Shown: piece after piece, positions 1 to 64,000 of the stretch
How positions within the stretch are numbered: the stretch's first letter is position 1
Layout of the letters: the number at the start of each line of letters is the position of its first letter
Assembly: GCA_020057885.1 (NCBI GenBank)
Contig: JAGVEX010000019.1
Coordinates: forward strand, 84,045 to 148,044
Source: a bacterium
Lineage (GTDB): Bacteria > Patescibacteriota > Patescibacteriia > Veblenbacterales > UBA10138
Length of the DNA: 64,000 nucleotides
Reading direction: 5' to 3'
Program-made: the position numbers and the translations under genes
The notes under the pieces: generated by a model
The model's input: the letters and a program-made list of their open reading frames with translations, nothing else
Database searches by the model: none
Told to the model about the DNA's origin: nothing

Positions 1-2186
1 ACCAGCATTAGCCATAAAAACAGCCAATAGTTGACCAACTAGAATCGTGCCCGCAAGGAATCCTCCTAGTGCATATGGTCCAAGTAAAAATCCGACTAAA
101 ATTGGTGAGCTTATGGCTAAAAGGCCAGGGCCCACTAATTCTTTTTGTGCTGTGGTAGTACAAATACCTACCACCTTGGCATAGTCTGGACTTTTTGTGC
201 CGTTAATAATTTCTTTGTCACGAAATTGTAAACGGCACTCTTTTACAATATATCCTGCGGCTCTGCCAACAGCACGAATTAGCATAGAGCTAAACAAAAA
301 TGGCACAGCACCCCCTATTAGTAACCCAATAAACACAACTGGATCTGCTAATGTCATTTTGCCCGCTTGGTCAAAATATTGAACCAAGCTCATAGTATTT
401 ATTTTATCCTCACTACCAACTGCAATTACAGCAATAAATGAAGCAAACAACGAAACCGCTGCAATTACTGCTGAGCCAATAGCAATACCTTTGGTTTCGG
501 CTTTGGTGGTATTACCAACCGCATCAAGATCGGATAAAATTTGTCGGGCGCGTTTGTAACTTCCAGGCTCAACCTTTTCCATTTCTGCTTCATCATAACC
601 CATTTCGCCAATGCCATTGGCATTGTCACAAATTGGGCCGAAGACGTCCATAGAAATAGTGTTACCTGTAAGCGTAAGCATTCCGATTCCTGCCATAGCA
701 ATTCCATACGCCACAAACATCGGCGACGTTCCAGCGTAAACTAGTACGGAAAGATAAATCGCTCCGGCAATTACAATAATGGCAGCAACTGTACTTTCAT
801 ATCCTACCGCAAAGCCCTGAATAATATTTGTGGCATGTCCGGTCTGACAAGAGCGCGCCAAACTTTTGGTTGGCTCATATGAAACATGGGTAAAGTAACT
901 TGTTACTTTATTAAGAACAATTGCCAATATCACTCCAATTAAACAGGCGATAGCTGGGCGCATATCCAATCCCGGAATTCCCCAGTTAAAAAACCAACTT
1001 AGGGCTGTGGAATCACCACCAGGAAAAGCGGCAGCGACTCCAGGATAGTTAGCAATATAGCTTGCATCAAATCTGAGATAAAAAAATCCCAGTGTCAAAA
1101 AACCAACAACACTTATAGCTGATCCTACCCAAAATCCTCGATGGACACTAGCCAACGCCGAACTTGAACCCTTATTGTCATTAGCACGTACAGTGTAGGT
1201 ACTAATAATAGAACCGAACACGCCAATACCGCGCACAAGGAGCGGAAATATCACAGCGATATGCCCGAGTCCAGCCATACCAAGAATCATAGCAGCGACA
1301 ATTGTCACTTCATATGATTCAAAAATATCAGCAGCCATGCCAGCACAATCACCCACATTATCACCGACATTATCAGCAATAGTTGCAGCATTACGTGGAT
1401 CATCCTCGGGAATACCTTGTTCAATTTTACCAACCAAATCCGCACCAACATCAGCGGCTTTGGTATAAATTCCGCCACCTACGCGCATAAACAATGCCAG
1501 CAGAGTTCCACCAAAACCAAATCCTAAAAGTGCTTCATACGCCATTCCTCCAAAAAAAGAAATATAATGGTCCCACCAAGAAGGCCGAGACTATCAGTCA
1601 GCATACCGGTAACAGTTCCGGTTCTGTAACCTAACTGCATTGCTTGGCCATAACTTTTACGAGCGGCGGTAGCCACACGTAAATTACCTATGGTAGCAAG
1701 TCGCATACCATAATAGCCAACTAACCAGCTGAAGCTTGCCCCCATAATAAAAGCGAACGAGCGCCCCCAACGTAAAGCCGGTTCAGTTGTTGTGTTTGAT
1801 ATAAATAACAATACTGTAATTATGGCTATCAGGGGCCATATCTTGCGCGCTTGTATTTTTAGGTAACTATTGGCTCCTTGCCGAATGGCCTCAGCCACTT
1901 TTTGCATTTTAACTGTACCATTGTCGGCTGCATGCACTTGCCGAGAAAGCATATATGCGTACAACAAACCAATTAGAGCAACAACTAAAATAGATAGAAG
2001 TGCAATAATTTCTGTTTTGTTATAACTGGGATCAGTGAAAATCCCAAACAAAGAAAACTGCGCTGATGAATCTGCAACATCTTCACTTACTTGTACTTGT
2101 TCAAAACCTTTTGAACCAAGCAAAACAAAACAACTGGCAAAAAATGCCAAAACTGCAAATTGCCACAACATCCTTGATGTCTTCAT
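1..2186 (-). CDS. hppA: Membrane-bound proton/sodium-translocating pyrophosphatase (HppA). The C-terminus lies beyond the window start, and the reading frame switches near 1524-1590.
   Basis: The N-terminal ORF 1524..2186 has several transmembrane helices. A second open frame from about 1590 to 1 encodes 'LALFMRVGGGIYTKAADVGADLVGK...DNVGDNVGDCAGMAADIFESYEV', which are hallmark H+-PPase motifs. The two frames overlap only around an A7 homopolymer at 1552-1558. Confidence 0.8.
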
Positions 2187-2501
2187 TTTTGATCCTCTTT
2201 TTTATTTGTGTAATTTTAATATGAATGTGGTTATTTAATAATCCAGATAATTGAGCCAAATCAACAAACCCTTAAAACAAAGAAAAACAAATCTTTGTTT
2301 GTGTAACCCAAATTTATTAATTTGTTAAAATTCAATTTTATCTTAAATTTATTTTAAATTAAAACTACCTTAACAAAAATTGAGTAATCTGTCAACAGAA
2401 ATGTGTAATTTATTAATAAAAATCAACATCAAAACACCACCCTTATTATCAATGGTTTAAAATCTTTAACAATATTAACTTAATAATTTAGCAAACGGTT
2501 G

Positions 2502-2888
2502 TTAATTGGGTATCTTATTATGAATCGCCTGCTCCAATACAGCCTGCAAATCATCTATTAGTCCTTTTACCTTAGTACAATTTTTTTGGGCCTGCTTAAC
2601 GCCATAATCTTCATGGGAAAGAAAACAAAAAGCCTCCTCTAATAAAACATTTATCTCATTAACTTGATCTGGTGCAAATAAATCTAATTTACGGATAATT
2701 GATAAAGAATTTTCCGGTAACGATCGGCAATAATTATCTATCTCTGCTTGGTGGAGGAGATAAAATTCTTCTAATTTAAATTTAAACTTTTGCCTGAGAT
2801 CAGTGATTTCTTTTTCTACTTCTACATTTTGGTTATATATATTTTCTTTTAAATTAGTCTCTCCTTCAATCATATGCTTTTTTATCAT
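2502..2888 (-). CDS. Hypothetical cytoplasmic protein (128 aa), probably translationally coupled to the upstream membrane-protein gene through a 23-nt overlap.
   Basis: Complete ORF whose start overlaps the stop of ORF 2866..4260. No family recognised. Confidence 0.35.
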   Translation of the reverse strand: MIKKHMIEGETNLKENIYNQNVEVEKEITDLRQKFKFKLEEFYLLHQAEIDNYCRSLPENSLSIIRKLDLFAPDQVNEINVLLEEAFCFLSHEDYGVKQAQKNCTKVKGLIDDLQAVLEQAIHNKIPN

Positions 2889-4260
2889 TTAAAAATAAAA
2901 TCAACCACAGCAACATAAACATAGATGCTATGGTCCACCAATAGTGATCAAAAAGTGAAGTAATAGTAATCGGAATAATAAATATCAAATTACGAATTAT
3001 ATATGTTTTTAGTTTAAGCCACAAAAGCCAAATAAAAAATATTAGGCCTATAATACCAAATTCCGTTAATATGAGAAGAAAAATATTATGAACCGGTTGA
3101 TAACGATAAGCTCTATACCCAGGCTCAAAGCTAATTAAAGCAACCGTGTAATTGCCCATACCAACACCGTGCCACCAAGATTCTCTAAGTAAGCTCCGAC
3201 TTTCACCAATGCTCCCCACACGCTCATCAATGGATTGCTGTTCTAATTTTGAACCACCCATAAATCTGCCTACGGTTGGTTGCCAATATAAGACACCTAA
3301 AATAATAAAAACCAAGGCAGTAATTACCATCACACTCAAACTGTCATTGCGAGGAGCGAAGCAACGAAGCAATCTATTCGGATTGCCACGCTCCTCGACA
3401 AACTCGGGGCTCGCAATGACGTCGTGTTTATCTTTCCACCACCATAATCCTAAGGTAATAAATAAAGCCAGCCAAGCACCACGAGAAAAAGTAAAAAACA
3501 ACCCCGCAAGTTGAACTACATAAATTACTAACAACCATTTTGCATTTTGATTTTTTATTTTTACATTTTCTAAATATAGCCACACCGTAACTAAACAAGT
3601 TATAACTAGCAATCCCCCCAACACATTAGGATGCACCTGCCCAGCATAAGCCCTGAGCCACCTACCAGCTGATGTTAATACTACAGACGTGCCGGGTTGT
3701 GTTAAGGGGTGAATTGCCACTCCCAACCACTTATTGGCAAAAGTTGATTGTGTTAAAAATTGACTAATGCCCCACAAAGCCTGAATTGTGCCAGCAAAGG
3801 CTAAACTTAAAAATATTAAATTTAATTTTGGCTTAATAGTTTTTATTAAAAGCCATAGTATACCACCTTCCAACAATCTCGCACTCCAAACCATTGCCAA
3901 CAATTTATCTGTTGACCAAAAAATTGAAACAAGGGTATAAAGTAAAAGTAAAAGATAAATCACGCGAAAATCCAAATTCCAAAATCCAAATGTCAAAAAA
4001 TTTAAACTTTCAGATTTTGAGTTTGGTTTGGTATTTGAGCTTTGGATTTTGAAATTTTTAGCTTCCTGCCACATCAACGGCCAACTTATTACTAATAAAA
4101 CTATTAATAATATGTCCCAGCCGTATAATGAAATTCTTCCATATTCCCAAACCTCTCCATTAACTGGGATATCTCTAATAATCCACCTTGTTTGCCAAGG
4201 GAGGATAAATATTAATAAATAAAACAAATATTCTTTTATCTTAAATCTGGATAACCACAT
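2866..4260 (-). CDS. O-antigen ligase (Wzy_C/WaaL)-like polytopic membrane protein
   Basis: More than 10 predicted transmembrane segments. 'FTFSRGAWLALFITLGL' matches the conserved SRGA region of O-antigen ligase domains, with a large loop after it. Confidence 0.5.
   Translation of the reverse strand: MWLSRFKIKEYLFYLLIFILPWQTRWIIRDIPVNGEVWEYGRISLYGWDILLIVLLVISWPLMWQEAKNFKIQSSNTKPNSKSESLNFLTFGFWNLDFRVIYLLLLLYTLVSIFWSTDKLLAMVWSARLLEGGILWLLIKTIKPKLNLIFLSLAFAGTIQALWGISQFLTQSTFANKWLGVAIHPLTQPGTSVVLTSAGRWLRAYAGQVHPNVLGGLLVITCLVTVWLYLENVKIKNQNAKWLLVIYVVQLAGLFFTFSRGAWLALFITLGLWWWKDKHDVIASPEFVEERGNPNRLLRCFAPRNDSLSVMVITALVFIILGVLYWQPTVGRFMGGSKLEQQSIDERVGSIGESRSLLRESWWHGVGMGNYTVALISFEPGYRAYRYQPVHNIFLLILTEFGIIGLIFFIWLLWLKLKTYIIRNLIFIIPITITSLFDHYWWTIASMFMLLWLILFLNDKKAYD
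3343..3420. repeat. GC-rich nested palindromic element (78 bp) inserted in-frame inside the ligase-like ORF
   Basis: Perfect 11-bp terminal inverted repeats 'gtcattgcgag' and 'ctcgcaatgac'. An inner inverted pair 'gaggagcg' and 'cgctcctc'. The element looks much more GC-rich than the flanking coding sequence by eye. It encodes the hydrophilic insert 'HDVIASPEFVEERGNPNRLLRCFAPRNDSLSV'. Confidence 0.5.
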
Positions 4261-4337
4261 AAATGTATTATCCCTTTATTTAATTAGATTCGCAAGAAAC
4301 AAAAAGAGAAGTTTTAAAACTTCTCTTTAAACATGTC

Positions 4338-7316
4338 TTATAGAACTTTTTTCAACCATTGCCCCGTATAACTCTGCTTAGCCTTAACAATTTCCTTAGG
4401 TGTACCCTCGGCCACTAAATAGCCTCCTGCTTCACCACCCTCAGGGCCTAAATCAATTATCCAATCAGCACATTTAATAACATCCAAATTATGTTCAATT
4501 ACCAATATAGTATTACCACGCTCAACCAATTCGTTAAGCACCCTCAGCAAACACTTAACATCTTCAAAATGCAAACCAGTGGTTGGTTCGTCAAGAATAT
4601 AAAGCGTACGACCAGTAGAGCGGCGTGAAAGCTCAGTGGCCAACTTAATGCGTTGAGCCTCGCCACCAGAAAGCGTGGTAGCACTTTGCCCCAAATGAAT
4701 ATAGCCCAAACCAACATCACAAAGCACTTTTAATTTATCATGAATAATTGGCACATTTTCAAAAAAATTCATGGCCTCTTCAGCTGTCATCTCTAAAACA
4801 TCAGAAATATTTTTACCTTTATAGTGAATATCCAAAGCTTGCTGATTATAGCGCTTGCCATGACACTCTTCGCATTCTACATAAACATCTGGTAAAAAGT
4901 GCATTTCAATGCGCACCAAACCATCTCCCTCACAAGCCTCACAACGACCGCCTTTTACATTAAAGGAAAAGCGCCCTGGGTCGTAACCACGAATTTTAGC
5001 TTCGGGTAATTGCGAAAATAAATCACGTATTGGTGTAAATACTCCAGTATAAGTAGCCGGATTAGAACGTGGCGTGCGTCCAATTGGACTTTGATCAATA
5101 TCAATCACTTTATCAATATGTTCCAAACCTTTAATAGTTTTATGTTTGCCGGGCAATTCTTTGGAATTGTAAAAATGCTGGCCCAAGGCTTTAGCTAGAA
5201 TTTCGGTCATTAAAGTTGATTTACCAGAACCAGAAACGCCGGTAATACACACTAATTTTCCAAGCGGTATCTCAATATTAATATTTTTAAGATTAAATTC
5301 CTGAGCACCTTGAATGATAATTTTTTTACCATTACCAGAGTGTAGTTTAACAGGGATTGGAATAGTAGATTTACCGGAAAGATATTGACCAGTAAGTGAC
5401 TCTTTGATTTGCGCCACTTCCTGTGGCGTGCCTTGCGCCACCACTTCACCACCATGCTTGCCAGCACCAGGCCCAATATCAATTAACTGATCAGCCGCCA
5501 TCATAGTTTCATAATCATGCTCCACCACTATTACTGTATTACCTAAATCTCTCAATCGTTTCAAGGTGGTTATTAATTTATCATTATCACGCTGATGCAA
5601 ACCAATAGAAGGTTCATCTAAAATATAAATCACGCCAACTAAGCTCGAGCCAATTTGAGTAGCTAACCTAATACGTTGCGCCTCACCGCCGGAAAGTGTG
5701 GCAGCAGTGCGATCAAGTGATAAATAATCAAGCCCCACATCCGATAAAAACATAAGACGCTCGCGAATTTCTTTTATTATTTGCTTAGCAATTTTAAGTT
5801 CCCGTTCAGAAAGTTTGCTTTCTATACCTATAAAAAATTCTCTAGCTTTGATAACCGATAAAGTTGTAACTTCAGCTATATTTTTATCTAAAATTGTTAC
5901 TGCTAATATCTCCGGTTTTAGCCTTTTACCCTGACAAGTGGGGCAAGCCCATACGCGCATATAACGCTCAATTTCACTGCGCATATAATCGGATTCTGTT
6001 TCCTTATAACGGCGCTCTAGGTTAGGAATTACACCTTCAAAAGTAGTATAAAACTCGCGCACCTTGCCCATTTGGCCTTCGGCCGCATTTACATTATAAG
6101 TTTTGGCGCCAGTGCCATAAAATACTATTTTAAGCTGTTCACGGGTTAACTTATTCACCGGCATGTTTAAGGAAAAACCATTCTCCCGCGCCACCGCTTC
6201 CATAATTCTAAAATACCAAGTTTGATTAGCTGAAGTACGGGACCATGGTCTAATAGCGCCCTCAGCGAGTGAAAGACGCTTATTGGGAATTACTAAATCA
6301 GGATCTACCTCGAGTTTGGTGCCAAGCCCTGTACAAGACGAGCAAGCACCATGTGGTGAATTAAACGAAAAACTGCGCGGTTCAATATTGGGTAAATCTA
6401 CATTACAATGAGGACAAGAAAAATGTGCGCTAAATAAAAATTCCTCACCTGTATCTTGCCGTCTAACTTTAATAATACCGTCACCTAAATCAAGCGCGGT
6501 TTCTAACGAATCTGTTAAGCGGGTAATATCATCTGGATCTCGGGAAATATTCACTCTATCAACCACTACCTCAATAGTGTGGCGGCGTTGTTTGTCTACG
6601 CGCAAATCCTCGGCCTCGTCCATGGACATCAAATTGCCATCAAAACGCACACGCACGTAGCCGGCTTTTTTAAGCTCGGTAATAATGTGCCTATGTTCAC
6701 CTTTTTGGTCACGTATTACTGGCGCCAAAAGTTCTATACCAATTCCTAATGTAAGCTCGCCTAAACGCCCCACAATTTGATCCACTGTTTGTTTGGAAAC
6801 CTCGCGGCCACAAGAGGGACAATGCGGCTTGCCAATACGCGCAAAAAATAATCTTAAATAATCATAAATTTCTGTTACTGTGCCGACTGTGGAACGAGGA
6901 TTGTGCGAAGTTGATCTTTGGTCAATGGAAATAGCCGGGCTTAAACCTTCTATTTGGTCCACATCTGGCTTATCCATTACTCCCAAAAACTGCCTAGCGT
7001 AAGAAGAAAGTGATTCAATATAACGGCGCTGACCTTCGGCATAAATAGTATCAAAAGCCAATGATGATTTACCCGAACCAGAAAGCCCGGTTATCACCAC
7101 TAATTTATTGCGCGGAATATTCAGTGAAATATTTTTTAAATTGTGCACTCTGGCGCCGCGGATAACAATATTTTCCGCTGGGTGTAAATTACCATGCCCA
7201 TTGCTTCCGTTTTTAACCACACCACTAGTGAGACTGCTACTACCAAAAGACTTGCCATTACGAATTTTTGGCTGTACTGCTTTTACTTTTTTGACTTTTG
7301 AGTTAAATTTTGGCAT
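4338..7316 (-). CDS. uvrA: Excinuclease ABC subunit A (UvrA)
   Basis: 992 aa with two ABC ATPase modules ('[12 protein letters not shown]', '[10 protein letters not shown]', 'LSGGEAQR' twice), zinc-finger cysteine clusters, and '[12 protein letters not shown]'. Confidence 0.95.
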
Positions 7317-7424
7317 AGATACGCAAAGTAGAAGTAATTATACTACTCGTGTCAAGAGAGGTCAAGGGGTAAATAAAAAAGGGAGATTTAACAAAAATCT
7401 CCCCATGCAAACGCTTTGTTTTTC

Positions 7425-7664
7425 CTATTGTTTATTCTTATTTGGATCATCGTGGTGTAAGGCCACTTGTTTTTGAATATCAAAAAAGAAAGGTATTTCG
7501 GAATCGTTTACTGCGATGTGTGAAAATAATTTTAATGTCTCTGGTTTGGGTTCTCCTGGTCTAATCACACCATCAGTATTATATTTCCTTTTTAATATTC
7601 TACTTGCCAATGAAATTTGACCCATTTCAGTAGAAAGATCCAATGAATCTGTTTCGTCTGCCAT
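7425..7664 (-). CDS. Hypothetical small protein (79 aa)
   Basis: Complete ORF in an intergenic position between uvrA and uvrC. No family recognised. Confidence 0.3.
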
Positions 7665-7770
7665 TTTAAGGTTCCTTATATTATTTTTTTGTTTTAATTA
7701 TCTTTTATGAATTATCCTACAATGTAAAGCAAAATATGTATATTGTCAATAGCTAAGGTATACTAAAAAT

Positions 7771-9522
7771 ATGGACCGAATATTAGCTAACCAACTAAAG
7801 CAATTAACACCCAACCCAGGAATTTATCAATTTTTTAATAAACAGGGTGATTTGCTTTATGTGGGCAAAGCTAAAAATCTACGTTCACGTATACGATCGT
7901 ATTTTCAAACTGGCGCTAACTTAAGTCCGGCCAAAAAAATAATGGTGGAAAAAATACATCACCTAAGCACCACAATTGTAAAAAATGAAACTGAAGCTTT
8001 GTTGTTTGAGGGCAACTTGATTAAACAATACCACCCTCCCTACAACATAGTTTTGAAGGATGATAAGAGTTGGCTTTATTTTGCCATTGATTATCGCGAA
8101 AAATATCCTCGTGTCACTTTAGAGCGAAAACCAACTGTGGATGGTGTAAAATATTTCGGACCATATCCAACAGCCAGTACGGTGAGAAACTCTTTCCAAA
8201 TACTTAAAAAAGTCTTAGGGCTTAAAACTTGTACTAATCCTCCTACTAAACCCTGCTTTGCCAGTAAATTAGGGCAATGTTTAGGACATAGAATAACAAC
8301 TCATAGCCGTTCTAATTATCAACAAAATCTTAAAACTTTTGAAAGTATATTACGCGGCCACGCTCAGGAATTAATAATTTCTTTACAAAAAAAGATGAGC
8401 GAATCCAGCCAGCGACAACTCTTTGAAAAAGCGAGTAAGTTGCGCGATCAAATAAAAGCCTTACAAAAAATAACCATTAAACAAAATATCATAAGCCCAC
8501 AACCAGAAAGTTATGATATTTGGGGAGTGGCACATACAAACAGCAATGCGGCCACAGCCCGCTTGCCAGTACGACGTGGGATACTTTTGGATATAGAAAA
8601 ATTTCTTTTGGATTGCACGCCAGGCCTTAGTGAGCAGGAAATTTTGAATGATTTTTTGGAGCAATATTACCCTCAGGCTGTCGAGCGACCTAAACTCGTC
8701 TACTTGCCTACTCAATTTATTGAAAAAAAAATCTTAGGTATAAAAATTATAATGCCGGAGCGAGGTAAAAAACGCTCACTTATAAAGATGGCACAAAAAG
8801 CAGCTGCTATTCACTTAGACCAAAGTGCAGCCAGTTGGGAAAGGCGCGAAGTTAGAGCTAAAAATGGATTAAAAGAACTGCAAAAAATACTATCACTGCC
8901 AAGGCTACCCCAACGCATTGAGGGTTATGACATTTCTAATATCCAAGGCCAAGAGGCGGTTGGCTCAATGGTAGTGCTAACAAATGGTCTAGCTGATTCT
9001 AAACAATACCGCAAATTTAAAATACAAGGTTTAAAAACACCAAATGACGTTGCTATGCTGGCGCAAATTATAAATCGCCGTTTTAACAAAAATAAAGATT
9101 GGCCTTTACCTGATTTAGTAATGTTAGATGGCGGAGCAGGGCAACTAACAGTGGCCAAAAAAGAGTTAATTAAATTTAATACAAATTTACCCTTGGTGGC
9201 CCTGGCTAAACAAGAAGAATTACTTTATATACCAAACAAATCAACTCCTCTTAAACTGCCAGCTAATTCATCGGCCTTACTTTTATTGCAAGAACTGCGC
9301 GATGAAGCTCACCGTTTTGGCATTACCTTTTATCGTTCACGACATAGAAAAATTAATATTAAATCCGGTTGGGATGAATTGCCCGGAGTTGGACCTGTGC
9401 TAAAACGTAAATTAAAAGCTACTTTTGGCTCTTTAAATAACTTGCGTCAAGCGCCGTTAGATAAGGTATCAGCCGTAGTTGGCCAAAAACGCGCCCAATA
9501 TGTTAAAAAACACCTTAATTAA
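7771..9522 (+). CDS. uvrC: Excinuclease ABC subunit C (UvrC)
   Basis: N-terminal GIY-YIG motif ('PGIYQFFNKQGDLLYVGKAKNLRSRIRSYF'), 583 aa, and a C-terminal HhH-type region. Confidence 0.93.
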   Translation: MDRILANQLKQLTPNPGIYQFFNKQGDLLYVGKAKNLRSRIRSYFQTGANLSPAKKIMVEKIHHLSTTIVKNETEALLFEGNLIKQYHPPYNIVLKDDKSWLYFAIDYREKYPRVTLERKPTVDGVKYFGPYPTASTVRNSFQILKKVLGLKTCTNPPTKPCFASKLGQCLGHRITTHSRSNYQQNLKTFESILRGHAQELIISLQKKMSESSQRQLFEKASKLRDQIKALQKITIKQNIISPQPESYDIWGVAHTNSNAATARLPVRRGILLDIEKFLLDCTPGLSEQEILNDFLEQYYPQAVERPKLVYLPTQFIEKKILGIKIIMPERGKKRSLIKMAQKAAAIHLDQSAASWERREVRAKNGLKELQKILSLPRLPQRIEGYDISNIQGQEAVGSMVVLTNGLADSKQYRKFKIQGLKTPNDVAMLAQIINRRFNKNKDWPLPDLVMLDGGAGQLTVAKKELIKFNTNLPLVALAKQEELLYIPNKSTPLKLPANSSALLLLQELRDEAHRFGITFYRSRHRKINIKSGWDELPGVGPVLKRKLKATFGSLNNLRQAPLDKVSAVVGQKRAQYVKKHLN

Positions 9523-9624
9523 AAATAGGCTTGACTAATCTATCTAAATTAGTGTATGTTGAAATATCAAAACCAAAACTCAAATAATTAACAAACAAAA
9601 ACAACTAACAAAAGGAGATAAAAA

Positions 9625-9783
9625 TTGAAAAAAATTATATGGTTACTTGCCTTTATTGGCTTTGGAGGAATCGGGGGAATCATCATCTCGAAAAGTATAA
9701 AAACGAAAAGGGGTCTAGCAATTGATAATTTGAAAGATGATGATAATGATCTGGGCCATCGTATGGCCGAATCTGGCGTGTAA
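9625..9783 (+). CDS. Small membrane protein (52 aa) with a TTG start and a canonical Shine-Dalgarno
   Basis: 'aaggag' at 9612-9617 lies 7 nt upstream of the TTG. The product has one hydrophobic helix ('IIWLLAFIGFGGIGGIIIS'). The ORF is absent from the provided track because it is under 60 aa. Confidence 0.3.
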   Translation: MKKIIWLLAFIGFGGIGGIIISKSIKTKRGLAIDNLKDDDNDLGHRMAESGV

Positions 9784-9797
9784 CTACAATTTTTTGC

Positions 9798-9835
9798 AAA
9801 ATGCCCTCAATTTTTAACGAGGGCATTTTTATTTT
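9798..9835. terminator. Rho-independent terminator between convergent genes
   Basis: 9-bp stem 'aatgccctc' / 'gagggcatt', followed by 'tttatttt'. Confidence 0.55.
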
Positions 9836-11855
9836 AAAACGGATTAATTATTGTTGTCTGCACTAAGGCCTCTGGTAGTTCACCCAAAAAACGCGATGGT
9901 ATACCTGGATATACTGTACCAAACAAACGTCTGCTCGAGGCGTATAAACAATAAACTTTTTCTTTGGCGCGCGTAAGCCCCACATAACAAAGCCTACGCT
10001 CTTCTTCCAGTTCGCGTGGATCATCTAAACTTGAAGCGTGCGGCGTTAAGCCCTCTTCCATGCCAACCAAAAATACAGTTTTAAATTCTGTTCCCTTGGC
10101 CGAATGTAGAGTCATTAAAGTAATGCCGTTTTTTCTTTTATTCAAACTATCCTGATCTTGCCAAAGCGAAACTTCTGTTAAAAACTGCTCCAACGCTTCG
10201 CGGCCTTTTCCTGGTGCGCGTTCCTCAGCTACTGTTTTAAGTTCTTGAATATTACTAAGTCTAATCTCACCCTCGGTTGTACCATCGAGTAAATCTTCCT
10301 CTAAGCCGCTCTTTTTTAAAACTTCATCAATCAATTTCGTCACTGAAAGTTTAGGCAGTAATTTATCTAACTCTTTATATAAAAAAGCTAATTTTTTAAA
10401 AATTTCACGACGGGCCGATGAAATATTAACATTTTTTAATAAAGCTTCTTCCAAAAAATTAACCTGACGTGTTTGTGCTTCCTGCAAAACCAATTCCACG
10501 CTGGTCAAACCTAAACCGTGCGTTAAATTTAAACATACTCGTCTGAAACTTATACTATCAAACGGGTTAATAAGTAGCCTCAAATAAGCCAAAATATCTT
10601 TAATTTCACGCCGCTCATAAAAACGCACACCACCAATCAATTGATACGGTAACCCAGCTTTAAGACAAGCTTCTTCTAGAGCTCTGCTTTGGGCATTAGT
10701 GCGATAAAGCACCGCAAATTGATGTAGATCATCATCAACCCCATAATAACGAGCTATGGGCGTAATTTGGGGCAATAAACCGGTTTCTTCTATTGGCTCA
10801 TAAATTAACTCTGCTTCATTAGATTTACCTTGAGCCAACTTTATAACCTCGCTTACTACAAAATTTGCCTCAGCCACTTCATCTTCTACTTCTAATATGG
10901 AAATAGATTCACCTTTAGGATTTTCCGTCCATAAAGTTTTGTCAGCCTTTAACTCCGCTCGTTCCATAATAGCGTTAGAGGCGGAAATAATAATTTTAGT
11001 GGAACGATAATTCTGCTCTAGTTTGATAACACGCGCTTCCGGATAATCATCAGCAAAACGTAAAATATTTCCAAAGTCCGCCCCGCGCCAGGAATAAATT
11101 GACTGCCAATCATCGCCTACCACACAAAGATTACGACTCTCGCCTGCTAAAAGCTTTGTCCAAACATATTGGGCGCGGTTCACATCTTGGTATTCATCAA
11201 CTAATAAGTAATTAAACTGATTTTGGTAGCGTTTTAACACCTCGGGGTGTGCTTGCCACAACCAAACCATCTGATTAATAAGATCGTCAAAATCAAAAGC
11301 ACGATTAGCACGCAAAGCTGGCTGATAACGACTATAAACTTGAGCGACTAACTTTGTAAAATAATCTACTGCCTTATCTGTTTCATATTGAGTAGGAGTG
11401 ATTAAGTCAGACTTAGCACGCGAAATGGCGCCCAAAACCGCTCTAGGTTGTATTTGTTTAACATTCAAACCCAAATCTTTAATAATATTTTTGATTAAAC
11501 TTAATTGATCGTCTTCGTCATAAATAGAAAAATGAGAAGGGTAATCAATCAATTTAGCTTCACGTCTCAAAAATCTGCAACTGACAGAATGAAAGGTTCC
11601 AACCAATGGAAAACTAGTCGATGGTCGCCCCAGTAAGGCACCAACCCGTTCGTGCATTTCTTTAGCCGCCTTATTGGTAAAAGTAACTGCTAAAACAGAG
11701 GGAGCTAATATATTCTTAGCAGTCAAAAGATACGCCAAACGATGTATTAGAGTACGTGTTTTACCACTACCAGCCCCAGCCAATACTAAAACAGGTCCTG
11801 TGGTAGTGGTAACAGCCTCGATCTGCTTTTTATTTAAATCAGCCAAAATATCCAT
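9834..11855 (-). CDS. uvrD: UvrD/PcrA/Rep-family ATP-dependent DNA helicase
   Basis: Walker A 'LAGAGSGKTRTLIHRLAYLL', 'LLVDEYQDVN', 673 aa, and superfamily-1 helicase motifs. Confidence 0.9.
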   Translation of the reverse strand: MDILADLNKKQIEAVTTTTGPVLVLAGAGSGKTRTLIHRLAYLLTAKNILAPSVLAVTFTNKAAKEMHERVGALLGRPSTSFPLVGTFHSVSCRFLRREAKLIDYPSHFSIYDEDDQLSLIKNIIKDLGLNVKQIQPRAVLGAISRAKSDLITPTQYETDKAVDYFTKLVAQVYSRYQPALRANRAFDFDDLINQMVWLWQAHPEVLKRYQNQFNYLLVDEYQDVNRAQYVWTKLLAGESRNLCVVGDDWQSIYSWRGADFGNILRFADDYPEARVIKLEQNYRSTKIIISASNAIMERAELKADKTLWTENPKGESISILEVEDEVAEANFVVSEVIKLAQGKSNEAELIYEPIEETGLLPQITPIARYYGVDDDLHQFAVLYRTNAQSRALEEACLKAGLPYQLIGGVRFYERREIKDILAYLRLLINPFDSISFRRVCLNLTHGLGLTSVELVLQEAQTRQVNFLEEALLKNVNISSARREIFKKLAFLYKELDKLLPKLSVTKLIDEVLKKSGLEEDLLDGTTEGEIRLSNIQELKTVAEERAPGKGREALEQFLTEVSLWQDQDSLNKRKNGITLMTLHSAKGTEFKTVFLVGMEEGLTPHASSLDDPRELEEERRLCYVGLTRAKEKVYCLYASSRRLFGTVYPGIPSRFLGELPEALVQTTIINPF

Positions 11856-11955
11856 ACTCTTAAAAAATTATTAGGATTATTATATTATAGTTGACAAAGT
11901 AATAACGCTATGTTATGATGTTATCGAACTTATTTAAGCCAAAGGCTTTTTTATT

Positions 11956-12183
11956 TTGACTCAAATGAACCGTTACGTCCAAATTGCAGAATTAGTAGTA
12001 GCTCTTTTGCTTATCCTGGCTATTTTATTGCAACAACGTGGGGCAGGCTTAGGTGGTATTTTTGGCGGCGAAAGTAATGTTTACCGCACTAAACGAGGAT
12101 TAGAAAAAGGTTTATATATAGGCACTATTATTCTCGTCATCCTATTCTTGGGATTGGCGATGGGGAATCTACTGCTTCAGTAG
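11956..12183 (+). CDS. secG: Preprotein translocase subunit SecG-like
   Basis: 75 aa with two transmembrane helices and the 'LLQQRGAGLGGIFGG' glycine-rich SecG signature. Confidence 0.6.
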   Translation: MTQMNRYVQIAELVVALLLILAILLQQRGAGLGGIFGGESNVYRTKRGLEKGLYIGTIILVILFLGLAMGNLLLQ

Positions 12184-12221
12184 TTATATAGCGTATCAGT
12201 ACTATATCACAAATCACCACC

Positions 12222-13997
12222 GTGTTCCGTCGTATTGTGGCAAGGTTAACCCATAAATTATGGCAACTTTTCTACGGCCACGACGAAACCAATGTTAATC
12301 ACGCTTTAAATCTGGTTAGTGCTAAACCGCTGCCAACTTGGCGACAGTTTACTTTAATTAACCGCATTTTTTCTAATCAAGAAAAAAGAATAACCCTAAG
12401 TTTATTAATTCTTTGTTTAATAAGCGGATCTTTCTTAGCACTACGATGGTTTAATAACCATACCACTTTACAGCCAAAAACTGGTGATGAATATACAGAG
12501 GGAATAATCGGCACACCAAGCACAGCCAACCCCTTACTTGCTAATAGTACAGCCGAATTGGATCTGGCTCGCCTTACACATCGTGGACTTTTAAGCCATG
12601 ATTCAAATGGAAATTTAATTGGCGATCTAGCTGAGACCTGGGAAGCAAGTTCCGATTTAAAAACTTACACCATAATCCTACGCCCCGACTTACGTTGGTC
12701 CGACGGCGAACCTTTAACTGCTCTTGATGTAATTTTTACTTTTCAAAGCTTACGCGATATAAATCAAAATAGCACTTGGTCGCGCAGTTTACGTGATATC
12801 AAAATAACCACTGAAGGGAATCTTAAAATAATTTTTACTCTAAAAGAACCTTACTATTACTTTCCGCAAACACTCACTTTAGGGTTAATACCTGCTCATA
12901 TTTGGCAAAGTATTCCAACGGCACAGTGGTTAGACACAGAAACAAGCCTAAAACCAATAGGCAGTGGGCCTTATCGTTTTAAAAGCTTAAATTACGATCA
13001 ACAAGAAAATCTAAAAAGTTATATTTTAGAAGCTAATCCTTTTACTCATACTAAAGCTCCACACTTAACTAAAATAACTCTGCGTTTTTACGACGATACC
13101 CCAAGCGTGCTGGAGGCTTTACACCAAGAAGCTGTTGATGGCGTAGGTGGTATTACTATACAAAACGGTACAAGCTCACGTAAATTTAACACTCTTTCTT
13201 TACTCTTGCCTCAATACACAGCGATTTTCTATAATTCTCAAACCAATGAACTTTTTGAAAATAAATCTATTCGCCAAGGATTAAGTTATGCTGTAAATCG
13301 CTCACTTTTAGTAAAAAAAGATTTACCAAACCAAACTATACCAGCCCGCGGACCATTTACTTGGGGAGAGGAAAAAACACAAACTGCCAAATATACTATT
13401 TCCTTTAATTTAGCTAAAGCTAAAGAATTATTTACCAGTGCTGGTTTTGTACGTGCTGATAAAGCTGAATTTTATACTAAAAATGGACAAATACTAGAAT
13501 TTACCTTGACTTTGGCTAATCAAACTGAGTTCATAACTATGGCGGAAGGTTTAAAACAACAATTGTCTGAGGTGGGCGTGAAAATTAACCTTAATTTAGT
13601 AGAACCGTCTTCGCTTTATTCTGATATAATTAAAACACGAAATTATCAAGCTCTTTTAGCCAAAGAAATAATGGGGCTTGATCCTGACCCTTACCCTTTT
13701 TGGCACTCTTCACAAAGCAACGCTCCGGGTCTTAATTTGGCCAATTTCCAAAATCGTGAAACCGATGGATTGCTCACTGAAGCACGGCAAACTGCTGATA
13801 ACAAAATACGTTTAGAAAAATACATGCGTTTCCAAGAAATTCTAAGTGCTGAAAGCCCAGCGACTTTTCTCTACAGTACCAATTATAATTACACTTTAGA
13901 TAAAGACATACAAAATATACCTAACAATATTATTGGCGAACCTGCAGACCGTTTTAATAATTTAGAAGATTGGTATCGCAATACCACTAGACAATAA
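12222..13997 (+). CDS. ABC-transporter solute-binding protein, family 5 (peptide/nickel type). It has a membrane anchor and no cognate permease genes in the window.
   Basis: 591 aa with an N-terminal transmembrane segment and the SBP_bac_5-type layout ('TANPLLANSTAELDLARLTHRGLL'). Confidence 0.5.
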   Translation: MFRRIVARLTHKLWQLFYGHDETNVNHALNLVSAKPLPTWRQFTLINRIFSNQEKRITLSLLILCLISGSFLALRWFNNHTTLQPKTGDEYTEGIIGTPSTANPLLANSTAELDLARLTHRGLLSHDSNGNLIGDLAETWEASSDLKTYTIILRPDLRWSDGEPLTALDVIFTFQSLRDINQNSTWSRSLRDIKITTEGNLKIIFTLKEPYYYFPQTLTLGLIPAHIWQSIPTAQWLDTETSLKPIGSGPYRFKSLNYDQQENLKSYILEANPFTHTKAPHLTKITLRFYDDTPSVLEALHQEAVDGVGGITIQNGTSSRKFNTLSLLLPQYTAIFYNSQTNELFENKSIRQGLSYAVNRSLLVKKDLPNQTIPARGPFTWGEEKTQTAKYTISFNLAKAKELFTSAGFVRADKAEFYTKNGQILEFTLTLANQTEFITMAEGLKQQLSEVGVKINLNLVEPSSLYSDIIKTRNYQALLAKEIMGLDPDPYPFWHSSQSNAPGLNLANFQNRETDGLLTEARQTADNKIRLEKYMRFQEILSAESPATFLYSTNYNYTLDKDIQNIPNNIIGEPADRFNNLEDWYRNTTRQ

Positions 13998-14007
13998 TAT
14001 ATCCTAA

Positions 14008-14094
14008 GCCGAAGTGGCGGAACTGGTATACGCGTACGCTTCAGGAGCGTATGGGCGTAAGCCCATGAGGGTTCAAATCCCTCCTTCGGCACCA
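14008..14094 (+). tRNA. tRNA-Leu (anticodon CAG), type II with a long variable arm and an encoded CCA
   Basis: Acceptor 'gccgaag' / 'cttcggc', 3-bp D-stem, anticodon stem 'tacgc' / 'gcgta' with loop 'ttcagga', long variable arm, T-arm 'gaggg-ttcaaat-ccctc', and discriminator A followed by CCA. Confidence 0.85.
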
Positions 14095-14429
14095 TGCACC
14101 ACTCACTCTCTCGTTAACATTCGTTCGTTCGGGTACATGGCAGGCCATGACTATGATTGTTAATTAAAGGGTAGGTGGTGTGTGCAGTGAACTTAAACAA
14201 GGTGAATAGTTCACTGCTACAATAAATTAATTAATCACCCCATTCGCTCTAATGTATGGCGAGTCACTTGAAATAGGAATGAATTAGATAAAAATGAGCA
14301 TCTAGTTCATGCTATGTATCTGAGCACAAGCGAATGGTTCATGGCTACAATTATCACATTCTATACAACCAAACAATTAATTTTAATGAAATTACTAATT
14401 AATTATCTAATTATAAAATAAATTTTGAT

Positions 14430-16217
14430 ATGGTTAATGAAAGATACAATCGTTTTAAATCCAACCGTCAAGGAACAAGACCGAACTATGGTACTTCGCG
14501 TCCCAAGCAACATTCCTCTGTCGGTCGCGTAGCCGCGCCGAGTGAATCTAATGAACCAAAACTTAAAATAATTCCGCTCGGTGGACAAGAAGAAGTCGGG
14601 CGCAATATGACTGTTTTTGAATATGGTCAAGATATTGTAATTCTTGATATAGGTATGCAATTTGCCGAAGAAGATATGCCAGGCATTGATTACATTATTC
14701 CAGATATTAGATATTTGCGCGGCAAAGAACGAAATATTAAAGGCGTTATTTTGAGCCATGGTCATTTAGATCATATTGGCGCGGTACCGCATATATTGCC
14801 CCAACTGGGTTGGCCGCCTGTTTATGCCAGCAAAATGACTTTGGCTTTGGTAAAACGCCGACTGGAAGAATCGCACTTGCAACAACATTTAAAATCATAC
14901 GAAATAAAATCCGCCAATGAAAATTTGCGTTTTGGAAATATTAAAGTAAATGTTTTTGATGTTACGCACAGTATTATGGATGCTATTGGAGTAATTATCC
15001 AAACCCCAGTAGCCAATATTATTCATCCTGGCGACTGGCGTTACGACCTTGATCCAGTAACCGGCAAACCAACTGATTTTTCTCATCTCGCACGCTGGAA
15101 TACCAAACCAATTCCCTCTATTTTAATGATGGAATCTTTGGGATCTACCAAGGAAGGGCATCAAATTTCCGAACTTGATATCTTCCGCACCATTAAACAA
15201 GTTTTTGAAAAAACTCAAGGCAGAATAATTATTGCCACTTTTGCTTCAATGGTGGAAAGAGTGAGTTGGATAGTCAGTGTGGCAGAGCAATTGGGTAAAA
15301 AAGTAGCACTCGATGGCTACTCTATGAAATTAAATATGGAAATTGCCAAAAAAATCGGTTATGCCAAATTTAAATCAAGTACTTTAATTGATATAAAACG
15401 CATTCGCGATTATCCCGATAATAAAGTGGTGGTAGTGTGCACTGGCGCGCAAGGTGAAGATAGAGCTGTGCTAATGCGCATTGCTAATGGCGAGCACCGT
15501 TCTATTAAACTGCAAAAAAATGATACGGTAATTTTTTCCTCTTCGGTTATTCCGGGTAACGAACGCTCTATTCAACGCTTAAAAGATTCCCTTTACCGCC
15601 AATGCGATAATGTGATTCATAAAGAAATTATGGATGTCCACGGCGGCGGTCATGCTTTAATTGAAGATATAAAATTACTTCTGCGGCAAGTAAAGCCAAA
15701 ATATCTCTTGCCCGTTTATGCTAATCATTATTTGTTAAAAGAGTGTGCTAAGGTAGCTATGTCTATTGGCTTTCCCCCGCAAAATATTTCTATTTTGGAT
15801 AATGGTAGTATAGGAGAAATGACACACCAGGGTTTTAAAATAAGCGAGCAAAAAATACCAATTGAATATGTGTTTGTAGATGGTTTAGGTGTAGGTGATA
15901 TTTCACACGTGGTGCTACGGGATCGACAAATTTTATCAGCTGATGGTATGTTAGTAATTGTAGCCACCATCGATGGCAAAACTGGCGCCCTGGTTGGCAG
16001 TCCCGATATTATCTCCCGCGGCTTTGTTTATATGAAAAATAACCGCTTAATCGAAGAAACTAGACATAAAATTAAACAAATCCTTAAAGGACAAAATAAG
16101 CAGCAATTGACTGATGAGATGTACATTAAAGATAAAATTCGTAATGATATTGGCCAATTTCTTTTCACAAAAATCGAACGTCGGCCTATGATTCTCCCCC
16201 TATTAATCCAAGTTTAA
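14430..16217 (+). CDS. rnj: Ribonuclease J (metallo-beta-lactamase / beta-CASP RNase)
   Basis: 'HGHLDHIGAVP' motif, 595 aa, and typical RNase J architecture. Confidence 0.9.
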   Translation: MVNERYNRFKSNRQGTRPNYGTSRPKQHSSVGRVAAPSESNEPKLKIIPLGGQEEVGRNMTVFEYGQDIVILDIGMQFAEEDMPGIDYIIPDIRYLRGKERNIKGVILSHGHLDHIGAVPHILPQLGWPPVYASKMTLALVKRRLEESHLQQHLKSYEIKSANENLRFGNIKVNVFDVTHSIMDAIGVIIQTPVANIIHPGDWRYDLDPVTGKPTDFSHLARWNTKPIPSILMMESLGSTKEGHQISELDIFRTIKQVFEKTQGRIIIATFASMVERVSWIVSVAEQLGKKVALDGYSMKLNMEIAKKIGYAKFKSSTLIDIKRIRDYPDNKVVVVCTGAQGEDRAVLMRIANGEHRSIKLQKNDTVIFSSSVIPGNERSIQRLKDSLYRQCDNVIHKEIMDVHGGGHALIEDIKLLLRQVKPKYLLPVYANHYLLKECAKVAMSIGFPPQNISILDNGSIGEMTHQGFKISEQKIPIEYVFVDGLGVGDISHVVLRDRQILSADGMLVIVATIDGKTGALVGSPDIISRGFVYMKNNRLIEETRHKIKQILKGQNKQQLTDEMYIKDKIRNDIGQFLFTKIERRPMILPLLIQV

Positions 16218-16237
16218 AAAAATATTCATATATTACT

Positions 16238-16272
16238 TAGAATTTAGATATTAGGATTTAGATATTAATTTA
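16238..16272 (+). promoter_or_regulatory. Heptad array 'tagaatt tagatat taggatt tagatat taattta', ending 8 nt before the trpS ATG
   Basis: Strict 7-nt periodicity. The same motif family lies immediately upstream of four minus-strand genes in the accessory cluster. Confidence 0.45.
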
Positions 16273-16279
16273 CTATATT

Positions 16280-17272
16280 ATGTTCCCTAAAAATAAAGTT
16301 ATTTTCTCTGCCGCCCAGCCGACTGGCGAGCTTCACTTGGGCAATTACCTAGGCGCTCTTAAAAATTGGGTGCACTTACAGCGCGATAATCAATGTTTTT
16401 ATGCTATTGTGGATTATCACGCTATTACCATTCCTTATGATCCCAAAGATTTTCCTAAAAAAGTAATGGATTTGGCACTGGATTATTTAGCCTTAGGCAT
16501 AGATCCTGAAAAATCCGTGGTGTTTATACAATCACACGTGCCCGAACACACTGAACTAGCCTGGATTTTAAATACCATTACACCGCTTGGGGAATTGGAA
16601 CGCATGACGCAGTTTAAAGACAAAGCTGAACAGCAACGCGGTTCTATTAATGCTGGATTATTAAACTACCCTGTTTTAATGGCGGCGGATATTTTGCTTT
16701 ATCAACCTGACTTGGTGCCTGTGGGTGAAGATCAAACCCAGCATGTGGAACTGACGCGCGTTATTGCGCGCAAATTCAACAGCGCTTTTGGCGAATATTT
16801 TAAAGAACCAAAAGTTTACGAAGCTACTATCGCGCGTGTAATGTCGCTCTTGGAGCCTGCTAAAAAAATGTCAAAATCTTTAGGGCCTAATCACTGTTTG
16901 GCTTTAAATGACCCGCCTGAAGTAATCCGTAAAAAAATTGCCAAGGCTGTTACAGACGAAGGCGGCTTGGCTGAAAACAGAGTTTCCGGCGGAAAAAATT
17001 TACTAGAACTTTTTAAAGTATTGTCGGATGATAAAGCTACCAAGGACGCTTTTGAAGAGCAATATAAAGCTGGAGAACTTAAGTATGCTGAATTCAAACC
17101 CGCTTTAGCCGAAACAATTATCAAAGTATTGGAACCAATTCAGGCCCGTCGTGCTGAACTAGCAGCCAAACCGCAAGAGGTAACTAGAATCTTACTAGGC
17201 GGCCGCGACAAAGCCAGATTAATTGCCCAAAAAACTTTACAGGATGTGAAAGAAAGAATGGGTTTAGTTTAA
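16280..17272 (+). CDS. trpS: Tryptophanyl-tRNA synthetase
   Basis: Class I motifs: 'ELHLGNYLG' (HIGH-like) and 'KMSKS'. 330 aa. Confidence 0.92.
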   Translation: MFPKNKVIFSAAQPTGELHLGNYLGALKNWVHLQRDNQCFYAIVDYHAITIPYDPKDFPKKVMDLALDYLALGIDPEKSVVFIQSHVPEHTELAWILNTITPLGELERMTQFKDKAEQQRGSINAGLLNYPVLMAADILLYQPDLVPVGEDQTQHVELTRVIARKFNSAFGEYFKEPKVYEATIARVMSLLEPAKKMSKSLGPNHCLALNDPPEVIRKKIAKAVTDEGGLAENRVSGGKNLLELFKVLSDDKATKDAFEEQYKAGELKYAEFKPALAETIIKVLEPIQARRAELAAKPQEVTRILLGGRDKARLIAQKTLQDVKERMGLV

Positions 17273-17295
17273 AGTTAATACCAAATTACAATACT

Positions 17296-17325
17296 AAAAC
17301 CAAGGCTTTAAGCCTTGGTTTTTTA
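17296..17325 (+). terminator. Rho-independent terminator of trpS
   Basis: 'aaccaaggc-ttta-gccttggtt' followed by 'ttttt'. Confidence 0.65.
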
Positions 17326-17336
17326 AATCTCCCACC

Positions 17337-17372
17337 CTGTGATTTATGTCCGGCCGGACCTTTTTCACAGGA
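17337..17372. repeat. GC-core palindrome, family member P1 ('cctgtga..gtccggccggac..tcacagg')
   Basis: Perfect 12-bp core 'gtccggccggac' with 7-bp outer arms. It shares the 'atttatgtcc-GC-ggac' motif with P7 at 63703. Confidence 0.5.
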
Positions 17373-17541
17373 TGGTGTTTTGTAGGTTAGGTATTACTTA
17401 ATAAGCAGTAAAACCCTGTGGAACATTAAGCTTAGACTAATAAATAATGCCTTAACTTAGCCAAAACATATTATTCATTGTTCCACAAGTATGAAGAAGA
17501 TGAGATACATCTCCGACACTTTTAAAATATAAGGCATACTG

Positions 17542-18057
17542 GTGGGGAAGGATAATTCCCCTATGTATACACCTAGCCAACACCCATTCATACCTCAACC
17601 TAAAATCTTGCTCTCTAAGCATGAAAGATGGCGTCAGATAGCTAAAGTCTTAAGCCTATCTCAAGAGGCCAAGACTCGCTTGGAATGGTTTATATATCAT
17701 GAATCTCATGGTGCTAAAAACGTCTCCCGTACTGCTAGGCACTTTGGCATACATAGAGACACCTTCCACCATTGGCATAATAGATTTACTGAGACTAATT
17801 TAAGAAGTTTGGAAAGCCATTCCTGTGCTCCCCTTAAGCGTCGCACTTTAGCCTTAAATCAAAGTCAAGTAGATAGGATAATCAAACTTCGAAAGGAGCA
17901 TCTCTTATATGGCAAAATGAAACTTAAAGCTATGTATGAAAGCGAGTATGGCGAGGCTATCTCTTCTTGGCACGTGCAAAAGGTTATTAAACTATATCAT
18001 TTATATCCCCAGAGGAAACCACTAAAACACAATAAACGTCAAATAGGGCTTAGGTGA
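17542..18057 (+). pseudogene. IS481-family transposase, N-terminal (HTH) fragment, interrupted by an IS30 insertion
   Basis: HTH/OrfA-like region ('NVSRTARHFGIHRDTFHHWHNRF'). The matching integrase-core C-terminal fragment resumes at about 19190. Confidence 0.55.
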
Positions 18058-18059
18058 GT

Positions 18060-19100
18060 TCAACAAGTAAGTGCAACACTTGGTAAAATCCAAGCATATG
18101 ACACAATACCAACAATTAACCATTGAGGAACGAGAAAAGATACAAACAGGGTTGTGGGAAAGGAGATCGTTACGGGATATCGCCCGACTGCTTGGCCGAA
18201 ATGTCTCCACTATCTCCCGAGAGCTTCAGCGGAATACAGCAGGCGAGCGAAGACGCTACGTCCCCCGCTTAGCTGAAGAGCGGACACGAAGACGAATACA
18301 AGCACGTGGCCAAAGGGAACGACTGAAGTGTCCTCTCATACGTGAATATGCGATTAGGAAACTGAAAGATGACTACTCACCCGAACAAATCGCTGGCACG
18401 CTCTCAATCGAGCATCTGGCATATTCAATCAGCCCTGAGGCAGTCTATCAATTCATTTACGCGCAGTATCGGAGAGGCGGGTACGGACGGTGTCTTGGAG
18501 AAGACTTACGAGTTTACTTGAAACGCAAACACAAAATCCGCAAATTAAAATATGCGCTGTTCAAAGCAGTCAAAGGGCCAATAAAGAACCGTATTTTCAT
18601 TGATTATCGACCGCAAGAAGTCACCACTAGAATCATCTGCGGTCACTGGGAAGGCGACTCCATGGTGTCCCGTCAGAGCTCGGCTGGTTTAAATACACTG
18701 GTCGAACGAGTTACGGGGCTTATGCTTATCACTAAGATTCAAAACACCACGGCAGCTGAAACGACACAGGCGGTTATCCAACGGCTGAAACGTTTTCCGA
18801 TGAGGCTCCGTCAGACAATCACGGTTGATAACGGCCATGAGAATGCCGGACACGAAGACATTGTGAAGAGGATCAAAACAAAAATATTCTTTGCGCATCC
18901 GTACCATTCTTGGGAACGGGGAATAAATGAAAATGCCAACGGATTGATCCGTTGGTACTTACCGAAGGGAACTGACTTTGCTACAGTGAATGAAGAGCGC
19001 TTGAGAGAGATTGAATATAAACTCAACACCAGACCAAGAAAGCGGCTTGGCTGGAAAACACCACTCCAAGTTTTTAATCAGTGGGTGTTGCACTAGAATA
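18060..19100 (+). mobile_element. IS30-family insertion sequence (about 1.04 kb) nested inside the IS481-family transposase gene
   Basis: It contains one IS30 transposase gene. Candidate terminal inverted repeats share 'gtgcaacac' (18071-18079) and 'gtgttgcac' (19085-19093). Confidence 0.65.
18071..19096 (+). CDS. IS30-family DDE transposase (the real start is probably the ATG at 18098)
   Basis: N-terminal HTH ('LTIEEREKIQTGLWERRSLRDIARLLGRNVSTISRELQRN'), 'GHWEGDS', and the DDE region 'DNGHENAGH'. Confidence 0.85.
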   Translation: MQHLVKSKHMTQYQQLTIEEREKIQTGLWERRSLRDIARLLGRNVSTISRELQRNTAGERRRYVPRLAEERTRRRIQARGQRERLKCPLIREYAIRKLKDDYSPEQIAGTLSIEHLAYSISPEAVYQFIYAQYRRGGYGRCLGEDLRVYLKRKHKIRKLKYALFKAVKGPIKNRIFIDYRPQEVTTRIICGHWEGDSMVSRQSSAGLNTLVERVTGLMLITKIQNTTAAETTQAVIQRLKRFPMRLRQTITVDNGHENAGHEDIVKRIKTKIFFAHPYHSWERGINENANGLIRWYLPKGTDFATVNEERLREIEYKLNTRPRKRLGWKTPLQVFNQWVLH

Positions 19101-19189
19101 TTGAATGTAGCTTAAAAAGAAGCACATCACAGAGCTTTTAAGACAACCACACCCAGGCTTTCTTATTTGTTTAGACACTATTGTACTTT

Positions 19190-19671
19190 ATCAATTTAAC
19201 CTCAAACGCTATATCATCACTGGTATTGATTGGCAGGGCAAGATAGCCTATGCCAAAATGTATACTAATCATTCCTCTGTCTCAGCTACTGATTTCCTTA
19301 AGCGCTTATATTATCTCCTAGATGGCAAGATTGAAAACGTACTCCACGATAATGGCAGTGAGTTTGCTAAGCACTTTATAGAAGCTTCTAAGCAACTACA
19401 CCTCACCCAGTACTATACCAGGGTTAAGACCCCTAAAGACAACGCTGTTTGTGAACGCTTTAATCGTACCCTGAAGGAAGAGTTTCTATACCAAGGCAAC
19501 TTTCATCCTAACCTAGCTGTATTTAATCAAAATTTAACCAATTGGCTTATTGAATATAACTTTAAAAGACCCCACCAAAGCCTTAGGTATCAAACCCCTA
19601 TCCAAGCTGCCTTAAAACAGGGGTACTTGTCGGAGATGTACCCAGTACAAAGTATTGACAATTTGAGCTAG
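19190..19671 (+). pseudogene. IS481-family transposase, C-terminal integrase-core (rve) fragment
   Basis: 'LKRYIITGIDWQGKIAYAKMY', 'DNGSEF', and 'TPKDNAVCERFNRTLKEE' (DDE glutamate region). The frame is open upstream of the annotated Met back to about 19190. Confidence 0.55.
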
Positions 19672-19944
19672 ACGCGCTATGATAATATGTTATTTTCGTG
19701 CTTGGTTTATTAGGGTTTGATTGTACTTTAACAACTTAAGAATAGTAGATAAGTTCGTTGCCACTAACCTGGGAGGGGAGAGGAAATTAAGTACGATAGT
19801 AGATTGGTGTTATAACTGATCAACTACCGTTTGCTTGATTTCTGGTGTATTGCCTTCGGGCATAAGATACACTAACTCTCTACCAGATTAGTGGTAACGA
19901 AATAAGAAAATTAATAATAAAAATAACTTAAAAAGAGGTTCATC

Positions 19945-20541
19945 GTGATAACAATTATAATTATTGTTGGGGTAATTCCTTGCTGTTTTTTTGTAACCGG
20001 TTTATTTATGACTGGTTTTACAAAAGTAATAGAAACACAACCAAAGCAACGCTGGTGGTTTGATGTACTTGACTTGATTCTATATCCAATTATGAAATTA
20101 TTTTTCCATAATAAACTCACTCACGGATGGCACTGGAAAAAATGGAAGATTGGTGAATTTACCGGTATTGAATCAATATCTATTCGATTAAGTGGCGATA
20201 CATCACTCCCAAAAATCACCAACATATGGCAACAAATTAAAGCAGAGTTTAAGGGGGAGGGCCAGATATTACTTGAGTTGGATAACCGACAAAACCCTCG
20301 ATATCAAAAACATTGGAGATTGGGCTTTTGGAACCCTAAAACTAAATTAGCCAAAATCTGTAATGTAAAAATACCAATCTCATTTCATAAAATTTACCAA
20401 ACCCAAAGTGGTCTGATACGATGTTATATCTGGGGCGATGATGTTGTTTTCTTTGGTGTACATCCTGATGGTCTTCAAGTCCCCATAAAAGTTTATTCTA
20501 GTGTTGATGCCAAGCACTATCTTGAAGTTCCACTACTCTAA
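19945..20541 (+). CDS. Hypothetical membrane-anchored protein (198 aa)
   Basis: N-terminal transmembrane helix and Trp-rich. No family recognised. Adjacent to the IS remnant. Confidence 0.35.
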   Translation: MITIIIIVGVIPCCFFVTGLFMTGFTKVIETQPKQRWWFDVLDLILYPIMKLFFHNKLTHGWHWKKWKIGEFTGIESISIRLSGDTSLPKITNIWQQIKAEFKGEGQILLELDNRQNPRYQKHWRLGFWNPKTKLAKICNVKIPISFHKIYQTQSGLIRCYIWGDDVVFFGVHPDGLQVPIKVYSSVDAKHYLEVPLL

Positions 20542-20566
20542 AATAATCCAAAAAATATTCTCTGCA

Positions 20567-20606
20567 AAAGCTGTAGTTAAACTCAAGCAAACTACAGCTT
20601 TTTATT
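20567..20606. terminator. Bidirectional rho-independent terminator
   Basis: 11-bp stem 'aagctgtagtt' / 'aactacagctt', followed by 'tttattattt'. Confidence 0.5.
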
Positions 20607-20627
20607 ATTTACAAAAGATAATTCTCA

Positions 20628-21638
20628 CTAAACTTTCTTTACCTCATTCACAATCTTGCCACTCAAAAACCCCTTGATATTTTCAATGGTGGTATCCAAA
20701 ATTCTTTGCAAAGCTTCTTGACTGTTAAAAGCATTGTGCGGGGTGATTATCACATTAGGGCATTGTAAAAGCACATGGTTTGCGAGCAATGTTTTAAGAT
20801 CGCATTTTTTATGAAACTCGGGCGAAAGAACTTCGCTTTCTTCTTTAATATTAAGTTCTTCTTCTAATACATCGAGTCCAGCACCAGCGAGCGTGCCATC
20901 TTTAAGCGCGGCCACCAAGGCCATAGTATCAATTAAACCGCCACGGGCTGTATTTATCAAAATAGCGCCCTTTTTAACAAGCTTAATATTCTCACTATTT
21001 ATTAAATGGTGAGTTTTTTCATTATAAGGCGCATGCAAAGTTATCACGTCCGACTCTTTCAGTAGGGCATCCAAAGAAACGTAAGAAAATCCTAACAAGC
21101 TGGCTAATTCCTCGTTGGGCTTAGGGTCGAACACCAACACTTCCATATCAAAAGCTTTGGCGATTTTAATTACATGCTGGCCAATGTGCCCGCCGCCGAC
21201 CACGCCCAAAGTTTTGCCTTTAAGATCAAAGCCACGCAATCCTTCGGTGGAAAAATTACCTTTTTGCGTTCGCTCATAAGATTGAAAAATTTTACGCGAT
21301 AAAGCCAAAATCAAGGACCAAGTATGCTCGGCCACGGTATTCTCGCCGTAAAAAGGCACGTTGGATACTTTTATATTCCGCGCGGCGAGAGCGGCTAAAT
21401 CAATATGGTCAAAACCGGTAGAACGCGTAGCCACAAACTCTAAACCGGTTAGTTTTTGAATTACTTCGACTGTTACCGGCGTATAAATAAAGGGCGCCAA
21501 AATTTGCGCGCGACTAAGCCTTTCATAATCCTGCTCCTGCAAAGGCCGGCGCATAAGCACGAGTTTGTGATCGGAAAGTTTATCCTGCAGATAGCCTTCT
21601 TCCCAGCCTTCTAATTCTGTAAAAATAATTTCTGCCAT
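20628..21638 (-). CDS. D-isomer-specific 2-hydroxyacid dehydrogenase (D-lactate or phosphoglycerate dehydrogenase type)
   Basis: NAD-binding 'GVVGGGHIGQHVIKIAKAFDMEVLVFDP' and the catalytic region typical of the family. 336 aa. Confidence 0.8.
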   Translation of the reverse strand: MAEIIFTELEGWEEGYLQDKLSDHKLVLMRRPLQEQDYERLSRAQILAPFIYTPVTVEVIQKLTGLEFVATRSTGFDHIDLAALAARNIKVSNVPFYGENTVAEHTWSLILALSRKIFQSYERTQKGNFSTEGLRGFDLKGKTLGVVGGGHIGQHVIKIAKAFDMEVLVFDPKPNEELASLLGFSYVSLDALLKESDVITLHAPYNEKTHHLINSENIKLVKKGAILINTARGGLIDTMALVAALKDGTLAGAGLDVLEEELNIKEESEVLSPEFHKKCDLKTLLANHVLLQCPNVIITPHNAFNSQEALQRILDTTIENIKGFLSGKIVNEVKKV

Positions 21639-21639
21639 A

Positions 21640-22425
21640 TTAATTTAAGTGTACCTTTTCTAAGGTAATTTTACGACCCAACCATTTTTCCGCAATGGTT
21701 TGAAAGTTGGGCGTGAGATCGGAAACATAAAAATGACTATCGCCTCTTTTAAGCTCTTTATCTATCTCTGGATGTTTAACCAGCCAATTGGCCACTGTTT
21801 GGGCTGTTTCACAAGCAGGATCAATTATCTTAATACGCTTGCCGACTTTGGCAGTTATTAATTTTTTAAGCAAAGGGTAGTGCGTACAGGCTAAAACCAA
21901 AGTATCCACTTGCGCTCGCTTAAACGGCGCCAGATAACTTTTAACTATGCGTTTAGTTTCCGGTTTATCCAGCCAACCCTCTTCTACTAATGGCACCAAC
22001 AAAGGAGCGGTGTGAGCTGTAACTTTAAATTTACCGCCGCCGTTAAGAAGTTTTTGATAAATACCGCTGTTCACTAGGGCCCGAGTGCCCATTACCCCAA
22101 CGTGCTGTGCTTTATTCTGGCTATTTACAGCGCTAATAGCCGGCGCAACTACATCAAACACTGGCACGCTCGGATAAGCTTTTTTAATTGCCTCCATACC
22201 AACAGCAGAAACTGTATTGCAAGCCACTACTAAAACTTTCGCGCCCTTATCTATTAAAAATTTGGCTGCCTGCAGACCATACTCAGCCACTACTTCAGCG
22301 CTTTTGTTACCATAAGGCGTGCGGGCAGTATCACCAAAATAAATAAGTGCGTGCTGAGGCAATCGCTTAATAACCTCGCGCACAACAGTTAATCCGCCAA
22401 TACCTGAATCGAATAAACCAATCAT
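21640..22425 (-). CDS. murI: Glutamate racemase
   Basis: 'GLFDSGIGGLTV', 'VVACNTVSA', and 'LACTHYPLL'. 261 aa. Confidence 0.9.
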   Translation of the reverse strand: MIGLFDSGIGGLTVVREVIKRLPQHALIYFGDTARTPYGNKSAEVVAEYGLQAAKFLIDKGAKVLVVACNTVSAVGMEAIKKAYPSVPVFDVVAPAISAVNSQNKAQHVGVMGTRALVNSGIYQKLLNGGGKFKVTAHTAPLLVPLVEEGWLDKPETKRIVKSYLAPFKRAQVDTLVLACTHYPLLKKLITAKVGKRIKIIDPACETAQTVANWLVKHPEIDKELKRGDSHFYVSDLTPNFQTIAEKWLGRKITLEKVHLN

Positions 22426-23753
22426 AAATTATTTTTTTGAATTAATTTTATGACTTCTGCGTGCTTGCTTTGCAAAAGTTCCGGCGTATTGGCCTCAACT
22501 GTAATTCTTATTAAAGGTTCGGTATTAGAAGGACGCACATTGCACCACCAATCTTTATAACTTACGGTTACGCCATCAAGCTCGTCAATTTTGGCATCGG
22601 CATAAGTTGTTTTAATAAGCTCAAGTACTTTATCTTTATCTCTAACTTCCAAATTGAATTCGGGGGCTTTGGCATAAGGTGAAAATTCCGCCACTAACTC
22701 AGAAAGTTTTTTATTTTCGCGCGATAAAAGTTCCAATATAAGTAAAGCGGCAATAAAACCAGAATCGGCGTAATAATTATCACGAAATGAATAATGCGCG
22801 GAAAGCTCACCACCCATAACTGCTTGGTTTTCTATTAATCCCTGACGCACATTAACATAACCAACTGCTGTGCGCACAGGCTGGCCACCCCATTTTTTAA
22901 CAAACTCCGGCACAGCCTTAGAACAAATTAAATTATAAACAATTGCGGCCGCTGGTTCGCGCTGTAAAAACTCCTTAGCTAATAGAAGCAAGGTTACATC
23001 CGCCGGTACAAATTTCCCCTCGTCATCCACCAAAAATACCCTGTCGGTATCGCCATCGAAAATTATACCTAAATCAGCTTTTTGCTCTTTAACTTTTTCA
23101 CTTAAAGCATCAGTCGCACCAGCTATAAGTGGATTAGAAGGGTGATTAGGAAAAGAGCCGTCTAATTCAAAAAAAAGTGGTGATAGCTGAAAGGGCAAAC
23201 CGCCAAACAAACGGGGTATTACCAACCCGGCCATCCCATTGCCAGCATCTATTACCACTTTAAGAGGTTTAAAACTATTTTTATCCACAAAGGAAAGTAA
23301 ATGTTCTATAAAATCAGGCCAAACATCTCTCTGTCCAAAAGCGCCTTTAGTAGCTGCTTTCTTATTTTTTTTAATTAGATCTTCAATTTCATATCCGCGT
23401 ACAAACTTCACGCCCTTAGTGACTATTTTAAAGCCATTATACTCCGACGGATTATGTGAAGCTGTTACCATTACGCCAGCATCGTAATTAAACTTGCCCA
23501 CTGCAAAATACATAGCATCAATTGATACCATTTCAATATCATCAACCGAGGCGCCACCCTGCAAAATACCATCAATCAAAGCCTGGTGCAGACTAGGTGA
23601 AGAAAGCCGCATATCGCGCCCTACAACTACCTTGCCACCATTTGCTAAGTTGGCCACTGCTAAACCAATCGCTTGCGCCGCCTCCTCATTTAAATCAGTG
23701 GGGTATATACCACGTACATCGTAAGCTTTAAAAATTTTATCAGAAAAAGGCAC
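22422..23753 (-). CDS. alpha-D-phosphohexomutase (phosphoglucosamine or phosphomannomutase type)
   Basis: Active-site 'TASHNPSEYNGFK' and the metal-binding 'DGDTDR' loop. 443 aa. Confidence 0.85.
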   Translation of the reverse strand: MPFSDKIFKAYDVRGIYPTDLNEEAAQAIGLAVANLANGGKVVVGRDMRLSSPSLHQALIDGILQGGASVDDIEMVSIDAMYFAVGKFNYDAGVMVTASHNPSEYNGFKIVTKGVKFVRGYEIEDLIKKNKKAATKGAFGQRDVWPDFIEHLLSFVDKNSFKPLKVVIDAGNGMAGLVIPRLFGGLPFQLSPLFFELDGSFPNHPSNPLIAGATDALSEKVKEQKADLGIIFDGDTDRVFLVDDEGKFVPADVTLLLLAKEFLQREPAAAIVYNLICSKAVPEFVKKWGGQPVRTAVGYVNVRQGLIENQAVMGGELSAHYSFRDNYYADSGFIAALLILELLSRENKKLSELVAEFSPYAKAPEFNLEVRDKDKVLELIKTTYADAKIDELDGVTVSYKDWWCNVRPSNTEPLIRITVEANTPELLQSKHAEVIKLIQKNNL

Positions 23754-23757
23754 AAAT

Positions 23758-24885
23758 TTATTTAAATATAACTAAATTTTTTCGCTGTACGCGCAATACT
23801 GCCCCCCAAGCCAAAAGTGTACCTGCTAAAATCACCAATCCTCCTACCCAAGGTAAACCCGCTAACAAACGATACATAAAAATACCAATCAACACTATTA
23901 CTAAATTTGACCATTTATCCATTACTCCTTTAATTTTGGATTTTAAGAGTAATCCTATGGCAGCGCCAGCTATTACTTGTGCTACCAAACAACTAATAAA
24001 ATATAAACCCACTACAACCAAAGCCAAAGGAATGCCAATAAGTGTAAATAATAAAATAATACATATTATAGGTACAGCCACTCCCCAGATTGCGCCCCAA
24101 CCCAAACTTGGCCAAGTGTGAGTTAAAATTTCCTGCCCCGTCTCCATTATCTGACGCGACCACAAACTCATTAGCACCATACCAAGAACCAAAGCACCAA
24201 ATAACGATATCAACCAACCCCACCACCAACCATGCTCAACTGCATTCTTGTTCCACTCCTTAAACACTGGCGCTTGAGCTAATTTAGCGCCTTGTTCAAT
24301 TTGTGCCTGCGTATTGCCATGATAAACCAGCTGACTCTCTAGCACGGCTGTTTTTGATATATTCAAAATGCCATTATGCTCCAGCCAAACATCAACCGCG
24401 CCTTTCACATTACCGGTTATTTTTACATTACTCGCTCCAACTAAAACATCACCCTCCACCAGCCCGTTAACTTCCAAAGTACCAGCCCCGGCTGTTATAT
24501 GCCCCTGTATTTGTGAGGAAGGCAAAATAATTAATTTACCCGCGCCAATCATAACATTATGCCCAACTGGTCCTGCTATTTCTACATTACCGCCCAAAAT
24601 TCTAACATTGCCACTCACTGGACCTATAATACGAACATTACCGCCCAAAGCCAAAACATCGCCACCAACTTCACCAGACACTAAAACATTTCCTCCGGCC
24701 ACCACCAAATCACTCTCCACTCGCCCGTTAATCTCTACAGTTTGACCAACAGTATAATAATTGCCGCTAATCACCTTATCGGTTGGCAAATTGACATTAT
24801 CTTCTGCGTTGGAGGCAAGCACAGGCAAAACTAAAGCAAAAACAGATATAACACCTGCTATAATGACGATTTTTGAATGCTTCAT
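23758..24885 (-). CDS. Secreted beta-helical-repeat (bactofilin/DUF2807-like) protein with a C-terminal polytopic membrane anchor
   Basis: N-terminal signal-like segment, many 'G(N/D)V.(I/V).G.V' repeats, and 4 C-terminal transmembrane helices. Confidence 0.4.
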   Translation of the reverse strand: MKHSKIVIIAGVISVFALVLPVLASNAEDNVNLPTDKVISGNYYTVGQTVEINGRVESDLVVAGGNVLVSGEVGGDVLALGGNVRIIGPVSGNVRILGGNVEIAGPVGHNVMIGAGKLIILPSSQIQGHITAGAGTLEVNGLVEGDVLVGASNVKITGNVKGAVDVWLEHNGILNISKTAVLESQLVYHGNTQAQIEQGAKLAQAPVFKEWNKNAVEHGWWWGWLISLFGALVLGMVLMSLWSRQIMETGQEILTHTWPSLGWGAIWGVAVPIICIILLFTLIGIPLALVVVGLYFISCLVAQVIAGAAIGLLLKSKIKGVMDKWSNLVIVLIGIFMYRLLAGLPWVGGLVILAGTLLAWGAVLRVQRKNLVIFK

Positions 24886-24989
24886 ATTAAATTAATTAAT
24901 GACATAACGTAATATTATTATAACTTTTTTTACTCAAAATAAAAAGCCCCACTAGTCTTACCAGTAGGGCTAAATTACTCTGTTCCTAA

Positions 24990-25289
24990 TTAATGTTGCG
25001 TTCCAATGCGGAACATTCCTGGGTTATTAGCCTCAAAAAGTCTTCGTCTCTGCTGTTGTGTACGTCGCATATGGGAGATATTAACAATGCTATTGGACAC
25101 CTGAGTCTTTATTTCTTCACGCTCTACAAAGGAAAGCTCAGCTACTTCCTCACATTTTTCAACCTCTTGTAGAGACTTAAACGCATATATTTCGTCACCA
25201 GACTTAAAGTCTTTCGTAATTTGTTGAATAAATTCGCTGTTTCCTTTACCCACGATTTTATTTAGCTGATTCAATGTTTTTATTTTCAT
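24990..25289 (-). CDS. Hypothetical protein (99 aa)
   Basis: Complete ORF. No family recognised. Confidence 0.3.
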   Translation of the reverse strand: MKIKTLNQLNKIVGKGNSEFIQQITKDFKSGDEIYAFKSLQEVEKCEEVAELSFVEREEIKTQVSNSIVNISHMRRTQQQRRRLFEANNPGMFRIGTQH

Positions 25290-25386
25290 AATATACTCTC
25301 TTTTTTTTTATTTTTATTTCGCACCAACGTCCAAGGCTCGGTGCCGCCTTATTTTTTCTAATTATCACTGCTATTAATATTCTTAC

Positions 25387-25860
25387 CTAGCCGTGACCAC
25401 CACCATCACTAAAACTGTAGCCGCCCTCTCTAGGATACACTGAGAGTAAATATATATGGTCACAATCCAACGTGGAACAAATAGCTATGGTTATACATTT
25501 ACTTGCATTGTCCTTTGCTCTTTCTGGGGTTGAGTACATTGCTTCGTTGCCTGTAGCGCCGTCACTTCCTAAATAAACTTTCATGCGAAACATCGGCTTA
25601 CAACAATGATTTTCTTTTGAACCCCAATTCATGTACCACCCCGCGTAGTCAACGCATATCACAGCTCGTTTTTCCATGCCAGCCATTTTTTTAGCGAACT
25701 CTTTTGCTAAACCTTCCTTCTTCTGAATCAAATCTGACGATGGCGCCTTTGAGCTCCACCTAAGAAACCTTAACATTGCAACCCACACTCCTGCTGCTAC
25801 GATGACGAATAAAATAACTATTGGTAACATCATTCCTATTGCGTTCATGGTTACTTTCAC
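25387..25860 (-). CDS. Hypothetical membrane-anchored Cys-containing protein (157 aa)
   Basis: N-terminal transmembrane helix. No family recognised. Confidence 0.35.
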   Translation of the reverse strand: MKVTMNAIGMMLPIVILFVIVAAGVWVAMLRFLRWSSKAPSSDLIQKKEGLAKEFAKKMAGMEKRAVICVDYAGWYMNWGSKENHCCKPMFRMKVYLGSDGATGNEAMYSTPERAKDNASKCITIAICSTLDCDHIYLLSVYPREGGYSFSDGGGHG

Positions 25861-25894
25861 CTTTCTTTTTTATATTATTAATATGTTTTGAATT

Positions 25895-26050
25895 GTTAAA
25901 GAACAAAAACCCTTCTCGCGTTGAGAGGGGTTAGGGGTACTGAAAGCTTCGCTTTCACCCCGATGTCTATCGGGGTGGTTGCTAAAGCAACCAAAATTTA
26001 AAACAGCACCACTCACCGCTCTCTGCGAGCGCTAATGGCATGATGAGTTA
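25895..26050. other. GC-rich cluster of four consecutive hairpins. It may be a structured RNA or leader.
   Basis: Stems 'cccttctc'/'gagagggg', 'caccccgat'/'atcggggtg', 'ggttgc'/'gcaacc' and 'gcgctc'/'gagcgc' lie within about 150 nt of otherwise AT-rich spacer. Confidence 0.25.
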
Positions 26051-26110
26051 AAACTGCGTTAGAAATTAAAATTAAATTCATAAAATTACTTAAATTATAC
26101 CTTTTTTTCT

Positions 26111-26138
26111 TGTATCAATGTGTTAACACATTGATACA
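26111..26138. promoter_or_regulatory. 28-bp perfect palindrome centred on GTTAAC ('tgtatcaatgtgttaacacattgataca'), a trp-operator-like site
   Basis: It lies just downstream of the TrpR-like gene. A related half-site lies in the divergent promoter region at 26492. Confidence 0.5.
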
Positions 26139-26176
26139 TATCATTATAGATCTAAACTACTAAGAATAAACAATAA

Positions 26177-26473
26177 TTATTTAAAACCTAAACGGGTTAA
26201 TACCAAACGGTAACCTCCCATACCCTGCCTTAACCAATGGGCCACACGCGCTACAGTAGTAGTGCTCATTCCCAAACGTCCCGCAATATCACGATAATCT
26301 AAGTCTCGCGATAGCATTTTAGCCACTTGAAGCCTATCAGCCATGTCCACTATTTCCTCTGGCGTGCAAAGATCCCTAAAAAATTTACGGCACTCGTCTG
26401 TTGTTTTAATCTTTAAAATAGCCTCAAATAGCTCGTTGGCCTCTTGTCTATCCCATTTCTTAGCACGTTTCAT
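26177..26473 (-). CDS. TrpR-like DNA-binding protein (YerC/YecD family)
   Basis: 98 aa with a C-terminal HTH ('YRDIAGRLGMSTTTVARVAHWL'). Size and pattern match YerC/YecD. Confidence 0.65.
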   Translation of the reverse strand: MKRAKKWDRQEANELFEAILKIKTTDECRKFFRDLCTPEEIVDMADRLQVAKMLSRDLDYRDIAGRLGMSTTTVARVAHWLRQGMGGYRLVLTRLGFK

Positions 26474-26491
26474 AAAATAATATATTACTTC

Positions 26492-26520
26492 CTTTTGTAT
26501 TAATGTATTAACACGTTAAC
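26492..26520. promoter_or_regulatory. Operator-like half-site plus a 'ttaacac' direct repeat ('tgtattaatgtattaacacgttaacaca') between the regulator gene and glyA
   Basis: 19 of 20 nt match the left arm of the 26111 palindrome. Confidence 0.4.
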
Positions 26521-26609
26521 ACAGGGTTAAAATAATGTCAAATAAAAATTGTGGATAACTTACTAACCAATGGACAAAGGCTTAAAATATCGCTAATATA
26601 AAAGACGCT

Positions 26610-27902
26610 ATGTTAAACTATCTCTCTCAAACAGATTCTGAAATAGAGGCTTGGATAAAGCATGAACTTGAACGCCAACGCCATGGCTTAGAAATGATCC
26701 CTTCGGAAAATTTTACTTCACTCGCGGTAATGGAAGCTCTGGGCTCAATTTTGACTAACAAATACTCCGAGGGTTACCCCGGTAAACGTTACTATGGTGG
26801 CAATGAGTTTATAGATGAGATAGAAAACTTAACGCGTGAACGAGCTAAAAAACTTTTTGGTGTGGAACATGCTAATGTACAACCCTATTCCGGTTCACCT
26901 GCTAATCAAGCAGTATATTTTGCCCTACTTAATCCTGGCGACACTGTGCTCGGTATGGAACTAGCGCAAGGCGGACATTTAACGCACGGTTACAAATTAA
27001 ACTTTTCTGGTAAATATTATAAAGCGGTGAGTTATGGTGTTGATTCTAAAACGCATTTGCTTAACTACGAAGCTATTAGAGAAATTGCTCTTAAAGAAAA
27101 ACCTAAACTTATTATTTGCGGGGCCACGGCTTATCCACGAACAATTGATTTTGCCGCCTTCCGTAAAATAGCTGATGAAGTAAAAGCTTATCTCTTGGCA
27201 GACATTTCGCATATTTCCGGTTTAATAATTGCTGGCGTGCATCCCTCACCAGTGCCTTACGCTGATGTTGTTATGACCACAACCCACAAAACTCTGCGCG
27301 GACCAAGAGGCGCTATGATTTTAGTACCAAAAGTAATTGACCGCTGGCATGAAATTTATCATCCGACCAGCAAGCGCAACCTAGCGGAACTTATTGACGC
27401 GGCCATTATACCTGGCTTGCAAGGTGGACCGCACAATCACCAAACTGCTGCCATTGCCGTGGCCTTAAAAGAAGCAGCTACAGTTGAATTCAAAACTTAT
27501 GGACAACAAATTGTAAAAAATGCCAAAACTTTAGCAGAGACTCTAGTTAAAAAGGGTTTTACTTTAATAACTTCTGGCACCGACAATCATTTAATACTAA
27601 TTGACCTCACAACACAAAATATAACCGGCCAGCAGGCACAAGTGTTGCTTGATAGTGTTGGCATCACTGTTAATAAAAACTTAGTTCCTTATGACACGCG
27701 CACACCACTCGATCCTTCTGGTATTCGTTTAGGCACACCAGCACTCACCAGCCGCGGTTTTAGAGAAGAAGATATGTTAATAGTAGGAGAAATTATTGCT
27801 GCCGTACTTTCTAATCCGCAAAATGAAACAATATTGGCACAAGCCAGACAAAAAGTTAAAGAGCTCACAGATAAATATCCCCTATATCCAGAACTCAATT
27901 GA
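26610..27902 (+). CDS. glyA: Serine hydroxymethyltransferase
   Basis: PLP-lysine region 'TTTHKTLRGPRG'. 430 aa. Confidence 0.95.
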   Translation: MLNYLSQTDSEIEAWIKHELERQRHGLEMIPSENFTSLAVMEALGSILTNKYSEGYPGKRYYGGNEFIDEIENLTRERAKKLFGVEHANVQPYSGSPANQAVYFALLNPGDTVLGMELAQGGHLTHGYKLNFSGKYYKAVSYGVDSKTHLLNYEAIREIALKEKPKLIICGATAYPRTIDFAAFRKIADEVKAYLLADISHISGLIIAGVHPSPVPYADVVMTTTHKTLRGPRGAMILVPKVIDRWHEIYHPTSKRNLAELIDAAIIPGLQGGPHNHQTAAIAVALKEAATVEFKTYGQQIVKNAKTLAETLVKKGFTLITSGTDNHLILIDLTTQNITGQQAQVLLDSVGITVNKNLVPYDTRTPLDPSGIRLGTPALTSRGFREEDMLIVGEIIAAVLSNPQNETILAQARQKVKELTDKYPLYPELN

Positions 27903-28729
27903 TTTTTATGATTACGTTTCTCAAGGGTAAAGAACTAGCCGCTAGTCTACGTCAAGAACTGGCTGACAAAGTTAAAGAACTTAACTTCACCCCCAAGCTC
28001 GGGGTGATTTTGGTTGGCAGTGATCCAGCTTCACAGCTTTATGTTGATTTAAAAGAAAAGGCGGCGGCTGAAGTTGGTATAAAAGTGGATAAAAAATTAT
28101 TTCCCAAAAATATAGACGAAGCTTCTGTTATAAATCAAATTACCGAATTTAATAACAGAAAAGATATTAATGCTATCCTAATTCAATTGCCTCTGCCACC
28201 GCAACTAAATGAGCAAACTATAATTGAAACTATGGATTTTAAAAAAGACGCTGATGGTTTTCATCCTCAAAATCTCCAGGCTTTTTTAGAAAATAAAAAA
28301 TCTATTACTCCGGGAGTAAGCCAAGGAATTATTAAACTTGTTGAATTAGCTCAGCAAAACCTGGCTGGGAAAAAGGCTGTTTTATTAGTTAACAGCCAAG
28401 AATTTGCCGCTCCTTTAATAAAGTTATTAAATCAACTAAAAATGGAAGTTGAGGTTATAACACAATTAGAACCAACTGTATTACTTGGGGCAGATGTTAT
28501 TGTTGTGGCTATTGGCAGGCCTCACACCATCAAAAGTGAACATATAAAAAATGGCGCCATTGTAATAGATGTGGGCACCACTAAATTAGGAAATCGTATT
28601 GTAGGAGATGTAGATACTAGTGGGCTTGATGTAAAAAATATATTTATCACGCCAGTGCCTGGCGGAGTTGGGCCAATGACTGTGGCCATGCTTTTATGGA
28701 ACGTATATTATTTGGCTACTCAAAAATAA
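27899..28729 (+). CDS. folD: Bifunctional methylenetetrahydrofolate dehydrogenase/cyclohydrolase (the start is more likely the ATG at 27908)
   Basis: FolD layout and motifs ('LIQLPLPPQL', 'ITPVPGGVGPMTVAMLL'). Confidence 0.9.
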   Translation: MIFMITFLKGKELAASLRQELADKVKELNFTPKLGVILVGSDPASQLYVDLKEKAAAEVGIKVDKKLFPKNIDEASVINQITEFNNRKDINAILIQLPLPPQLNEQTIIETMDFKKDADGFHPQNLQAFLENKKSITPGVSQGIIKLVELAQQNLAGKKAVLLVNSQEFAAPLIKLLNQLKMEVEVITQLEPTVLLGADVIVVAIGRPHTIKSEHIKNGAIVIDVGTTKLGNRIVGDVDTSGLDVKNIFITPVPGGVGPMTVAMLLWNVYYLATQK

Positions 28730-28834
28730 ACAACCATCAAAGATTATTTTTATAAGGCGGGCGGAGATAATTAGGGTTGTTTTTTAATGACTTAGCAGCT
28801 CCTTTTGTGGCGCTATATTTTGTATAAACTAAAA

Positions 28835-29203
28835 TCACAATTTTAAAATTTTACGTGTTGTTTTAATATCGCGTTCAATAAGTTTAACTAAATCGACAGG
28901 ATTAGTAATTTTAACCAACTCACGAATTTTATCAACTACTTCAACGCTAAGTTTTTGACCATACAAATCACTACTAAAATCAAGTAAATATACTTCCTCA
29001 CTCAAATCACCGTTTGTTTCTAACCAAGCTCCAGAAATTAAAATACCAGGCACTTTTTTATTATTTTCCAATTGTGTCCAACAGGCGTAAACCCCTGCTG
29101 GTGGCTCAAAACTATTATCTAATAATTTAAGATTAGCCGTAGGATAACCAATTTTACGTCCCTCGCCTTTACCAATTACTACCAAACCAACTAATTTAGA
29201 CAT
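28835..29203 (-). CDS. Riboflavin kinase domain protein (stand-alone RibF C-terminal domain)
   Basis: 'GEGRKIGYPTANL...GVY' is the flavokinase signature. 122 aa. Confidence 0.65.
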   Translation of the reverse strand: MSKLVGLVVIGKGEGRKIGYPTANLKLLDNSFEPPAGVYACWTQLENNKKVPGILISGAWLETNGDLSEEVYLLDFSSDLYGQKLSVEVVDKIRELVKITNPVDLVKLIERDIKTTRKILKL

Positions 29204-29774
29204 GACGTCTAATACTTAAATCATATCTAATGTCTTCCAAGCGCCTTAAATGCTGTTTGGCTTGATCAAATTTAGTGCGCAAAATTCCTGTTAAATTCAT
29301 CGCCGCCAATTCACCTACCACCATTGTTCCTACTTCCACTAATTTATCCACTTCTTTAATTTTACCAGCTGTAGCCAATTTAATGGCATAACGCACCAAC
29401 TCGCCAACCATATCCGATAAACCACCCAAATAAACTTCGGGGGTAATATTAAATTTACCTACTTTGTCCAATTTACCTGTTTGCAAAAATTTGGTAAAAA
29501 GTTCAGCCTCTACATATTCCTCCAAAGCCGCACGATAACTGCCAAGCGATTCTAACTCCTTCACTTTGCGCGTTAATAATTGACCTTGTGTTAGCAAGCT
29601 ATTGGCCTCAGCCAACAATTTATCCGCCTCTGGTAAATTATCCCTTTGGGCGGCAAAAATAGCCTGCTTGGCCAAATGCTGAGCTTGGCTGGAAAGTTCG
29701 GCTAATTTTCTGCGGCCAGTGGTTTGGGTTTGGTATTGTTTTTTGAGTTGTTGTAGATATGATGTAATAAGCAT
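29196..29774 (-). CDS. Hypothetical helical protein (192 aa)
   Basis: Complete ORF overlapping the next gene by 8 nt. No confident family. Confidence 0.35.
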   Translation of the reverse strand: MLITSYLQQLKKQYQTQTTGRRKLAELSSQAQHLAKQAIFAAQRDNLPEADKLLAEANSLLTQGQLLTRKVKELESLGSYRAALEEYVEAELFTKFLQTGKLDKVGKFNITPEVYLGGLSDMVGELVRYAIKLATAGKIKEVDKLVEVGTMVVGELAAMNLTGILRTKFDQAKQHLRRLEDIRYDLSIRRHV

Positions 29775-29879
29775 ATTTTAACTATAACTTGCCCTAGCAA
29801 CTAGAGCAATGCCCCCTAAGATGGGGTGGTTAATTTATTGTCTAAGTTAAAAACTAGCGGTATAATATAACTATCATTT

Positions 29880-30389
29880 ATGTCTACTAATTTAACCCTT
29901 GAGCCACAAGCCAATACCGGCAAAACAAATTTGCGCTGGTCTTTTAAGGAATTTAGACAAGTTAAGCGTACTAGAACTTGGTGGATATTAGCTGGACTTA
30001 TTATTGTTGGCTTGGCAACTTGGGCCGTATTAACTGGTAACTTTCTTTTTGCTCTTATTCTTTTAATTGGGTCAGTTATTTTTATTAACGAAAGCCGCCG
30101 GCAACCTCGCCGTTTAGAATGCCAAATAACCACTTTAGGAGTTGTGGTTGGTAAAAAATTTTGGCGCTGGTCTGAATTAACCAGTTTTTGGATTGCGTAC
30201 CACCCGCCCGAAACAGCCAATCTTTATGTAGTTCCTAAAAATCCTCTTGACCCGCGCGTGACCATACTACTTAACCAAACTAACCCTGTAACGGTGCGCG
30301 ACTTGCTTACTAAATATATTATCGAGGATTTAACCCGTGAAGATATTCCCACTTCGGAAGCCCTGAGCCGCTTGTTAAAATTACAATAG
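29880..30389 (+). CDS. Hypothetical membrane protein (169 aa)
   Basis: Two transmembrane helices. No family recognised. Confidence 0.35.
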   Translation: MSTNLTLEPQANTGKTNLRWSFKEFRQVKRTRTWWILAGLIIVGLATWAVLTGNFLFALILLIGSVIFINESRRQPRRLECQITTLGVVVGKKFWRWSELTSFWIAYHPPETANLYVVPKNPLDPRVTILLNQTNPVTVRDLLTKYIIEDLTREDIPTSEALSRLLKLQ

Positions 30390-30610
30390 GGGCTTGCTAA
30401 AAATCAAATTTTAATTTATGCTGACCCAAGCCTAATATAAAGGCTTTTAAATTAGGTTTATAGTTTTTATTCCTTATAAACAGAGAGTACATTTAGGCCC
30501 TCGTAGTTTCCTCCTACGCTCTCGTTGTGCTCGAGCTCCGGCGGACAAGTAATGTTAATTAAAGCATTGCTCGCCCATCGAAGTTCTGGCGTCAGTCAGA
30601 ATACAATTAG

Positions 30611-30685
30611 GCCCTCGTAGTTCAATGGATAGAATGCGAGCTTGCGGAGCTTGTGATGCAGGTTCGATTCCTGCCGGGGGCACCA
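30611..30685 (+). tRNA. tRNA-Arg (anticodon read as GCG) with an encoded CCA
   Basis: Acceptor 'gccctcg' / 'cgggggc', D-stem 'gttc'/'gaat', anticodon stem 'cgagc'/'gcttg' with loop 'ttgcgga', T-arm 'gcagg-ttcgatt-cctgc', and discriminator A. Confidence 0.75.
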
Positions 30686-30727
30686 CTTATGAAAAGTTAA
30701 AGAGTTTTTGGGGAAGAAAATTTTCAT

Positions 30728-31582
30728 ATGCAATTATCCTGGTTTCCATTTTCTCTTATCGCCACACTACTTTTTGGTGTGGCGATGGCTTTTTATAAAC
30801 TTCCTTCAGCAAAAAATCATAATTTATTTGCTGCCACTTTTTGGTCACTTGCAATCCCGACAATTTTAGCTTTCATATTTTTTCATTCATATCTTTCTTT
30901 GGGTACCCCCGCAATGATATGGACGGCGCTTTTATGGGGTATTACATTTACCTGTATTGTTCTTCTCCAAATGTATGCTTTAAGACATATTGATACCAAT
31001 GTTTTATTTCCCATAACTACCACCGCAAGCCTCATTGTAACTGTCCTTATAGGTATATTTTTCTTCAACGAACATATTAGTACCCTCCAAACTTTCGGAG
31101 TTATTCTTGCAGTCATTACTATATTCTACTTTCTCTACAAGGGTGGAAATATGCGGTACTCCCGACTCTTGACTGGCGTTGGTTCTGGAATTATTTTTAT
31201 ATCCGCTTTTAATAAAATTTTGCAAAAAATTGTTGCTGATAAATTTGATATTCACGTTTTCCAAATTTATCAGTATCTCTTTGCGGCTATATTTGCTTTG
31301 TTGATTTATTTAGTTCTTCATCGTCGTGATTGGAAAACCCATATTTTTTCTGGCGGACTTGGCATTGGAAGTTTAATAGGTGTTTTTAGTTTTTTCGGTG
31401 GTTACGCGTTATATATCGCTTTAACTAAAGGCTCATTCCCATTAATTACTTCTATTCACTCGCTTTATATTTTAATAACCGCGCTCACGGCATATTTCTT
31501 GTTCCGAGAGCAACTTACTATAAAAAAGATTTTTCTACTTCTTCTTGCCATTGTTGCTGTCATCCTAATTCGTATCGGATAA
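30728..31582 (+). CDS. DMT/EamA-like polytopic membrane transporter
   Basis: 284 aa with about 10 transmembrane helices in two half-repeats. Confidence 0.4.
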   Translation: MQLSWFPFSLIATLLFGVAMAFYKLPSAKNHNLFAATFWSLAIPTILAFIFFHSYLSLGTPAMIWTALLWGITFTCIVLLQMYALRHIDTNVLFPITTTASLIVTVLIGIFFFNEHISTLQTFGVILAVITIFYFLYKGGNMRYSRLLTGVGSGIIFISAFNKILQKIVADKFDIHVFQIYQYLFAAIFALLIYLVLHRRDWKTHIFSGGLGIGSLIGVFSFFGGYALYIALTKGSFPLITSIHSLYILITALTAYFLFREQLTIKKIFLLLLAIVAVILIRIG

Positions 31583-31634
31583 ATACCACCAAACCTACCT
31601 GCCAGTAGTCAGGGATTTAGGATTTTAAATTTTT

Positions 31635-33686
31635 ATGTTGTCTTTAGAGAGTCCACTTACAACTATATCCGGTATCGGCCCTAGTTTTGCCAAAAAACTA
31701 GGAAACCTTGATTTATTTACTGTGCGCGATATTTTATTTCATTTTCCCTCGCGTTATGAAGATTTTTCCAAATTAATCCCAATAAAATCATTAAAAATCG
31801 GAGAACAAGTAACTATCAAAGGAAAAATTCAATTAATCAAATCCCGCCGCGCTTTCCATAAAAGACTGAATATTACTGAGGCACTGGTAGCCGACGCCAC
31901 GGGAACAATCAAGGCTATTTGGTTCAACCAACCTTATTTAGCGCAAACCTTAAAACAAGGCAGTGAAATTTTATTAGCCGGTAAACTCACCAGCTCAAAT
32001 TATGGCCTGCAAATTGAGCATCCTGTTTGGGAAATGATAGAACGCGGCGGAATACACACCAACCGCCTAGTACCTTTTTATCCCTTAAGTGGAAATATTA
32101 CGCACCGTTTTATACGAAACGCCATAACACGTATATTGCCACTGGCTAATAAATTATCAGATTGGCTACCGGCTGAAGTTAGAATTAAATGTCACCTGCC
32201 GCCACTTGCTAAAACTATTTATAATTTACATTCACCAAATAATTTAGCCGAACTTGAATTAGCCAGACGGCGTATAGTTTTTGACGAATTATATCTTGCT
32301 AATCTTAGATCTAAATTAGCCAGTATCAATTTAAAATCCAACGCCGCACCTATTATCCCTTTCTCACCAACTACTAAACAATTCGTGGAGTCGCTTCCTT
32401 GGCAGCTTACAACCGACCAAAAATTAACCGCCTGGAAAATAATTCAGGATTTGGGAAAATCACAGCCAATGTTCCGTTTATTACAAGGTGATGTTGGCTC
32501 GGGCAAAACCATTGTGGCTGGTTTGGCGGCCCTAAACGCTGTGATGGCCGGGTGGCAAACTGCTTTTTTAGCGCCCACGGAAATTTTAGCTAAACAGCAC
32601 TGGGAAACTCTAAGCCAATTATTTATTAATTGGCCAATTACTATAGGCTTGCTCACGCGTGGCCATCATCTTGTTTCAAATGATAGTTCGGCCACCAGCA
32701 CAACCATCAAAAAATTAATCAGCAATAATAAAATTAATATTTTAATAGGCACACATGCTATTTTAGAAAAATCAGTTAAATTCAATAAACTCGGGTTAGT
32801 GGTAGTTGACGAACAACATCGTTTCGGCGTGGAACAAAGAAACCAACTAATAAACAAAAAATCCATCTCGCCTCATTTTCTTTCTTTATCAGCCACGCCT
32901 ATACCACGCTCTTTAGCTTTAACAATTTATGGTGATTTGGATATTTCAATTATTCATTCCTTGCCGACAGGGCGCAAACCTATCACAACTACTATTGTTC
33001 CGCCTACTGGTCGCGAACGCGCCTATGCTCTCATGCGCCATGAAGTAACTGCGGGCAATAGAATTTTTGTTGTTTGCCCCTTAATTGACGAATCCGATAC
33101 TCTGGGTGTAAAAGCCGCTACCAACGAACGCGAGCGATTAGCGCGTGAAGTATTCCCTGATATTAAAATTGGTTTATTACATGGCAAATTATCTAGTAAG
33201 GAAAAAAACTATGCAATGGAAAATTTTCGCAATGGTGCTACGCCTATTTTAGTAAGCACCTCTGTGGTAGAAGTGGGAGTAGATGTACCACAAGCCACCA
33301 TAATGGCGATTGAAGGAGCAGAGCGGTTTGGCATAGCCCAATTACACCAATTTCGTGGACGGGTAGGACGTTCTGACAAACCAAGCTATTGCCTACTATT
33401 TGCCGACAATAATAACCAAGCTGCCAATAAAAGATTACAAGCTCTAGTAAAATACGCCAATGGTTTTGATTTGGCTGAATTTGATCTTAAACAAAGAGGC
33501 CCGGGCGACTTAATGGGTGATTTACAATCCGGCTGGGCTAAATTAAGATTCGTTGACCTGGCCGACGCCAAACTTTTGGCTTTGGTGCGACAAGGAGTGG
33601 CCAAAACTTTGGAAATTGACTCTGAACTAAAACGCTGGCCGGATCTTAAGGCTAAATTAGGAAATACCAACTTCCATCCTGAATAA
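31635..33686 (+). CDS. recG: ATP-dependent DNA helicase RecG
   Basis: 'LQGDVGSGKTIVA', 'VVVDEQHRFGV', and an N-terminal wedge/OB region. 683 aa. Confidence 0.9.
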   Translation: MLSLESPLTTISGIGPSFAKKLGNLDLFTVRDILFHFPSRYEDFSKLIPIKSLKIGEQVTIKGKIQLIKSRRAFHKRLNITEALVADATGTIKAIWFNQPYLAQTLKQGSEILLAGKLTSSNYGLQIEHPVWEMIERGGIHTNRLVPFYPLSGNITHRFIRNAITRILPLANKLSDWLPAEVRIKCHLPPLAKTIYNLHSPNNLAELELARRRIVFDELYLANLRSKLASINLKSNAAPIIPFSPTTKQFVESLPWQLTTDQKLTAWKIIQDLGKSQPMFRLLQGDVGSGKTIVAGLAALNAVMAGWQTAFLAPTEILAKQHWETLSQLFINWPITIGLLTRGHHLVSNDSSATSTTIKKLISNNKINILIGTHAILEKSVKFNKLGLVVVDEQHRFGVEQRNQLINKKSISPHFLSLSATPIPRSLALTIYGDLDISIIHSLPTGRKPITTTIVPPTGRERAYALMRHEVTAGNRIFVVCPLIDESDTLGVKAATNERERLAREVFPDIKIGLLHGKLSSKEKNYAMENFRNGATPILVSTSVVEVGVDVPQATIMAIEGAERFGIAQLHQFRGRVGRSDKPSYCLLFADNNNQAANKRLQALVKYANGFDLAEFDLKQRGPGDLMGDLQSGWAKLRFVDLADAKLLALVRQGVAKTLEIDSELKRWPDLKAKLGNTNFHPE

Positions 33687-34003
33687 CCAATAAATATGGC
33701 TTATTTTGGCCAAGACTGGACAAAATTTTAAATTCATACTACACTAATTTGAAAATAGAAATTTAACATACCGGGCACCAAAAACCTCACAAGGGCAAAA
33801 TGGTACTTCTACTATCAACATAATGGAGAAATGGATGGTACAGTAAGTGCCGCCTCTGCTCTCCCTATTAGGTAATGGTGCCTTTAAATTTTAAAATAAA
33901 AATACCAACCCTTTGGGTTAGTACCAATATAATTAACTAAAATAAAATTACAACTAAACGGAGATCGATTATGATAAATTCAAGTTAAAAAACTAATCAA
34001 CTC

Positions 34004-34405
34004 GTGTTCTTAAACCACAGAATTATTAAATTTTTTAAAAGAGTAGAGGATAAAATGAGTTTAAATATACTTGGGGAATGGGAAAATCCAAATAACAGAC
34101 GTAAATATGAGGTCAAAATAATCGGACCTATTGGAAGTACCACAAAATCCGATGGAACAATTCTGGGTTATGGTCCAGACATACTTGCGAGCCTTAAAGC
34201 ACACGGTCTATCCGATGTCCCAAATGTAAAAATAACAAACCCTAAAGCCATGGCGGCGATCATAGCGGCTAACAACATATCTAACCTAAGTAAATTAGGT
34301 ATTGAAATGGATAAGCCAACTCACCAACTGCTACTAGAGGAATTACAAACCAAAGGGTTTGCTACTGAAAGTTTGATTCTTGGTGAAAACCAAATAATCA
34401 AATAA
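34004..34405 (+). CDS. Hypothetical protein (133 aa)
   Basis: Complete ORF. No family recognised. Confidence 0.3.
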   Translation: MFLNHRIIKFFKRVEDKMSLNILGEWENPNNRRKYEVKIIGPIGSTTKSDGTILGYGPDILASLKAHGLSDVPNVKITNPKAMAAIIAANNISNLSKLGIEMDKPTHQLLLEELQTKGFATESLILGENQIIK

Positions 34406-34458
34406 CCATCCCACCTAAAAAGAGCCAATGTAACTCCATACATTGGCTCTTGTTCTTT

Positions 34459-34986
34459 TTAACAAATATAAAACCGCCATTTTTTATATTTCCACTTGCC
34501 AGCATAGTCAACCCCAATACGTTTAGCTGATATAATTTTAAATGGTTTGCGTACCCTACTAGATTCAAACCATAAATTTTTACCAACAGTCTCATCACCA
34601 CCATTTAAACTTTTATCAATTTTAAAATATTTACATACCTTTCCTGGCCCATTGAGTAGTTTAATGTTCTTCCCCTCTACCAAAACACCTCTTATTAAAA
34701 CCGCGGCCGGATAATCTTCTTTCTCCGTTACCACATTCAAACAATAATGCATACCATAAATTAAATAGACGTAAAAATATCCTGCTTCACCGAACATTAT
34801 TTTAGTGCGGGGTGTAAGGCCGTGTGAGGCGTGCGAAGCTTTATCGTTTGATCCAACATAAGCTTCGGTTTCAATTATTCTGCCGCGTAGAATCCTGTGG
34901 CCGATTCGCCGAACTAAAAAACAGCCCAATAAATTTTGGGCGACCTTAATTGTAGACTTTTGGAAAAATGAGCGTTTAAGAAGCAC
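34459..34986 (-). CDS. mpg: DNA-3-methyladenine glycosylase (MPG/AAG family)
   Basis: 'IIETEAYVGSNDKASHA' and 'YGMHYCLNVV' family signatures. 175 aa. Confidence 0.85.
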   Translation of the reverse strand: MLLKRSFFQKSTIKVAQNLLGCFLVRRIGHRILRGRIIETEAYVGSNDKASHASHGLTPRTKIMFGEAGYFYVYLIYGMHYCLNVVTEKEDYPAAVLIRGVLVEGKNIKLLNGPGKVCKYFKIDKSLNGGDETVGKNLWFESSRVRKPFKIISAKRIGVDYAGKWKYKKWRFYIC

Positions 34987-35019
34987 AATACAAAATTAAA
35001 AATTTAACATTTTACATTT

Positions 35020-36369
35020 TCACCTTATCCACTCCACTGCCTCGTATATAGTTTTTACAGAGGCTATTTCCAGCCCTTTGGGTAATTTAGCATTGGCTGG
35101 CAACCCGGCTGTTAGGGCCTGTTTAAAACCCAAACGAGCGGCCTCCTGCAGACGCTTTTCTGCGCCCACCACCGGCCTTATCTCGCCACCCAAGCCTACC
35201 TCTCCAAAAACCACCAAATCATTCGGTAGCGGCCTTTTTAGGGCAGCTGAAGCCACCGCCGCGCATACTGCCAAATCCAAAGCCGGCTCACGGCTTTTAA
35301 ACCCACCTGCTAAATTAATATAAACATCACTAAAATTTAATTTCACTCCCGCGCGTTCAGCTAAAACCGCCAACAAAACCTGCAAACGATTAACATCAAA
35401 ACCAGTGGTAGCTCTTTTTGGATAATTTAATCTGGAGTGAGTTACCAATGCTTGTAACTCAATTAGCAAACTACGCGAACCTTCTAGCACCGCCGTAATA
35501 CAGGAACCAGCCCCCAAATGACGTTCAGCTAAAAATATAGCAGAAGGATTTGTTATCTCACGTAACCCCGCCTCGCCCATTTCAAACACACCAACTTCGT
35601 CGGTCGGACCAAAACGATTTTTATTAGCGCGTAAAAAACGTAAAGCTTGGTGTTCAACTCCATCTAAACTCAAAACCACATCAACTAAATGTTCAATTGT
35701 TTTGGGTCCAGCGGCTACGCCTTCTTTGGTAACGTGGCCAATTACAACCACTGCTATACCAGTTTCTTTGGCGAGTGCCACCAATTCTGACAAAATCATT
35801 TTAACTTGTGTGGGAGAGCCAGGATTACCCACCCCTTCGGACGCGCGTATGGCTTGCAAAGAATCAATTACTAATAAAACTGGGTTTAATTGCCGCGCTG
35901 TGGCTATCACTGTATTAATATCAACTTCATTGGTAAAAGAAATATTTTTACCTTTAAGTCCCAAACGTTTTAATCTGTTTGCTACTTGCTCCACAGATTC
36001 TTCGCCCGAAACATAAAGCACTGAGCCTGAACAACGCTCAGCCAAGCCAAGCAGTAAAGTGGATTTACCCACACCTGGCTCGCCGGTTAACAAAACAACC
36101 ACAGCCGAAGCGAGTCCTCCGCCTAACACTCTGTCTATCTCCACCCAGCCCGTAGCCAAACGGCGCGCTGGCGTTTCACTAATATGATCGCTAAGTGAAA
36201 CTGTGGCACCAGCGAGGTTCAACGCTGTGTGTTGAGTCTGACGGGTAACTGCGGTTGGCTCCGTGCCTACAGTGCCAAATTTACCACATTGGTTACAACG
36301 CCCTACCCATTTAGGGTATTGCGCGTCACAATTTGAGCAAATATAAATAATAGATGATTTAGGAGACAT
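35020..36369 (-). CDS. radA: DNA repair protein RadA/Sms
   Basis: N-terminal C4 zinc finger, Walker A 'GEPGVGKSTLLL', the 'KNRFG' motif, and a Lon-like C-terminus. Confidence 0.9.
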   Translation of the reverse strand: MSPKSSIIYICSNCDAQYPKWVGRCNQCGKFGTVGTEPTAVTRQTQHTALNLAGATVSLSDHISETPARRLATGWVEIDRVLGGGLASAVVVLLTGEPGVGKSTLLLGLAERCSGSVLYVSGEESVEQVANRLKRLGLKGKNISFTNEVDINTVIATARQLNPVLLVIDSLQAIRASEGVGNPGSPTQVKMILSELVALAKETGIAVVVIGHVTKEGVAAGPKTIEHLVDVVLSLDGVEHQALRFLRANKNRFGPTDEVGVFEMGEAGLREITNPSAIFLAERHLGAGSCITAVLEGSRSLLIELQALVTHSRLNYPKRATTGFDVNRLQVLLAVLAERAGVKLNFSDVYINLAGGFKSREPALDLAVCAAVASAALKRPLPNDLVVFGEVGLGGEIRPVVGAEKRLQEAARLGFKQALTAGLPANAKLPKGLEIASVKTIYEAVEWIR

Positions 36370-37505
36370 TATTTAATACAAAATTTAGATAATGGACTAG
36401 AGCCAGGATATTCAAAATGCCATTTTTCACGTTTACTAACAATGGGATTGCCTATTAACTGACAAAAACCAGCTTGCTTCATAATACCAGTTAACACATC
36501 TTGGCAAGGATCACTGGAGCTCTTGCCTTTGCACACCACGTCAACTGCCTGACCTGTAGTATGAGGACAATTAGCTTTATCTGGTTTAGGCTTACAAGTG
36601 TCCACTAAACATTTTCCATTTTTACAATTCTCTTCGTAAAGTTTTAATTGTTCGGCGTAAGTGCGTGAAGCATAATTAATTTCAATTTTTAAACCTTGAT
36701 TTTGGGCAGCTCGCGCAACTGTCAATAAAGTCTGCAATACATCTTCACGTAAAAAAGGATACTTGGCCGCGTCGGCATCTAAATAAAGAGTGGGGTTATC
36801 TTCTGGAATGCGCACTAAAGCAGGATAACCAGGAGGATTTTCCACCTCTTCTTCCACTAAATCAAGGGTTTGGCGTGGAATAGTAGTAATATCTAAAGTT
36901 TTAAAACTAACCAAAGCAGGGTTGATAAGATTTAAAAGTGTATAAGAAATTAAAGCTAACACTAAACCAGATATAGCGCTTATAATAGCGTCGTTAGCAT
37001 CTTTAACCCGCTCTGGCGAGCCAGCGGCCATAATACGTTTAAATCCGCCCCACGTTACCATTACGACTGAGGTTACGGCCAACATGGCAATAAAAAATTT
37101 ATAAAAAAGACTTAAGTAATTAACAAAAGTATCTCCCGTTACAACTATCCCCTGACCTGCTTTAACTTCAAAATTTTTACCAGCAATAGAAATACTGCCT
37201 GGAATGGTAATTTGTGGTGTAAATTCAATTGGCCCACTTTTTTCTTCACTCACACCAACGCCGCCACCAGTTGAAGGCGCCGAATCGTCGCGTACACAAC
37301 TATATGTTTCCCAGGTATCAACGCCACTGGCACGACTAGCATTACGGTGTTCACATTTAAAACCAGCACAACATATAATCTCTTGGCAATTGCCTTCGGC
37401 TGTAGTGCCTCCGGCCACGCAAGCTAATATCGCTTGAGGTGTGATTAACCAAAATAAACCAACCACTGCAACTATAATAAAATGCCACTTTTTTTTCTGA
37501 ACCAT
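36369..37505 (-). CDS. Cys-rich secreted protein with a central VirB2/TrbC-pilin-like double-transmembrane core (paralogue A)
   Basis: A signal peptide, Cys-rich segments, and the core 'FYKFFIAMLAVTSVVMVTWGGFKRIMAAGSPERVKDANDAIISAISGLVLALISYTLLNLINP'. That core is roughly 90% identical to the core of ORF 41374..42732. Confidence 0.5.
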   Translation of the reverse strand: MVQKKKWHFIIVAVVGLFWLITPQAILACVAGGTTAEGNCQEIICCAGFKCEHRNASRASGVDTWETYSCVRDDSAPSTGGGVGVSEEKSGPIEFTPQITIPGSISIAGKNFEVKAGQGIVVTGDTFVNYLSLFYKFFIAMLAVTSVVMVTWGGFKRIMAAGSPERVKDANDAIISAISGLVLALISYTLLNLINPALVSFKTLDITTIPRQTLDLVEEEVENPPGYPALVRIPEDNPTLYLDADAAKYPFLREDVLQTLLTVARAAQNQGLKIEINYASRTYAEQLKLYEENCKNGKCLVDTCKPKPDKANCPHTTGQAVDVVCKGKSSSDPCQDVLTGIMKQAGFCQLIGNPIVSKREKWHFEYPGSSPLSKFCIK

Positions 37506-37508
37506 AAA

Positions 37509-38168
37509 TTATCTAATAAACGCCTTTAGTTCATCTACAGTAAGTGTACCACTATACACCTTATCTTTAGTAATAAAATAAGGCGTACCATCCACCCCCA
37601 AAGCTGTTGCTTCGGCCATATTATACTGTATTAATGGCAAGGTTTCGTGTTTATCTAAACAATGGGCAAAGCTTGTTAAATCCAAATCTAAATCTGCCGC
37701 CAAATTACGATAAAAACCGGCACTCAAATTATTTTGATTAGCAAATAATTTACTATGAAATTCCCAAAATTTACCCTGCTTACCCGCGCACTGCGCCGCC
37801 TCGGCCGCCGCCCGCGCCTCGCCATGCTCTGGTAAAGGAAAATCTTTCCATACTAAACGTACCTGACCCTTACTACCCCCCACTACTTCTGCCAACACGG
37901 GAACCATATCAGCACAATAAGGGCATTCAAAGTCACTAAATTCTATTAAAGTTGTGGGAGCACTATTATTACCCAAAATTGGATCATCTGGCAAAATAGT
38001 AATTTGACCAGGTGATTTGGTGGGTGAATTATTAGTGGTATTAGTACTTAAATTTGATGACTCAGATGTTGGCTTGTTATTTTGACCACGCAATTGCCAA
38101 ATTGCTATAACAAATACTACTAAAATGGGTATAAGCAATAAAGCTAATGGACTACGCCGAGCTGTCAT
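37509..38168 (-). CDS. DsbA-like thiol:disulfide oxidoreductase (thioredoxin fold, membrane-anchored)
   Basis: 'FSDFECPYCADM' (CxxC), an N-terminal transmembrane helix, and 219 aa. Confidence 0.7.
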   Translation of the reverse strand: MTARRSPLALLLIPILVVFVIAIWQLRGQNNKPTSESSNLSTNTTNNSPTKSPGQITILPDDPILGNNSAPTTLIEFSDFECPYCADMVPVLAEVVGGSKGQVRLVWKDFPLPEHGEARAAAEAAQCAGKQGKFWEFHSKLFANQNNLSAGFYRNLAADLDLDLTSFAHCLDKHETLPLIQYNMAEATALGVDGTPYFITKDKVYSGTLTVDELKAFIR

Positions 38169-38257
38169 AAAATAAATATAAGAATTACGAATTATGAATC
38201 ACGAATCAAGAATAAAATTAAATTCATCATTCGGTATTCATGATTCAAAATGTTTTA
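38169..38257. repeat. Intercistronic heptad-repeat hairpin ('gaattac gaattat gaatcac gaatcaa ... tcatcat tcggtat tcatgat tcaaaat')
   Basis: 7-nt periodic 'GAATnnn' arm, then the complementary 'TTCnnnn' arm. It fills the whole spacer between two minus-strand genes. Confidence 0.5.
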
Positions 38258-39523
38258 CTATTGTAATTTTACGCTTCTAAGCTTGCCACTGGTATCGGTA
38301 AAATAAAGTATTTTTCCATCCTGAGAAATTGTTAAATTAGTAGCCGTGAGAGCAGTGCCTGTTTCGTCTATTGGCTCAGCCACCAAAGTGGTAGAACCAG
38401 TTTGCAAATTAACACGATAAATATAATCGGGAATATTATTGGCCATCTCACGTGTAAAACCAGCGCCTTCAGGCAACTCCTTGGGCACCGCGCAATAAGC
38501 CACCTCACCAGATAAATTACATTTATCCGACCAAGTAGCCAAACCTAAAGACTGTTTGTTGGAACCCACACTATCTGTAGCGGCATCTACCAGCCATAAT
38601 TCTGGTTTATAATTTGTTGTATCACTATAAACAGAATAAAGTAGTTTTTTACCATCGGGTGTCCAATTCGACTCAAAGCCCCGGCCATCAACTGTTAATT
38701 GCGGAAAATTTTCCCCATTTAAACCTATCAAAAGAACATTTTGTTGAAACAAGCCAGCTGGCTCACCAGTGCGCGACAAGGCCACTACTTGATTATTAGG
38801 AGACCATTCAACATCAACTTTATCAGCATTTTCGCCCATTGCTTCTATACCGGTAAGCCCCGAACCGTCTGGATTTACTGTAGTAATCCAATTATTAGAT
38901 AAACTATCCCCTAAATACTTACCGGCGATTTTTTGTCCATCACTCGAAAAAGAAAATTCAGTCATCTCTTTGGGCAAAGTATATTGTTTTTTACTCTGGA
39001 AATCATATAACACATTCGCGCCATCGGGAAATTCTAAAATAGCGCTATTGCTACTGGGTGCCCAAGTAACGGTTTGAACCTGGGGATATAAGGCGTCGGT
39101 TAAAAGACTTTTTGCACCGTCTGGAGAAATTTCATAAAATTTACCATCAGCCGCGTTATAATAGCGAACACTATCTCCGGTAGCACTGGCAGGAAACATT
39201 GTTGAGCCGCTAGTTAAAGCTGTAGCGGCTGTGGCACCACCAACAGCCACTGGCGAACCAGGTTGATTTGTTAAACCAGCATTAACATTAACGTTTACAT
39301 TTACATTAGAAATCGGCAAATTAACTCCGCCTGGACCACTTACATTAACATTGCCGTTTGTGGTAGGAGGAAAACCGGTTGGGCCATTTACGTTAACATT
39401 ATTATTGGGCAATGCTTGTTCTGATTTAGTAAATAAAATAAACAATAACCAAGCTAAAACACCAATAGCTATTACAACACCAACTGTTAATAAAATTTTA
39501 CGACGATCAATATTCTCAAACAT
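38258..39523 (-). CDS. TolB-like beta-propeller (PD40-repeat) protein with an N-terminal transmembrane anchor and an (NVN)n low-complexity linker
   Basis: Transmembrane helix, 'NVNVNGPTGF...NVNVNVNVNAG', then repeated 'DG.K..Y' propeller-blade motifs. Confidence 0.45.
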   Translation of the reverse strand: MFENIDRRKILLTVGVVIAIGVLAWLLFILFTKSEQALPNNNVNVNGPTGFPPTTNGNVNVSGPGGVNLPISNVNVNVNVNAGLTNQPGSPVAVGGATAATALTSGSTMFPASATGDSVRYYNAADGKFYEISPDGAKSLLTDALYPQVQTVTWAPSSNSAILEFPDGANVLYDFQSKKQYTLPKEMTEFSFSSDGQKIAGKYLGDSLSNNWITTVNPDGSGLTGIEAMGENADKVDVEWSPNNQVVALSRTGEPAGLFQQNVLLIGLNGENFPQLTVDGRGFESNWTPDGKKLLYSVYSDTTNYKPELWLVDAATDSVGSNKQSLGLATWSDKCNLSGEVAYCAVPKELPEGAGFTREMANNIPDYIYRVNLQTGSTTLVAEPIDETGTALTATNLTISQDGKILYFTDTSGKLRSVKLQ

Positions 39524-39531
39524 ATACTAAT

Positions 39532-40149
39532 TTATTTAAGATAGCTTCTCATTTGTTTCAGCAACTCAGTTTTTACTTCGGACCAATTGATGCGTTCCAA
39601 AAGAATGGGGTTAGGTTCACGTTCGGCTTCAACGAAATAAACCAAACTTTTAAGCAAATGGAGATGATTATATTTTACACCTTTATACTTTTTATCAAAC
39701 CAATCTAATAACTGTTTCAAAGAATAAACGCGCAATAACACATACAAATCAAAAAAATCTTTGCGACTGCCTCGGCTAGAAATGGCTTGCAGTTTCATAC
39801 AGCCAATATCGGCTGGTGCGGCCAAATTTACTCCCTGATAAGATACTAACCGACGCAATAATTTATAAGGATAAAAAAGAAAACTTAATCTTATTCCAGC
39901 CAATCTAATATGCAAAGTACCAATGTCTTCTGAGACAACTGTTATTTTACCAATTTTAGATAGTTGCCTTTTAAGTAAGTTCGAAGAAAATTTATGCGCT
40001 GAAAACCAATCAAAATCCAGCGATTGCCTGTGGCCACACTGCAAAGCCAGGGCTGTTCCACCAGCCATATACCAATCTCCATTTTTTAAAATTCCTCCTA
40101 ACTTAGGCAGTAATCTTTTGGCAGTTGGTAGCAAAATTTCTTCATGCAT
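39532..40149 (-). CDS. AbiEii-family nucleotidyltransferase (type IV toxin-antitoxin toxin-like)
   Basis: 'MAGGTALALQCGHRQSLDFDWF' matches the AbiEii / DUF1814 N-terminal nucleotidyltransferase motif. 205 aa. Confidence 0.65.
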   Translation of the reverse strand: MHEEILLPTAKRLLPKLGGILKNGDWYMAGGTALALQCGHRQSLDFDWFSAHKFSSNLLKRQLSKIGKITVVSEDIGTLHIRLAGIRLSFLFYPYKLLRRLVSYQGVNLAAPADIGCMKLQAISSRGSRKDFFDLYVLLRVYSLKQLLDWFDKKYKGVKYNHLHLLKSLVYFVEAEREPNPILLERINWSEVKTELLKQMRSYLK

Positions 40150-40159
40150 ATTACTAACC

Positions 40160-40453
40160 TCATTTTTTAATAACTACCTTCCATAACGCCTTACTTTTAG
40201 CATCAAGCTCACGAGTTTTAACAATAACGTTATACAACAAACTTGGGGAATATATTTTTTTTATAACCTTCCAATCCCCAATATCGCCAAATTGCAAAAC
40301 ACGTTTAATAATAAAAGCGCTATGCTTTTTAGGTTTTAACGTTTTGGTTGCTATATCCCAAAAAAGACCTTGTGAAAATTTACTACTAAATAAGCTCATA
40401 TATAAATTATAGCATATTTTAATTGTTTTTACAACCTTTGCGGCTTTTACCAC
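40160..40453 (-). CDS. Small protein upstream of the AbiEii-like gene. It may be the cognate antitoxin.
   Basis: 97 aa, 10 nt upstream of the toxin-like gene on the same strand. No family recognised. Confidence 0.3.
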   Translation of the reverse strand: MVKAAKVVKTIKICYNLYMSLFSSKFSQGLFWDIATKTLKPKKHSAFIIKRVLQFGDIGDWKVIKKIYSPSLLYNVIVKTRELDAKSKALWKVVIKK

Positions 40454-40511
40454 TACTTACAATACACGCGCAAAAATCCAAAACCTAAATCACTTTAAAT
40501 TATCAACATTA

Positions 40512-40537
40512 CACATTGTGACGGCCGTCAAAAAGTG
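40512..40537. repeat. GC-core palindrome P2 ('cacattgtgacggccgtcaaaaagtg'), the left border of PaaX-like cassette 1
   Basis: Perfect 12-bp core 'tgacggccgtca'. The arms match apart from two mismatches. It sits within a left flank that is about 85% identical to 63515-63593. Confidence 0.55.
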
Positions 40538-40559
40538 TTATATTGATTAAAGGAATATA

Positions 40560-41108
40560 TTGTTAACAATATTAATGATAATTAATTTTATGGAACAACT
40601 AAGTCTAACAAAACAAATCCTTCTTACCTTACTCGATGGGGCTTCTGAATTAAGAGGCATGCATAAAAATATGAGACTTATATCTCCTTTTCGCGGCATA
40701 ACCAAAACGCCAAATTATTATGTATCGCTTGGACGACTCAAACGGCGTGGTTACATAAAACAAATAAATAATAACTATTATTTAACTTTACAGGGCAAAC
40801 AATTAGCGCAACATTTACTTGTCAGACAAGCTCTTAAGATAAAAAGCCAACGTTGGGACGGGCAATGGCGTATGGTGTGTTTTGATATTCCAGAAAAATT
40901 AAGACGCGAACGAGCGGCTTTACGCAATTTTCTTTATCGTTCCGGATTTCGAAAATTACAAGAAAGTGTCTGGCTAACACCATATGACGTAATAAAAGAA
41001 GCTGTTGACACATGGAAAGAACTTGGGCTGGCGCCTTATGTTCGCACAGCGCTTATAAAATCGCTTGATAACGAAATTGAATTTAAAAAACTATTTAAAC
41101 TCACCTAA
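40560..41108 (+). CDS. PaaX-like protein with an N-terminal winged-helix and a C-terminal Cas2-like motif (cassette 1)
   Basis: The N-terminal half looks like a wHTH. The C-terminal half has 'WRMVCFDIPEKLRRERAALRNFLYRSGFRKLQESVWLTPYD', a Cas2/PaaX_C-like beta-alpha-beta core. It is a paralogue of ORF 53388..53939. Confidence 0.55.
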   Translation: MLTILMIINFMEQLSLTKQILLTLLDGASELRGMHKNMRLISPFRGITKTPNYYVSLGRLKRRGYIKQINNNYYLTLQGKQLAQHLLVRQALKIKSQRWDGQWRMVCFDIPEKLRRERAALRNFLYRSGFRKLQESVWLTPYDVIKEAVDTWKELGLAPYVRTALIKSLDNEIEFKKLFKLT

Positions 41109-41204
41109 ATCACGACGGTCGTTATTAAATTTTAAGTAAATTAAAACAACTTACTTAATATTAAGTAAGTTGTTAATAAATTTATAACTTTTTTATCTAT
41201 CTAA

Positions 41205-41230
41205 CACTTTTGGTCGGTCGACCAAAAGTG
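41205..41230. repeat. GC-core palindrome P3 ('cacttttg-gtcg-gtcg-accaaaagtg'), the right border of cassette 1
   Basis: 9-bp arms 'cacttttgg' / 'ccaaaagtg'. The centre is the palindrome 'ggtcgacc' carrying a 4-bp 'gtcg' tandem duplication. Confidence 0.55.
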
Positions 41231-41289
41231 TAAGGTTTAAAAAATAAGGGTTAATAATAGTTTAAATTAAATAAATTGTTTAGACTAAA

Positions 41290-41372
41290 ATGTTCAAGCT
41301 AAAATTCCAATAGCTATTACAACACTAATTGTTAATAAAATTTTACGACGATCAATATTCTCAAACATAAAT
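41290..41372 (-). pseudogene. Duplicated 5'-fragment of the TolB-like gene (24-codon remnant)
   Basis: About 90% identical to 39450-39523. It encodes 'MFENIDRRKILLTISVVIAIGILA' then a stop. Confidence 0.45.
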
Positions 41373-41373
41373 T

Positions 41374-42732
41374 TTATTCCTCTAACTTACTAACACAATG
41401 AGCGCCAAACTTACTCACCTTGCAATCCTTTTTACAAACATCATAATAACATAAGGCCATCTTAGGTTCAAAGCTATCACAATCACTAAATTGGGAACAG
41501 GTTTGAATAATCTCATTAACCCAAAGACTTTGAATATTATCATTACATGGCTTCCCCATAAATACAGCGTTCCAATTTGGATAGCATGCATTCAAATATA
41601 AAGCACAAGAATTGGTCACACCGCCACAATCAGCATCAGAAGTGCATATATCACCCTGTTTAAGACCACTGTCACATTTTTGAACGCGATAACTAAACTG
41701 ATTACAAAAATTAGTAAAAGACTGAATAGTGCTATCACCCCAATCAGGTAATCCATATATACTCTTGGCTATATCCATATTTATAGCCATACAGGCTTCG
41801 TTGGGATTTAAACACTCATAGTCCTCCTCAGATATACCAGTATTACCTACGCGAACGCAGCCACCCTTACCACTCTCACACGACGACCCAATACATGACT
41901 GTCCATTAATACTCTCTTTAACACCACACTTATAATGAATACTACTATCAAGTGGATCAGGGTCTGGACACCATTTTCCATATAACTCCGTTTTAACTAT
42001 ATCCATATTAAGACGAGTAAAATTAACAAGTTTAGGATTTACTAAATTAAGAAGTGTGTAAGAAATAAGAGCTAGCACTAAACCTGTGATTGCAGAAATA
42101 ATAGCGTCATTGGCATCTTTAATACGCTCTGGTGAACCAGCAGCCATAATACGCTTAAATCCGCCCCACATTACCATTACTACCGAAGCTACGGCCAACA
42201 TGGCAATAAAAAATTTGTAAAATGCCGCCAAATATCCAGGAAAACCACCACTAACAACGCTGCCGTAACCAGGAATTGGTATTTGTAAATTTATATCCGG
42301 AGTTTTTACAAAACAACGCGCTGACGGGGCCGTACAATTAGATGAATCACTTCTATCCTCATCAAAATCACCTTTCGCGCTATTACATTGCTCTTTCGTC
42401 CAACAATTATTAAAAATTGACCCCGTGTCAGTTGTTTTTGCTCCCGAAACTTTTGTACAACTATTATCCAGATAAGGTTTGCATAGCCAAGTATATACAT
42501 TATAATTTGAATTTATTCTATTTAACTCATCTGTTTTATTAATACAATCATTTGAAGACAAATTTGGAAAACATTCAGCTACTGCAGTAACATATGTTGT
42601 ATCTATAGACACCTTGTCACATCCACAAGAATCCGCCTGCGCGGGCATAGCAAAAATAAACACACCAAACATCAAAACGGCTATTTCAACTATTATTGGA
42701 ATTTTCTTTAATAAATGCATAGCTTTACTCAT
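41374..42732 (-). CDS. Cys-rich secreted protein with a VirB2/TrbC-pilin-like double-transmembrane core (paralogue B)
   Basis: A signal peptide, the core 'FYKFFIAMLAVASVVMVMWGGFKRIMAAGSPERIKDANDAIISAITGLVLALISYTLLNLVNP', and more than 30 cysteines in the N- and C-terminal extensions. Confidence 0.5.
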   Translation of the reverse strand: MSKAMHLLKKIPIIVEIAVLMFGVFIFAMPAQADSCGCDKVSIDTTYVTAVAECFPNLSSNDCINKTDELNRINSNYNVYTWLCKPYLDNSCTKVSGAKTTDTGSIFNNCWTKEQCNSAKGDFDEDRSDSSNCTAPSARCFVKTPDINLQIPIPGYGSVVSGGFPGYLAAFYKFFIAMLAVASVVMVMWGGFKRIMAAGSPERIKDANDAIISAITGLVLALISYTLLNLVNPKLVNFTRLNMDIVKTELYGKWCPDPDPLDSSIHYKCGVKESINGQSCIGSSCESGKGGCVRVGNTGISEEDYECLNPNEACMAINMDIAKSIYGLPDWGDSTIQSFTNFCNQFSYRVQKCDSGLKQGDICTSDADCGGVTNSCALYLNACYPNWNAVFMGKPCNDNIQSLWVNEIIQTCSQFSDCDSFEPKMALCYYDVCKKDCKVSKFGAHCVSKLEE

Positions 42733-42802
42733 TTTAACACACTTTATAGTATTAAAGCGCTAATAATCAATTTACTTAAACGCTTGCCATAATACTAAAA
42801 AA

Positions 42803-43285
42803 TCATTTAAACGGACTAAATATATCATTCGCCACAGAACATACCAAATTTAACCACTGCCCACCCAAAGCCTCGCAAATTACCTCCGGCTGATCTTTAA
42901 TAGTAATAAACAAACCAATTATTATAAACAAGATAAATAATACAAGAAAATCTATAATTATATATAACACCTTACGCCATAATGATAATTTCCAACTGGG
43001 TCTAATAATCGGCAAAACCAGTTCAGCATTAATAGTAAGAAAAATTATTATTAACGGAAACACGAGCCAAGAAAATGGCAGTAGGGCTAATTTAAAATTA
43101 TCAAGGCCTTTTTGCAGTGCTGTATCAGCCGCTTTTTGGATTAAACTAGGACCCGATCCTTTGCTGGATTCTACTTTTAGCATTTTTAAATAACCACCGC
43201 GTCGACCAGCCTCTAGGTTATCTTTCATTACCTGTTTATTATACTCTTCAGCTGATTCTTGATTATTGTTATCTTTATCGGGCAT
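42803..43285 (-). CDS. Hypothetical membrane protein (160 aa, 2-3 transmembrane helices)
   Basis: Hydrophobic segments. Lies within the type IV secretion-like cluster. No family recognised. Confidence 0.35.
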   Translation of the reverse strand: MPDKDNNNQESAEEYNKQVMKDNLEAGRRGGYLKMLKVESSKGSGPSLIQKAADTALQKGLDNFKLALLPFSWLVFPLIIIFLTINAELVLPIIRPSWKLSLWRKVLYIIIDFLVLFILFIIIGLFITIKDQPEVICEALGGQWLNLVCSVANDIFSPFK

Positions 43286-43377
43286 AATATTAGTGAATTA
43301 CGAATCATGAATCACGAATTAACAATTAAAAATAAATTCAGTATTCAGTATTCGTGATTCGGTATTCAAAAATCAAA
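43286..43377. repeat. Intercistronic heptad-repeat hairpin ('gaattac gaatcat gaatcac gaattaa ... ttcagta ttcagta ttcgtga ttcggta ttcaaaa')
   Basis: Strict 7-nt periodicity. 'gaatcacgaa' pairs with 'ttcgtgattc'. It fills the whole spacer between two minus-strand genes. Confidence 0.5.
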
Positions 43378-43941
43378 CTACTCACTCTCCCAACTCGCGC
43401 TATCTACCAACCAATTTTCTCCTGACTTACTTAAACTAACACGCAGGGTAGCATAAGAAATTTTAACCTCACCGTCACGGGTGAATACTTCCTGGCGCTG
43501 GGTTGAGATGGTTAATTCGGCCGCGCTGTCAGTTTGTCTATCTACTTTGGCCACCAAAGCTTTGGTAGTAACACTATAAAAACCAGCTGGCTTGGTTCCG
43601 GATTTAATAATACTATTCACCCTCGTTTGAAAAGAGGGGGTTAAAATGCCTGTTAAATTCTTTAAATTTTCATAAGGCATATCGTTGGAATAGGTGCCAT
43701 AGCGTTCGGCAAAGTTAAGCGCTAAAACACGCGCCGAGAGTGTGGTATCTGTTAGTTTGGGGATCGGCTCAACAACGCCAGTTGGCGTATTTATTGTTGG
43801 TGTATTTGTTGAAACTGCTGGCTGATTAATATTTGTGTTTACATTTGTATTATTATTTTGTAACCAAAAATAAAGCCAAACCGCTAGTAAAATGACTAAA
43901 ATTATTACTAAAACTAAAAGAATTTTGGAGCGACGAGACAT
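43378..43941 (-). CDS. Bitopic membrane protein, possibly a VirB8-like scaffold
   Basis: N-terminal transmembrane helix, a Thr/Asn-rich linker, and a roughly 120-aa extracytoplasmic domain. Its position next to VirB4 suggests the role. Confidence 0.3.
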   Translation of the reverse strand: MSRRSKILLVLVIILVILLAVWLYFWLQNNNTNVNTNINQPAVSTNTPTINTPTGVVEPIPKLTDTTLSARVLALNFAERYGTYSNDMPYENLKNLTGILTPSFQTRVNSIIKSGTKPAGFYSVTTKALVAKVDRQTDSAAELTISTQRQEVFTRDGEVKISYATLRVSLSKSGENWLVDSASWESE

Positions 43942-43960
43942 AAAATAATTAATAAAAGTT

Positions 43961-44110
43961 AATAAAATCCTAAATCTTAAATCCTAATATCTAAATAAAT
44001 TTTAATAACAGAAAATTTAATTAAATTATTTTGTTTTTAGATTATGTTTGTAAATTTTACGCATTGGGAATTGGGAATTATTTAGGGTTTAGACATTAAG
44101 ATTTGAAATT
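43961..44110. promoter_or_regulatory. About 150-bp intergenic repeat unit (copy A). It holds 'TAAATCC'-type heptads and 'cattgggaattgggaatt' and also occurs at 46808-46945.
   Basis: Copies A and B are about 85% identical by eye. On the minus strand the heptads read 'tagatat taggatt taagatt taggatt' and sit upstream of the ATG at 43941. Confidence 0.45.
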
Positions 44111-44188
44111 TATATTATATTCTTTAATCCACCTGCAACAATTAATTTAATATTCTTAATTCATGGTTCGGTATTCGTGATTCTAAAA

Positions 44189-46054
44189 CTAACCAATGTC
44201 TGGCTCTTTCAGGCTTGCTTCAAATTCCTTTTTGGCTTGCTCTATTTCCAAAAGCTGACGAGGATCAGAAGTAATAAGCTGATCTTCGGTGTAAGAAGCC
44301 ACTATTTTAATAGCCGCGTGCTTAGACCCGGCAAAGAAAATGCCCTCACCCACACCACACTCCAAAAGTAAATATTTTTCTCCCTCTGTCAGTAAGAAGG
44401 TTTTTACTACTTTATCAATTCCAGCAGGAGACTGTTTGAGCAATAATTGCAAGGCTGAGTTATTAACAATTGCCTGACCATAGGGCGAGGTTAAGAAATC
44501 ATTTACATCTTGTGTAATTGTGGTAACGCCAAGATAATATTTACGACAACGCTTAACTAACGCAAAAATAAACTTGGCGCTATCTTCGTTTTGCATTAGC
44601 CACCACGCTTCATCAATAACTAAAACACGTTTTTTCATTTCTGAGCGCACTACATTCCAAATGTAATTAACGATTGTATAAATCGCAATCGGCCGTAACT
44701 CATCTTCTAAATCGCGTACAGAAAATACTACTAATTGGTTTTTTACATCCACGTTAGTGGGCCTGTTAAAAAGTCCGGCAAAAGTACCGTCGGTATATTT
44801 TTTAAGCCTCAATACCAAATCTTCGCCCCCTTGCATACCCGCGAGCACCTCTTGAAAATCAGCCATCACCGGCGACTCCACTTTGGTTAAATCGGAATTG
44901 GGCGTAATATCTTTTTTGGCATAAGTTTCTAAGAGGGCTCTATCAACCAACGAATCCTCTTGATGAGTAAGGGTGCCAAGCATTAAACGCATTAAACCTT
45001 TTAGGGTAATTACAGCGGAACGAATAATATCGCCTGTATTTACCTCGCCCACTGGCCTGGGTAAATCAAAGGGATTAATTTTAGATTCAGAATTCAAAGA
45101 AATATTAATGTAAGCACCACCCACAGCATCGGTTAAATGCTTATATTCCATTTCTGGATCAATAATAATTACATCGGTACCCATCATTAAACTACGCAAC
45201 ACTTCCAGTTTTACAGCATAGCTTTTGCCAGCGCCCGAAGTGGCAAAAACAGTCATATTGGCATTTTGCAAACTAAATCTATCAAATAAAATCAAGGAAT
45301 TATTGTGTCTATTTATACCGTATAAAATACCACTATCACTAGTTAATTCCGAGGAAATAAAAGGGAAAGAAGAAGCGGCGGGCGAACTGTTCATATTAAA
45401 GTAAACTTGTAGTTCGTCGTTGGCGAGGGGTAAGGTGGAGTTAAAGCCTTGTTCTGATTGCCAAAGAGCGCGCCGTGAATAAACCAACTTTGAACCAAGC
45501 ATGCTTTCTACTTCCTCTGTTATTTTGTCTAACTCTTTTTTATCTGGAGCATACAGAGTAAGATAAAGCCCGACTTGAAAAAAACGTTCCGTGCCTTGAG
45601 TTAAACTGTCGCGCAATTGTTCAATATCGTGCAAAGCTGTTTCGCGAATCGGGTCGCGCGGAGCGCCTTTATCATGGTCGGCCACCAGTTGGGCCTCAAT
45701 TGCACCCACACGATTACGCAGTTGTTTTAAAATGACTTCTGTTTTTACATTATAGAAAAACATACTTACATCCAAAGTCGCGTTCATATTCACAATTGGC
45801 GCAAACCAACCAACCGAGATATAGCGAGGATAAGTGAGTATAAATAAAGTACGCAAATATACGCCGTTTAACTCCACGTGTTCCGATTGAACACGAAAAG
45901 CAGCTGGTGCAATTAAATCACGCACCTTTACCGAGCCCTCGCGCAATAAGCGCTCAGCCTCTAAGAGTTCCTTTTCAGTAGCTTGCCCCAACTCTTCCAC
46001 GGGCGGAGGGGGCGGCGCTAATTCACTGGTTACTTTTGATACATCAATGGCCAT
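44189..46054 (-). CDS. VirB4/TrbE-family type IV secretion ATPase, C-terminal ATPase-containing part
   Basis: Walker A 'ATSGAGKSYAVK', Walker B 'RVLVIDEAWWLM', and a VirB4-like middle region. 621 aa. Confidence 0.75.
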   Translation of the reverse strand: MAIDVSKVTSELAPPPPPVEELGQATEKELLEAERLLREGSVKVRDLIAPAAFRVQSEHVELNGVYLRTLFILTYPRYISVGWFAPIVNMNATLDVSMFFYNVKTEVILKQLRNRVGAIEAQLVADHDKGAPRDPIRETALHDIEQLRDSLTQGTERFFQVGLYLTLYAPDKKELDKITEEVESMLGSKLVYSRRALWQSEQGFNSTLPLANDELQVYFNMNSSPAASSFPFISSELTSDSGILYGINRHNNSLILFDRFSLQNANMTVFATSGAGKSYAVKLEVLRSLMMGTDVIIIDPEMEYKHLTDAVGGAYINISLNSESKINPFDLPRPVGEVNTGDIIRSAVITLKGLMRLMLGTLTHQEDSLVDRALLETYAKKDITPNSDLTKVESPVMADFQEVLAGMQGGEDLVLRLKKYTDGTFAGLFNRPTNVDVKNQLVVFSVRDLEDELRPIAIYTIVNYIWNVVRSEMKKRVLVIDEAWWLMQNEDSAKFIFALVKRCRKYYLGVTTITQDVNDFLTSPYGQAIVNNSALQLLLKQSPAGIDKVVKTFLLTEGEKYLLLECGVGEGIFFAGSKHAAIKIVASYTEDQLITSDPRQLLEIEQAKKEFEASLKEPDIG

Positions 46055-46060
46055 AAAAAT

Positions 46061-46098
46061 TTAAATCCTAAATTCGAAATCCTAAATCCTAAAAAATT
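46061..46098 (-). promoter_or_regulatory. Heptad array ending 3 nt before the VirB4-C ATG (minus strand reads 'taggatt taggatt tcgaatt taggatt taaattt')
   Basis: Same motif family as the arrays at 16238, 46808 and 62486. Confidence 0.45.
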
Positions 46099-46107
46099 AA
46101 TTTTTAA

Positions 46108-46797
46108 TTAGTTTGTTTCTACTTGCAATTTATCTAATTCGACTAATTTTTGTTGCTCTCTAATTTCGGGATTATAAGTTGTATAATAAAGCTCAATCAA
46201 ACTTTGCGTATCCAGCCTAACCGCTTTTACACCCATAGAAGATAAGCCCGATTGAATATATCCGGTGCGCCTATCCAAAGCCTCGGCGTAACGGTTAAAA
46301 TCGGTACGCGATAATTTTACTGAATAAGCCGCGGAAAAAATTGAAGTAAAGCGTCTAAAAAAAGAACGCCGTTTATCTGACCTGTGGTCATATGTTACCA
46401 CCACATAAAACCGTTTGGTCATAATATCACCTAAACTAATAAGCTCGCGAATATAAGCGAGATACTCTGTAATTTGCACGCGTAAAAGTTCGTTAGTTTG
46501 TTGTTTTTGTAAAGCCTCCAAATTAGTCAAATATTTATCTATATTAAGTTTACGCGATTGAATAACTATCTGTAGAGGAGAATCCAAAGAATTAAGAAAA
46601 TTAATATAGGCCTGAATAGTGGCATTTTGTTCATCTTCACTTTTAAGCGCAAAATTAACCGAGGAACACAAAAACACCGAGCGCAGAGTGCCATCTTTCA
46701 TCACCACACAATTATCGTGAATTTCGGCAATATCTAAATACGAACTGGTAGGCGGACCGGCTTTGGCTTTTTTTGGTTTAGTTTCAGTTTTGGACAT
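46108..46797 (-). CDS. VirB4 N-terminal domain (CagE/TrbE/VirB-type) encoded as a separate ORF
   Basis: 'CVVMKDGTLRSVFLCSSVNFALKSEDEQNATIQAYINFLNSLDSPLQIVIQSRKL' follows the characteristic VirB4 N-domain pattern. It is in a different frame from the ATPase ORF and separated from it by 53 nt. Confidence 0.55.
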   Translation of the reverse strand: MSKTETKPKKAKAGPPTSSYLDIAEIHDNCVVMKDGTLRSVFLCSSVNFALKSEDEQNATIQAYINFLNSLDSPLQIVIQSRKLNIDKYLTNLEALQKQQTNELLRVQITEYLAYIRELISLGDIMTKRFYVVVTYDHRSDKRRSFFRRFTSIFSAAYSVKLSRTDFNRYAEALDRRTGYIQSGLSSMGVKAVRLDTQSLIELYYTTYNPEIREQQKLVELDKLQVETN

Positions 46798-46807
46798 AAA
46801 ATATAAA

Positions 46808-46945
46808 TTAAATCCTAAATTCTAAATCCTAATATCTAAATAAATTCCAATACCAAAAACCAATTTAATTATTTTTAGATTACACTTATCAATTTTACAC
46901 ATTGGGAATTGGGAATTATTTAAGATTTAGACATTAAGATTTAAG
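46808..46945. promoter_or_regulatory. About 150-bp intergenic repeat unit (copy B) with 'TAAATCC' heptads, ending 13 nt before the VirB4-N ATG
   Basis: See copy A. The minus strand reads 'tagatat taggatt tagaatt taggatt taattta'. Confidence 0.45.
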
Positions 46946-46962
46946 GCTTAACTAACATATCT

Positions 46963-47418
46963 TTACTCTTCGCTCTTACTAACTTCATCTTCTTCTGGCT
47001 TATAGGCTCCTCCTGTATCCACTAATAAAGTAAGTTGTTGTAAACGTGATTGTTGCAAAAGCGGCTTAGTGCGGCCACTAGCAGTGGCTACTATGGGAAT
47101 TGACTTATGAATAGATTCTTGCAAATCATCAGTGCTAATAACTTTTTGCCACACGCGGAGTTTGGGTTTTTTTAAGGTTTGTATGAGGTTAAACAAAAAG
47201 TAATGAAATGGCATACCGTTAAATTTCACAAACGCAAACATAATACCTATGCCAACTGTTATCACTGTCTCCAGAACAAACCAACCAAAAGCCGCTAATT
47301 TAAACTCCAAAAAAATAACAAAACCAACCAGCATTATAATTATAAACTGACGTATGGTAAGAGGACCGATTATTTTATCCTCGACGTCTATAAATTGTGG
47401 CACGACAATTTGCTGCAT
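46963..47418 (-). CDS. PrgI / VirB3-like small type IV secretion membrane protein
   Basis: 'MQQIVVPQFIDVEDKIIGPLTIRQFIIIMLVGFVIF' matches the PrgI-family N-terminus. Two transmembrane helices. It lies immediately upstream of the VirB4 genes. Confidence 0.5.
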   Translation of the reverse strand: MQQIVVPQFIDVEDKIIGPLTIRQFIIIMLVGFVIFLEFKLAAFGWFVLETVITVGIGIMFAFVKFNGMPFHYFLFNLIQTLKKPKLRVWQKVISTDDLQESIHKSIPIVATASGRTKPLLQQSRLQQLTLLVDTGGAYKPEEDEVSKSEE

Positions 47419-47458
47419 AGGTGAAAGTAAGTGTAAGAGTATTGAGTAAGAGTAAAAA

Positions 47459-47803
47459 TTAATTAGCCATTAAACCAGTTAACATGCGAGCTATTTCTTC
47501 ACTTTGTTGATAAATGATATCAAATCTAGGTTGCGTTATAAGTGATTTATCTACTAGCAACATACTTACGTTGATAACTTCATAAACTGAACCTTTGGCA
47601 ATATTGTAAAAATTATTTGCTTCTTTTTTAGATTTTCTGCCACTACCCTCAGCAATGTTATTAGGCACCGAAATAGCTGCTCTAATTAAATTATTGCCTA
47701 TAGTATAACGATAATCATTTGGTAATTTTTTAACGTCATCTATTATGTCGCTACAAAACCTTTGTGATTTTTTCCATACTTCTAAGGTTTCAAATTTAAA
47801 CAT
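47459..47803 (-). CDS. Four-helix-bundle protein (TIGR02436 / '23S rRNA intervening sequence protein' family)
   Basis: 'FETLEVWKKSQRF', 'NIAEGSGRKSKKE' and 'IAKGSVYE' signatures. 114 aa. Flanked by 'GTAAGAG' heptad repeats. Confidence 0.7.
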   Translation of the reverse strand: MFKFETLEVWKKSQRFCSDIIDDVKKLPNDYRYTIGNNLIRAAISVPNNIAEGSGRKSKKEANNFYNIAKGSVYEVINVSMLLVDKSLITQPRFDIIYQQSEEIARMLTGLMAN

Positions 47804-47829
47804 ACTCTTACTCTTAACTCTTACTCTTA

Positions 47830-50052
47830 CTAAAATCTTATCTTCTGATTAAAATCTATTATGGCGTTGAATTCGGCTTCGGAAAGTGTTTGTTCGCCTT
47901 GTGTTTGCAAACTAGCCACTATTTCAACAATTGATTTTTCTTGTTCAATGCTAGCTCGGCCTAGTTTTAAATAGAGTTGGTACACAGGCGAAGCTTGCCA
48001 AGAACGCACTGCTTCCACCCGCCGCGATACTGAAGTTTCGCCAATCAAATCTATTTTGGCTCGAACTTTATTCAAAGCCTCCACGGGCGATGAATCAAGC
48101 CTCCTAAAATCAACTAGGTTCAAACTTTTTAACTCTTCCAGTGGACCTAAGGTTCGTGGTGGCGCTTTAATATCTGTTAATTGTGGCCTAATGTTGTTAG
48201 TTGCTCCTAATTCTTGTCCACTTGTTCCTAATTTGGGTGGTGATGGGGGCTGTGCCCCGTGATCAACTACAGTTGATTTTACGGGGGGTGGGGGGGCGGC
48301 TTTGGAAATTTCTTTTAACAATTCCTCCCGCCAATTTTTAAATTTATCCTCACTAAGCGGCTTGTCTTCAATTTTAGTTGCTTGGGCAGCTACCCTAATA
48401 TCTGAACTCTGAATTTCTTTAGGATTTAGCCTGCCTGCGACTCGATTGAGCTCGCCGAAATCCGGTAGGTAGGGATTTTCGGATTTAGGATTTAATTCAC
48501 CAATCTTATCACTCTTGGGTAAAACCACTTGGGGGCCAGTGACCGGTGATGGAGGGCTAACAACTATTGGCTTATCTTCCCCCATTAATTTATCCAACTC
48601 GCTTTGCATTTTTTCCTGTTCTGTTTGTGGCTTACTATTTACCACTGGTGCAGGTTCTTGCTTCGTGATTCTTACTTCGTGATTCTTACTTCGTGATTCA
48701 AACTCACTTTTAGCATCTTCAATAATTTTTATAACTTGTTCTGTTTTATCAACCGGCAAACCTAAACCGCCCGAAGTTACTGGTTTTAATAATGTTTCGC
48801 GCACTTCCACCACATTGCGCACATCTTTTAAGTGTGATACAAACAAATTTATAAACCTGCGCTTGCCAACTTCGTCCTTAAAACTAAAATTATGTTTTTT
48901 AATTGTTTCATCGGCGAGCACTCTTAATTTTTCTTCTAATGTATTCATGATTCGTAATTCAGTATTCGGTATTCTTAATTTATCAACTTCTTTCTCATCT
49001 TCCAAGTTAAAAAAGAATGCCGGTTCAGTAGTTTTTAAGGCTTGAGGAACAAGTTGATTTGTTATTGGTGATACTAATTCTTCTGTCTGTACTCGTGCTT
49101 TGTAATCAGATGCAGTTAATTTTGTGGAGACTGGTCCTGAAGCAGACATTTTAACCACTGCTGGCGCTAACCGAACTGAAATTGGTAGCTCTGCCACCTC
49201 AGTTGCTATTGGTACAGGGACTATTCCAAATGATTGCTGGATAGTTATCGTATTATTTTTCTGTAAATCAATTTTACTTGCCTCTTTATTATTTAAAATA
49301 CTGTTTACTTTAGCGAAAATATCCTTAATACTATTTTCATTATATTCCTCAAACCAACCACCTTTCACCCAACCAGATTTAGCCCCGTCTATCGGAATAC
49401 TTTCCTCTAACCCCTCTAATTCAGTTGATAACAAATGGCAATGTTCATAAACATTTATCAAGTCTCTAAATTTGTCACGCGAGGCAGGTGACAACACCCT
49501 TAATAATTGCGATGAGGAAAAATACTGTTCTTGTTGATATTTATCACTTCTTTTATTGGCCGTAAATACTAAAAAATCTTTTAAAAAGCCGCCAACGGTT
49601 AGGTTGTTTTCTTTCCAATCTGGTAATCTTATTTTTTCTTGATTATTTAACAAAACGTCTATGATTTGTTTTTTTAATTTATTTCTATCTTCATAAACTA
49701 ATATACTTAATAAAGCGCTTTTAAATTTATTATTCAGTTTAAAATCTTCTATCTGCCACGCATCATTAATATGATAATGAAATTGTTCAACAATCTCACT
49801 TTCGTTTAACAATGATAATCCTACCCACTTGCAATGAGCGATGATCTTTTGATAATTACTATATAATTGACCAAACTTCGAATCAATTTTACTCTCTTTT
49901 AAACCAAACTCTAAAGATCTCGCTAATTTATAAGCAGACTCATAATCATCATACTTTTCTATATCACTCAAGCTAGTCAACATCTCCTGATAAACTACAA
50001 GCGATGTTAATGGATATTGTTCAATTAATTGTTTTATACTTGCCATAGACAA
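47830..50052 (-). CDS. Hypothetical cytoplasmic protein (740 aa) of the type IV secretion-like cluster, with a Pro/Lys-rich low-complexity C-terminal third
   Basis: No transmembrane helix or signal peptide. Heptad-type DNA repeats are embedded in the coding sequence at 48660-48700 and 48945-48980. Confidence 0.45.
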   Translation of the reverse strand: MSMASIKQLIEQYPLTSLVVYQEMLTSLSDIEKYDDYESAYKLARSLEFGLKESKIDSKFGQLYSNYQKIIAHCKWVGLSLLNESEIVEQFHYHINDAWQIEDFKLNNKFKSALLSILVYEDRNKLKKQIIDVLLNNQEKIRLPDWKENNLTVGGFLKDFLVFTANKRSDKYQQEQYFSSSQLLRVLSPASRDKFRDLINVYEHCHLLSTELEGLEESIPIDGAKSGWVKGGWFEEYNENSIKDIFAKVNSILNNKEASKIDLQKNNTITIQQSFGIVPVPIATEVAELPISVRLAPAVVKMSASGPVSTKLTASDYKARVQTEELVSPITNQLVPQALKTTEPAFFFNLEDEKEVDKLRIPNTELRIMNTLEEKLRVLADETIKKHNFSFKDEVGKRRFINLFVSHLKDVRNVVEVRETLLKPVTSGGLGLPVDKTEQVIKIIEDAKSEFESRSKNHEVRITKQEPAPVVNSKPQTEQEKMQSELDKLMGEDKPIVVSPPSPVTGPQVVLPKSDKIGELNPKSENPYLPDFGELNRVAGRLNPKEIQSSDIRVAAQATKIEDKPLSEDKFKNWREELLKEISKAAPPPPVKSTVVDHGAQPPSPPKLGTSGQELGATNNIRPQLTDIKAPPRTLGPLEELKSLNLVDFRRLDSSPVEALNKVRAKIDLIGETSVSRRVEAVRSWQASPVYQLYLKLGRASIEQEKSIVEIVASLQTQGEQTLSEAEFNAIIDFNQKIRF

Positions 50053-53000
50053 TTACAAAGTTTTGGTTTTAACTTTAGCTTTATCTAAAACCTCGTCTGC
50101 ATTCATATAAGCCTCTTTAGCTGGAACACCTCCTTTTTTAGATGGTATAGAATTTATCTTTGCTAACAACGCTGGCATAAAACCACTTTCTTCTATTATC
50201 TTGCCCTCTTTGTCCTTTTTGCCATTCCAATCTTCTCTCATTCTATCTGCAGTTCGTTTCCTTTTTTCATATTCTTCTGGATCGGTCGCTTTGTATTTTT
50301 CTGCCCCCTCTTGAATACTTTGTGCCTCAAGTTCAATTTTTATACCAATTTGTTTTAGTACTTTCATGTTATCTTCGCTGTTCATATTTTCTAACATGTT
50401 GCCATTAGCCTCCCTCATATGTGTTTTAAGTTCGGAATAATGTTCCAGTATATAAGCAACGCCCATTTCGTTTAAAACCGCCTTACGGCCCTTGCTAAGA
50501 TCATTTGGATCTATTGGTTCTTCGTCCATCCAGGCACCACGATTAGATTGACGCCACACGGTCCTCATATCCCGTTTACCGATTTCAACATAACAACGCT
50601 GTTTTTGTGTCTCACGATCACGTTGTTTAAATAAACCATTATCCATTGATACGGCTTGACCAAATGTCCACCAACCCTTATCCTCTGCCACATTACTTAA
50701 ATCATTTTCTAGAGACAAATAAGATTGTTCTTTCATATGAAACTTGTGTCCCATAACCTCATTCATAAATTTATGTAAGCCATCAATGTTGGTTTTATAA
50801 CCTTGATCTTCTAAAATTTCATTTAAATGACCTACTTCGGTAGCTCTAGCCATAATAGCCTGTCCTAAAGCAGAATCACCCCTGTTAAGGGCATCGCGAA
50901 ATCTTGATTTTAATTCATCTTCATTAGTCGTGGTTATTTTCTTCTTTTCTTCATTTACATGCGCACGACCTGCCGCAGTAGCATAATAATTTTGTAATCG
51001 ATAACACCCCTCTCTTTCAATTTTCTTACCAACCTCTTCTGCTTGTCTACGCTTGTCTTTGCGCTCAGATAATGTAAGCTCTGGTGTTTCTAAACGATAC
51101 TGCAAGTTAGCACTTTCGTTGTTAAGTTCTAAAATTTTATTTTCTTTATCTTTCTTTTCATTGTTAGTAAGTTTGCTAAAGTCACTCATATCTTTTTTTC
51201 TTTTTTCCATTTCTTTAAGATTTTCCTTGGCTGTTGTTGTATCCTCTCCACGAGCTTCTTTGGCTGTTATATCTTTTTTTTCTTTATCAATTTCTATTTG
51301 AATCTCAGCTATAATTTTTCCACGTTGCTCTTTTTGGGCATTAGTAAGAGTATCTTTCCCTAATTCCTCAACCTCTCTTTTAATTACCTCTTGTCTTTTC
51401 TTTAACAATCCACTTCCTTCGTCGTTTAATATTTTCCTTTCTTCAGCAGTAAATTTATTTCTCATAACATCATCCATAATATCCTCTTCTTTTTCTCCGG
51501 CTGCTTTTCGTGTTACAATTTCGCTTTTTTGATCAATAACTTTTTTCTGCAAATCACTGTTTGCTAATACGCCTCCATTTAAAACATGTTTTATGGCTGT
51601 TTCTGACTTGCTTTCAGCTGAGGATTCTTTGTTTAATTTCTCTTGCCGACTCTGTAATCCTTCAGTCTTTTTGGCATTACTAAATATACCTCTAATTGTT
51701 TTGAGATATAAAAATCCTTGTAAATTATCTCCTATATCTTCCGAGCCTAAAGAAGCTGCTAGTCCTCGTACACCACCTTGGGCTATATTAGCCGCGGCGG
51801 CTTCATGAAGCTCGCCTTCTTCTTTGTGTTTTTTTGTTGCAAAACCTTCTTTTACATTTTTCCAAGCTTTAACAGGGTTTAATTCATACCCTTTAAGCCA
51901 CTTGAAGCCTGGCACTTTACCTGCCCCAGCTTTTCTAGCTGCCCAAGAATAAGTACTAAAGGGCGCCAAAGCGCTCTTTTTAGCCATCCATGATCCTCCT
52001 TTTTGAATCGCGCTCATCGCACTCCCGGCCAATTTTCCCCCCGCCACGCCGAGTTGCTGTGTCATCCATAAACCGCCCAAAAGCAACATAATGCTAACAA
52101 TAAAAGAAAGCAAAACTTCTGATTGACCAATACTAGTAATAGTCGCGGCGGGAAGTCCTGAAGTTCCTGTGCTAACTCCCGTAAGAGTGCTAGCTGTAGA
52201 TCCGCCCGACATCTGCATTACTGCCAAACTTAACCACAAAAAGAAAGCGAGAATAGGCCCGCTGGAAGCATATTTGCCAAAATAATCCCACCACTGCGAA
52301 GCATACTTTTTAGCATCTCCCGGAAAAGCCTGCAAAATATAAGCCGCGGGAGAAATAATTACCAAAAGCCACAGCATTACAATTCTAAGCGTAAACACCA
52401 CAATATAAACTCCAACTACAATAGTGGCAATGGTAATGGTAATAAGTGCCAAAGCCGCCGCAAAAAAGAAATCTGAACCCGTTGTAGTTACAGTTTGATT
52501 CGAACCTTTTTCCGCGAACTGAAACATATCCTTAATATGGAAACCATTTATAAAGTTGCCCGTAGCCGCATCCTTAAACCCGTTTACAAAAGTAAGCATT
52601 ACCACCTGCGCAAAATCAATAAAGAATCCGGCAATACCTTTGGAAAAATTAACCAGTACTGCCATAATAAGCAATTTGGAAAGTAGGTGTTTGTATTGAT
52701 ATTCCTCCACGCGGAATACTGTACCAAAAGAAATAGCCAACAATATTACAATAAAAAACATGTTTACCACATCCCTCATTACCACCCAACCTTTTACTAC
52801 TGCTGGCGCATCAATAAAACCGTTGTATTGCACAATTTCCACTAAAATACCTATCAAAGCATTGGCGATTGCTCCCACCCCTTGGGCTAAAAGTAACAAA
52901 AGTCCAGCTAAAAGGTTAATTACAGCATCAGAAACTATATTGGCATGCGCTGGTATTGGTAAAAGCAAGGCCAAAACAAAAATACCTAAAATACCCGCGG

Positions 53001-53061
53001 CCGTGGCGCGTGAATATTTAAGTTTGGATGAAAATATTTGTCTTAATTTACCACTAACCAT
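50053..53061 (-). CDS. VirB6/TrbL-like polytopic membrane protein with a roughly 600-aa K/E-rich coiled-coil C-terminal extension
   Basis: Signal or transmembrane start, at least 6 transmembrane helices in the first roughly 380 aa, then a long charged hydrophilic tail. 1002 aa. Confidence 0.45.
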   Translation of the reverse strand: MVSGKLRQIFSSKLKYSRATAAGILGIFVLALLLPIPAHANIVSDAVINLLAGLLLLLAQGVGAIANALIGILVEIVQYNGFIDAPAVVKGWVVMRDVVNMFFIVILLAISFGTVFRVEEYQYKHLLSKLLIMAVLVNFSKGIAGFFIDFAQVVMLTFVNGFKDAATGNFINGFHIKDMFQFAEKGSNQTVTTTGSDFFFAAALALITITIATIVVGVYIVVFTLRIVMLWLLVIISPAAYILQAFPGDAKKYASQWWDYFGKYASSGPILAFFLWLSLAVMQMSGGSTASTLTGVSTGTSGLPAATITSIGQSEVLLSFIVSIMLLLGGLWMTQQLGVAGGKLAGSAMSAIQKGGSWMAKKSALAPFSTYSWAARKAGAGKVPGFKWLKGYELNPVKAWKNVKEGFATKKHKEEGELHEAAAANIAQGGVRGLAASLGSEDIGDNLQGFLYLKTIRGIFSNAKKTEGLQSRQEKLNKESSAESKSETAIKHVLNGGVLANSDLQKKVIDQKSEIVTRKAAGEKEEDIMDDVMRNKFTAEERKILNDEGSGLLKKRQEVIKREVEELGKDTLTNAQKEQRGKIIAEIQIEIDKEKKDITAKEARGEDTTTAKENLKEMEKRKKDMSDFSKLTNNEKKDKENKILELNNESANLQYRLETPELTLSERKDKRRQAEEVGKKIEREGCYRLQNYYATAAGRAHVNEEKKKITTTNEDELKSRFRDALNRGDSALGQAIMARATEVGHLNEILEDQGYKTNIDGLHKFMNEVMGHKFHMKEQSYLSLENDLSNVAEDKGWWTFGQAVSMDNGLFKQRDRETQKQRCYVEIGKRDMRTVWRQSNRGAWMDEEPIDPNDLSKGRKAVLNEMGVAYILEHYSELKTHMREANGNMLENMNSEDNMKVLKQIGIKIELEAQSIQEGAEKYKATDPEEYEKRKRTADRMREDWNGKKDKEGKIIEESGFMPALLAKINSIPSKKGGVPAKEAYMNADEVLDKAKVKTKTL

Positions 53062-53291
53062 GGTAAAAATTAGTTTAAATAATATAAAATCAATAACTAA
53101 TACTATCTTATGTTATCTTACCACTAAATTAGGCAAATTAGTACTGTATTAGTACATTTATTATAACACAATTTTTAATTTCCAGCAACAATAATATAAT
53201 AACCCAATACTTACTTAAATTTTATTGGTCTTCACACCCTGCCTACTAATAAATAGAAAACGAAGCAGATAAAATATAACATCTTTCAATA

Positions 53292-53325
53292 TGCCAAAAA
53301 GTGTCCGGCCGGACACTTTTTGGCA
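53292..53325. repeat. GC-core palindrome P4 (34-bp perfect: 'tgccaaaaagtgtccggccggacactttttggca'), the left border of cassette 2
   Basis: Perfect palindrome with an A5 - GC hairpin - T5 layout. It is part of a roughly 45-bp direct repeat shared with 53973-54016. Confidence 0.6.
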
Positions 53326-53387
53326 CAATAGAGAAAGTGGTGCTAAAATATAATTATCAAAACTATTAAATATAACTCACTATTACT

Positions 53388-53939
53388 ATGACCAAAATTC
53401 CACCCCTCACTAAACTTCTACTTTATTGCCTGTTAAAAAGCGGGCAATCAATAATTGACTATGCCGTATTTATGCACGACCTTAGGCAATGGCGAGGATT
53501 ATATTCAATGGGTGGTAGTGCTCGTGTTAGTGAAATTAAAAAATTACAAAATATATCAAGCGCAAAAATCTGCCTGCGTAAGCTTAAAGAGGGTAAATTT
53601 ATCAAAGCGCGCAAAATTGGCAAAAAACTTATTATAGAACTTACAGACAAGGGGGTGGCTGCGACCTTAAGTGAACAATTGCGACAAGAAACTTTACTAC
53701 CGAGTGGCACTTACACGCTGGTGATTTTTGATATTCCAGAAACAGAGCGGGAGGCGCGGCGACATTTCCGCTGGCTACTGCGGCAAGGGGAATTTATTAA
53801 ACTGCAACAAAGTGTTTGGATAAGCAAGCATAATGTGCAAAATACAATTACCCAATTTGTAAAAAAATTAAAACTGGAAAAATGGGTTAATGTTGGTTTG
53901 GTAAGCAATTTGTTTACTGTGGCAAAAAATAATTTATAA
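53388..53939 (+). CDS. PaaX-like wHTH / Cas2-like-motif protein (cassette 2)
   Basis: 'YTLVIFDIPETEREARRHFRWLLRQGEFIKLQQSVWISK'. Same size and layout as ORF 40560..41108. Confidence 0.55.
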   Translation: MTKIPPLTKLLLYCLLKSGQSIIDYAVFMHDLRQWRGLYSMGGSARVSEIKKLQNISSAKICLRKLKEGKFIKARKIGKKLIIELTDKGVAATLSEQLRQETLLPSGTYTLVIFDIPETEREARRHFRWLLRQGEFIKLQQSVWISKHNVQNTITQFVKKLKLEKWVNVGLVSNLFTVAKNNL

Positions 53940-53978
53940 GGTCAATAAAATATCTACAACATACCTAAAATTATCAAT

Positions 53979-54014
53979 ATGCCAAAAAGTGTCCGGCCGG
54001 ACACTTTTTGGCAT
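53979..54014. repeat. GC-core palindrome P5 (36-bp perfect: 'atgccaaaaagtgtccggccggacactttttggcat'), the right border of cassette 2
   Basis: Perfect palindrome, a direct repeat of P4. Confidence 0.6.
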
Positions 54015-54093
54015 ATGATGATATTTACAGTATTTAATAATATTAATGACATTAATAATATTTAAACTAATTAATTATTTTCTCTCATCATCC

Positions 54094-54130
54094 CTAAACA
54101 AAACTACCCTTGTTTAACAAGGGTAGTTTG
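54094..54130 (-). terminator. Rho-independent terminator of the giant gene
   Basis: 13-bp stem 'aactacccttgtt' / 'aacaagggtagtt'. The minus strand continues 'ttttgttt'. It lies about 40 nt downstream of the stop at 54171. Confidence 0.55.
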
Positions 54131-54170
54131 CATTGCATCTTCCAATAATTGTATTGCTCTTTTGTATTGA

Positions 54171-57100
54171 TTATGGCTTAACTTTAATTATGCCATTAAA
54201 TTTAAGCCAACCACTGGCGGAAAGATTACTGCTGTTGCTGATACAGTCAGGAGTGCCCCACTTAGCACCGGTGGAACCCAAGCACCAATCCCAATTATCT
54301 TTTACCAAAACTGCTGGAGTAAATTCACAAGCGCCCTGATTAGCTCCTAAAGAATTTGGATTATAACTCAAACTTGAACTACTGCAAGTATAAACTTTAG
54401 TAAAACCAAAGTAACCAAGGCTGCCACTAGCTGTATCTTGCACACAAGCTTGTGAGGAATCACCAAAGTTATAGCGCGGATTAGCTACATCACCTTCTTT
54501 GCAAGCATTCAGTATACTACTGCACTGCGTGTCATTCGCGCAAAGTTTACCTAGATCGGCTAAGTTAGTGCACATTTTAGCTTTAACTGTTGCTGGTTCA
54601 CACATGTGCTTATGGTTCTTATATTTACCACTAGCGCCAGCTAAAACTGAACCATCACCCCAATTAACCCAAACATCGGTTAAGGGCATTTGCTCGCCAT
54701 TGGGATTATAAGCGTAGAATAAAGTGCTAATAGGAGCAGGCGAAGCCAGCACCACCTCGCCGTTATTAAAACTGCCGCCTGGAGTTTGCAAAGTAAAACC
54801 AGTATTACCCTCAATAGTGGATGTGCCGTTTAATTCAAACACTACTTGTTTAATTGAAGGGGCTAAGGGCACATTATAATAACATGGCGGATTGGTAGAG
54901 GGAGAACATAAAGAACCGGGCAGTCCGCTACTTGAATCAATATCTGGGAGCGCAGGGGAGGTAAAACGGGAAGTTGAAGTATTCCATGTTAAAACATCAA
55001 AAATTTTAGCAAATAATTGCTGCACTCTTACTATACCACTTGTACCCCAACCCAACCCTTGATAACCAGTGCAAGTGTCTCCACTATTGCAATCGTTATC
55101 AACCTGACACAGTTGAGTAGTTCTTACACCGCTTACACCGCCGACTTCGCAAACTTTGTTAAAATACCCCATACAAACAGGGGCGGACGAATCACCGCAA
55201 TCAGCCGACTTATTACATTGTTTCCCTATGGTCAATATACCGTTACTTTGGCCAGAAAGACAAATTCCATACCCTGTGCCACAACCATTTTCGCAGAAAA
55301 AGGATTGTGGGAAAGTTGAAAAATCACCACTGCTACTTGTAATATTAACACCGGGCTTATCGCTCATTATTAACATACTAGTGCCAGAGTCTACTGCTTG
55401 GCTAAGCTTGCCATAAGGACTGGGGTTACGGCTTTGGGTAAAGCCCAGCTCTGTTTTTGGCGCTACTTGATAAACAGTATTTCTGAGCACACGATCAGTC
55501 CAAACTTTATTGCTAGCGCTACTTGCCACTTGAACAGCTTCAGTGCAATATTCTCTTAAATAAGTTTCTCTACCATTTATCACAAAACTACCTGTACCAG
55601 GACTACCGTCAGAATATATCACATTATAACCTAAAAATTTATCATTACTATCAAACACAGCTTTAATAACAGCGTAATCAAAATTTGTGAGAGAATGTAT
55701 ATTCATAGCGACATCAAGATTATGTTGTGTACCATCTATCAAAGTATTAGGCGGTAGAATATTATTAGACGTTAATTTAGCACAACGGTCAGCAAGCTCA
55801 GTAAAATTAAAATCACATTGTTGGTTCATATCACATTTTACACCAGCACACCAATCATTACCTTTATTTAAATAGAATCTCCCATACTCCTCCTGTGAAT
55901 TAGTTGTAAGGGTGAAATTAGGGTTAATACCCCAGCCGCCAAAAAGTTGAAACGGCAGATAAATTGTTTCTATATCAGCTTTATAAAAATTTTCTTCACC
56001 AACCTCGGCTACACGTGAAAAAATAACTATATCCTCACCAGCGGCTTCTATTCTTTTATCTTTGTTATTACAAAAATAATTGGAACCGAGCTCGGAATTT
56101 TGTAGTGTAAAATCATTTGTGCAATATCTTACATCTTGAAACTCATAACAGCGCCAGTCGGCAGTATAATCAATATAAGCTACATTACAATTAGCGAGAG
56201 CTCCATTCGCGGCGTGATACGTATAATTCTCCCCCCGTGAGCCAACTTTGTTACCAATAGATTCACTGCAATAAAAAATCTCGCCGCCAGTATAGCCAGC
56301 CTCCGGAGCATAATTATAAACAGAAATTTCACCAGCCGCTGTATCGAGCGGCAGCCAAGTAAGACAGGCTTTGGCAGTACCGCTGTTAATAGAACGAGAG
56401 GTATCCTGCTCCAAACAATAACCTTTCATACCAATAAAACTGTTGTCAGTTTTAATTTTTGATTTAACCTCAACCGGTTGGTTAGTATTTGCATCAATAT
56501 CATTCTGAGTATAGAACATGGACTGCAGTTTGGTGGTATCAAAACCGTAATACAGTGTTTGCCCGCCGCTATAAATGGCCTTGCTGTAAGAGCACTCACA
56601 ATCTTCTCCGTTTTGGCAATTGTTCGCGTCTTTATAATCAGCGTCTTTATTTTTAGCTACGGCAATATAATTAGCAGTGCCCACAGGCAAACAGTTGCTA
56701 CCCTCGCAAGCTGGGGTCCAGTTTTTTACTACAACTGTGGGGAAAGGTGAATCCTTTTCTGGATAAGCACGACAAGCTTTAATAACAGTATTATTGTCAC
56801 TTAACAATTTTTTATCATCAAGTGGGCCTAAGCCAGTGGCACCCTTATCCTCATATTGACAAGTAGTAACAGTGTTACAAGGAGAAGCGCTACTGCCAAT
56901 TGGTAAATTACACTCATCGCCCGTGCCGCCACACCTTTTAACTTTATTATTTATATAAGTCAAACGGATATTGGTGGTAAGTGGATCAGTAGAATAATTT
57001 TTTTGCGTTAAAAGCTCAATAGAATATTTATCAGGAATAGAATAACCAGAATAATCCATACCGCTCCAATCGGTTGCGCGCGCTTGATAATTAGTTAAAG

Positions 57101-60100
57101 TTAAAGGCTGAGGGTCTTCGGGGGGGGTAAGCCAGTGACTGCATTTACTGACACCGCTACCACTGGTACCCCAAGCGTCACACTTACCTAAAGCATAACA
57201 AATTGAACTAGCCTTACTGCTGACAAAACGCGTGCTTTCGCTTTGGCAGGCCAACCATTCACCACACACACGATCACGACTAACTTTTAGAATAATATTC
57301 GCGTTGTTAGGCGGAGCGCTAATCGGCGCTATTAATTTATCGTTTTGTCCGGTGCTGGAAGCATAAGTGGCGGCGGCATTGCTAGTAAGCTGAGATGAGG
57401 ACAAATCAGTAAACAATAAGCAGCCCTCTTTTTTACTAACACCAGTACATTTTTTATCAAGCTTGCTATTATCCAAATAATAATAAGTTTGCTTGGTAAG
57501 TTCTGGGTCGTGGAAAGCTTTACAGCTTACTTGGTCAGCAGGACACAGATAAGCCAGTGGCACCTGCGACTCGCTCAACGAAAATTGATCTACATAAATA
57601 ACTTGATTGGTGCTGCAAGTTTCGGGTGTACAAATCATATTACCACTGCCCACAGGCTGTTCCACGCCGCCATTGGTAATAAGGCCTACGGAAAGCTGAG
57701 TAACGCCTGGATCAATTTTAATAAGCGCTTGTTTGTAAACCCATTTACCTTTTTCAGTACTAGTTATGATGTTATCGTAACCGGGTTCATAATCATAATG
57801 CGGCACAGCTTGTTGCGTTAATTGCCAACTGGTAAAATTACGATTTTGTGGTATGTCGGGAACATAAATATGAGCTGAAACTGTAAAATAACGCGGCGTA
57901 CTACTTGATTCAATTTTTACATCATTGCTCCAAATTCCAGCGTAAATTTTAGCGCCACTTTCTATTTCCAGCACATTTGAGCCCCAATATTGTCCAGCGA
58001 CTGATTCGTGAGCTGTGAAAATAGCTGACTCGGTTTCTTCACCACTAGGGCCATTAATATTCCAACCCGAAAAAGCGTCTGACAAATTAACAGTTACATT
58101 GTCATAGTAAGCCGTACCAGCAACGGCTGAACCGCCAGCTGAAGTATTTAATTGTAGGAGGCAAGTGCGCGTGGTTGGTTTAAAGCTTAGTTGCAATTTT
58201 TCCCACACACCCGCTTCTTCGGTGTAATCGGAAACATTAACTCCGCAACCTGAAATATTAAGCGTGCGCCTAATGCCTGTATCGGCTTTTACCCAAACGC
58301 GAGCAGTATAAGCTTGGCCAATTATTACATCAAAATTTTGTCGGACCGCATCATCACCGCCAGCAAACTCATCCTTAATGCTTTGTACTCCATTGTGGCT
58401 ATCGCGTATTAAATCTGATGAGAGGGATAAATTCCAATCAGTAGGAGATATGCTATACCAGTTAGCTGGCCAGACGGTAATATTTTCAAAATCACCATCA
58501 GCTATTAAATTATCGCCGACATCATTAACTTTTTCAAAACTTGGATTATCTAACAAATCACAAAGTTCGGTAGTGCCTTTTTTATACCAATCATAACCAC
58601 GCAAACTATCTAATTGTTTGTACTCGCACACTCCATTGCCCGGATCCTTAAAAAAATGGGTAACGGAATTGCTGTCGGTAAACTGTTCGCACTTATCTTG
58701 CGCGCGACTGCACAAAAGCGAGCCAGCTCCTGTGTCACCCAAAGTATCCGGATTTAACTTAACAAATTTATCACTCCAATCTTGCACGTTGCCCGAAGAA
58801 TCAAGTTTGGGCTCACCTACGCGCTGACAAGCCTTGGCCGAAGCAGCGCAGGATTTTTTGGCATCATAAACTCTGTATATTACTTGATCAGCTGGAATAT
58901 TTAAAGCCGGCGGATCGGGCAAAGTAACAACAGTAGATTTAGGTGAAGAAGAATTTTGCGTATTAACCAAAGCTTCACAGCCCACGGCTTCAACTTTGCA
59001 AATTTTACTAAAATCAGTAAGAGTAGTTTTTGTGCCTGCGCGATTGGTATAAGCCGCACAACGTAAGTCACTAGCTGTACAAGTAGAAGGCGTAACCCAA
59101 GTATCTTTGCGGACAAAGAAAGTATCACCTATTTCACGCAAGGATACATTATCAATATAAAATGACGCGGGACTGGATATTGTTAAGGCTAAACTAGCTG
59201 GAACATCGGCCGTAAGCTGAACTGGCCCTAAAGTATAAACTTGCCACTCGCCACTTATTGGCAAGCTCCCTAAGCTAGCAAGGGGGTTGGTATTTATACT
59301 GGCGCTAATAGTGCTAGTGGCCGCCGTACTCTTGATCCAAAAATTAAGGAAATAAAGTTTACTCTTGGCAACCTTGCCACTAATATCTTTAGTAATGGTG
59401 CTGTTGCCAGCGCCTGAATACAAGGAATGACCAAAAGCGGAAGTTGATTCATTGGAATTACTGCCAGGAGTAAAGCCGCCGGTGGGAGTAGTGTCGGTGC
59501 TGAAACCAGCTTCGTTGTCACCAAAAGTAGTTATAGGAAACACTAAGCGTATATTATCGGCAGTAGGACCACGGTATTCTCGGCAACCAACATATTGAGC
59601 GCTACAAATTACACCCTCTTGTGGAATGGCATTATAAAAACAAGCAGGTGGAACAGCGGAGGCATCCCAAGTACCACCACTAGCCTCACAATCATTTTGA
59701 TTTATAGAAGTGGCGCGATAATTAGCGCAAGAGGCGGAAGCTGTAATTGTCTTAGACCAATAACGATAGTGAATTCCACCTGTTGTATCATAAAATTGTT
59801 TGCAATCTGGGTTCGAAGGAAAATCTGTTGGGGGAGTAATACCATTACCACATTCCGATCCTATGTTAGAATTATCTGTAGTAGTAGGCGCCGAATTGGG
59901 CATAGTAGGATCCTCCGCTTTTAACTGCCAAGTTTTAAGCTGATAACCAGATAAATTAGACCCTACCCAAGTGTAGTAAATATGATCTTCACCGGTATCT
60001 AATTTGATACACTGCCTAAGTTCGGCATAATACTCTTTGGCCTCATTCTGAACATTGGTAAATTCCTCACAACCAACCGCTTGAGCAACACAAGATTTAG

Positions 60101-62477
60101 CAGTGGTAGGAATAAAATTCATATCATCATTTGTAGGTAAACATTCAAGCCCGCCGCAGGTAGCTGAAGTTTGACAAATACTGCCGTTATTTATACCACC
60201 ACAACGCAAATTCTGGTTAAAGAAACTGGAATTTTGCTGATAATTGTTATAACCAATACATTCATTGGGGCAAGTGTTGCCTTTAATGGCTGGAATATTG
60301 GGTGAACCGTCGGCTGGCGTATAAAGTTCACAACCAACATCATCAACCCTACAAGAATTTAAATAATTTTTGCAAAGCGCTGAATCGTTAGTAATGTCCG
60401 CGTCATAACAATTTAAGAAACTAGGTGCCTCGCGCAAAGTAACAGCTTGTACTTTGGCATATTGTTCATATGAATCAGTGCTAGTGGCAGGTGTAACTCG
60501 AGCCACTACATCATTAGCCAAACATGCCACATCACTTGTACCGCAGGTAGTACCAACCAAGGTCGACATATTAAAATTACTCAAGCGCAAAAATTGCGTG
60601 CATCCTTCAGCGCTGGATTCGCAGGCGTATGTGCTAAAATCTTTCAAATAAATTTTATCGTCAGCATTATAACGGTTAACTGGTATACTGGCCGCAGAAT
60701 TATAAGATTTGGAATACCAACGGCAACCAATTGAATCACTGGTACAAATACTATTTTCTCCTACCAATGAATTTTGTAGATAAAAATTCGTATTGCCGCT
60801 ACGACTGGTAAATGCCTGACAAGTAGCATAAGGGGAATAACCTGAGCCCGCTGGAAATTCACAACTATCGCCACTGAAACGCCAAACATTTTTTTCTTTG
60901 GTACAATAACCCCAGGCCTGACAATTACCATTATCATCTTCAGCTACACAATTTTGCGTATCAACGCAAATTTCTTGCCTAGTGCCACCTTCAGATTGCA
61001 ACTGTTGGCCACTGGCCTGAATGCGACATTGTGACTGAGGAGCTTTTAATACCCAATTAGGATCAATTAGATGATAAAAAGGGCTACCTAAAACATTAAA
61101 TCCATCCATTACTTGTCGCAAAGTATAACTGGTGCCGGCAAATTGTTTAGCGGCCATTTCCCAGCCAATTGGAATGATTCGCGCCCGGCGTAATTTTTTT
61201 AAATCTGATTCATACCATTTACTAGGCTGACTTTCTTGCTCAGGATGATCTTTAGCAAACACCCAACTGCCGTTAATAAGTTTTTTATTTTGTACGGCGT
61301 CGGCCACAGTAAGCGGCTGACCCGACTCAGCTGAACGCAAAGCCTGCTCAAAACCATTATCAATAGTACAGTTATTAAGCTCAGCAAATTTTCGTGGGCT
61401 AGGACAATTTGAAAACTCGCTGATAACATCAATTTTATCCACACTCTTAAGAGTGGGAGTGGAAATTGAACTATTTATTTGCATGGCGTAATCCACGCCA
61501 CTAATACTGGTATTGTTTGCGATTGGTGAAAATGTGCCGCTGGGATTTTTAACATCTCCCTCTAAAAGCCGTTTCATTAAACGAGAAGCTAGGGTATTGG
61601 TAAAAACACCTAAGGCGTCGGCCACAACATCCCCGGTATAAGTATTAAAATCTTTTAGGGCCTCACCAACAGGCGTATCAACTAATAATTTTTCAACTTT
61701 AGCAGCAGGAGTTTTTATAAAACCGGTAATTGGTTCAGTAACAGCCCTTATGCCCCCATTCATGGTGTCGAGTGCTTTTTGAACGGCTTTTTGATCCTCG
61801 GCTCGTGTTAATAAATCTTGACGCAAACTCAAACTTACGCCCAATTCATTTTGCCGTGGATCTATAGCATAACCAAAAGCCTGTTGCGCCATGCGGGGAT
61901 TTTTTAAATACTGATCCCAAGCCGCGCCAATTTGTTTTAAATTACAACGTGGTCTAGTAGGTCGTATTTCTTCAAATAAAGCCGTGGTAATAATAAGGTT
62001 AGCAGTAAAACCTGGTGGCCTACATACATCCAAACTTAAATAACCGTTCTCGGTAGCTATGGTATCTATAAAGTCACCAGCCGCATCATTCCAAGCGTCA
62101 GTAGCTGATTTACCTAAATTTTTCCAAGTAAATAAAGGTGTTTGTCCTTTGCCACCAGAACCTATCATTACCGCGGCATCATAAGCAATGCGATTGGCAA
62201 ACATTTTAGCTGCATTTTTAAAAGCCACGGCCGCGCCATGTTCCCATACCCATTCTAAAGATTTTGTAAGCCAACCTTTAGCCGCCTCTGCCTGTTGTGC
62301 GACAATTTGTAGCTGGATTGCTGCTAAAACCCCTGGATCAGTTACTGCCCACTGTGCTTGAGCGGATTTAGGAGTAAAAAAAGAAACACCAACTGTAGTA
62401 AAAATAACACTCAAAAATATTCCAGTAGTTAAAACGCGGAATAAGCGTGGGTGTTTATTTTTTAACCAAGAAGACAT
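54171..62477 (-). CDS. Giant (2768 aa) cysteine-rich secreted or surface protein with an N-terminal signal anchor
   Basis: One uninterrupted ORF. The N-terminus has a hydrophobic signal ('LTTGIFLSVIFTTVGVSFF'). Several hundred Cys, Gly, Ser, Thr and Asn residues suggest disulfide-rich beta-structure. A heptad array lies just upstream. Confidence 0.7.
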   Translation of the reverse strand: MSSWLKNKHPRLFRVLTTGIFLSVIFTTVGVSFFTPKSAQAQWAVTDPGVLAAIQLQIVAQQAEAAKGWLTKSLEWVWEHGAAVAFKNAAKMFANRIAYDAAVMIGSGGKGQTPLFTWKNLGKSATDAWNDAAGDFIDTIATENGYLSLDVCRPPGFTANLIITTALFEEIRPTRPRCNLKQIGAAWDQYLKNPRMAQQAFGYAIDPRQNELGVSLSLRQDLLTRAEDQKAVQKALDTMNGGIRAVTEPITGFIKTPAAKVEKLLVDTPVGEALKDFNTYTGDVVADALGVFTNTLASRLMKRLLEGDVKNPSGTFSPIANNTSISGVDYAMQINSSISTPTLKSVDKIDVISEFSNCPSPRKFAELNNCTIDNGFEQALRSAESGQPLTVADAVQNKKLINGSWVFAKDHPEQESQPSKWYESDLKKLRRARIIPIGWEMAAKQFAGTSYTLRQVMDGFNVLGSPFYHLIDPNWVLKAPQSQCRIQASGQQLQSEGGTRQEICVDTQNCVAEDDNGNCQAWGYCTKEKNVWRFSGDSCEFPAGSGYSPYATCQAFTSRSGNTNFYLQNSLVGENSICTSDSIGCRWYSKSYNSAASIPVNRYNADDKIYLKDFSTYACESSAEGCTQFLRLSNFNMSTLVGTTCGTSDVACLANDVVARVTPATSTDSYEQYAKVQAVTLREAPSFLNCYDADITNDSALCKNYLNSCRVDDVGCELYTPADGSPNIPAIKGNTCPNECIGYNNYQQNSSFFNQNLRCGGINNGSICQTSATCGGLECLPTNDDMNFIPTTAKSCVAQAVGCEEFTNVQNEAKEYYAELRQCIKLDTGEDHIYYTWVGSNLSGYQLKTWQLKAEDPTMPNSAPTTTDNSNIGSECGNGITPPTDFPSNPDCKQFYDTTGGIHYRYWSKTITASASCANYRATSINQNDCEASGGTWDASAVPPACFYNAIPQEGVICSAQYVGCREYRGPTADNIRLVFPITTFGDNEAGFSTDTTPTGGFTPGSNSNESTSAFGHSLYSGAGNSTITKDISGKVAKSKLYFLNFWIKSTAATSTISASINTNPLASLGSLPISGEWQVYTLGPVQLTADVPASLALTISSPASFYIDNVSLREIGDTFFVRKDTWVTPSTCTASDLRCAAYTNRAGTKTTLTDFSKICKVEAVGCEALVNTQNSSSPKSTVVTLPDPPALNIPADQVIYRVYDAKKSCAASAKACQRVGEPKLDSSGNVQDWSDKFVKLNPDTLGDTGAGSLLCSRAQDKCEQFTDSNSVTHFFKDPGNGVCEYKQLDSLRGYDWYKKGTTELCDLLDNPSFEKVNDVGDNLIADGDFENITVWPANWYSISPTDWNLSLSSDLIRDSHNGVQSIKDEFAGGDDAVRQNFDVIIGQAYTARVWVKADTGIRRTLNISGCGVNVSDYTEEAGVWEKLQLSFKPTTRTCLLQLNTSAGGSAVAGTAYYDNVTVNLSDAFSGWNINGPSGEETESAIFTAHESVAGQYWGSNVLEIESGAKIYAGIWSNDVKIESSSTPRYFTVSAHIYVPDIPQNRNFTSWQLTQQAVPHYDYEPGYDNIITSTEKGKWVYKQALIKIDPGVTQLSVGLITNGGVEQPVGSGNMICTPETCSTNQVIYVDQFSLSESQVPLAYLCPADQVSCKAFHDPELTKQTYYYLDNSKLDKKCTGVSKKEGCLLFTDLSSSQLTSNAAATYASSTGQNDKLIAPISAPPNNANIILKVSRDRVCGEWLACQSESTRFVSSKASSICYALGKCDAWGTSGSGVSKCSHWLTPPEDPQPLTLTNYQARATDWSGMDYSGYSIPDKYSIELLTQKNYSTDPLTTNIRLTYINNKVKRCGGTGDECNLPIGSSASPCNTVTTCQYEDKGATGLGPLDDKKLLSDNNTVIKACRAYPEKDSPFPTVVVKNWTPACEGSNCLPVGTANYIAVAKNKDADYKDANNCQNGEDCECSYSKAIYSGGQTLYYGFDTTKLQSMFYTQNDIDANTNQPVEVKSKIKTDNSFIGMKGYCLEQDTSRSINSGTAKACLTWLPLDTAAGEISVYNYAPEAGYTGGEIFYCSESIGNKVGSRGENYTYHAANGALANCNVAYIDYTADWRCYEFQDVRYCTNDFTLQNSELGSNYFCNNKDKRIEAAGEDIVIFSRVAEVGEENFYKADIETIYLPFQLFGGWGINPNFTLTTNSQEEYGRFYLNKGNDWCAGVKCDMNQQCDFNFTELADRCAKLTSNNILPPNTLIDGTQHNLDVAMNIHSLTNFDYAVIKAVFDSNDKFLGYNVIYSDGSPGTGSFVINGRETYLREYCTEAVQVASSASNKVWTDRVLRNTVYQVAPKTELGFTQSRNPSPYGKLSQAVDSGTSMLIMSDKPGVNITSSSGDFSTFPQSFFCENGCGTGYGICLSGQSNGILTIGKQCNKSADCGDSSAPVCMGYFNKVCEVGGVSGVRTTQLCQVDNDCNSGDTCTGYQGLGWGTSGIVRVQQLFAKIFDVLTWNTSTSRFTSPALPDIDSSSGLPGSLCSPSTNPPCYYNVPLAPSIKQVVFELNGTSTIEGNTGFTLQTPGGSFNNGEVVLASPAPISTLFYAYNPNGEQMPLTDVWVNWGDGSVLAGASGKYKNHKHMCEPATVKAKMCTNLADLGKLCANDTQCSSILNACKEGDVANPRYNFGDSSQACVQDTASGSLGYFGFTKVYTCSSSSLSYNPNSLGANQGACEFTPAVLVKDNWDWCLGSTGAKWGTPDCISNSSNLSASGWLKFNGIIKVKP

Positions 62478-62485
62478 ACTATAGT

Positions 62486-62520
62486 TAAATCCTAAATCCT
62501 AAACTCTAATTTCTAAACAA
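62486..62520 (-). promoter_or_regulatory. Heptad array ending 10 nt before the giant-gene ATG (minus strand reads 'tagaaat tagagtt taggatt taggatt taactat')
   Basis: Same motif family as the arrays at 16238, 46061 and 46808. Confidence 0.45.
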
Positions 62521-62631
62521 TAAATGAATTAATTAATTTAAGTTTTAAATTATTATTTTGAATGCTGAACTGTGAAAGTTAAATTATTTGGATTTTGTTT
62601 GACGTTTGAGCTTTGAATTTTGATATTTATA

Positions 62632-63381
62632 CTACAACCCCAAGGTTTGTTTAACAATGTTTTTTACAGTATCATCATCAAATTCCTTTAATGTAGTGGC
62701 ATCAACCCCATTTTTAATTAATAACTGTCTTAATTCCGCGCCTGAAAGTTTTAGAATTGCTTGTTTTTGTTCTTGGGTTAATTGCACTGTAGCAGTAGGC
62801 GAAGTAGTACTATTGTCAGACCCACTAGTAACCGTTGGCGACTCATTGCCAGCCACTTCTTGATAAAGTTTTAACAAGGCGGCGTCGTCATACTTGGATA
62901 AAACTTCATCGGTAGCCCCATTAGTTTTTAAAAATTGCCTTATTTGCTCCACAGTCGGCTGATTAGTGGCGGTTGTTTCTCCAACGGCACTATTTATTTT
63001 AACCCCGCAGGTTTGGCCTTTAGCGCAAAGCGGATCGTTGCCCGTAGTTACTTCAACCTTGTCATCATAGCCATCGGAATCAGTATCTTTTAAATAAGGA
63101 CTGGTTTTGTAAATGTAAACTTCGTCATAATCAGACAAGCCGTCATTATCGGTATCTTTATTTTTAAGAGCTTCGGCTTCAGAGCCCTCAATGGTTGAAT
63201 TATTTACATTTTGTTCGCCTGTACTGGTATTAATTGATGAAGTATCGGTAAAAGGTAATTTAATTAAAGTGCGGATTTGCCAAACACCTAAAATTAAGGC
63301 TCCTATAGCAACCAACCCCAAAACAAAGTTAACACGCTCGTGGGAAGGGGCTGGCCTATCATCTCGAGGCGTGGTAGGCAT
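62632..63381 (-). CDS. Bitopic membrane protein with thrombospondin-type-3-like Ca-binding Asp repeats
   Basis: N-terminal transmembrane helix, then 'DTDNDGLSDYDEVYIYKTSPYLKDTDSDGYDD'. 249 aa. Confidence 0.4.
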   Translation of the reverse strand: MPTTPRDDRPAPSHERVNFVLGLVAIGALILGVWQIRTLIKLPFTDTSSINTSTGEQNVNNSTIEGSEAEALKNKDTDNDGLSDYDEVYIYKTSPYLKDTDSDGYDDKVEVTTGNDPLCAKGQTCGVKINSAVGETTATNQPTVEQIRQFLKTNGATDEVLSKYDDAALLKLYQEVAGNESPTVTSGSDNSTTSPTATVQLTQEQKQAILKLSGAELRQLLIKNGVDATTLKEFDDDTVKNIVKQTLGL

Positions 63382-63567
63382 ATTTAAAACAATAATTTAA
63401 CTGAAAATTGATAATTTATCTAAATCAATTATATCACAGAACGGGGTAATTGTCAAAGTTAAAAGCTTAAATTCTAATCTGAAGCGCAACGCTTTGAAAG
63501 GGATAGACTCGTTTACAATATATGCGCAAAAATCCAAAACCTGAATCACCTTAAATCACCAATCTTA

Positions 63568-63593
63568 CACTTTGTGACGGCCGCCAAAAAGTG
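63568..63593. repeat. GC-core palindrome P6 ('cactttgtgacggccgccaaaaagtg'). It is a single copy in a locus homologous to both flanks of cassette 1, a putative empty site.
   Basis: 63515-63593 matches 40464-40537. 63594-63660 matches 41231-41300. No ORF lies between them. Confidence 0.5.
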
Positions 63594-63702
63594 TAAGATT
63601 TAAATTAAAATAAATTGTTTAAACTAAAATCATAATAGCTATTACGGCGCCAACTACTAATGAAGACTTTGTTGGCTTATCAACTCAGGATGAATTGCCT
63701 TA

Positions 63703-63738
63703 GTACGGATTTATGTCCAGCTGGACATAAATCCGTAC
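63703..63738. repeat. GC-core palindrome P7 (36-bp perfect: 'gtacggatttatgtccagctggacataaatccgtac')
   Basis: Perfect palindrome with a 'gtccagctggac' core. Confidence 0.5.
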
Positions 63739-63799
63739 ACTATATATACGATCCTAAATCAAATACATAGTAGTTATCGCTACAACTACTGAGGATAAA

Positions 63800-64000
63800 C
63801 TAATTTTTGATTAAGTCTTTTAGTGTCCTGGTTAGACTTATCCATTGGTCTAGAGATAACTCCTGGGCCCGCATTTTTAAATTTAAGCCAAGACTACCCA
63901 TAATTTTTTCAAGCTCGGAACGCTCAAGTTTTAAAACCGAATTTAAATTATTAATTAATACCTTACGTCGCGAGGCAAAACCAACGCGCGCCAAACGCCA
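63800..64000 (-). CDS. rsmA: 16S rRNA (adenine1518-N6/adenine1519-N6)-dimethyltransferase RsmA/KsgA, C-terminal part (the N-terminus lies beyond the window end)
   Basis: 'FASRRKVLINNL...LNLKMRAQELSLDQWISL' matches the KsgA C-terminal domain ('QRRK', 'RaEqLs'). Confidence 0.5.
   Translation of the reverse strand, partial: WRLARVGFASRRKVLINNLNSVLKLERSELEKIMGSLGLNLKMRAQELSLDQWISLTRTLKDLIKN

What the first reader, a model, noticed from the sequence alone, without database searches (positions are those of the whole stretch)
3343..3420. GC-rich 78-bp nested palindrome inserted in-frame in a membrane-protein gene (RPE-like element)
A perfect 11-bp terminal inverted repeat plus an inner 8-bp inverted repeat give a strong cruciform or hairpin potential. 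The element looks strongly GC-enriched relative to the host gene by eye. It is translated as a 26-residue hydrophilic insert in a predicted loop of the O-antigen-ligase-like protein without breaking the frame. The antisense ORF 3152..3514 ('SLRGAKQRSNLFGLPRSS') is an artefact of the same palindrome.

This resembles Rickettsia-type palindromic elements that colonise coding sequences.
Basis: seen in the sequence. Interest (0 to 1): 0.5.

Follow-up and report, generated by a model that had tools for sequence, protein, structure and literature searches.

The report
REP-like palindrome inside a membrane-protein gene
The 78-bp GC-rich palindrome is one copy of a very widespread family of small REP/RPE-type palindromic DNA repeats, sitting in frame in a loop of an O-antigen-ligase-like gene of a Patescibacteria genome. 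This kind of insertion is already known; the notable points are how far the family reaches and that nobody knows how it moves.

Summary
Window 3343-3420 has a perfect 11-bp terminal inverted repeat (GTCATTGCGAG/CTCGCAATGAC) and nested inner pairing. Its GC is 0.55, against 0.34 for the rest of the gene. It is read in frame as residues 281-306 of a Wzy_C protein (2866-4260, minus strand), in a low-confidence loop between two helices.

It is not a private oddity. The same termini, with the same inner GCAATC...GATTGC core, occur in at least 120 genome loci from many phyla and at least 120 viral contigs. About one match is expected by chance.

The anatomy matches the CGTC/TGTC-tagged REP dimers of Di Nocera et al. 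2013:
- C/T before GTC
- an AT-started stem
- a CCA tail
- inverted dimers
- no target-site duplication and no adjacent transposase
- mostly downstream of genes

That superfamily includes Rickettsia RPE-4 and RPE-6. However, the unit has a 5-bp stem and a long structured interior, which fits none of the four described families.

Most orthologues lack the insert. Three carry a family member at exactly the same codon, in the opposite arm order and with different nested hairpins. Their 22 terminal bases are identical although 4-fold sites are saturated.

The window holds only this one copy. Verdict: an RPE-like reading is supported; this is a new variant of a known kind, and the way it is mobilised is unknown.

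The parts
3343..3420 (.). Whole palindromic element: a 78-bp dimer of two inverted REP-like units. The flanking bases T3342 and G3421 give the tags TGTC (plus strand) and CGTC (minus strand).
   Evidence: Covariance model R1, built from 100 copies including this one, scores it 48.7 bits, E 1.2e-10. The next best hit in the window has E 0.5.
3343..3353 (+). Left terminal inverted repeat GTCATTGCGAG
   Evidence: Identical in at least 240 loci elsewhere and in the orthologous copies L121, L122 and L124.
3410..3420 (+). Right terminal inverted repeat CTCGCAATGAC. It ends in the ATGAC motif reported for RPE-4/-6/-7.
   Evidence: PMC3767692.
3354..3368 (+). Interior of the left unit, GAGCGAAGCAACGAA ('long-type' arm). 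It contains GCGAAGC at 3356-3362.
   Evidence: The same long-type interior, GAGCGAAGCGACGAA, is the second commonest arm type in the family.
3369..3386 (+). Conserved inner core: GCAATC, a 6-nt spacer TATTCG, then GATTGC. This is the inner stem and apex of the dimer.
   Evidence: An exact GCAATC...GATTGC is present in 106 of 130 copies although the search pattern did not demand it.
3391..3409 (-). Nested hairpin module. It reads CCCCGAGTTTGTCGAGGAG on the minus (mRNA) strand and sits in the interior of the right unit.
   Evidence: it folds as its own hairpin. The motif CCCCGAGYTTGTCGAGGRG was found in at least 120 metagenome stretches in unrelated contexts. The same nesting is seen in L340 and L050.
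2866..4260 (-). Host gene: O-antigen-ligase-like membrane protein (Wzy_C), 464 aa. The element encodes residues 281-306.
   Evidence: In the AlphaFold model, residues 284-305 are coil between helices 260-283 and 306-324, with pLDDT about 47-52.
3152..3514 (+). Antisense ORF of 120 aa that spans the palindrome. Judged spurious.
   Evidence: No Pfam match. It is entirely antisense to the conserved Wzy_C gene.

Best explanation
What it is. The segment is a copy of a cosmopolitan, non-autonomous palindromic repeat of the REP/REPIN/RPE kind. It consists of two inverted REP-like units, each of the form (C/T)GTC-ATTGC-[structured interior]-GCAAT-CC(A), joined tail to tail so that the whole can form one long hairpin or cruciform. 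One unit carries the common GCGAAGC-type interior. The other carries a second widespread hairpin module (CCCCGAG..TCGAGG) nested at its apex.

How it got there and why it persists. It entered (inferred) the DNA that encodes a short loop between two transmembrane helices of a Wzy_C protein. It survives because it is 26 codons long, is read in one of the two stop-free frames of its termini (VIA...RND), and adds only a disordered loop.

Shown here: family membership, the in-frame loop position, absence from most orthologues, absence of a target-site duplication, absence of a neighbouring transposase, and DNA-level conservation of the termini at an orthologous site.

Inferred: that it is selfish DNA; that it spreads (or is refreshed by gene conversion) through a single-strand hairpin intermediate recognised in trans by an enzyme not yet identified; that it prefers hairpin apices or palindrome centres as targets; and that phages carry it between lineages. 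No benefit to the host gene is implied.
For: Family and chance:
It also gives at least 120 viral contigs. About 1 match is expected by chance.
- The hits share the unrequested GCAATC/GATTGC core (106/130).
- The base before the element is C in 67% and T in 27% of copies, and the tail is mostly CCA. These are the CGTC-REP hallmarks of PMC3733652.

Arm pairing: the arms covary, with 93 cells changed on both sides against 28.9 in shuffles (0/500). Spacer ends pair in 93/106, 91/103 and 72/102 copies, against about 54, 46 and 37 in shuffles.

Mobility signature:
- No target-site duplication: direct flank repeats are at chance, while inverted-complement flanks are in excess (k=6: 5 against 0.3).
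- The element lies between convergent genes 23 times and between divergent genes 3 times.
- No RAYT or IS200 homologue was found in 2.1 Mb of flanking DNA.
- No recurrent transposase cluster lies next to copies.

Dispersal: Bradyrhizobium species carry copies with the same spacer at loci with different flanks, L014 has two similar copies 2.2 kb apart, and L121 has five copies in 21.5 kb.

In-frame copies in real genes: UvrA, GMP synthase, a PBP transglycosylase, a phage portal protein and prepilin peptidase.

This locus:
- The insert is absent from most orthologues.
- It is present at the identical codon junction in L121, L122 and L124.
- Its 22 terminal nt are identical in all four, although 4-fold sites show 0.31 identity.
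- It lies in a loop of low pLDDT.
Against: - Only one copy lies in the 64-kb window, so activity in this genome is not shown.
- No empty and filled alleles from close relatives were available. The nearest homologue is 67% identical, so the insertion event and its exact target cannot be reconstructed.
- Covariation between the arms could come from inverted duplication rather than from selection for pairing.
- The loci found by the DNA pattern are ascertained for perfect termini.
- The perfect conservation of the termini at an ancient site could equally mean a function under selection (rival 1).
- The unit does not meet the stem and loop sizes of the four described CGTC families.
Confidence: 0.75

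Rival explanations
1. A cis-acting structured RNA or DNA element kept by selection for the host's or phage's benefit. It could be an mRNA 3'-end stabiliser or attenuator, a translational pause site that helps membrane insertion of Wzy_C, or a protein-binding site. On this view it is not merely tolerated selfish DNA.
For: - The termini are identical in four orthologues whose 4-fold sites are saturated.
- Eleven of 13 homologous phage loci (protein identity median 45%) carry the element 7-30 nt after the stop of phrog_13692. That gene sits between the head protease and the head-tail adaptor, the slot of the capsid gene. All of these copies are in the same orientation.
- Family copies favour gene 3' ends (convergent 23, divergent 3).
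- The variable interiors keep a hairpin shape with UUCG- or GNRA-like loops.
- PMC3733652 argues that many REPs act as RNA.
Against: - At the Wzy_C site the arm order is opposite in the window compared with L121, L122 and L124.
- Most orthologues do without it.
- There is no overall orientation bias relative to the upstream gene (42 against 38).
- No Rfam family matches.
- The phage set is ascertained by the pattern, and its shared orientation can be common descent.
Confidence: 0.15
2. [quoted passage not shown]
For: Perfect 11-bp terminal inverted repeats, small size and many dispersed copies.
Against: - No target-site duplication in 261 distinct copies.
- No transposase family recurs next to copies, and no long element bounded by the same termini was seen.
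- The unit carries the tag, stem and tail anatomy of REPs.
- A text search of the papers library for the terminal sequence found no relevant paper.
Confidence: 0.04
3. Ordinary coding sequence that happens to be palindromic: a chance feature or a lineage-specific loop.
For: An 11-bp inverted repeat by itself is common in 64 kb. Other parts of the gene also reach GC above 0.5.
Against: - Fold z-score of -5.
- The same 22 terminal bases and inner core occur in more than 240 unrelated loci, mostly non-coding.
- The insert is absent from most orthologues.
- Third codon positions inside the termini are frozen while 4-fold sites elsewhere are saturated.
Confidence: 0.01

Closest known systems
CGTC-tagged REP repeats and their dimers (Di Nocera, De Gregorio & Rocco 2013, BMC Genomics 14:522; PMC3733652)
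   Same: - Terminal CGTC/TGTC tag, a stem that starts with AT, and a CCA-like tail.
- Mostly inverted dimers whose spacer ends are complementary.
- Mostly intergenic and downstream of genes.
- Intragenic dimers encode 20-30 residues. Repair genes such as uvrA are among the hosts.
- No target duplication and no dedicated transposase found.
   Different: - The described families have 8-9-bp stems and 4-5-nt loops. Here the unit has a 5-bp stem (ATTGC/GCAAT) around a 12-25-nt structured interior that can hold a whole extra hairpin.
- The peptides listed for CGTC-1 to -4 (VIPAKAGI, DSRLRGND, VIPGLDPGIH, VIPWLDHGI) do not include VIA(R/S)...RND.
- The paper reports 5 phyla. Patescibacteria, Chloroflexota, Planctomycetota, Cyanobacteria and phages are added here.
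- The paper's figures could not be read, so prior listing of this sequence type (for example among the Bradyrhizobium variants) cannot be excluded.
[quoted passage not shown] 2000/2002; Matsutani et al. 2013, PMC3767692)
   Same: - Palindromic repeats inserted in frame in genes, at exposed or loop positions.
- ATGAC termini.
- Orthologues carry different variants at the same site.
- A Rickettsia O-antigen-ligase gene is also a host.
- The present family occurs in Rickettsiaceae MAGs (L081, L107).
   Different: - Classical RPEs are 100-150 bp and are described as Rickettsia- or Wolbachia-specific. This family is 62-94 bp and cosmopolitan.
- Identity with a named RPE consensus could not be tested.
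REPIN-RAYT systems (Bertels & Rainey 2011)
   Same: - Two inverted REPs that form one hairpin and act as the replicating unit.
- No target duplication.
- Long persistence at orthologous sites.
   Different: - REPINs carry GTAG tags and have a single-copy RAYT gene flanked by REPs.
- Here the tag is CGTC/TGTC, and no Y1 transposase was found near any of 245 loci.
- The family's sequence is shared across phyla, whereas REPIN populations are reported as mostly vertically inherited within individual lineages (preprint abstracts listed).
Neisseria dRS3 repeats (= CGTC-1 according to PMC3733652)
   Same: Same superfamily by tag and layout.
   Different: - Different stem sequence (ATTCCC...GGGAAT).
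- dRS3 repeats are known, from my own knowledge, as integration targets of filamentous prophages. No such use was seen or tested here.

Membership tests
CGTC-tagged REP superfamily (PMC3733652) | Unpaired terminal CGTC tag (TGTC or CCTC also accepted) | tested here: met
   In the window the tag is TGTC on the plus side (T3342) and CGTC on the minus side (G3421). In the family the base before the element is C in 67% and T in 27% of copies. In the alignment the flank pair is C-G in 66, U-A in 16 and U-G in 9 copies.
CGTC-tagged REP superfamily (PMC3733652) | Stem begins with complementary A-T, T-A residues | tested here: met
   Each unit is GTC-ATTGC...GCAAT.
CGTC-tagged REP superfamily (PMC3733652) | Short unpaired tail, consensus CCA | tested here: inconclusive
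   At family level GCAAT is followed by CCA in most copies (consensus). The window copy has CTA on one unit and CCG on the other.
CGTC-tagged REP superfamily (PMC3733652) | Stem of 8-9 bp and loop of 4-5 nt (families CGTC-1 to -4) | tested here: not met
   The stem ATTGC/GCAAT is 5 bp. The interior is 12-25 nt, with its own mini-hairpin or a nested module.
CGTC-tagged REP superfamily (PMC3733652) | Predominantly inverted dimers with complementary spacer ends; located between convergent or co-directional genes; no transposase attached | tested here: met
   (convergent 23, divergent 3).
Rickettsia palindromic elements (RPE) | Palindromic repeat inserted in frame in ORFs at exposed or loop positions | tested here: met
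   Other hosts are shown.
Rickettsia palindromic elements (RPE) | ATGAC termini shared by RPE-4/-6/-7 (PMC3767692) | tested here: met
   The element ends in ...GCAATGAC and begins with GTCATTGC....
Rickettsia palindromic elements (RPE) | Sequence match to a named RPE consensus (RPE-1 to -10) | not testable with these tools
The only indirect evidence is copies in the Rickettsiaceae MAGs L081 and L107.
Rickettsia palindromic elements (RPE) | Length of 100-150 bp, restricted to Rickettsia/Wolbachia | tested here: not met
   The element is 78 bp, and the family is spread over more than 10 phyla and phages.
REPIN-RAYT | GTAG tag and a cognate RAYT (Y1 HUH transposase) gene flanked by the repeats | tested here: not met
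   The tag is (C/T)GTC. tblastn with RAYT and IS200 TnpA against 2.1 Mb of loci and the window gave no hit.
MITE (DDE transposase-driven) | Target-site duplication flanking the terminal inverted repeats | tested here: not met
   Direct flank repeats are at chance for k = 1-8 in 261 copies.
Rfam structured RNA families | Match to a curated covariance model | tested here: not met
   Nothing matched at gathering score in the window or in 16 loci. Only chance-level hits appeared at E up to 10.

The most novel reading that the evidence does not exclude
The ATTGCGAG element and the CCCCGAG..TCGAGG module nested in it would belong to a modular system of hairpin elements shared across bacterial phyla and their phages.
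- The elements would insert at the apices of existing hairpins or the centres of palindromes.
- They would be copied or continually repaired by one as-yet-unidentified, very widely distributed enzyme, either a host housekeeping or structure-specific nuclease/recombinase or a phage-borne one.

This would explain the termini being identical across phyla and at anciently occupied sites. In small-genome Patescibacteria the elements would be a regular source of new protein loops.
Probability: 0.2. Interest if true: 0.7.

Novelty: new variant of a known kind. Interest (0 to 1): 0.4.

Why it matters
Small palindromic repeats that survive inside genes show how selfish DNA can add new loops to proteins. 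This case extends the Rickettsia-type phenomenon to Patescibacteria: one Wzy_C orthologue, P0004, carries three such inserts.

The family is also a sharp example of an open problem. CGTC-type repeats have no known transposase. Yet here the same 22 terminal bases are kept from Patescibacteria to Bradyrhizobium and in phages, and they stay frozen at a site where neutral positions are saturated. That makes the search for the enzyme or function that maintains them concrete, for example by phyletic profiling with the model built here.

In practice, recognising these repeats explains many spurious 'hypothetical proteins', such as the antisense ORF 3152-3514, and many odd insertions in annotated proteins.

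Tried and rejected
1. Link to small GIY-YIG (UPF0213) genes, a lead from memory. A motif scan found none within the 120 8-kb genome loci. One unrelated 86-aa GIY-YIG gene lies 7 kb away in L122. Dropped.
2. Known RNA family. Rfam gave nothing at gathering score in the window and in 16 loci, and only chance-level hits in an E-value scan of the region.
3. Literature by sequence or peptide (GTCATTGCGAG, LRFARND, VIARSEATKQS, the CCCCGAG module). Nothing relevant was found.
4. Other copies in the window. An exact or 1-mismatch search for the terminal repeat, a 3-mismatch search for the core, a generic GTCAT-stem scan and a covariance model run without filters all found only this copy.
5. RAYT or IS200 transposase near copies: no tblastn hit.
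6. A recurrent neighbouring gene. All-against-all clustering of 4193 ORFs near copies returned phage head-module genes, not a transposase.
7. Target-site duplication: none.
8. Strand or orientation bias relative to the upstream gene: none overall. The uniform orientation in the phage set is probably common descent.
9. Curated phage and plasmid records: only a few arm-length matches.
10. [quoted passage not shown] It looks like a decayed relic, and its upstream flank AAT AAG CGA TCG matches L122's AAT AAG CGA TCC at 11 of 12 bases, but the model does not detect it. Left as a suggestion.
11. The idea that intragenic copies are always multiples of 3. This holds for the window copy, its three orthologous counterparts and four other verified genes (78, 84, 84, 75; 78, 87, 87, 84 nt). 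It fails for two further copies in L121's Wzy_C (86 and 74 nt).
Full report
**1. The observation**

Window 3343-3420 reads GTCATTGCGAG GAGCGAAGCAACGAA GCAATC TATTCG GATTGC CACG CTCCTCGACAAACTCGGGG CTCGCAATGAC.
- The outer 11-mers are perfectly complementary. An inner repeat (15 nt at 87%, with a perfect 9-mer) is also present.
- The segment folds far better than its shuffles, both as single-stranded DNA (-23.6 kcal/mol, z -5.1) and as mRNA-sense RNA (-38.7 kcal/mol, z -4.8).
- Its GC is 0.551, against 0.343 for the rest of the gene. That places it in the top 1.7% of 78-nt windows.
- It is 26 codons, read as VIASPEFVEERGNPNRLLRCFAPRND (residues 281-306) of the 464-aa ORF 2866-4260 on the minus strand. 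That ORF is a Wzy_C / O-antigen-ligase family protein.
- The genome is a member of Patescibacteria, judged from the named homologues.
- An AlphaFold model (mean pLDDT 72) places residues 284-305 in a coil of pLDDT about 47-52, between helices 260-283 and 306-324.
- The plus-strand ORF 3152-3514 has no family match and lies antisense to the conserved gene.

An 11-bp inverted repeat alone would not be unusual in 64 kb.

**2. The element belongs to a very large family**

The window holds no second copy. This was checked by exact and mismatch searches and by a covariance model run without filters. In that model search the element scores 48.7 bits (E 1e-10) and the next hit has E 0.5.

Elsewhere the family is abundant.
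About one match is expected by chance.
- The hosts include Bradyrhizobium and many other Alphaproteobacteria, among them Rickettsiales and a Tisiphia endosymbiont.
- They also include Gammaproteobacteria (Coxiellaceae, Legionellales), Desulfobacterota, Bacteroidota (Pedobacter, Mucilaginibacter, Flavobacterium), Chloroflexota, Planctomycetota and a cyanobacterium.
- Zixibacteria, Margulisbacteria, a Clostridiaceae MAG and several Patescibacteria are also hosts.

The hits share features the pattern did not ask for.
- An inner GCAATC...GATTGC core is present in 106 of 130 copies.
- The base before the element is C (67%) or T (27%), mirrored by G/A after it.
- The tail after GCAAT is mostly CCA.
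- The consensus is CGTCATTGCGAGCGnAGCGAAGCAATCCAG-(spacer)-CTGGATTGCTTCG(TCGCnnnGCTC)CTCGCAATGACG.
- Between the termini and the core each arm carries a variable interior. This is a short CGnAGCGAA, a longer GAGCGAAGCGACGAA, or a private GC-rich hairpin followed by CGTG.
- The arms covary: 93 cells are changed on both sides, against 29 in shuffles (0/500). The first three spacer positions pair well above shuffled partners.

**3. What kind of element it is**

- Flanks show no direct repeats above chance (k = 1-8, 261 copies). They do show an excess of inverted complementarity, so the palindrome extends outward or sits inside other palindromes.
- Copies lie between convergent genes (23) far more often than between divergent genes (3). 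They show no overall orientation bias.
- No Y1 transposase homologue was found in 2.1 Mb around copies.
- Clustering of neighbouring ORFs gave no transposase family.
- No Rfam family matches.

These are the properties that Di Nocera et al. 2013 (PMC3733652) describe for CGTC-tagged REPs:
- a CGTC/TGTC tag, a stem that starts with AT, and a CCA tail;
- mostly inverted dimers whose spacers often have complementary ends;
- a location downstream of genes;
- intragenic dimers that encode 20-30 residues, often in repair genes;
- no dedicated transposase.

That paper equates CGTC-1 with RPE-6 and CGTC-4 with RPE-4 of Rickettsia conorii. Matsutani et al. 2013 (PMC3767692) add three points:
- RPE-4/-6/-7 share ATGAC termini.
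- Orthologues can hold different RPE groups at the same site.
- A Rickettsia O-antigen-ligase gene is one of the hosts.

The present element has the tags, the AT start and the ATGAC ends. However, its unit has a 5-bp stem with a 12-25-nt structured interior, instead of an 8-9-bp stem with a 4-5-nt loop. The peptides tabulated for CGTC-1 to -4 do not include its VIA(R/S)...RND signature. I therefore file it as a further variant of that superfamily, not as a member of one of its four families.

**4. The locus in evolution**

The neighbourhood UvrC - UvrA - Wzy_C is syntenic in the relatives.
- Most orthologues have a short loop here (KN(R/Q)EQ(K/R)KYL...) and no insert.
- Three orthologues were fetched by protein similarity, not by the DNA pattern: L121, L122 and L124, at 57-64% amino-acid identity to the window protein. 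They carry a family member at exactly the same junctions (...C|GTC ATT GCG ... CGC AAT GAC|A...) and in the same frame.
- Relative to the gene, their arm order is the reverse of the window's, and the nested hairpin differs in each lineage.
- Among the four genes, 4-fold sites in invariant codons are only 0.31 identical (n = 54), which is saturation. Yet all 22 terminal bases of the element are identical, third codon positions included.

The termini are therefore under DNA- or RNA-level constraint, or they are renewed by re-insertion or gene conversion.
- The closest homologue (L123, 67% identity) has a 54-nt AT-rich segment after an upstream flank that matches L122's at 11 of 12 bases. This may be a decayed relic, but the model does not detect it.
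- Gain and loss are visible at other loops of the same protein. L121 and L124 carry a copy where L122, L123 and the window have none. L121 has three copies in Wzy_C, one in a prepilin peptidase gene and one intergenic, all within 21.5 kb.

**5. Other contexts**

- In-frame copies occur in UvrA (L041), GMP synthase (L035), a transglycosylase (L050) and a phage portal protein (L211).
- In 11 of 13 homologous phage loci the element lies 7-30 nt after the stop of phrog_13692, in one orientation. This gene sits between the head maturation protease and the head-tail adaptor, which is the slot of the capsid gene. Its function is unannotated.
- That position fits a 3' hairpin role, but it may also be common descent, and the set is ascertained by the search pattern.
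- The element also lies between terminase and portal genes.

**6. The nested module**

The hairpin in the right-hand unit reads CCCCGAGTTTGTCGAGGAG on the mRNA strand. It is itself a cosmopolitan motif.
- There it usually caps other stems, including terminator-like ones. It also occurs as inverted dimers whose outer flanks read TGTCA / TGACA.
- L340 and L050 show the same nesting as the window.

This finding and the palindromic flanks suggest that hairpin apices are preferred targets. That is an inference.

**7. Mechanism and verdict**

Best explanation (0.75): a non-autonomous REP/RPE-type palindromic repeat, tolerated because it adds 26 in-frame codons to a disordered loop.
- It is read in one of the two stop-free frames of its termini. 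The third frame ends in TGA.
- Spread through a single-strand hairpin intermediate, with an unidentified enzyme acting in trans and with phages as carriers, is inferred by analogy with REPIN/IS200-type systems. It is not shown.

Main rival (0.15): a structure kept for an RNA- or DNA-level function. The frozen termini argue for it. The flipped orientation and the many orthologues without the element argue against it.

A DDE-type MITE (0.04) and chance (0.01) are disfavoured.

The phenomenon is known. The unit architecture, the nesting, the reach into Patescibacteria and phages, and the conservation at a saturated orthologous site are the new points.

Noticed in passing
window 3967-4057: A second, AT-rich palindrome lies in the same Wzy_C gene. 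Its arms are 3974-3997 and 4034-4057 (24 nt, 88% complementary). It encodes part of the variable loop KNFKIQSSNTKPNSKSESLNFLTFGFWNLDF, the loop where orthologues P0004 and P0009 carry CHCEE...LLRF(T/A)RND palindrome inserts. A related sequence lies in an intergenic spacer at about 62590-62630.
   Followed up: partly
window 53292-53325, 53977-54016, 63561-63600, 40502-40547, 41191-41244, 17332-17375, 63703-63738: A dispersed set of perfect or near-perfect palindromes that share a core like GACACTTTTTGGC / CCGGACAC. They may be terminators or another repeat family of this genome.
   Followed up: no
L245-L364 (metagenome loci); for example L348 9993-10080, L284 1674-1692: CCCCGAGCTTGTCGAGGGG is a cosmopolitan hairpin module found at any GC content. 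It caps terminator-like stems, forms inverted dimers whose outer flanks read TGTCA / TGACA, and occurs in tandem in high-GC contigs. No paper was found for it.
   Followed up: partly
L014 1518-1541; L075 7303-7326: Canonical CGTC-type REP units (CGTCATTCCGGACTTGATCCGGAATCCA and TGTCATTCCCGATCCAGTCGGGAATCCA) occur in other Patescibacteria/Berkelbacteria contigs. Several CGTC families therefore coexist in this group.
   Followed up: no
Alignment A1: P0004, P0006, P0008, P0009, P0022: Wzy_C orthologues carry other palindrome-derived inserts in other loops. Examples are ...AGMT and CHPGRGSG...RGND peptides, typical of other CGTC families. P0004 has three inserts of the present family.
   Followed up: partly
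L041 1761-4490 (minus strand): A gammaproteobacterial UvrA gene carries an in-frame copy (VIASKAKQSHSTGSANNGIATSPLAPRND). This echoes the published remark that intragenic REPs often sit in repair genes. In the window the host gene lies next to uvrA and uvrC.
   Followed up: partly
window 54171-62477 (minus strand): A 2768-aa ORF that is cysteine-rich and has an N-terminal hydrophobic segment. It is probably a giant secreted or surface protein.
   Followed up: no
L121 11669-12718; L122 18322-18582 and 18791-20210: Mobile-DNA genes lie near the orthologous loci: an rve integrase directly after Wzy_C in L121, and a small GIY-YIG gene and a serine recombinase in L122. None of them recurs across loci.
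   Followed up: no

Follow-up and report, generated by a model that had tools for sequence, protein, structure and literature searches.

Heptad arrays before start codons in a Patescibacteria genome: probable arms of stem-loop elements related to PF05635 cassettes

Cyanobacteria have been known since 1990 to contain heptanucleotide repeats near start codons, and such repeats were later seen in Xanthomonas, Beggiatoaceae and Bacteroidetes, without agreement on their origin or function. In a 64,000-nt stretch of DNA from a member of the patescibacterial order Veblenbacterales (hereafter the window), five tandem 7-nt arrays lie close to start codons, and the initial annotation took them for candidate promoters of leaderless or short-leader mRNAs, either as stacked -10 elements or as binding sites for a factor recognising period 7. 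Here we ask whether the arrays are promoter elements or parts of something else.

The initial annotation had suggested counting the heptads genome-wide against shuffled controls. When the window was searched for three consecutive TTAGRWW units (TTAGRWWTTAGRWWTTAGRWW, up to two mismatches), 14 overlapping matches were obtained, all within five places, 16237-16271 (+), 43967-43994 (-), 46058-46092 (-), 46805-46839 (-) and 62482-62516 (-), that are exactly the annotated sites, whereas 0.16 matches (maximum 2) were expected from 100 dinucleotide-preserving shuffles. Self-similarity of period 7 was detected in six regions of the whole window (0.05 expected), and the other periods among 4-12 gave zero or one. 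As had been noted, all five arrays are in the sense orientation of the downstream gene, and they end 7-23 nt from its ATG. They form one family, but the '4-5 perfect 7-nt periods' described for them proved imperfect: in each array, four TTAGNNN units, variable at three positions, precede a degenerate TTAA unit. With three or more head-to-tail 7-nt units beyond chance (also by TRF), an intergenic location and a unit common to several loci (five for TTAGRWW and six for GAATYAY), the arrays belong to the heptameric intergenic simple sequence repeats (SSRs).

The five entries of the earlier list were thus confirmed, but the list was incomplete. It lacked the GAATYAY family (12 matches in the window vs 0.09 expected, at 38182-38216, 38226-38246, 43295-43329, 44163-44183, 48665-48699 and 48940-48967), the inverted partners of the arrays, the hexamer arrays and others (Table 1). 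The reported 150-bp direct repeat exists in an imperfect form, as an 81-nt block of 85% identity and a 61-nt block of 84% identity. The surroundings of two arrays were indeed duplicated; what was called a regulatory module is, however, a stem-loop element with inverted arrays at both ends. We agree with the earlier view that AGGA within the heptads is too distant to be a Shine-Dalgarno sequence, a role that would call for a purine-rich core 5-10 nt before the start codon. The last AGGA is 11, 12, 15, 23 or 26 nt from the ATG and the other arrays have no purine core, and a Shine-Dalgarno or standby site was rejected.

Table 1. Arrays and array-bearing elements of the window, with predicted folding
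Feature	Position	Strand	Context	Pairing and folding
Lone TTAGRWW array, 4 units plus TTAA	16237..16271	+	RNase J-trpS gap (62 nt), 8 nt before trpS ATG	no partner arm
Two-unit remnant GGGATTTAGGATTTTAAATTTTT	31612..31634	+	abuts recG ATG; 3' end identical to that of the VirB4-C array
AAAATGT array	34991-35021
GAATYAY-family ORF-less hairpin	38179..38250	-	fills the PD40 gene/DsbA-like gene gap	arms 38226-38250 and 38182-38216; z -3.14
GAATYAY-family ORF-less hairpin	43295..43375	-	between genes 43378..43941 and 42803..43285	array 43295-43329; inverted repeat; z -2.93
3' (start-proximal) arm, TTAGRWW, ORF-less hairpin element	43971..43995	-	between VirB4-C and gene 43378..43941	43971-43995 pairs with 44088-44112 in the sense RNA; predicted 24-bp stem, z -2.46
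Loop of the 43971-44112 element: TCCCAAT x2	44063-44079	-
5' arm AAATCTTAATGTCTAAACCCTAAAT	44088..44112	-	copy (direct repeat, 85%) of 46862-46942	partner of 43971..43995 arm
Lone GAATNNN array, about 5 units	44150..44185	-	directly 3' of VirB4-C stop codon; pattern match 44163-44183
Lone TTAGRWW array	46058..46093	-	occupies the 53-nt VirB4-N/VirB4-C gap, 7 nt before ATG
3' arm, TTAGRWW, second ORF-less element	46806..46841	-	between PrgI and VirB4-N	46806-46841 pairs with 46925-46953; 29 predicted pairs, z -2.93
5' arm, second ORF-less element	46925..46953	-		inverted repeat, 84% complementary
Intact cassette	47419..47831	-	PF05635 four-helix-bundle ORF 47459..47803	5' arm 47803-47831, 3' arm 47426-47454
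Two GAATCAC-type arrays	48655-48699, 48940-48974	-	in frame, linker of ORF 47830..50052
3' arm, TTAGRWW, ORF-less element	62482..62521	-	between TSP3-repeat gene and giant gene	paired with 62595-62634; whole gap folds, z -2.15
5' arm, AAAATTC/AAAGCTC/AAACGTC heptads (sense strand)	62595..62634	-		partner of 62482..62521

Most of the arrays are inverted pairs, one after a stop codon and the other before the next start codon, and together they fold the entire gap into a hairpin. The comparison set comprised the window and 80 related Patescibacteria loci (81 sequences; 1.41 Mb for the 80 loci). Among array-bearing gaps, 33 of 57 fold at z<-2 (mean z -2.6), by pairing between the stop-proximal and the start-proximal array, and an inverted 28-mer (at least 19 of 28 positions) is found in 35 of 52 array gaps vs 41 of 203 control gaps. 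In the window, complementary termini enclose an insert for three of the five reported arrays and for an intact cassette, but not for the trpS and VirB4-C arrays, which showed neither a partner arm nor a predicted structure in the fold test of both gaps (z +1.59 for the RNase J-trpS gap, and z +0.31, the chance level, for the VirB4-N/VirB4-C gap). The sense and antisense strands fold equally well (24 vs 33), without G-U asymmetry, so that the folding does not discriminate an RNA-level from a DNA-level role. Permutation of the heptad order hardly lowers the complementarity (median difference 1) and thus reveals no position-specific compensatory signal, which makes covariation analysis inapplicable to these repeat stems. 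A scan for intrinsic terminators detected none in the arrays, and the only Rfam matches in the window are two tRNAs, with no rRNA and no known RNA family in the arrays.

Nine of ten small inserted genes tested belong to the family PF05635. The 25 PF05635 genes, found in 14 of the 81 sequences, are all co-oriented with the operon. Inverted-complementary flanks (at least 16 of 21 positions) occur in 52% of them but in just 2.2% of the 1079 control genes (p=2e-11), and period-7 scores are likewise higher in their flanks (p=1e-7 and 1e-9). The single PF05635 ORF of the window (E=1.4e-29 with Pfam; also TIGR02436) has hexamer arrays as arms, the 5' arm being of AGTAAG type on the sense strand. The two arms are 86% complementary, and the predicted fold is a terminal stem that encloses the ORF. 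No phage homologues of this four-helix-bundle protein were found. The cassette travels as a unit. PF05635 paralogues that are 85-87% identical and reside at different junctions have the same arms, and strains 95% and 99% identical have kept the window cassette with an unchanged unit number at about 9% divergence of the cassette ORF DNA (three strains compared, at one locus, for the cassette arms). Degraded PF05635 remnants also lie inside array-flanked gaps (loci L005, L007, L008, L012, L022 and L049).

The relationship of the five TTAGRWW arrays to such cassettes is suggested by their arms. The 3' arms of the intact cassette of locus L011 (gene 6939-7295, arms of TTAG type) and of the pseudogene of locus L012 can be aligned with all five in register, and both arm types of the 62482-62634 element match the arms around a PF05635 gene (5181-5591) of locus L015. 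Three of the arrays look like 3' arms of ORF-less elements and two like lone 3' arms. With tblastn, no PF05635 ORF or remnant was detected between or beside the arms of the five arrays, and we therefore classed them as ORF-less derivatives and not as full members of the cassette group. Since no PF05635 remnant was detected in the three ORF-less modules of the window, their putative descent from full cassettes is read from arm homology. Among strictly called intergenic arrays, only 11 of 81 border an intact PF05635 gene.

From these results we consider it probable (at roughly 0.6) that the heptad arrays are arms of small inverted-repeat stem-loop elements, similar to the intervening sequences (IVS) of 23S rRNA, which are inserted between co-transcribed genes and likely processed by RNase III, rather than promoters. 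The full form would consist of a tandem array, an ORF for a PF05635 four-helix-bundle protein (Avd-like, '23S rRNA intervening-sequence protein') and an inverted array. Loss of the internal ORF would leave an ORF-less hairpin that spans the gap between one gene's stop codon and the next gene's start codon, and further decay would leave lone arms. By analogy with the 23S IVS of Coxiella and Leptospira and with hmw of Haemophilus, the arms would pair in the polycistronic RNA and RNase III would cut the stem. Such processing would make the insert tolerable and give the downstream cistron a short leader of residual heptads, and the arrays would then act post-transcriptionally. No RNase III gene was found in the window by the protein family scans. 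The in-frame arrays of the same family inside one ORF are evidence against this model, as hairpins do not explain them; homologues of that ORF in at least 10 loci also hold such arrays.

The distribution of arrays among gene gaps bears on the promoter proposal. In the 80 related loci, 103 arrays of period 7 were found vs 1-20 for the other periods among 4-12. Their median size is 4.7 units, and their density is 0.70 per kb in intergenic and 0.019 per kb in coding regions. They abut stop or start codons and occur at 1.13 per kb in co-directional, 0.12 in divergent and 0.21 in convergent gaps. Divergent gaps, where promoters must lie, are depleted about tenfold (2 arrays in 17.3 kb vs 76 in 67.1 kb of co-directional gaps), and the depletion is also seen within array-bearing loci (p=0.006 for divergent and p=0.003 for convergent gaps). 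It is true that TAGAAT, TAGGAT and TAGATA resemble TAnnnT, that the five arrays are sense-oriented and near the ATG, and that start-proximal arrays are about twice as frequent as uniform placement predicts (35 vs 17.6, with 14 stop-proximal). Their predominance over stop-proximal arrays may reflect some additional constraint on the 3' arm, although ORF calling may bias the count. However, most units in the comparison set do not resemble a -10 hexamer, those at homologous positions in relatives (CTAAACC, AGCTAAA, ACTCTT and GAATCAC) are not -10-like, other arrays follow stop codons or lie inside an ORF, and corresponding junctions exist in relatives with gaps of only 0-22 nt. A sigma-70 scan gave 37 promoter-like sites vs 38.4 in shuffles, none of them inside any array. 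A sigma-70 promoter would call for -35 and -10 hexamers spaced by 16-18 nt, or for an extended -10, within promoter-bearing gaps, and the arrays have no -35/-10 geometry. The idea of stacked -10 elements starting leaderless or short-leader transcripts is therefore disfavoured by the depletion in divergent gaps, the units of the relatives and the absence of a promoter-site excess, and we regard it as very unlikely.

The arrays are dispensable, because the T4SS junctions in loci L001 and L003 are 0-20 nt long and array-free, and because the trpS junction is variable: in relatives it has no array or three different arrays, and three relatives have only 11-22 nt between RNase J and trpS. This dispensability and the turnover between relatives would fit a neutral origin, in which replication slippage favours 7-nt units (Mrazek 2007) and the arrays build up at any place that tolerates them, with neither a function nor a link to any element. 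The documented excess of heptamers in many bacteria (PMC4692102, PMC4679880), the arrays in a disordered protein linker in a stop-free orientation, and the fall of array density with rising GC content (rho -0.35) are in line with slippage. It is less easily reconciled with five sites, and further ones in other genomes, that agree in unit family, register and unit number (4 plus 1), with inverted pairs far commoner than in control gaps, with a strong cross-phylum association with one gene family, or with the constant unit number between the diverged strains. The convergent gaps are depleted, though neutral repeats should be tolerated there. Slippage alone is thus an improbable explanation. Gain and loss of heptads as phase-variable contingency repeats, switching expression of T4SS or surface genes, seems still less credible to us. 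In its favour, the unit length is no multiple of three, genes for pilin, VirB4 and giant surface proteins have arrays upstream, the 7-nt repeat of hmw provides a precedent (PMC12721329), and perfect tracts of up to 12-15 units occur in relatives (loci L033 and L087). On the other hand, the arrays of the window are short (4-5 units) and imperfect, they also precede the housekeeping genes trpS and recG and follow stop codons, and no unit-number polymorphism was seen in the cassette arms of the three strains despite the divergence of the ORF, nor in one independent assembly, which was identical. Exact-protein look-ups yielded nothing but 100%-identical fragments of a single run (SRR6489632). The repeats break short-read assemblies.

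Another reading is that the arrays are a platform for a ring-shaped or multimeric nucleic-acid-binding protein, each subunit of which would read a 4-nt core per 7 nt and which would control translation or stability of the downstream gene. The pentameric PF05635 protein itself could play this part, as could a HutP-, TRAP-, CsrA- or omega-like factor. The unit is indeed a conserved 4-nt core plus three variable nucleotides, the arrays have about five units (the median given above) and the related PDB entries 2gsc and 2rld contain five chains each, the arms co-vary with the PF05635 subfamily, and 3' arms are better preserved than 5' arms. A HutP-type site would need a HutP-family protein as well as three UAG triplets spaced by 7 nt. 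The UAG-N4 pattern is present in the TTAGRWW arrays, and its spacing, equal to that of the HutP site, counts in favour of binding; other arrays have no UAG, and no HutP match was found among the window proteins scanned. The operators of the omega repressor of pSM19035 are arrays of 7-10 WATCACW heptads, direct and inverted. Similarly, our arrays have a 7-bp period and combine direct with inverted copies, and GAATCAC comes close to WATCACW, which we also count in favour of binding. Unlike the omega operators, however, most units are unrelated to WATCACW, divergent promoter gaps are avoided, and the window has no ribbon-helix-helix (RHH) gene. Protein family scans of about 45 window proteins revealed no HutP, TRAP, CsrA, RHH or Csp family member, and at least four cores in one 25-kb operon would need several specificities, too many for sites of this kind; the omega-like, HutP, TRAP and CsrA types were accordingly kept only as a minor rival. 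As for the PF05635 protein, the only such gene of the window has hexamers as its own arms, not TTAG or GAAT heptads, and co-variation of arm and protein is equally expected from simple co-inheritance. An unidentified binder has also been proposed for Beggiatoa and Nostoc (PMC4679880; 10.1101/2022.06.06.494920), but for the window we consider a binding platform unlikely.

The stem-loop reading can be compared with several known systems. The IVS of Coxiella has an S23p ORF, a 28-bp terminal stem and tandem GACAGAT heptamers before the start codon, and is excised by RNase III (PMC4990558); insertions in CPR rRNA hold 23S_rRNA_IVP ORFs (PMC11270868). As in the 23S rRNA IVS of Coxiella burnetii and Leptospira (PMC4990558), the cassettes have a PF05635 ORF between complementary termini with a stem of about 25-30 bp, and tandem heptamers (GACAGAT x2-3 in the IVS) directly upstream of the ORF start; the ORF is decay-prone, and the element is regarded as selfish or mobile. 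Unlike the IVS, the copies described here lie between protein-coding operon genes (T4SS, glycolysis, cas) and not in 23S helix 25 or 45, both arms are wholly made of tandem 6-8-nt units, most copies are ORF-less, and excision by RNase III is proposed by analogy.

The intergenic heptamer SSRs, namely the cyanobacterial STRR, TAACTGA of Beggiatoaceae, Cyanobacteria and Bacteroidetes (PMC4679880), and GGGAATC of Xanthomonas and GGGGATT of Nostoc (PMC4692102), share with our arrays a 7-nt unit in 2-6 or more tandem copies, an intergenic location that is often a few nucleotides upstream of starts, and one unit common to many loci per genome; they are transcribed, and Xanthomonas has 70-75 convergent (inverted) pairs. 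The present arrays differ in phylum and units, and several families occur within one operon. Moreover, PMC4679880 and PMC4692102 draw no link to PF05635, whereas the link is explicit and statistically supported here. In the 5'-UTR of Haemophilus influenzae hmw1A, a heptamer array, (ATCTTTC)n, is transcribed upstream of a surface-protein gene and supplies one arm of a long hairpin, much as we read the present arrays; RNase III cleaves that hairpin and alters expression of the downstream gene (PMC12721329). The hmw tract differs in its length (at least 11 units), perfect repeats and phase variation, and pairs with a G-rich non-repeat arm, whereas here the units are 4-5 and imperfect, both arms are arrays, and copy-number variation was not seen (cassette, three strains). 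REP/BIME sequences and MITEs are also short imperfect palindromes in transcribed co-directional or convergent gaps, tolerated as RNA stem-loops, with non-autonomous copies outnumbering the autonomous form. REPs have no tandem short units and are mobilised by RAYT transposases, whereas the cassettes have no transposase, and convergent gaps are here depleted of arrays.

PF05635 proteins are widespread, and to our knowledge no function has been assigned to them outside the Avd protein of diversity-generating retroelements (DGR). As a wider and rather doubtful proposal, PF05635 cassettes could be the source of the over-represented bacterial heptameric repeats, and the pentameric Avd-like protein their reader. 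Mobile elements made of an array, a four-helix-bundle gene and an inverted array would invade transcribed junctions, be tolerated because their arms fold and are processed, and later decay to ORF-less hairpins and lone arrays. In one version about five heptads would wrap one pentamer; in the other, the PF05635 protein would assist retro-mobility as Avd does for the DGR reverse transcriptase. If true, the proposal would unite the cyanobacterial STRRs, the TAACTGA and GGGAATC repeats, the Coxiella IVS heptamers and the CPR arrays, and would give a role to this function-less family. Gaps of core operons (T4SS, glycolysis) in Patescibacteria are largely filled by such insertions, and reading these gaps as promoters is inadvisable.

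The association of arrays with PF05635 genes is present in Patescibacteria and three other phyla. Among plasmid four-helix-bundle genes from Cyanobacteriota, Bacteroidota and Gemmatimonadota (hosts Nostoc, Calothrix, Anabaena, Pseudanabaena, Geminocystis, Riemerella and Gemmatirosa), 16 of 18 have an array on a flank, of period 7 (14 genes) or period 8 (2 genes), and ten have inverted-complementary flanks. The physical tie between heptad repeats and PF05635 in four phyla provides a gene family and a testable mechanism, the RNase III processing of register-degenerate stems. Other CPR genomes likewise have cassettes in their glycolytic operons, with inverted 6- or 7-nt arrays.

The five heptad arrays described in the initial annotation, which precede trpS, ORF 43378..43941, VirB4-C, VirB4-N and the giant gene, are real and non-random. 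A search for (TTAGRWW)x3 with up to two mismatches gave 14 overlapping matches in the window, all at these five sites, versus 0.16 in dinucleotide shuffles, and a pattern-free scan of fixed-lag self-similarity found six regions of period 7 (0.05 expected) and none or one for other periods from 4 to 12. The sense orientation of the arrays was also borne out. The periods, which had been called perfect, are imperfect: read in the direction of the downstream gene, each array has four TTAGNNN units and then a degenerate TTAA unit, and lies 7-23 nt from the ATG. The reported 150-bp direct repeat is present but split, with one block of 81 nt (85%) and another of 61 nt (84%), and the array list, although correct for the five sites, lacked a second family, GAATYAY (12 matches versus 0.09 expected), as well as hexamer arrays, the inverted partner arrays and a doublet of TCCCAAT. 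The methylpurine glycosylase gene and radA are separated by a 33-nt gap that an AAAATGT-type period-7 array (34991-35021) occupies in full, and a similar array lies within ORF 2866..4260 (3535-3563).

Pfam searches confirmed the gene names and identified a Patescibacteria-type T4SS-like operon on the minus strand at 36-63 kb of the window, with T4SS pilins, a DsbA-like protein, PrgI, a membrane protein of 1002 aa and a giant protein of 2768 aa; trpS lies downstream of RNase J. Gene 47459..47803 encodes a PF05635 '23S rRNA intervening-sequence protein' (E=1.4e-29; TIGR02436), and VirB4 is encoded by two ORFs, N (46108..46797, about 230 aa) and C (44189..46054, about 620 aa). Using VirB4-C as a query, we retrieved 80 related loci (70-88% identity), all from Patescibacteria MAGs; L001, L003 and many CA* records among them are titled 'uncultured Gammaproteobacteria', although the loci are of the Patescibacteria type. 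VirB4 is split in every relative inspected (L001-L008), the spacing of the two ORFs is 0-240 nt across the window and the relatives, and locus L005 also has a PF05635 gene inserted between them. Contigs of an independent assembly (L089 and L090; Logan, SRR6489632), which are 100% identical to the window, stop at the heptad arrays and modules, indicating that these repeats fragment short-read assemblies.

Heptad arrays are a lineage-wide, period-specific phenomenon. In 1.41 Mb of related loci we counted 103 arrays of period 7, versus 1-20 for other periods, with a density of 0.70 per kb in gaps and 0.019 per kb in ORFs (37-fold). The units vary between genomes and within one locus (GAATCAA, GCAAATG, TTAGAAA, CTAAACC, AGCTAAA, CTAACTC x12, GGGGATT). 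Nearly all ORF-internal arrays belong to one protein family, the homologues of the uncharacterised 740-aa product of ORF 47830..50052, which in at least 10 loci hold one to three arrays of differing units, always in a stop-free orientation.

The arrays had been read as stacked -10 elements or binding sites of a period-7 factor, and the promoter reading is disfavoured. In the related loci, array density was 1.13 per kb in co-directional gaps versus 0.12 in divergent and 0.21 in convergent gaps; within array-bearing loci, divergent gaps held 2 arrays versus 8.7 expected (p=0.006) and convergent gaps 3 versus 11.2 (p=0.003). A scan with the sigma-70 consensus found no excess of sites and none within the arrays. 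Junctions of relatives also differ: the close relatives L001 and L003 (85-88% VirB4-C identity; GC content 57% versus 38% in the window) share the gene order of the window in tightly packed, array-free operons with junctions of 0-20 nt, and the RNase J-trpS junction of 11 relatives is either array-free (11-22 nt) or occupied by an array, of ATTTTGA type or of ACTCTT hexamers. The position of the arrays, the sigma-70 scan and the array-free or differing junctions therefore indicate facultative insertions with turnover, not conserved promoter parts.

Instead, the arrays form the arms of inverted-repeat elements that sit where co-transcribed genes meet. In the related loci they adjoin either the stop codon of the preceding gene or the start codon of the next one. 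The sense RNA of 33 of 57 array-bearing gaps folded at z<-2 (mean -2.6), the stop-proximal array pairing with the start-proximal one, and the antisense strand folded equally well; an inverted 28-mer (at least 19/28) was found in 35 of 52 array-bearing gaps versus 41 of 203 array-free gaps. The stems are periodic, with pairing of conserved 4-nt cores (GAAT/ATTC, CTAA/TTAG, AGCT, GGGT/ACCC) and three variable positions that are often unpaired. Permuting the heptad order left complementarity nearly the same (median difference 1), so the stems are register-degenerate. No partner array was found in the gaps of the trpS and VirB4-C arrays in the window.

Coordinates of modules, ORF-internal arrays and palindromes in the window
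Feature	Position	Remark
ORF-less module, arrays paired	43955-44120	fold z -2.46
ORF-less module, arrays paired	46800-46955	fold z -2.93
Modules folding with arrays paired	62478-62631, 38169-38257, 43286-43377	gap folding
GAATCAC-type arrays inside ORF 47830..50052	48655-48699, 48940-48974	in frame, low-complexity linker
GC-cored palindromes at PaaX-like genes/IS	53297-53321, 53985-54009, 41205-41230, 40518-40530, 17346-17359	
Palindromes around Trp-repressor-family gene	26112-26137, 26496-26522	

Small genes between T4SS genes in L005, L007, L008, L011, L012, L015 and other loci matched PF05635 in 9 of 10 cases tested, and a profile search identified 25 PF05635 genes in 14 of 81 sequences, all in the orientation of the operon. 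For 52% of them the two flanks are inverted complements (at least 16/21), which holds for 2.2% of the 1079 other genes (p=2e-11); their flanks also have period-7 scores above those of other genes (p=1e-7 and 1e-9), and the arms of these cassettes start immediately at the PF05635 start and stop codons. Arrays were present in 12 of 14 loci with a PF05635 gene versus 20 of 67 without (p=1.6e-4), a comparison in which GC content is a confounder. At six loci, array-flanked gaps contain degraded PF05635 remnants. The five window arrays align in register with the 3' arms of an intact cassette (L011) and a pseudogene (L012) and with an L063 array; the arrays share ancestry with the arms of PF05635 cassettes. 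Since PF05635 paralogues of 85-87% identity carry the same arms at different junctions, the cassette moves or duplicates as a unit; no transposase or reverse transcriptase was found next to the cassettes. The window cassette (47419-47831) has hexamer arms, 86% complementary, enclosing the ORF, and its unit number is the same in strains with protein identities of 95% and 99%, although about 9% of ORF DNA sites differ in the 95% strain.

A tblastn search of plasmids with the window PF05635 protein gave 23 records, mostly from Cyanobacteriota, plus Riemerella and Gemmatirosa. Among 18 plasmid four-helix-bundle genes inspected, 14 carried period-7 arrays on one or both flanks, two carried period-8 arrays and two had none; flanks were inverted-complementary in 10 (e.g., GGGAACA/CTGTTCC, GGGTGTA/TACACCC, GGTGACA/CTGTCAC, GGTTTAA/AACCTTG), and ORF-less inverted pairs of the same array families occurred nearby. 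Such genes lie between cas6 and cas4 (Anabaena sp. 90, Pseudanabaena), between cas10 and cmr3 (Picosynechococcus), within T4SS/conjugation operons of Nostoc plasmids and, in other CPR genomes, between PGK and GAPDH, where the inverted arrays have units of 6 or 7 nt. Those of records L082, L087, L149, L091, L092, L156 and L158 always share the operon orientation. The PDB relatives 2gsc and 2rld have five chains per entry.

An excess of heptamers in bacterial gaps has been described, together with STRRs, GGGGATT repeats and GGGAATC repeats, the last with 70-75 inverted pairs in Xanthomonas, mostly transcribed (PMC4692102); a Nostoc preprint again places heptamers at start codons, with no known partner (10.1101/2022.06.06.494920). 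The 23S rRNA intervening sequence (IVS) of Coxiella is excised by RNase III; it has an S23p ORF, a 28-bp terminal stem and, in front of the ORF, GACAGAT heptamers that differ in number between strains (PMC4990558). CPR rRNA insertions contain 23S_rRNA_IVP ORFs (PMC11270868), and PF05635 is similar to DGR Avd (PMC10053308). Experiments showed that the transcribed heptamer array of Haemophilus hmw makes up one arm of a hairpin, which RNase III cleaves (PMC12721329). In the literature searched, we found no paper tying heptamer arrays in general to PF05635 genes. By analogy, the arms may pair in polycistronic RNA, drawing stop and start together; RNase III would then cleave the stem, leaving the downstream cistron with a short leader of the remaining heptads. 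Whereas the 23S rRNA IVS resides in rRNA, the window elements are best filed as heptamer-repeat, IVS-like stem-loops in mRNA operons, and they offer a testable lead on where bacterial heptamer repeats originate.

Several other features of the window were observed. A 75-nt direct repeat (39450-39524 and 41295-41369, 95% identical), which copies the 5' end of gene 38258..39523, brackets a 1.85-kb insert with AbiEii (39532..40149), DUF6922 (40160..40453) and PaaX_M/Cas2-like (40560..41108) genes, seemingly a toxin-antitoxin/regulator module that entered the T4SS operon. On either side of both PaaX-like genes are the GC-cored palindromes AAAAGTGTCCGGCCGGACACTTTTT (twice, identical), CACTTTTGGTCGGTCGACCAAAAGTG and GTGACGGCCGTCA; a related palindrome adjoins the IS, and palindromes like gtccggccggac occur in gaps of L007 and L008. 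A second type of cassette may use these palindromes as operators or terminators. The Trp-repressor-family gene 26177..26473 is flanked by the perfect 26-nt palindrome GTATCAATGTGTTAACACATTGATAC and the related TGTATTAATGTATTAACACGTTAACAC, probably its own operators. The H+-pyrophosphatase frame (1-2186) is broken near 1524-1545 into two overlapping minus-strand ORFs, with Pfam H_PPase positions 1-137 mapping to the upstream one; a frameshift, pseudogene formation or misassembly accounts for the break. The insertion sequence (17542..19671), just downstream of trpS, is broken into three ORFs (HTH; HTH_38 and rve; rve_3).

Follow-up and report, generated by a model that had tools for sequence, protein, structure and literature searches.

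Palindromic sites on either side of genes for small PaaX-like proteins with a Cas2 fold in Patescibacteria

Genes bracketed by short, partly palindromic recombination sites are known from Xer-dependent pdif modules and integron attC cassettes, in which solo sites and arrays also occur; pdif sites have conserved arms and a variable centre. A second described system concerns the protein rather than the arrangement. PaaX of Escherichia coli and Pseudomonas (PDB 8a39 and 3l09) is a phenylacetyl-CoA-responsive repressor with an N-terminal winged helix and a Cas2-like middle domain, as in the proteins described here. The E. coli PaaX operator is TGATTC(N27)GAATCA, the promoter Px is autorepressed by steric hindrance, and the protein has a middle "dimerization motif" (review PMC9493321). 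A description of the palindrome-gene-palindrome arrangement reported below was not found in the literature.

Palindromes and genes in the window

A preliminary description of the window (the whole 64-kb stretch of DNA analysed) had listed seven palindromes, and all seven (P1-P7) were found in place (Table 1). They are real and far beyond chance: with a minimum of 12 matched bases per arm, seven palindromes are counted in the window, whereas 20 dinucleotide-shuffled versions average 0.1. When up to two mismatches are allowed, GTCCGGCCGGAC is found five times in the window, versus 0.47 expected. The palindromes had been taken for one family, but at least three specificity types can be told apart: P2/P3/P6; P4/P5, with which P1 has only the core in common; and P7. 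The element GATTTATGTCC...GGAC is common to P1 and P7, as had been noted. It had also been proposed that P4 and P5 carry the half-sites of P2, P3 and P6 in inverted order. One 7-8-mer is indeed common to the two groups, the inverted order having a chance probability of ~0.03 by a hand estimate, but the order is not conserved at L001, the locus of an ORF1 ortholog.

P2/P3 and P4/P5 flank two PaaX_M/Cas2-like ORFs, in agreement with the preliminary description. ORF2 is 28% identical to ORF1, for which a TTG at 40560 is an alternative start giving 182 aa. The -35 element of the candidate ORF2 promoter is the outer end of the right arm of P4, and P4 and P5 are identical over 40 nt, with narrower limits of 53290-53327 for P4 and 53977-54016 for P5. 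P3 has 16-nt arms and a 2-nt centre, with an inner extent of 41205-41230; its right flank carries a 24-codon stub of the 5' end of the PD40 gene (41295-41369, 95% identical to 39450-39524). P6 and P7 are 140 bp apart. P1 is imperfect, with a symmetric core (GTCCGGCCGGAC), symmetric outer CTGTGA/TCACAG boxes and asymmetric middle spacers (RNA-fold z = -3.2). It lies ~165 nt from the first IS ORF; the IS ends could not be defined, which leaves the direct contact with the IS composite given in the preliminary description tentative. No gene of the protein family was found near P1.

Table 1. Palindromes, genes and flanking features in the window
Feature	Position	Strand	Description
P1	17337-17375		Solo composite site, CTGTGA-TTTAT-GTCCGGCCGGAC-CTTTT-TCACAG
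P2	40502-40547 (core 40512-40537)		Core CACATTGTGACGG/CCGTCAAAAAGTG; upstream site of ORF1, divergent genes on either side
P3	41201-41234		CACTTTTGGTCGG/TCGACCAAAAGTG, centre CGGTCG; downstream site of ORF1, convergent region
P4	53286-53327		TGCCAAAAAGTGTCCGG/CCGGACACTTTTTGGCA; upstream site of ORF2, divergent genes on either side
P5	53974-54016		Downstream site of ORF2, convergent region
P6	63568-63593		CACTTTGTGACGG/CCGCCAAAAAGTG; solo P2-type site, paralogous locus without the gene
P7	63703-63738		Solo site, perfect over 36 bp (18+18), centre CAGCTG
ORF1	40590-41108	+	wHTH and Cas2 fold (PaaX_M), 172 aa from ATG at 40590
ORF2	53388-53939	+	wHTH and Cas2 fold, 183 aa
ORF1 candidate promoter	40516-40544	+	Sigma-70-like, TTGTGA-17-TATATT with TG, overlaps P2; consensus match only
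ORF2 candidate promoter	53320-53349	+	Sigma-70-like, -35 TTGGCA, 18-nt spacer, -10 TAAAAT; consensus match only
AT-rich hairpin after ORF1	41145-41174	+	Separate, before P3; candidate for the real terminator
Loop hairpin followed by Ts	54101-54129	-	Separate from P5; likely terminator of the 2768-aa gene
P2 left flank	40457-40511		~86% paralogous to 63513-63567 (P6 left flank)
P3 right flank	41255-41369	-	Paralogous to 63594-63664, right of P6

A PaaX-like protein family with a winged helix and a Cas2 fold

Both ORFs match the PF20803 (PaaX_M) profile (E = 1.7e-21 for ORF1 and 6.5e-15 for ORF2). In an AF2 model (pLDDT 86), a wHTH is followed by a beta-alpha-beta-beta-alpha-beta fold; the best full-length Foldseek match is E. 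coli PaaX (8a39), and the C-terminal domain matches type II-A Cas2 at 24-30% identity. The two proteins score above the cut-off of 24.5 bits for TIGR01573 (NCBIfam cas2; 26.7 and 28.3 bits) and far below that of 264.55 bits for TIGR02277 (PaaX; 35.2 and 19.0 bits). Their chains stop directly after the Cas2-fold domain, without PaaX_C, and we refer to them as mini-PaaX. Weak profile matches to the AspA/TubR wHTH and to VapD were also obtained, and profile and structure searches gave no Y1_Tnp or HUH match in either ORF. The NCBI product name, CRISPR-associated endonuclease Cas2, is derived from homology and is probably misleading.

The Asp of Cas2 beta1 (D115, in an FDIPE motif) is invariant in 56 family sequences, and the family also keeps the QxSVW/F motif of Cas2. 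In true PaaX structures, both the FDIPE motif and the Asp are absent, and this difference hints at a function of the mini-PaaX domain beyond dimerisation.

Association, architecture and promoter geometry across Patescibacteria loci

The site-gene-site arrangement was found across Patescibacteria (CPR) genomes in a survey of 83 homologous loci from MAGs. The density of strong palindromes is 3.25/kb in the 150 bp before the gene and 3.54/kb in the 150 bp after it, versus ~0.16-0.2/kb out to 5 kb. Within 150 bp on either side, long palindromes are enriched ~20-fold, and those with a GC core 30- to 40-fold. A CGRYCG-centred site adjoins 42 of the 83 genes, compared to 0.15% of control windows, and the upstream and downstream flanks have a word of at least 12 nt in common at 62/78 loci versus 2/63 controls. 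Downstream copies begin -11 to +27 nt from the stop codon and lie in a convergent intergenic region at 11 of 32 loci. Third copies enclose other genes at four loci (L026, L040, L050 and L077), and in L060 the gene is followed by an array of six or more sites.

Copies without the gene were also observed. Solo copies adjoin unrelated housekeeping genes (tig, recR, def and mgsA), and one 42-nt palindrome recurs at several sites of a single community (L087, L088, L091 and L092). Solo copies can cluster without a family gene, as in L106, a relative's version of the P6 locus, which contains P7-, P4- and P2-type solo sites but no such gene.

At the centre of the sites is a short conserved sequence, CGRYCG or CTATAG/CTATCG; the arms differ from locus to locus, and the whole site measures 30-58 bp. 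Many are perfect over 30-58 bp, spacers included, whereas asymmetric sites are tripartite, with outer inverted boxes around a central mini-palindrome (CCGACAA-N6-AACGATCGT-N5-TTTGTCGG in L055). Most upstream and downstream copies are individually symmetric, and the two copies of a locus are direct repeats that have even their asymmetric spacers in common. Arm identity is 0.72-0.94 between the two copies of one locus, compared to only ~0.4 (background ~0.3) between loci whose proteins are 60-100% identical. Arms diverge fast between genomes while the two copies of a locus stay alike, that is, they evolve in concert. Paralogs of one genome have different sites, and an identical 22-mer, AAAGTGTCCGGCCGGACACTTT, adjoins ORF2-like genes that are 30-47% identical to ORF2 and 39-70% identical to one another.

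The upstream copy is fixed in position with respect to the -10 element of the gene and lies over the -35 region. At 17 of 29 loci, a -10-like hexamer is found on the gene side of the upstream centre at a distance of 26-44 nt, compared to 12% for random positions, 6/29 on the far side and 5/36 gene-ward of the downstream copy. Moreover, a -10 is placed 4-9 nt before the ATG in 29/83 family genes versus 72/450 control ORFs, and the promoter is probably leaderless. The downstream copy has neither a promoter pointing into the gene nor a terminator signature.

Interpretation and comparison with known systems

We favour, with a probability of roughly 0.6, the reading that the palindromes are cognate operator or boundary sites of the dimeric mini-PaaX encoded between them, which would be autoregulated at the upstream copy. 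Operators for the wHTH proteins had been one of the options in the preliminary description; this option is strengthened by the family-specific association in 83 loci, the fixed position of the upstream copy relative to the -10, and a site width like that of the PaaX operator. By analogy with the middle domain of PaaX, the Cas2-fold domain would dimerise mini-PaaX, and two winged helices would read inverted boxes ~25-35 bp apart, with the CGRYCG centre on the dyad. Since the upstream copy (P2, P4) overlaps the -35 of the gene's own promoter, the protein would autoregulate, the simplest mode being occlusion of RNA polymerase, the way PaaX acts at Px. A second binding site of the same protein, without a promoter of its own, may be provided by the downstream copy (P3, P5), which would cooperate with the upstream copy either through looping of the ~640-bp unit or as a protein roadblock or insulator that keeps transcription from reading into the unit or out of it. 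The solo copies P1, P6 and P7 would be further targets of mini-PaaX or of paralogous proteins. The association, the geometry, the fold and the concerted evolution of the two copies are observed directly, whereas binding, the sign of regulation and the roles of the downstream and solo copies are what we infer.

Several observations sit uneasily with this operator reading. Where a downstream copy lies in a convergent region, there is no promoter for it to control, and half of the architecture is therefore left unexplained by plain operator logic. The perfect symmetry extends to spacers that a dimer should not read, suggesting that a hairpin or cruciform, or templated homogenisation, matters too. 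Neighbouring genes are diverse (160 Pfam families among 142 neighbours), and the absence of conserved neighbouring targets is unusual for a classical local regulator. Finally, direct repeats upstream and downstream are also the expected product of an integration event, which counts against operators.

Such an event is central to the strongest rival, still an unlikely one, in which the site-gene-site unit is a self-contained cassette, mobile or selfish, that uses the palindromes for attachment or cleavage; recombination sites had been another option of the preliminary description. Insertion or excision of the gene by recombination or cleavage at the CGRYCG centre would leave one palindrome at empty sites and two direct copies around the gene, while the protein would contribute site specificity and perhaps also catalysis, by way of the Cas2 Asp that it has kept. 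P6 has the form of an empty site: its locus is paralogous to P2-P3 but lacks the gene and has one palindrome, with a left flank like that of P2 and a right flank like that of P3. L106, too, looks like a version of the P2 locus that lacks the gene. The gene-less L106 sites, the direct repeats with matching asymmetric spacers, the conserved centre between variable arms, the invariant Asp115, the third copies around other genes and the L060 array are in line with a cassette, as is the occurrence of several divergent paralogous units per genome, dispersed among unrelated housekeeping genes. However, solo sites would also arise if the gene were lost by ordinary recombination between the two direct repeats of 30-40 bp, and hand inspection found no hybrid (attL/attR-like) palindromes at P2/P3, most copies elsewhere being individually symmetric. 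The most frequent neighbour families include neither an integrase nor a transposase nor Cas1, and the protein family is absent from a viral contig collection. Synteny around orthologous units is preserved between related genomes (the window compared with L001/L002, and L003-L005). Paralogs within a genome are 28-68% identical, giving no sign of recent transposition, and the only near-identical duplication found (L083) has a different repeat at its boundaries rather than the palindromes.

A more specific version, which we consider improbable, makes the wHTH-Cas2-fold dimer, its catalytic Asp intact, the active part of a repeat-gene-repeat element that recognises and perhaps nicks or recombines its repeats. 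It may act on the partly palindromic 30-50-bp repeats at the conserved CGRYCG dyad. Bracketing by direct repeats, solo "empty" sites, the L060 array and the fast concerted diversification of protein and site would all be accounted for in this way. If true, it would represent a free-living relative of the CRISPR-adaptation partnership of Cas2 and repeat, or a new class of site-specific selfish cassette.

It is equally doubtful that the palindromes act through RNA or DNA hairpins that terminate, insulate or stabilise transcripts on either side of the gene, as bidirectional terminators or processing sites. P3, P4, P5 and P7 are very stable hairpins (z = -6.3 to -10.1), P4 and P5 have an A5-stem-T5 form, a terminator scan flags P5 on both strands, and both the perfect symmetry of many sites, spacers too, and the closeness of downstream copies to the stop codon would suit such a role. 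Yet P2 and P4 lie between divergently transcribed genes, where there is nothing to terminate, P2 is not a stable hairpin (z = -1.9), and the asymmetric spacers of many sites would break the stem. T-tails are not enriched (7/36 downstream copies, 5/29 upstream copies and 20/105 unrelated palindromes), the A/T tracts of downstream copies are randomly oriented (8 terminator-like, 7 inverted and 21 with none), and no Rfam match was obtained. The separate loop hairpins at 41145 and 54101, before P3 and after P5, are available as real terminators. Other gene ends in the same loci, out to 5 kb on either side, almost never carry such palindromes, which speaks against a generic terminator family, and the terminator option of the preliminary description has to be given up. 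Intrinsic bidirectional terminators were rejected as a class; P5 alone fits the pattern of a GC hairpin and a U-tract.

Generic dispersed repeats (REP- or HIP-like), near wHTH-Cas2 genes by coincidence or insertion preference, are very improbable: the solo copies beside housekeeping genes and the recurrent 42-nt palindrome would fit, but beside the family gene they are enriched 300-fold relative to control windows, each locus has arms of its own that match across the gene, and the upstream copy is in fixed phase with the promoter.

Compared with known systems, the arrangement differs from REP/RAYT and IS200/IS605 elements in that the flanked gene encodes a wHTH and a Cas2 fold, not an HUH/Y1 transposase. 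Relative to pdif sites, the CPR sites are reversed, with a conserved centre and variable arms that track the encoded DNA-binding protein. Different from both pdif modules and integrons, the CPR units have no integrase among their frequent neighbour families, and a host Xer enzyme may act on the sites in trans. Toxin-antitoxin and partition modules (VapD-type toxins, AspA/TubR wHTH) are likewise small, self-contained, scattered and multi-paralog, with their own palindromic or iterated site adjoining the gene and protein-site pairs that diverge quickly. The CPR unit differs from them as a single gene with sites on both sides, and its neighbour families include no partner toxin, antitoxin or NTPase. 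With Cas2, the CPR C-terminal domain shares the ferredoxin-like fold, the beta1 Asp and QxSVW/F, and the repeat-insert-repeat order with partly palindromic repeats of ~30-40 bp superficially resembles CRISPR. The CPR protein is nevertheless fused to a wHTH and the "insert" is the gene itself; neither Cas1 nor another cas family is among the most frequent neighbour families, and the window contains no CRISPR-like array. Unlike PaaX, the CPR proteins are short (172-190 aa versus 316 aa), have no PaaX_C ligand-binding domain and keep the Cas2 FDIPE lost in PaaX, and their sites have a CGRYCG centre, are often perfect palindromes and lie on both sides of the gene. No paa families occur among the most frequent Pfam families of the 142 neighbours or among the ~30 window ORFs scanned with Pfam, which include all palindrome neighbours. 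A further likeness to PaaX would lie in the wide inverted-repeat operator at its own promoter, to which the 30-58-bp CPR sites overlapping the -35 would be analogous.

Palindromes of the window and the genes they bracket

In the window (GC content 38.6%), all seven palindromes claimed in the preliminary description, P1-P7, were present. The number of palindromes with 12 or more matched arm positions was seven, where dinucleotide shuffles gave 0.1 on average, and the 12-mer GTCCGGCCGGAC occurred five times with up to two mismatches against 0.47 expected, indicating that the palindromes are genuine and not a product of chance. P4 and P5 share the same 40-nt sequence (53286-53325 and 53974-54013), P7 is a perfect palindrome (18+18, centre CAGCTG), P3 has arms of 16 nt and a centre of 2 nt, and P1, P2 and P6 are imperfect. 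They do not form the single sequence family that had been proposed: P2, P3 and P6 are of one type, P4 and P5 of a second, P7 differs from both, and P1 has only the core in common with P4 and P5. The supposed use of the same half-sites in inverted order comes down to one shared 7-8-mer, which is not conserved in L001, the locus of the ORF1 ortholog.

Four of the palindromes do bracket the two Cas2-like cassettes, P2/P3 lying around ORF1 and P4/P5 around ORF2. The two proteins are only 28% identical and are the sole members of their family within the window. Both match PaaX_M ('PaaX central Cas2-like domain') in Pfam and, more weakly, Cas2; in NCBIfam, their scores exceed the curated cut-off for cas2 and fall far short of that for the PaaX equivalog. 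The AlphaFold model of ORF2 (pLDDT 86) combines a winged helix and a linker helix with a βαββαβ domain.

One scan of species-representative genomes yielded >585 relatives, and the 80 loci kept from it are almost all from MAGs of Patescibacteria (CPR), three being titled as other phyla. An exhaustive profile search returned 6,710 clusters at 50% identity. Within one genome, paralogs are 28-68% identical and their sites differ; a 186-aa ORF past an extra site in the locus L050, considered as a second family gene, was unrelated. Many members (P0011, P0012, P0016 and others) carry the NCBI product name 'CRISPR-associated endonuclease Cas2', and the JGI name is 'PaaX'. Neither Cas1 nor a CRISPR array was found in any family locus examined, and for this wHTH-Cas2 family both labels are likely to mislead. 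Systematic mis-annotation as 'Cas2' inflates the apparent CRISPR content of CPR genomes.

A T4SS-like cluster lies between the cassettes, and thus the two wHTH-Cas2 units bracket it. It is followed by a giant gene encoding 2768 aa and by a TSP3-repeat gene. Upstream of several minus-strand genes, in the cluster and at the giant gene, are AT-rich intergenic repeat blocks (AAATCCTAAATC..., GGGAATTGGGAATT...), which may be promoters or regulatory regions that these genes have in common. Elsewhere in the window, a perfect 28-bp palindrome, TGTATCAATGTGTTAACACATTGATACA, is located 39 nt past the 3' end of a Trp-repressor-family gene and may be an unrelated operator.

Positions of palindromes, genes and other features in the window
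Feature	Position	Strand	Remark
P1	17337		solo
28-bp palindrome	26111-26138		perfect
Trp-repressor-family gene	26177-26473	-	
P2	40512		upstream of ORF1
ORF1	40590-41108		172 aa
Loop hairpin	41145-41174		other terminator candidate
P3	41205		downstream of ORF1
T4SS-like cluster	41374-53061	-	
T4SS_pilin-domain protein	within 41374-53061	-	
740-aa and 1002-aa proteins	within 41374-53061	-	no Pfam match
AT-rich repeat block	43954-44104		
VirB4/TraG P-loop ATPase	44189-46054	-	
TraC-like protein	46108-46797	-	
AT-rich repeat block	46799-46942		
P4	53290		upstream of ORF2
ORF2	53388-53939		183 aa
P5	53977		downstream of ORF2
Loop hairpin	54101-54129		other terminator candidate
AT-rich repeat block	62476-62536		
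P6	63568		solo
P7	63703		solo

Site architecture and evolution across the family

Across 83 loci, the density of strong palindromes was 3.25/kb over the 150 bp preceding the gene and 3.54/kb over the 150 bp that follow it, compared to about 0.16-0.2/kb elsewhere within ±5 kb; GC-core palindromes are enriched 30-40× near the gene. These gene-adjacent sites are 30-58 bp long and often perfect, and their central hexamer is CGGCCG (38), CGATCG (19) or CGGTCG/CGACCG (7) in 64 of the 83. Sites centred on CGRYCG and matching at 10 or more of 12 arm positions adjoin 42/83 genes, against 0.15% of control windows. Most remaining loci have the same kind of site, with CTATAG or CTATCG at the centre or with asymmetric spacers; in the latter layout, two inverted outer boxes are separated by spacers from a short central palindrome, as in CCGACAA-N6-AACGATCGT-N5-TTTGTCGG at the locus L055. 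Moreover, the upstream and downstream flanks have a 12-mer or longer word in common in 62/78 loci, mostly in direct orientation, compared to 2/63 controls. In the literature on the wHTH-Cas2 family, we found no description of this site architecture.

The inner 22 nt of P4/P5 were found at 25 loci in a metagenome scan. An ORF2-like gene lies beside the site at 10 of them, with the site pair spaced 683 and 693 bp in two, and the encoded proteins are 30-47% identical to ORF2 and 39-70% to each other. The identical core beside such divergent proteins indicates that the core is conserved more strictly than the protein sequence. The outer arms of P4/P5-type sites vary, and across the wider family only the site centre is conserved. 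Even among proteins of 60-100% identity, the arms of the sites are only ~0.4 identical (background ~0.3), compared to 0.72-0.94 for the two copies of one locus; thus, change in the two copies is fast but concerted. Such a pattern would be expected if both copies must fit one and the same protein, or if they undergo gene conversion. The covariation count is biased because both copies had been pre-selected as near-perfect palindromes. An ungapped zone analysis for conserved outer boxes among related proteins gave a weak signal (0.41 vs a background of ~0.3), and therefore the proposal that the outer boxes track the protein draws on individual examples.

Solo copies and the possibility of mobility

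Sites also occur apart from family genes. The P6 locus is a paralogous copy of the P2 left flank joined to the P3 right flank, with no gene between them, and includes a stub of the 5' end of a PD40 gene. Its version in a more distant relative, L106 (AbiEii 56% identical, same stub), carries, in a 170-bp stretch (2258-2424) upstream of an AbiE toxin-antitoxin pair, one P7-type and one P4-type site, both perfect, together with a P2-type core, and has no wHTH-Cas2 gene on its 3.2-kb contig. P7 is therefore part of this system too, and perfect palindromes are retained at solo sites. The P4-type core also occurs on its own beside tig, recR, def, mgsA, a HhH-GPD glycosylase gene and an IS30-type gene, and third copies occur around neighbouring genes in L026, L040, L050 and L077. 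In the locus L060, at least six sites (~32 nt, ccgtattatATTTTGCTATAGCAAAATataaga) follow the gene at a spacing of 110-135 nt up to the contig end (5335-5915). No ORF of at least 60 aa lies between them, and the repeats form an array of putative binding sites.

The site-gene-site unit could alternatively be an integrating cassette, a reading that the direct-repeat bracketing and the gene-less loci fit, as do the scattered contexts (160 Pfam families among 142 neighbour genes, mostly housekeeping, with no conserved partner). However, the commonest neighbour families include neither a recombinase nor Cas1, the synteny of orthologous units is maintained between related genomes, and within-genome paralogs are old. 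The only recent duplication found, in the locus L083 (4503-8818), was considered as a composite-transposon-like case: a ~1068-bp unit, made up of a 54-aa ORF and site-gene-site, is present in two copies of ~99% identity that flank a Schlafen/AlbA_2-HATPase_c_4 gene and a MazE-like gene. The transposon-like reading was rejected, since this segmental duplication is bounded by another repeat, one that holds a terminator-like hairpin. When the arms of P2 and P3 were compared by hand, no hybrid attL/attR-type pattern was seen. Furthermore, solo sites can also be produced when a gene is lost by recombination between its 30-40-bp direct repeats. Given this evidence against recent mobility and this second route to solo sites, we regard mobility as a rival and not as the main reading. 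The absence of the family from the viral contig collection counts against mobility too, and on the same ground a phage origin was rejected.

A duplicate of the initial 75 nt of the PD40-repeat gene (MFENIDRRKILL..., 39450-39524) lies 1845 bp away at 41295-41369 with 95% identity, forming a 24-codon stub right of P3 that is also present in L106; a third, more diverged copy lies right of P6 (63605-63664). The interval that is duplicated includes an AbiEii/DUF6922 toxin-antitoxin pair (39532-40453), which is degraded in the relative L001. IS30-family elements prefer palindromic targets, and IS30-type (HTH_38 + rve) genes were seen in two unrelated places at ~115-700 nt from family-type palindromes, at P1 (17542-19105) and at a P4-type site in the locus L098 (190-1173).

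Promoter position and proposed role of the sites

The centre of the upstream copy lies 28-60 nt before the ATG. At 26-44 nt gene-ward of this centre, a −10-like hexamer was found in 17/29 loci, compared to 12% at random positions, 6/29 on the far side and 5/36 on the gene side of the downstream copy. In the window, P4 supplies the −35 element of TTGGCA-18-TAAAAT with the outermost part of its right arm, and P2 lies inside TTGTGA-17-TATATT, both assigned by consensus match. A −10 element is positioned 4-9 nt before the start codon (peak 6 nt) in 29/83 family genes vs 72/450 control ORFs. Shine-Dalgarno motifs are rare (5/83 family genes), and a TATAAT-like hexamer ends ~6 nt 5' of the ATG in many loci (L006-L085). 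This arrangement suggests that family mRNAs may be leaderless.

The preliminary description had also offered bidirectional terminators, a reading that the data do not bear out. T-tails follow 7/36 downstream copies, 5/29 upstream copies and 20/105 unrelated palindromes, and are thus unenriched. The A/T tracts of downstream copies are of mixed orientation (8 terminator-like, 7 inverted, 21 none), P2 is not stable as a hairpin (z = −1.9), and at gathering thresholds Rfam matched only two tRNAs in the window and nothing at the palindromes. P2 and P4 moreover lie between divergent genes, and with the negative tail and tract tests, and the concentration of the palindromes beside family genes, a generic terminator family was rejected.

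Its suggestion of operators for the wHTH proteins is the one we favour, based on gene association, promoter position and PaaX-like geometry. The palindromes are best explained as cognate sites to which dimeric 'mini-PaaX' wHTH-Cas2-fold proteins are predicted to bind. The upstream copy would serve as an operator for autoregulation, overlying the −35 region, with a sign of regulation that we infer; the downstream copy would provide a further site, presumably helping to loop or insulate the ~640-bp unit; and solo copies may be further targets. Helical phasing of the upstream-downstream spacing, sought as a sign of looping, was not detected (Rayleigh p = 0.75-0.96, periods 10.4-10.6). The symmetric spacers in many sites, the invariant Cas2 Asp and the near-universal bracketing make a catalytic or mobile role conceivable.

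To our knowledge, regulators are seldom recognisable in Patescibacteria (CPR), and hardly any of their regulatory sites have been defined by experiment. Here a large family (about 6,700 clusters) is paired with a predicted cognate DNA site, apparent directly from each locus, providing ready protein-site pairs for biochemistry. The architecture is unusual in that the same long site, evolving fast but in concert, lies on both sides of the regulator gene. It goes beyond textbook autoregulation, with looping, insulation and mobility as candidate explanations.

The wide inverted-repeat geometry of the family sites resembles the operator of E. coli PaaX, which binds TGATTC-N27-GAATCA and represses its own promoter by steric hindrance, with a central dimerisation motif (PMC9493321). 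The proteins are alike as well, E. coli PaaX (8a39) being the best full-length structural match of the ORF2 model. Different from PaaX, the family proteins are without the C-terminal ligand-binding domain and retain the Cas2 β1 motif FDIPE, with an invariant Asp, which true PaaX structures do not. The C-terminal domain of ORF2 matches type II-A Cas2 in fold, at 24-30% identity. In this family, a Cas2-fold domain is predicted to take part in sequence-specific DNA binding outside CRISPR, a point relevant to the recruitment of Cas2.

Follow-up and report, generated by a model that had tools for sequence, protein, structure and literature searches.

The locus described here raises the question of what a small regulator of the TrpR family senses, and which genes it controls, when its gene lies between two palindromes, ahead of two small genes and divergently from glyA and folD. 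Throughout the text, the window is the whole stretch of DNA that was analysed (64 kb), the coordinates of the features are collected in Table 1, and numbers such as L001 designate loci found in other genomes and metagenomes. The 98-aa product of the regulator gene matches the Pfam family PF01371 (Trp_repressor) at 3e-23 and the NCBIfam model TIGR02531 (yecD_yerC) at 86.2 bits, above the cut-off of 42.2, which bears out the view of an earlier note on this DNA that the regulator belongs to the TrpR family and is of the YerC/YecD type. The protein falls below the cut-off of the TrpR equivalog model TIGR01321 (30.8 vs 67.25 bits). Its best relatives in the PDB are 3FRW, 3G1C and 3KOR (E 1e-19 to 1e-17), and these nearest solved structures are HisR-type proteins. 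On these sequence matches, we assign the 98-aa protein to the HisR-type (YerC/YecD) branch of the TrpR family. Its recognition helix reads STTTVARVAHW where the Firmicutes HisR structures have STATISRVNRS, a difference that counts against the explanation favoured below. YerC of B. subtilis is the histidine repressor HisR, the HisR of R. gnavus requires L-histidine for binding to its site, autoregulation is frequent among HisR proteins, and proteobacterial HisR is located before the his operon (PMC9413887).

Both palindromes are likely to be operators of this repressor, as predicted from their sequence and position, and are called operators A and B below. Operator A, the perfect 28-bp palindrome already reported downstream of the regulator, begins 38 nt after the yerC stop codon (minus-strand ORF 26177-26473), and not 40 nt after it as first stated. 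On the upstream side, where a half-site and a direct repeat had been described, there is instead a full imperfect palindrome, operator B, in the same register as operator A. By eye, the two operators are identical at 23 of 28 bases and operator B is self-complementary at 22 of 28 positions; a repeat comparison gave 83% over 29 nt. The likeness to the trp operator pointed out earlier holds for the half-site geometry, for the TGTA...TACA ends and, in site A, for the GTTAAC centre. A degenerate pattern covering both operators had no further match in the 64 kb and none in 100 shuffles. With a weight matrix, the two operators scored 41 and 40 bits, shuffled sequence reached at most 11.7 bits, and the scan of the 64 kb returned no third operator, the next independent match being below 12 bits.

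The internal organization of the sites was analysed on 17 of them, gathered without the metagenome pattern. Cutting each site into octamers, two on the top strand (positions 1-8 and 9-16) and two on the bottom strand (positions 13-20 and 21-28, as reverse complements), yields YGTRTTAA each time; of the 68 octamers, 34 are either TGTATTAA, with 19 occurrences, or TGTGTTAA, with 15. The 28-mer is thus composed of two 20-bp units that overlap, one spanning positions 1-20 and the other, offset by 8 bp, positions 9-28; each is an octamer, N4 and an inverted octamer, which is the geometry of TrpR- and HisR-type operators. The motif TGTAnTArnnnnyTnTTACA predicted for proteobacterial HisR (PMC9413887) fits each 20-bp half. 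The two inner half-sites are adjacent and the best conserved of the four; since they are out of reach for one HTH dimer, the simplest reading is that two dimers bind in tandem. We infer from the sequence that each 28-bp site would accommodate two repressor dimers placed 8 bp apart. Among the matches listed, about a dozen loci carry an extra match shifted by exactly 8 bp, that is, a third unit. When TrpR binds in tandem, the half-sites are phased by 8 bp. Tandem binding is known for TrpR, according to the statement in PMC7248756 that cites Lawson and Carey (1993).

Table 1. Predicted features of the locus, with their positions in the window.
Feature	Position	Strand	Remark
Second downstream gene, 99 aa	24990-25289	-	ORF calls
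First gene after the attenuator, membrane-anchored Cys-rich protein, 153-157 aa	25387-25860	-	ORF calls
Intrinsic terminator, CCCCUCUC-loop-GAGAAGGG, then UUUUUGUUCUUU (UUUUU)	25898-25930	-	Fold and sequence
Attenuator region 3 (CAGUACCCCUAACCCCUCUC)	25923-25942	-	Antiterminator with region 2
Three additional hairpins between regions 2 and 3	25942-25992	-	Found only in the window
Attenuator region 2 (GAGAGCGGUGAGUGGUGCUG)	26004-26023	-	Pairs with region 1 or 3
Leader ORF MNLILISNAVLTHHAISARRER, then stop, 22 codons	26013-26081	-	His-His codons 26040-26045
Attenuator region 1	26024-26048	-	Pairs with region 2
TATAAT -10 box	26094-26099	-	11 nt after operator A, 12 nt before leader ATG
Operator A, perfect 28-bp palindrome TGTATCAATGTGTTAACACATTGATACA	26111-26138	.	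Between yerC stop and leader promoter
yerC-type repressor gene, 98 aa	26177-26473	-	PF01371 and TIGR02531 matches
Operator B, imperfect 28-bp palindrome TGTATTAATGTATTAACACGTTAACACA	26496-26523	.	Overlaps yerC -10 and transcription start
-10 TAACGT, yerC promoter	26513-26518	-	Inside operator B, 17 nt after -35
-35 TTGACA, yerC promoter	26536-26541	-	TTGAC invariant in alignment
Invariant TTATCCACA (DnaA-box word)	26550-26558	-	8 nt upstream of yerC -35
glyA promoter TGGACA-17-TAATAT	26571-26599	+	Separate from operator B, 10 nt before ATG 26610

A protein-based scan restricted to one genome per species yielded 15 loci. Two of these are labelled Gammaproteobacteria and one simply "bacterium"; for most, the label is Patescibacteria or another CPR lineage, L003 being from a Kerfeldbacteria MAG. 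The operator motif lies beside the yerC homologue in 12 of these 15 loci, upstream in most of them, and on both sides of the gene in L001, L002, L003 and L005; operator A is kept at the same place in these four and in L077. By scanning metagenomes with the DNA pattern, we obtained at least 120 loci. Among the matches listed, 111 are non-redundant and 43 of these have a yerC homologue at most 150 bp from the site, a proximity that cannot be chance for a 300-bp gene. As the metagenome sites were selected by the pattern, they are uninformative on the variability of the motif. Many of the metagenome matches with the all-AT palindrome TGTATTAATGTATTAATACATTAATACA are far from any yerC and lie among unrelated genes; part of them may be chance or unrelated sequences, and they were set aside as evidence. 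A mobile element with repeats flanking yerC was dropped as a reading, since in most loci there is only one site and a transposase is absent.

Downstream of operator A, the TATAAT box is a putative leader promoter, although its -35 element is poor (TTGATA, within the operator and only 13 nt away). The leader ORF that follows has no Shine-Dalgarno sequence, so that leaderless or near-leaderless initiation would be needed. After the leader ORF come a structured stretch rich in GC and then the terminator. Region 2 comprises the stop together with the last codons of the leader and the 9 nt beyond, and the 3' half of region 3 is the 5' arm of the terminator. The locus thus contains what defines an amino acid attenuator, namely an antiterminator and an intrinsic terminator that exclude each other, with an antiterminator 5' strand that a ribosome at the stop would cover, and a short ORF (22 codons) with tandem codons, His-His, for the amino acid that would be sensed. 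The leader-attenuator unit is also found in L001, L002, L003, L005 and L077, while in L004 operator A is deleted and the leader forms an in-frame fusion with the 3' end of yerC.

The three helices were compared in seven loci. The 17-bp antiterminator (2:3) has 91.6% of its cells paired (47-58% in slid controls) and three compensatory pairs, the terminator (3:4) 87.5% (48-70%) and one compensatory pair, and helix 1:2 79.8% (37-66%) and three compensatory pairs. From 11 to 32 of 500 shuffles reach the values of the antiterminator, a modest support that comes from seven related sequences. We also folded the RNA with 30 nt covered to mimic the ribosome. Unmasked, the RNA of the window folds into helix 1:2 and the terminator; masked at the second His codon, it forms the antiterminator without the terminator; masked at the leader stop, it forms the terminator. 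The same switching was obtained with L002 and L011, and partly with L001. In L005, L077 and L003, the antiterminator is already present in the free fold, which counts against switching, and the masked folds of L092, L100, L130, L024, L049, L029 and L102 gave a leader-overlapping hairpin and the terminator, with no antiterminator.

Histidine codons recur in leaders at other loci. Among the matches listed, HH is present in 15 of the 99 short ORFs that start at most 60 nt from an operator; the control ORFs taken at these loci number 7,480 and contain it in 1.8% of cases (p = 4e-10, for loci that are partly non-independent). Leaders with HHH, HHH and HH directly follow yerC in L006, L015 and L008, respectively, where there is no second operator and the terminator comes next; HHH is also found in the leader of L099. 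Apart from this, the leaders next to operators differ in sequence, as exemplified by MKQTFFQFNHHKIDLC, MNLFSHHLQDDLA, MKLIKASKKRNHHHTLAWFVRRR and MKLQKSKQNLNHHKNRL, the last of which precedes hisG in L092. Synonymous CAT/CAC changes preserve His in L049, L092, L011 and L102. The leaders of L003, L045 and L085 have HQ or QH instead of HH, and that of L077 has H-N-H. The leader of the window contains only two His codons, which counts against the histidine explanation, as do these variants and the lack of any his gene, hisS or other recurrent regulon member in the 64 kb.

The genomic context adds to this association. The motif adjoins a Pfam-confirmed hisG in at least eight loci, including high-GC loci where the operator is directly upstream of hisR-hisG. 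In two Kaiserbacteria loci, yerC stands directly before hisG-hisD, and a histidyl-tRNA-synthetase-like gene directly follows yerC in L009 and is one gene away from it in L012 (hisD and the synthetase-like genes were labelled by reading the translations). As in HisR systems, palindromic operators with the 20-bp geometry are found near the promoters that would be regulated and next to the repressor's own gene.

Taken together, these data point to histidine sensing, and the explanation that we consider probable combines a HisR-type repressor, two operators and a His-His leader attenuator. The observations concern the sequences and their conservation, the alternative helices and the genomic associations; from them we infer repressor binding, the effector, the promoters, ribosome stalling and the direction of regulation, as follows. 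The repressor bound to operator B would block transcription of yerC, as suggested by the position of the site. Operator A would act on the leader promoter and would also block read-through coming from yerC. A ribosome stalled at the His codons would leave region 2 free to form the antiterminator (2:3), with read-through into the two small genes, while a ribosome at the leader stop would cover region 2 and let region 3 pair with region 4 into the terminator. Control would therefore be dual, a co-repressor acting via the repressor and charged tRNA-His via the leader. By analogy with HisR, the co-repressor would most likely be free L-histidine.

The same architecture could answer to another ligand, such as a nucleotide- or PRPP-related metabolite, or to none. 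We regard this as rather unlikely, since the His codons of the leaders, the association with hisG and the published histidine dependence of HisR (PMC9413887) all speak against it, even though the motif also adjoins a PNP_UDP_1 phosphorylase and a SLOG+AstE/AspA protein, PRTase-like (L014), OMP-decarboxylase-like (L124) and DHODH-like (L131) targets were recognized by eye, and there are no his genes within the 64-kb window. For the latter point, a tblastn search of the window with HisG, HisD, a HisS-like protein and the target families that recur returned nothing.

A second possibility keeps the repressor and the operators as described and takes the short ORF as untranslated, the RNA being a ligand-sensing riboswitch or a stand-alone small RNA with its own terminator. 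The leader RNA is indeed strongly structured (z = -4.7) and is conserved while the downstream genes vary among loci, and the missing Shine-Dalgarno sequence as well as the Gln that replaces His in a few relatives would be readily accommodated. However, Rfam 15 at gathering score returned only two tRNAs over the whole window, and a search of 25840-26200 at E <= 10 gave short, unrelated chance matches, which places the structured leader region outside the known RNA families; searches with the conserved element of L130, L045 and L011 gave nothing. In addition, the ATG, the frame and the stop inside region 2 are kept despite nucleotide divergence, HH or HHH recurs among leaders of unrelated sequence, and the CAT/CAC changes described above are of the kind that maintain His. 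An untranslated RNA of this type is therefore unlikely.

Operator B brings us to the divergent genes. glyA (26610-27902) and folD (27899-28729) are divergent from yerC, and the coordinates confirm the 136-bp region shared by yerC and glyA that had been noticed before. On the yerC side, the -10 element (TAAYGT, 17-nt spacer) falls on operator positions 6-11, and operator B is at a constant 12-13 nt from the -35. The arrangement TTATCCACA-N8-10-TTGAC-N12-13-operator was found in 24 loci (the window and 23 others). The -10 of yerC and its start site both lie under operator B; this position suggests autorepression, and the most likely role of the site is that the repressor shuts off its own promoter. 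On the other side, the -35 (26571-26576) and -10 (26594-26599) of the putative glyA promoter are invariant across the aligned loci, and the glyA start region shows no Shine-Dalgarno sequence. The spacing between operator B and this promoter differs among loci, being about 47 bp in the window and reaching about 70 bp in L002, and the centre of operator B lies near position -95 of the glyA promoter.

It had been proposed that the regulator is linked to one-carbon metabolism, and one may thus suppose that it controls glyA-folD via the shared region and senses Ser, Gly or a folate. The location of operator B within this region and the divergent arrangement maintained in eight loci agree with such a control, as do a promoter-like TTAACA-17-AATAAT on the glyA strand that overlaps operator B in the window and, in L015, genes annotated by eye as thyA, folA, dut and dCMP deaminase near yerC. 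Against it, the TTAACA-17-AATAAT element is not conserved in L001 or L003, whereas the conserved glyA promoter lies next to the ATG with operator B about 95 bp upstream at a variable distance, and among the loci listed no site was found upstream of glyA or folD without an intervening yerC. The neighbourhood is also restricted to one clade: the divergent glyA is present only in the closest relatives (eight loci, with GlyA at least about 63% identical and YerC 69% identical), and in more distant ones hisG-hisD, hisS or unknown genes take its place. What stands behind the one-carbon link is synteny within that clade; the downstream palindrome precedes a His-His leader and an attenuator unrelated to glyA, the hisG neighbours at the motif concern histidine, and YerC of B. 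subtilis is HisR (PMC9413887). Control of glyA-folD would account neither for a second operator nor for the His leaders or the association with hisG, and we hold it to be improbable; the evidence points to histidine sensing over one-carbon metabolism.

Finally, it is very improbable that site A is a yerC terminator or a 3' stabilising hairpin with an incidental likeness to site B: 38 nt beyond the stop, its transcript would fold into a hairpin (12 bp, about -15 kcal/mol), but what follows is AGAAAAAAAGG without a U tract, so that it is not an intrinsic terminator, the site is AT-rich and went unreported by the terminator scan, its sequence matches site B and the sites upstream of yerC and hisG elsewhere beyond what pairing requires, and in L004, L006, L008 and L015, which have no site A, the leader still directly follows yerC.

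The HisR-type repressor with its His-His leader recalls the trp operon of E. coli, in which a TrpR-fold repressor acts at a promoter operator and the trpL leader carries two tandem regulatory codons, with the alternative helices 1:2, 2:3 and 3:4 in the attenuator. The locus shares with it the TrpR-fold repressor, the leader with two tandem codons, the alternative helices and the 8-bp phasing of the half-sites. It differs in using His instead of Trp codons, in its target genes, in a protein that misses the TrpR equivalog cut-off and in the operator word, GTRTT in place of GNACT. With the enterobacterial hisL (Rfam His_leader), the locus has in common a His-codon leader peptide that would govern an intrinsic terminator; there are two or three His codons here as against seven in hisL, the Rfam model matches the region neither in sequence nor in structure, and here the leader is paired with a protein repressor.

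Also among the closest known systems are the HisR regulons (Ashniev et al. 2022, PMC9413887), which likewise associate a PF01371/TIGR02531 protein with a palindromic operator. The half-site fits the motif predicted for proteobacterial HisR, the autoregulation suggested here has its counterpart there, and the site adjoins hisG in several loci. In contrast to these regulons, the locus belongs to a different phylum, Patescibacteria, its operator is 28 bp long with two overlapping 20-bp units and sometimes a third in phase, no his gene is present and the targets are unannotated small proteins, and the repressor and the His-leader attenuator would act on the same transcription unit. Attenuators were sought in PMC9413887 and reported only upstream of his genes outside HisR control. 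The new features are the phylum, an operator doubled with 8-bp phasing, the combination of HisR with a His-leader attenuator, and target genes that have no relation to known histidine genes.

Knowledge of transcription regulation in the CPR (Candidate Phyla Radiation) is very scarce, and the locus, with one small repressor, two operators that are nearly identical and an attenuator of 190 nt, is a compact module amenable to direct tests. If the histidine explanation is true, it extends the HisR regulon to a new phylum, it implies that HisR operators, like that of TrpR, can be arranged in tandem with 8-bp phasing, and it provides a histidine counterpart of the repressor-plus-attenuator control of the trp operon. 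For annotation, it corrects the tempting reading of the regulator as controlling glyA-folD. More tentatively, one could imagine that, in an ultra-small genome that perhaps does not make histidine, the repressor and the two-His-codon attenuator jointly gate a cassette of small lineage-specific proteins, located in the membrane or secreted, and perhaps glyA-folD as well. Histidine would be read twice, as the free amino acid and as charged tRNA-His, and would serve as a general signal of the nutrients supplied by a host instead of as feedback on a biosynthetic pathway. The logic of the trp operon would then have been assembled independently for histidine, with a double 8-bp-phased operator, a scenario that we find conceivable but doubtful.

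Of the two proteins encoded behind the attenuator, neither the 157-aa nor the 99-aa one has a match in Pfam or NCBIfam, and a homologue search with the 157-aa protein retrieved only three relatives among 5.8 billion sequences, none of them annotated; its gene probably starts at the ATG at 25848. Pfam likewise returned nothing for the 115-aa protein of L001, the 427-aa protein of L015 and the C13 and C22 proteins. At other loci, the genes behind the operator-leader module encode HisG, a PNP_UDP_1 phosphorylase, a SLOG+AstE/AspA fusion or members of unknown families. The candidate histidine-responsive families are the 153-157-aa, the 99-aa and the about-400-aa proteins and the SLOG+AstE/AspA fusion. 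In L001, the homologue of the 99-aa protein has an operator of its own, and the corresponding stretch is deleted in the window. As a separate observation, the family of about 400 aa recurs behind His leaders, as does the SLOG+AstE/AspA fusion.

The operator-bearing promoters share a sequence beyond the repressor site itself. The word TTATCCACA, which perfectly matches a DnaA box, lies invariantly 8-10 nt 5' of the -35 TTGAC of such promoters in 24 loci among the matches listed, those named being the window and the compared loci L001-L006, L015, L022, L024, L049, L052, L068, L077, L085, L090, L092, L096, L100 and L130. It is additionally found at two operator-less promoters (L006:932 and L036:792). 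The word could be a site for DnaA or another activator, or else a lineage-specific upstream promoter element. On the other side of this divergent region, the conserved glyA promoter ends 9-10 nt before the glyA ATG and the start lacks a Shine-Dalgarno sequence, suggesting from the DNA that the glyA mRNA is leaderless or nearly so.

Coordinates of the features in the window and in the compared loci (L-numbered)
Feature	Position	Strand	Remark
glyA promoter TnGACA-17-TAnTAT	window 26571-26612	+	conserved
DnaA-box word	window 26550-26558	-	upstream of -35 TTGAC
Three extra GC-rich hairpins	window 25942-25992	-	between attenuator regions 2 and 3
yerC ORF fused in frame to His leader	L004 4270-4330		...LGLMHHAVHTRGER*
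Structured element	L130 about 6330-6440; L045 about 5450-5560; L011 about 3100-3200		between terminator and next gene
380- to 470-aa protein family	L006 4640-6061; L008 4526-5668; L015 4537-5820		three CPR loci; behind yerC and HH/HHH leader-attenuator
Gly-rich tails	window 25387-25400; L001 6540-6567, 7260-7286; L002 4190-4219

The leader-attenuator layout differs between the window and its relatives. The extra hairpins are seen in the window only, whereas region 3 follows region 2 almost directly in the relatives. In L004, where yerC runs into the His leader, operator A and the spacer are absent and the attenuator therefore lies immediately 3' of the repressor gene. Within the compared stretch 6780-6975, L001 carries a third operator 90 nt 5' of the 99-aa gene, while the window (corresponding stretch 25290-25386) has kept the flanks of this site and lost the operator itself by a deletion of about 30 nt.

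Beyond the terminator, L130, L045 and L011 contain a conserved element with two hairpins. These read CCGNUCAGUGAAAYCGG and GCCGGUGCAARACYGGC, and some base changes in them appear to be compensatory. An Rfam search with this element gave no match; possibly it is a riboswitch of an unknown class, stacked on the attenuator.

Regarding the proteins encoded behind the operators and leaders, the listed GTG start of the window's 157-aa ORF falls within the likely Shine-Dalgarno sequence AAAGGTGA (compared start region 25848-25860); the ATG at 25848 is more likely the true start judged by sequence, giving 153 aa, the length of the P0001 entry. The gene of the 380- to 470-aa family is a candidate for histidine-responsive expression; its L015 member had no match in Pfam. 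In L015 (Komeilibacteria), by-eye annotation places yerC amid dCMP deaminase-, dut-, folA- and thyA-like genes (1938-3846 and 5990-7407). This is an independent second case of yerC lying near folate and nucleotide genes, which may be due to chance. Among the small proteins encoded behind operators, several have a Gly-rich tail at the C-terminus (...DGGGHG, ...VGGGGN, ...GGGGGIKWRH and ...GLSGGLEH), which may constitute a common C-terminal signal.
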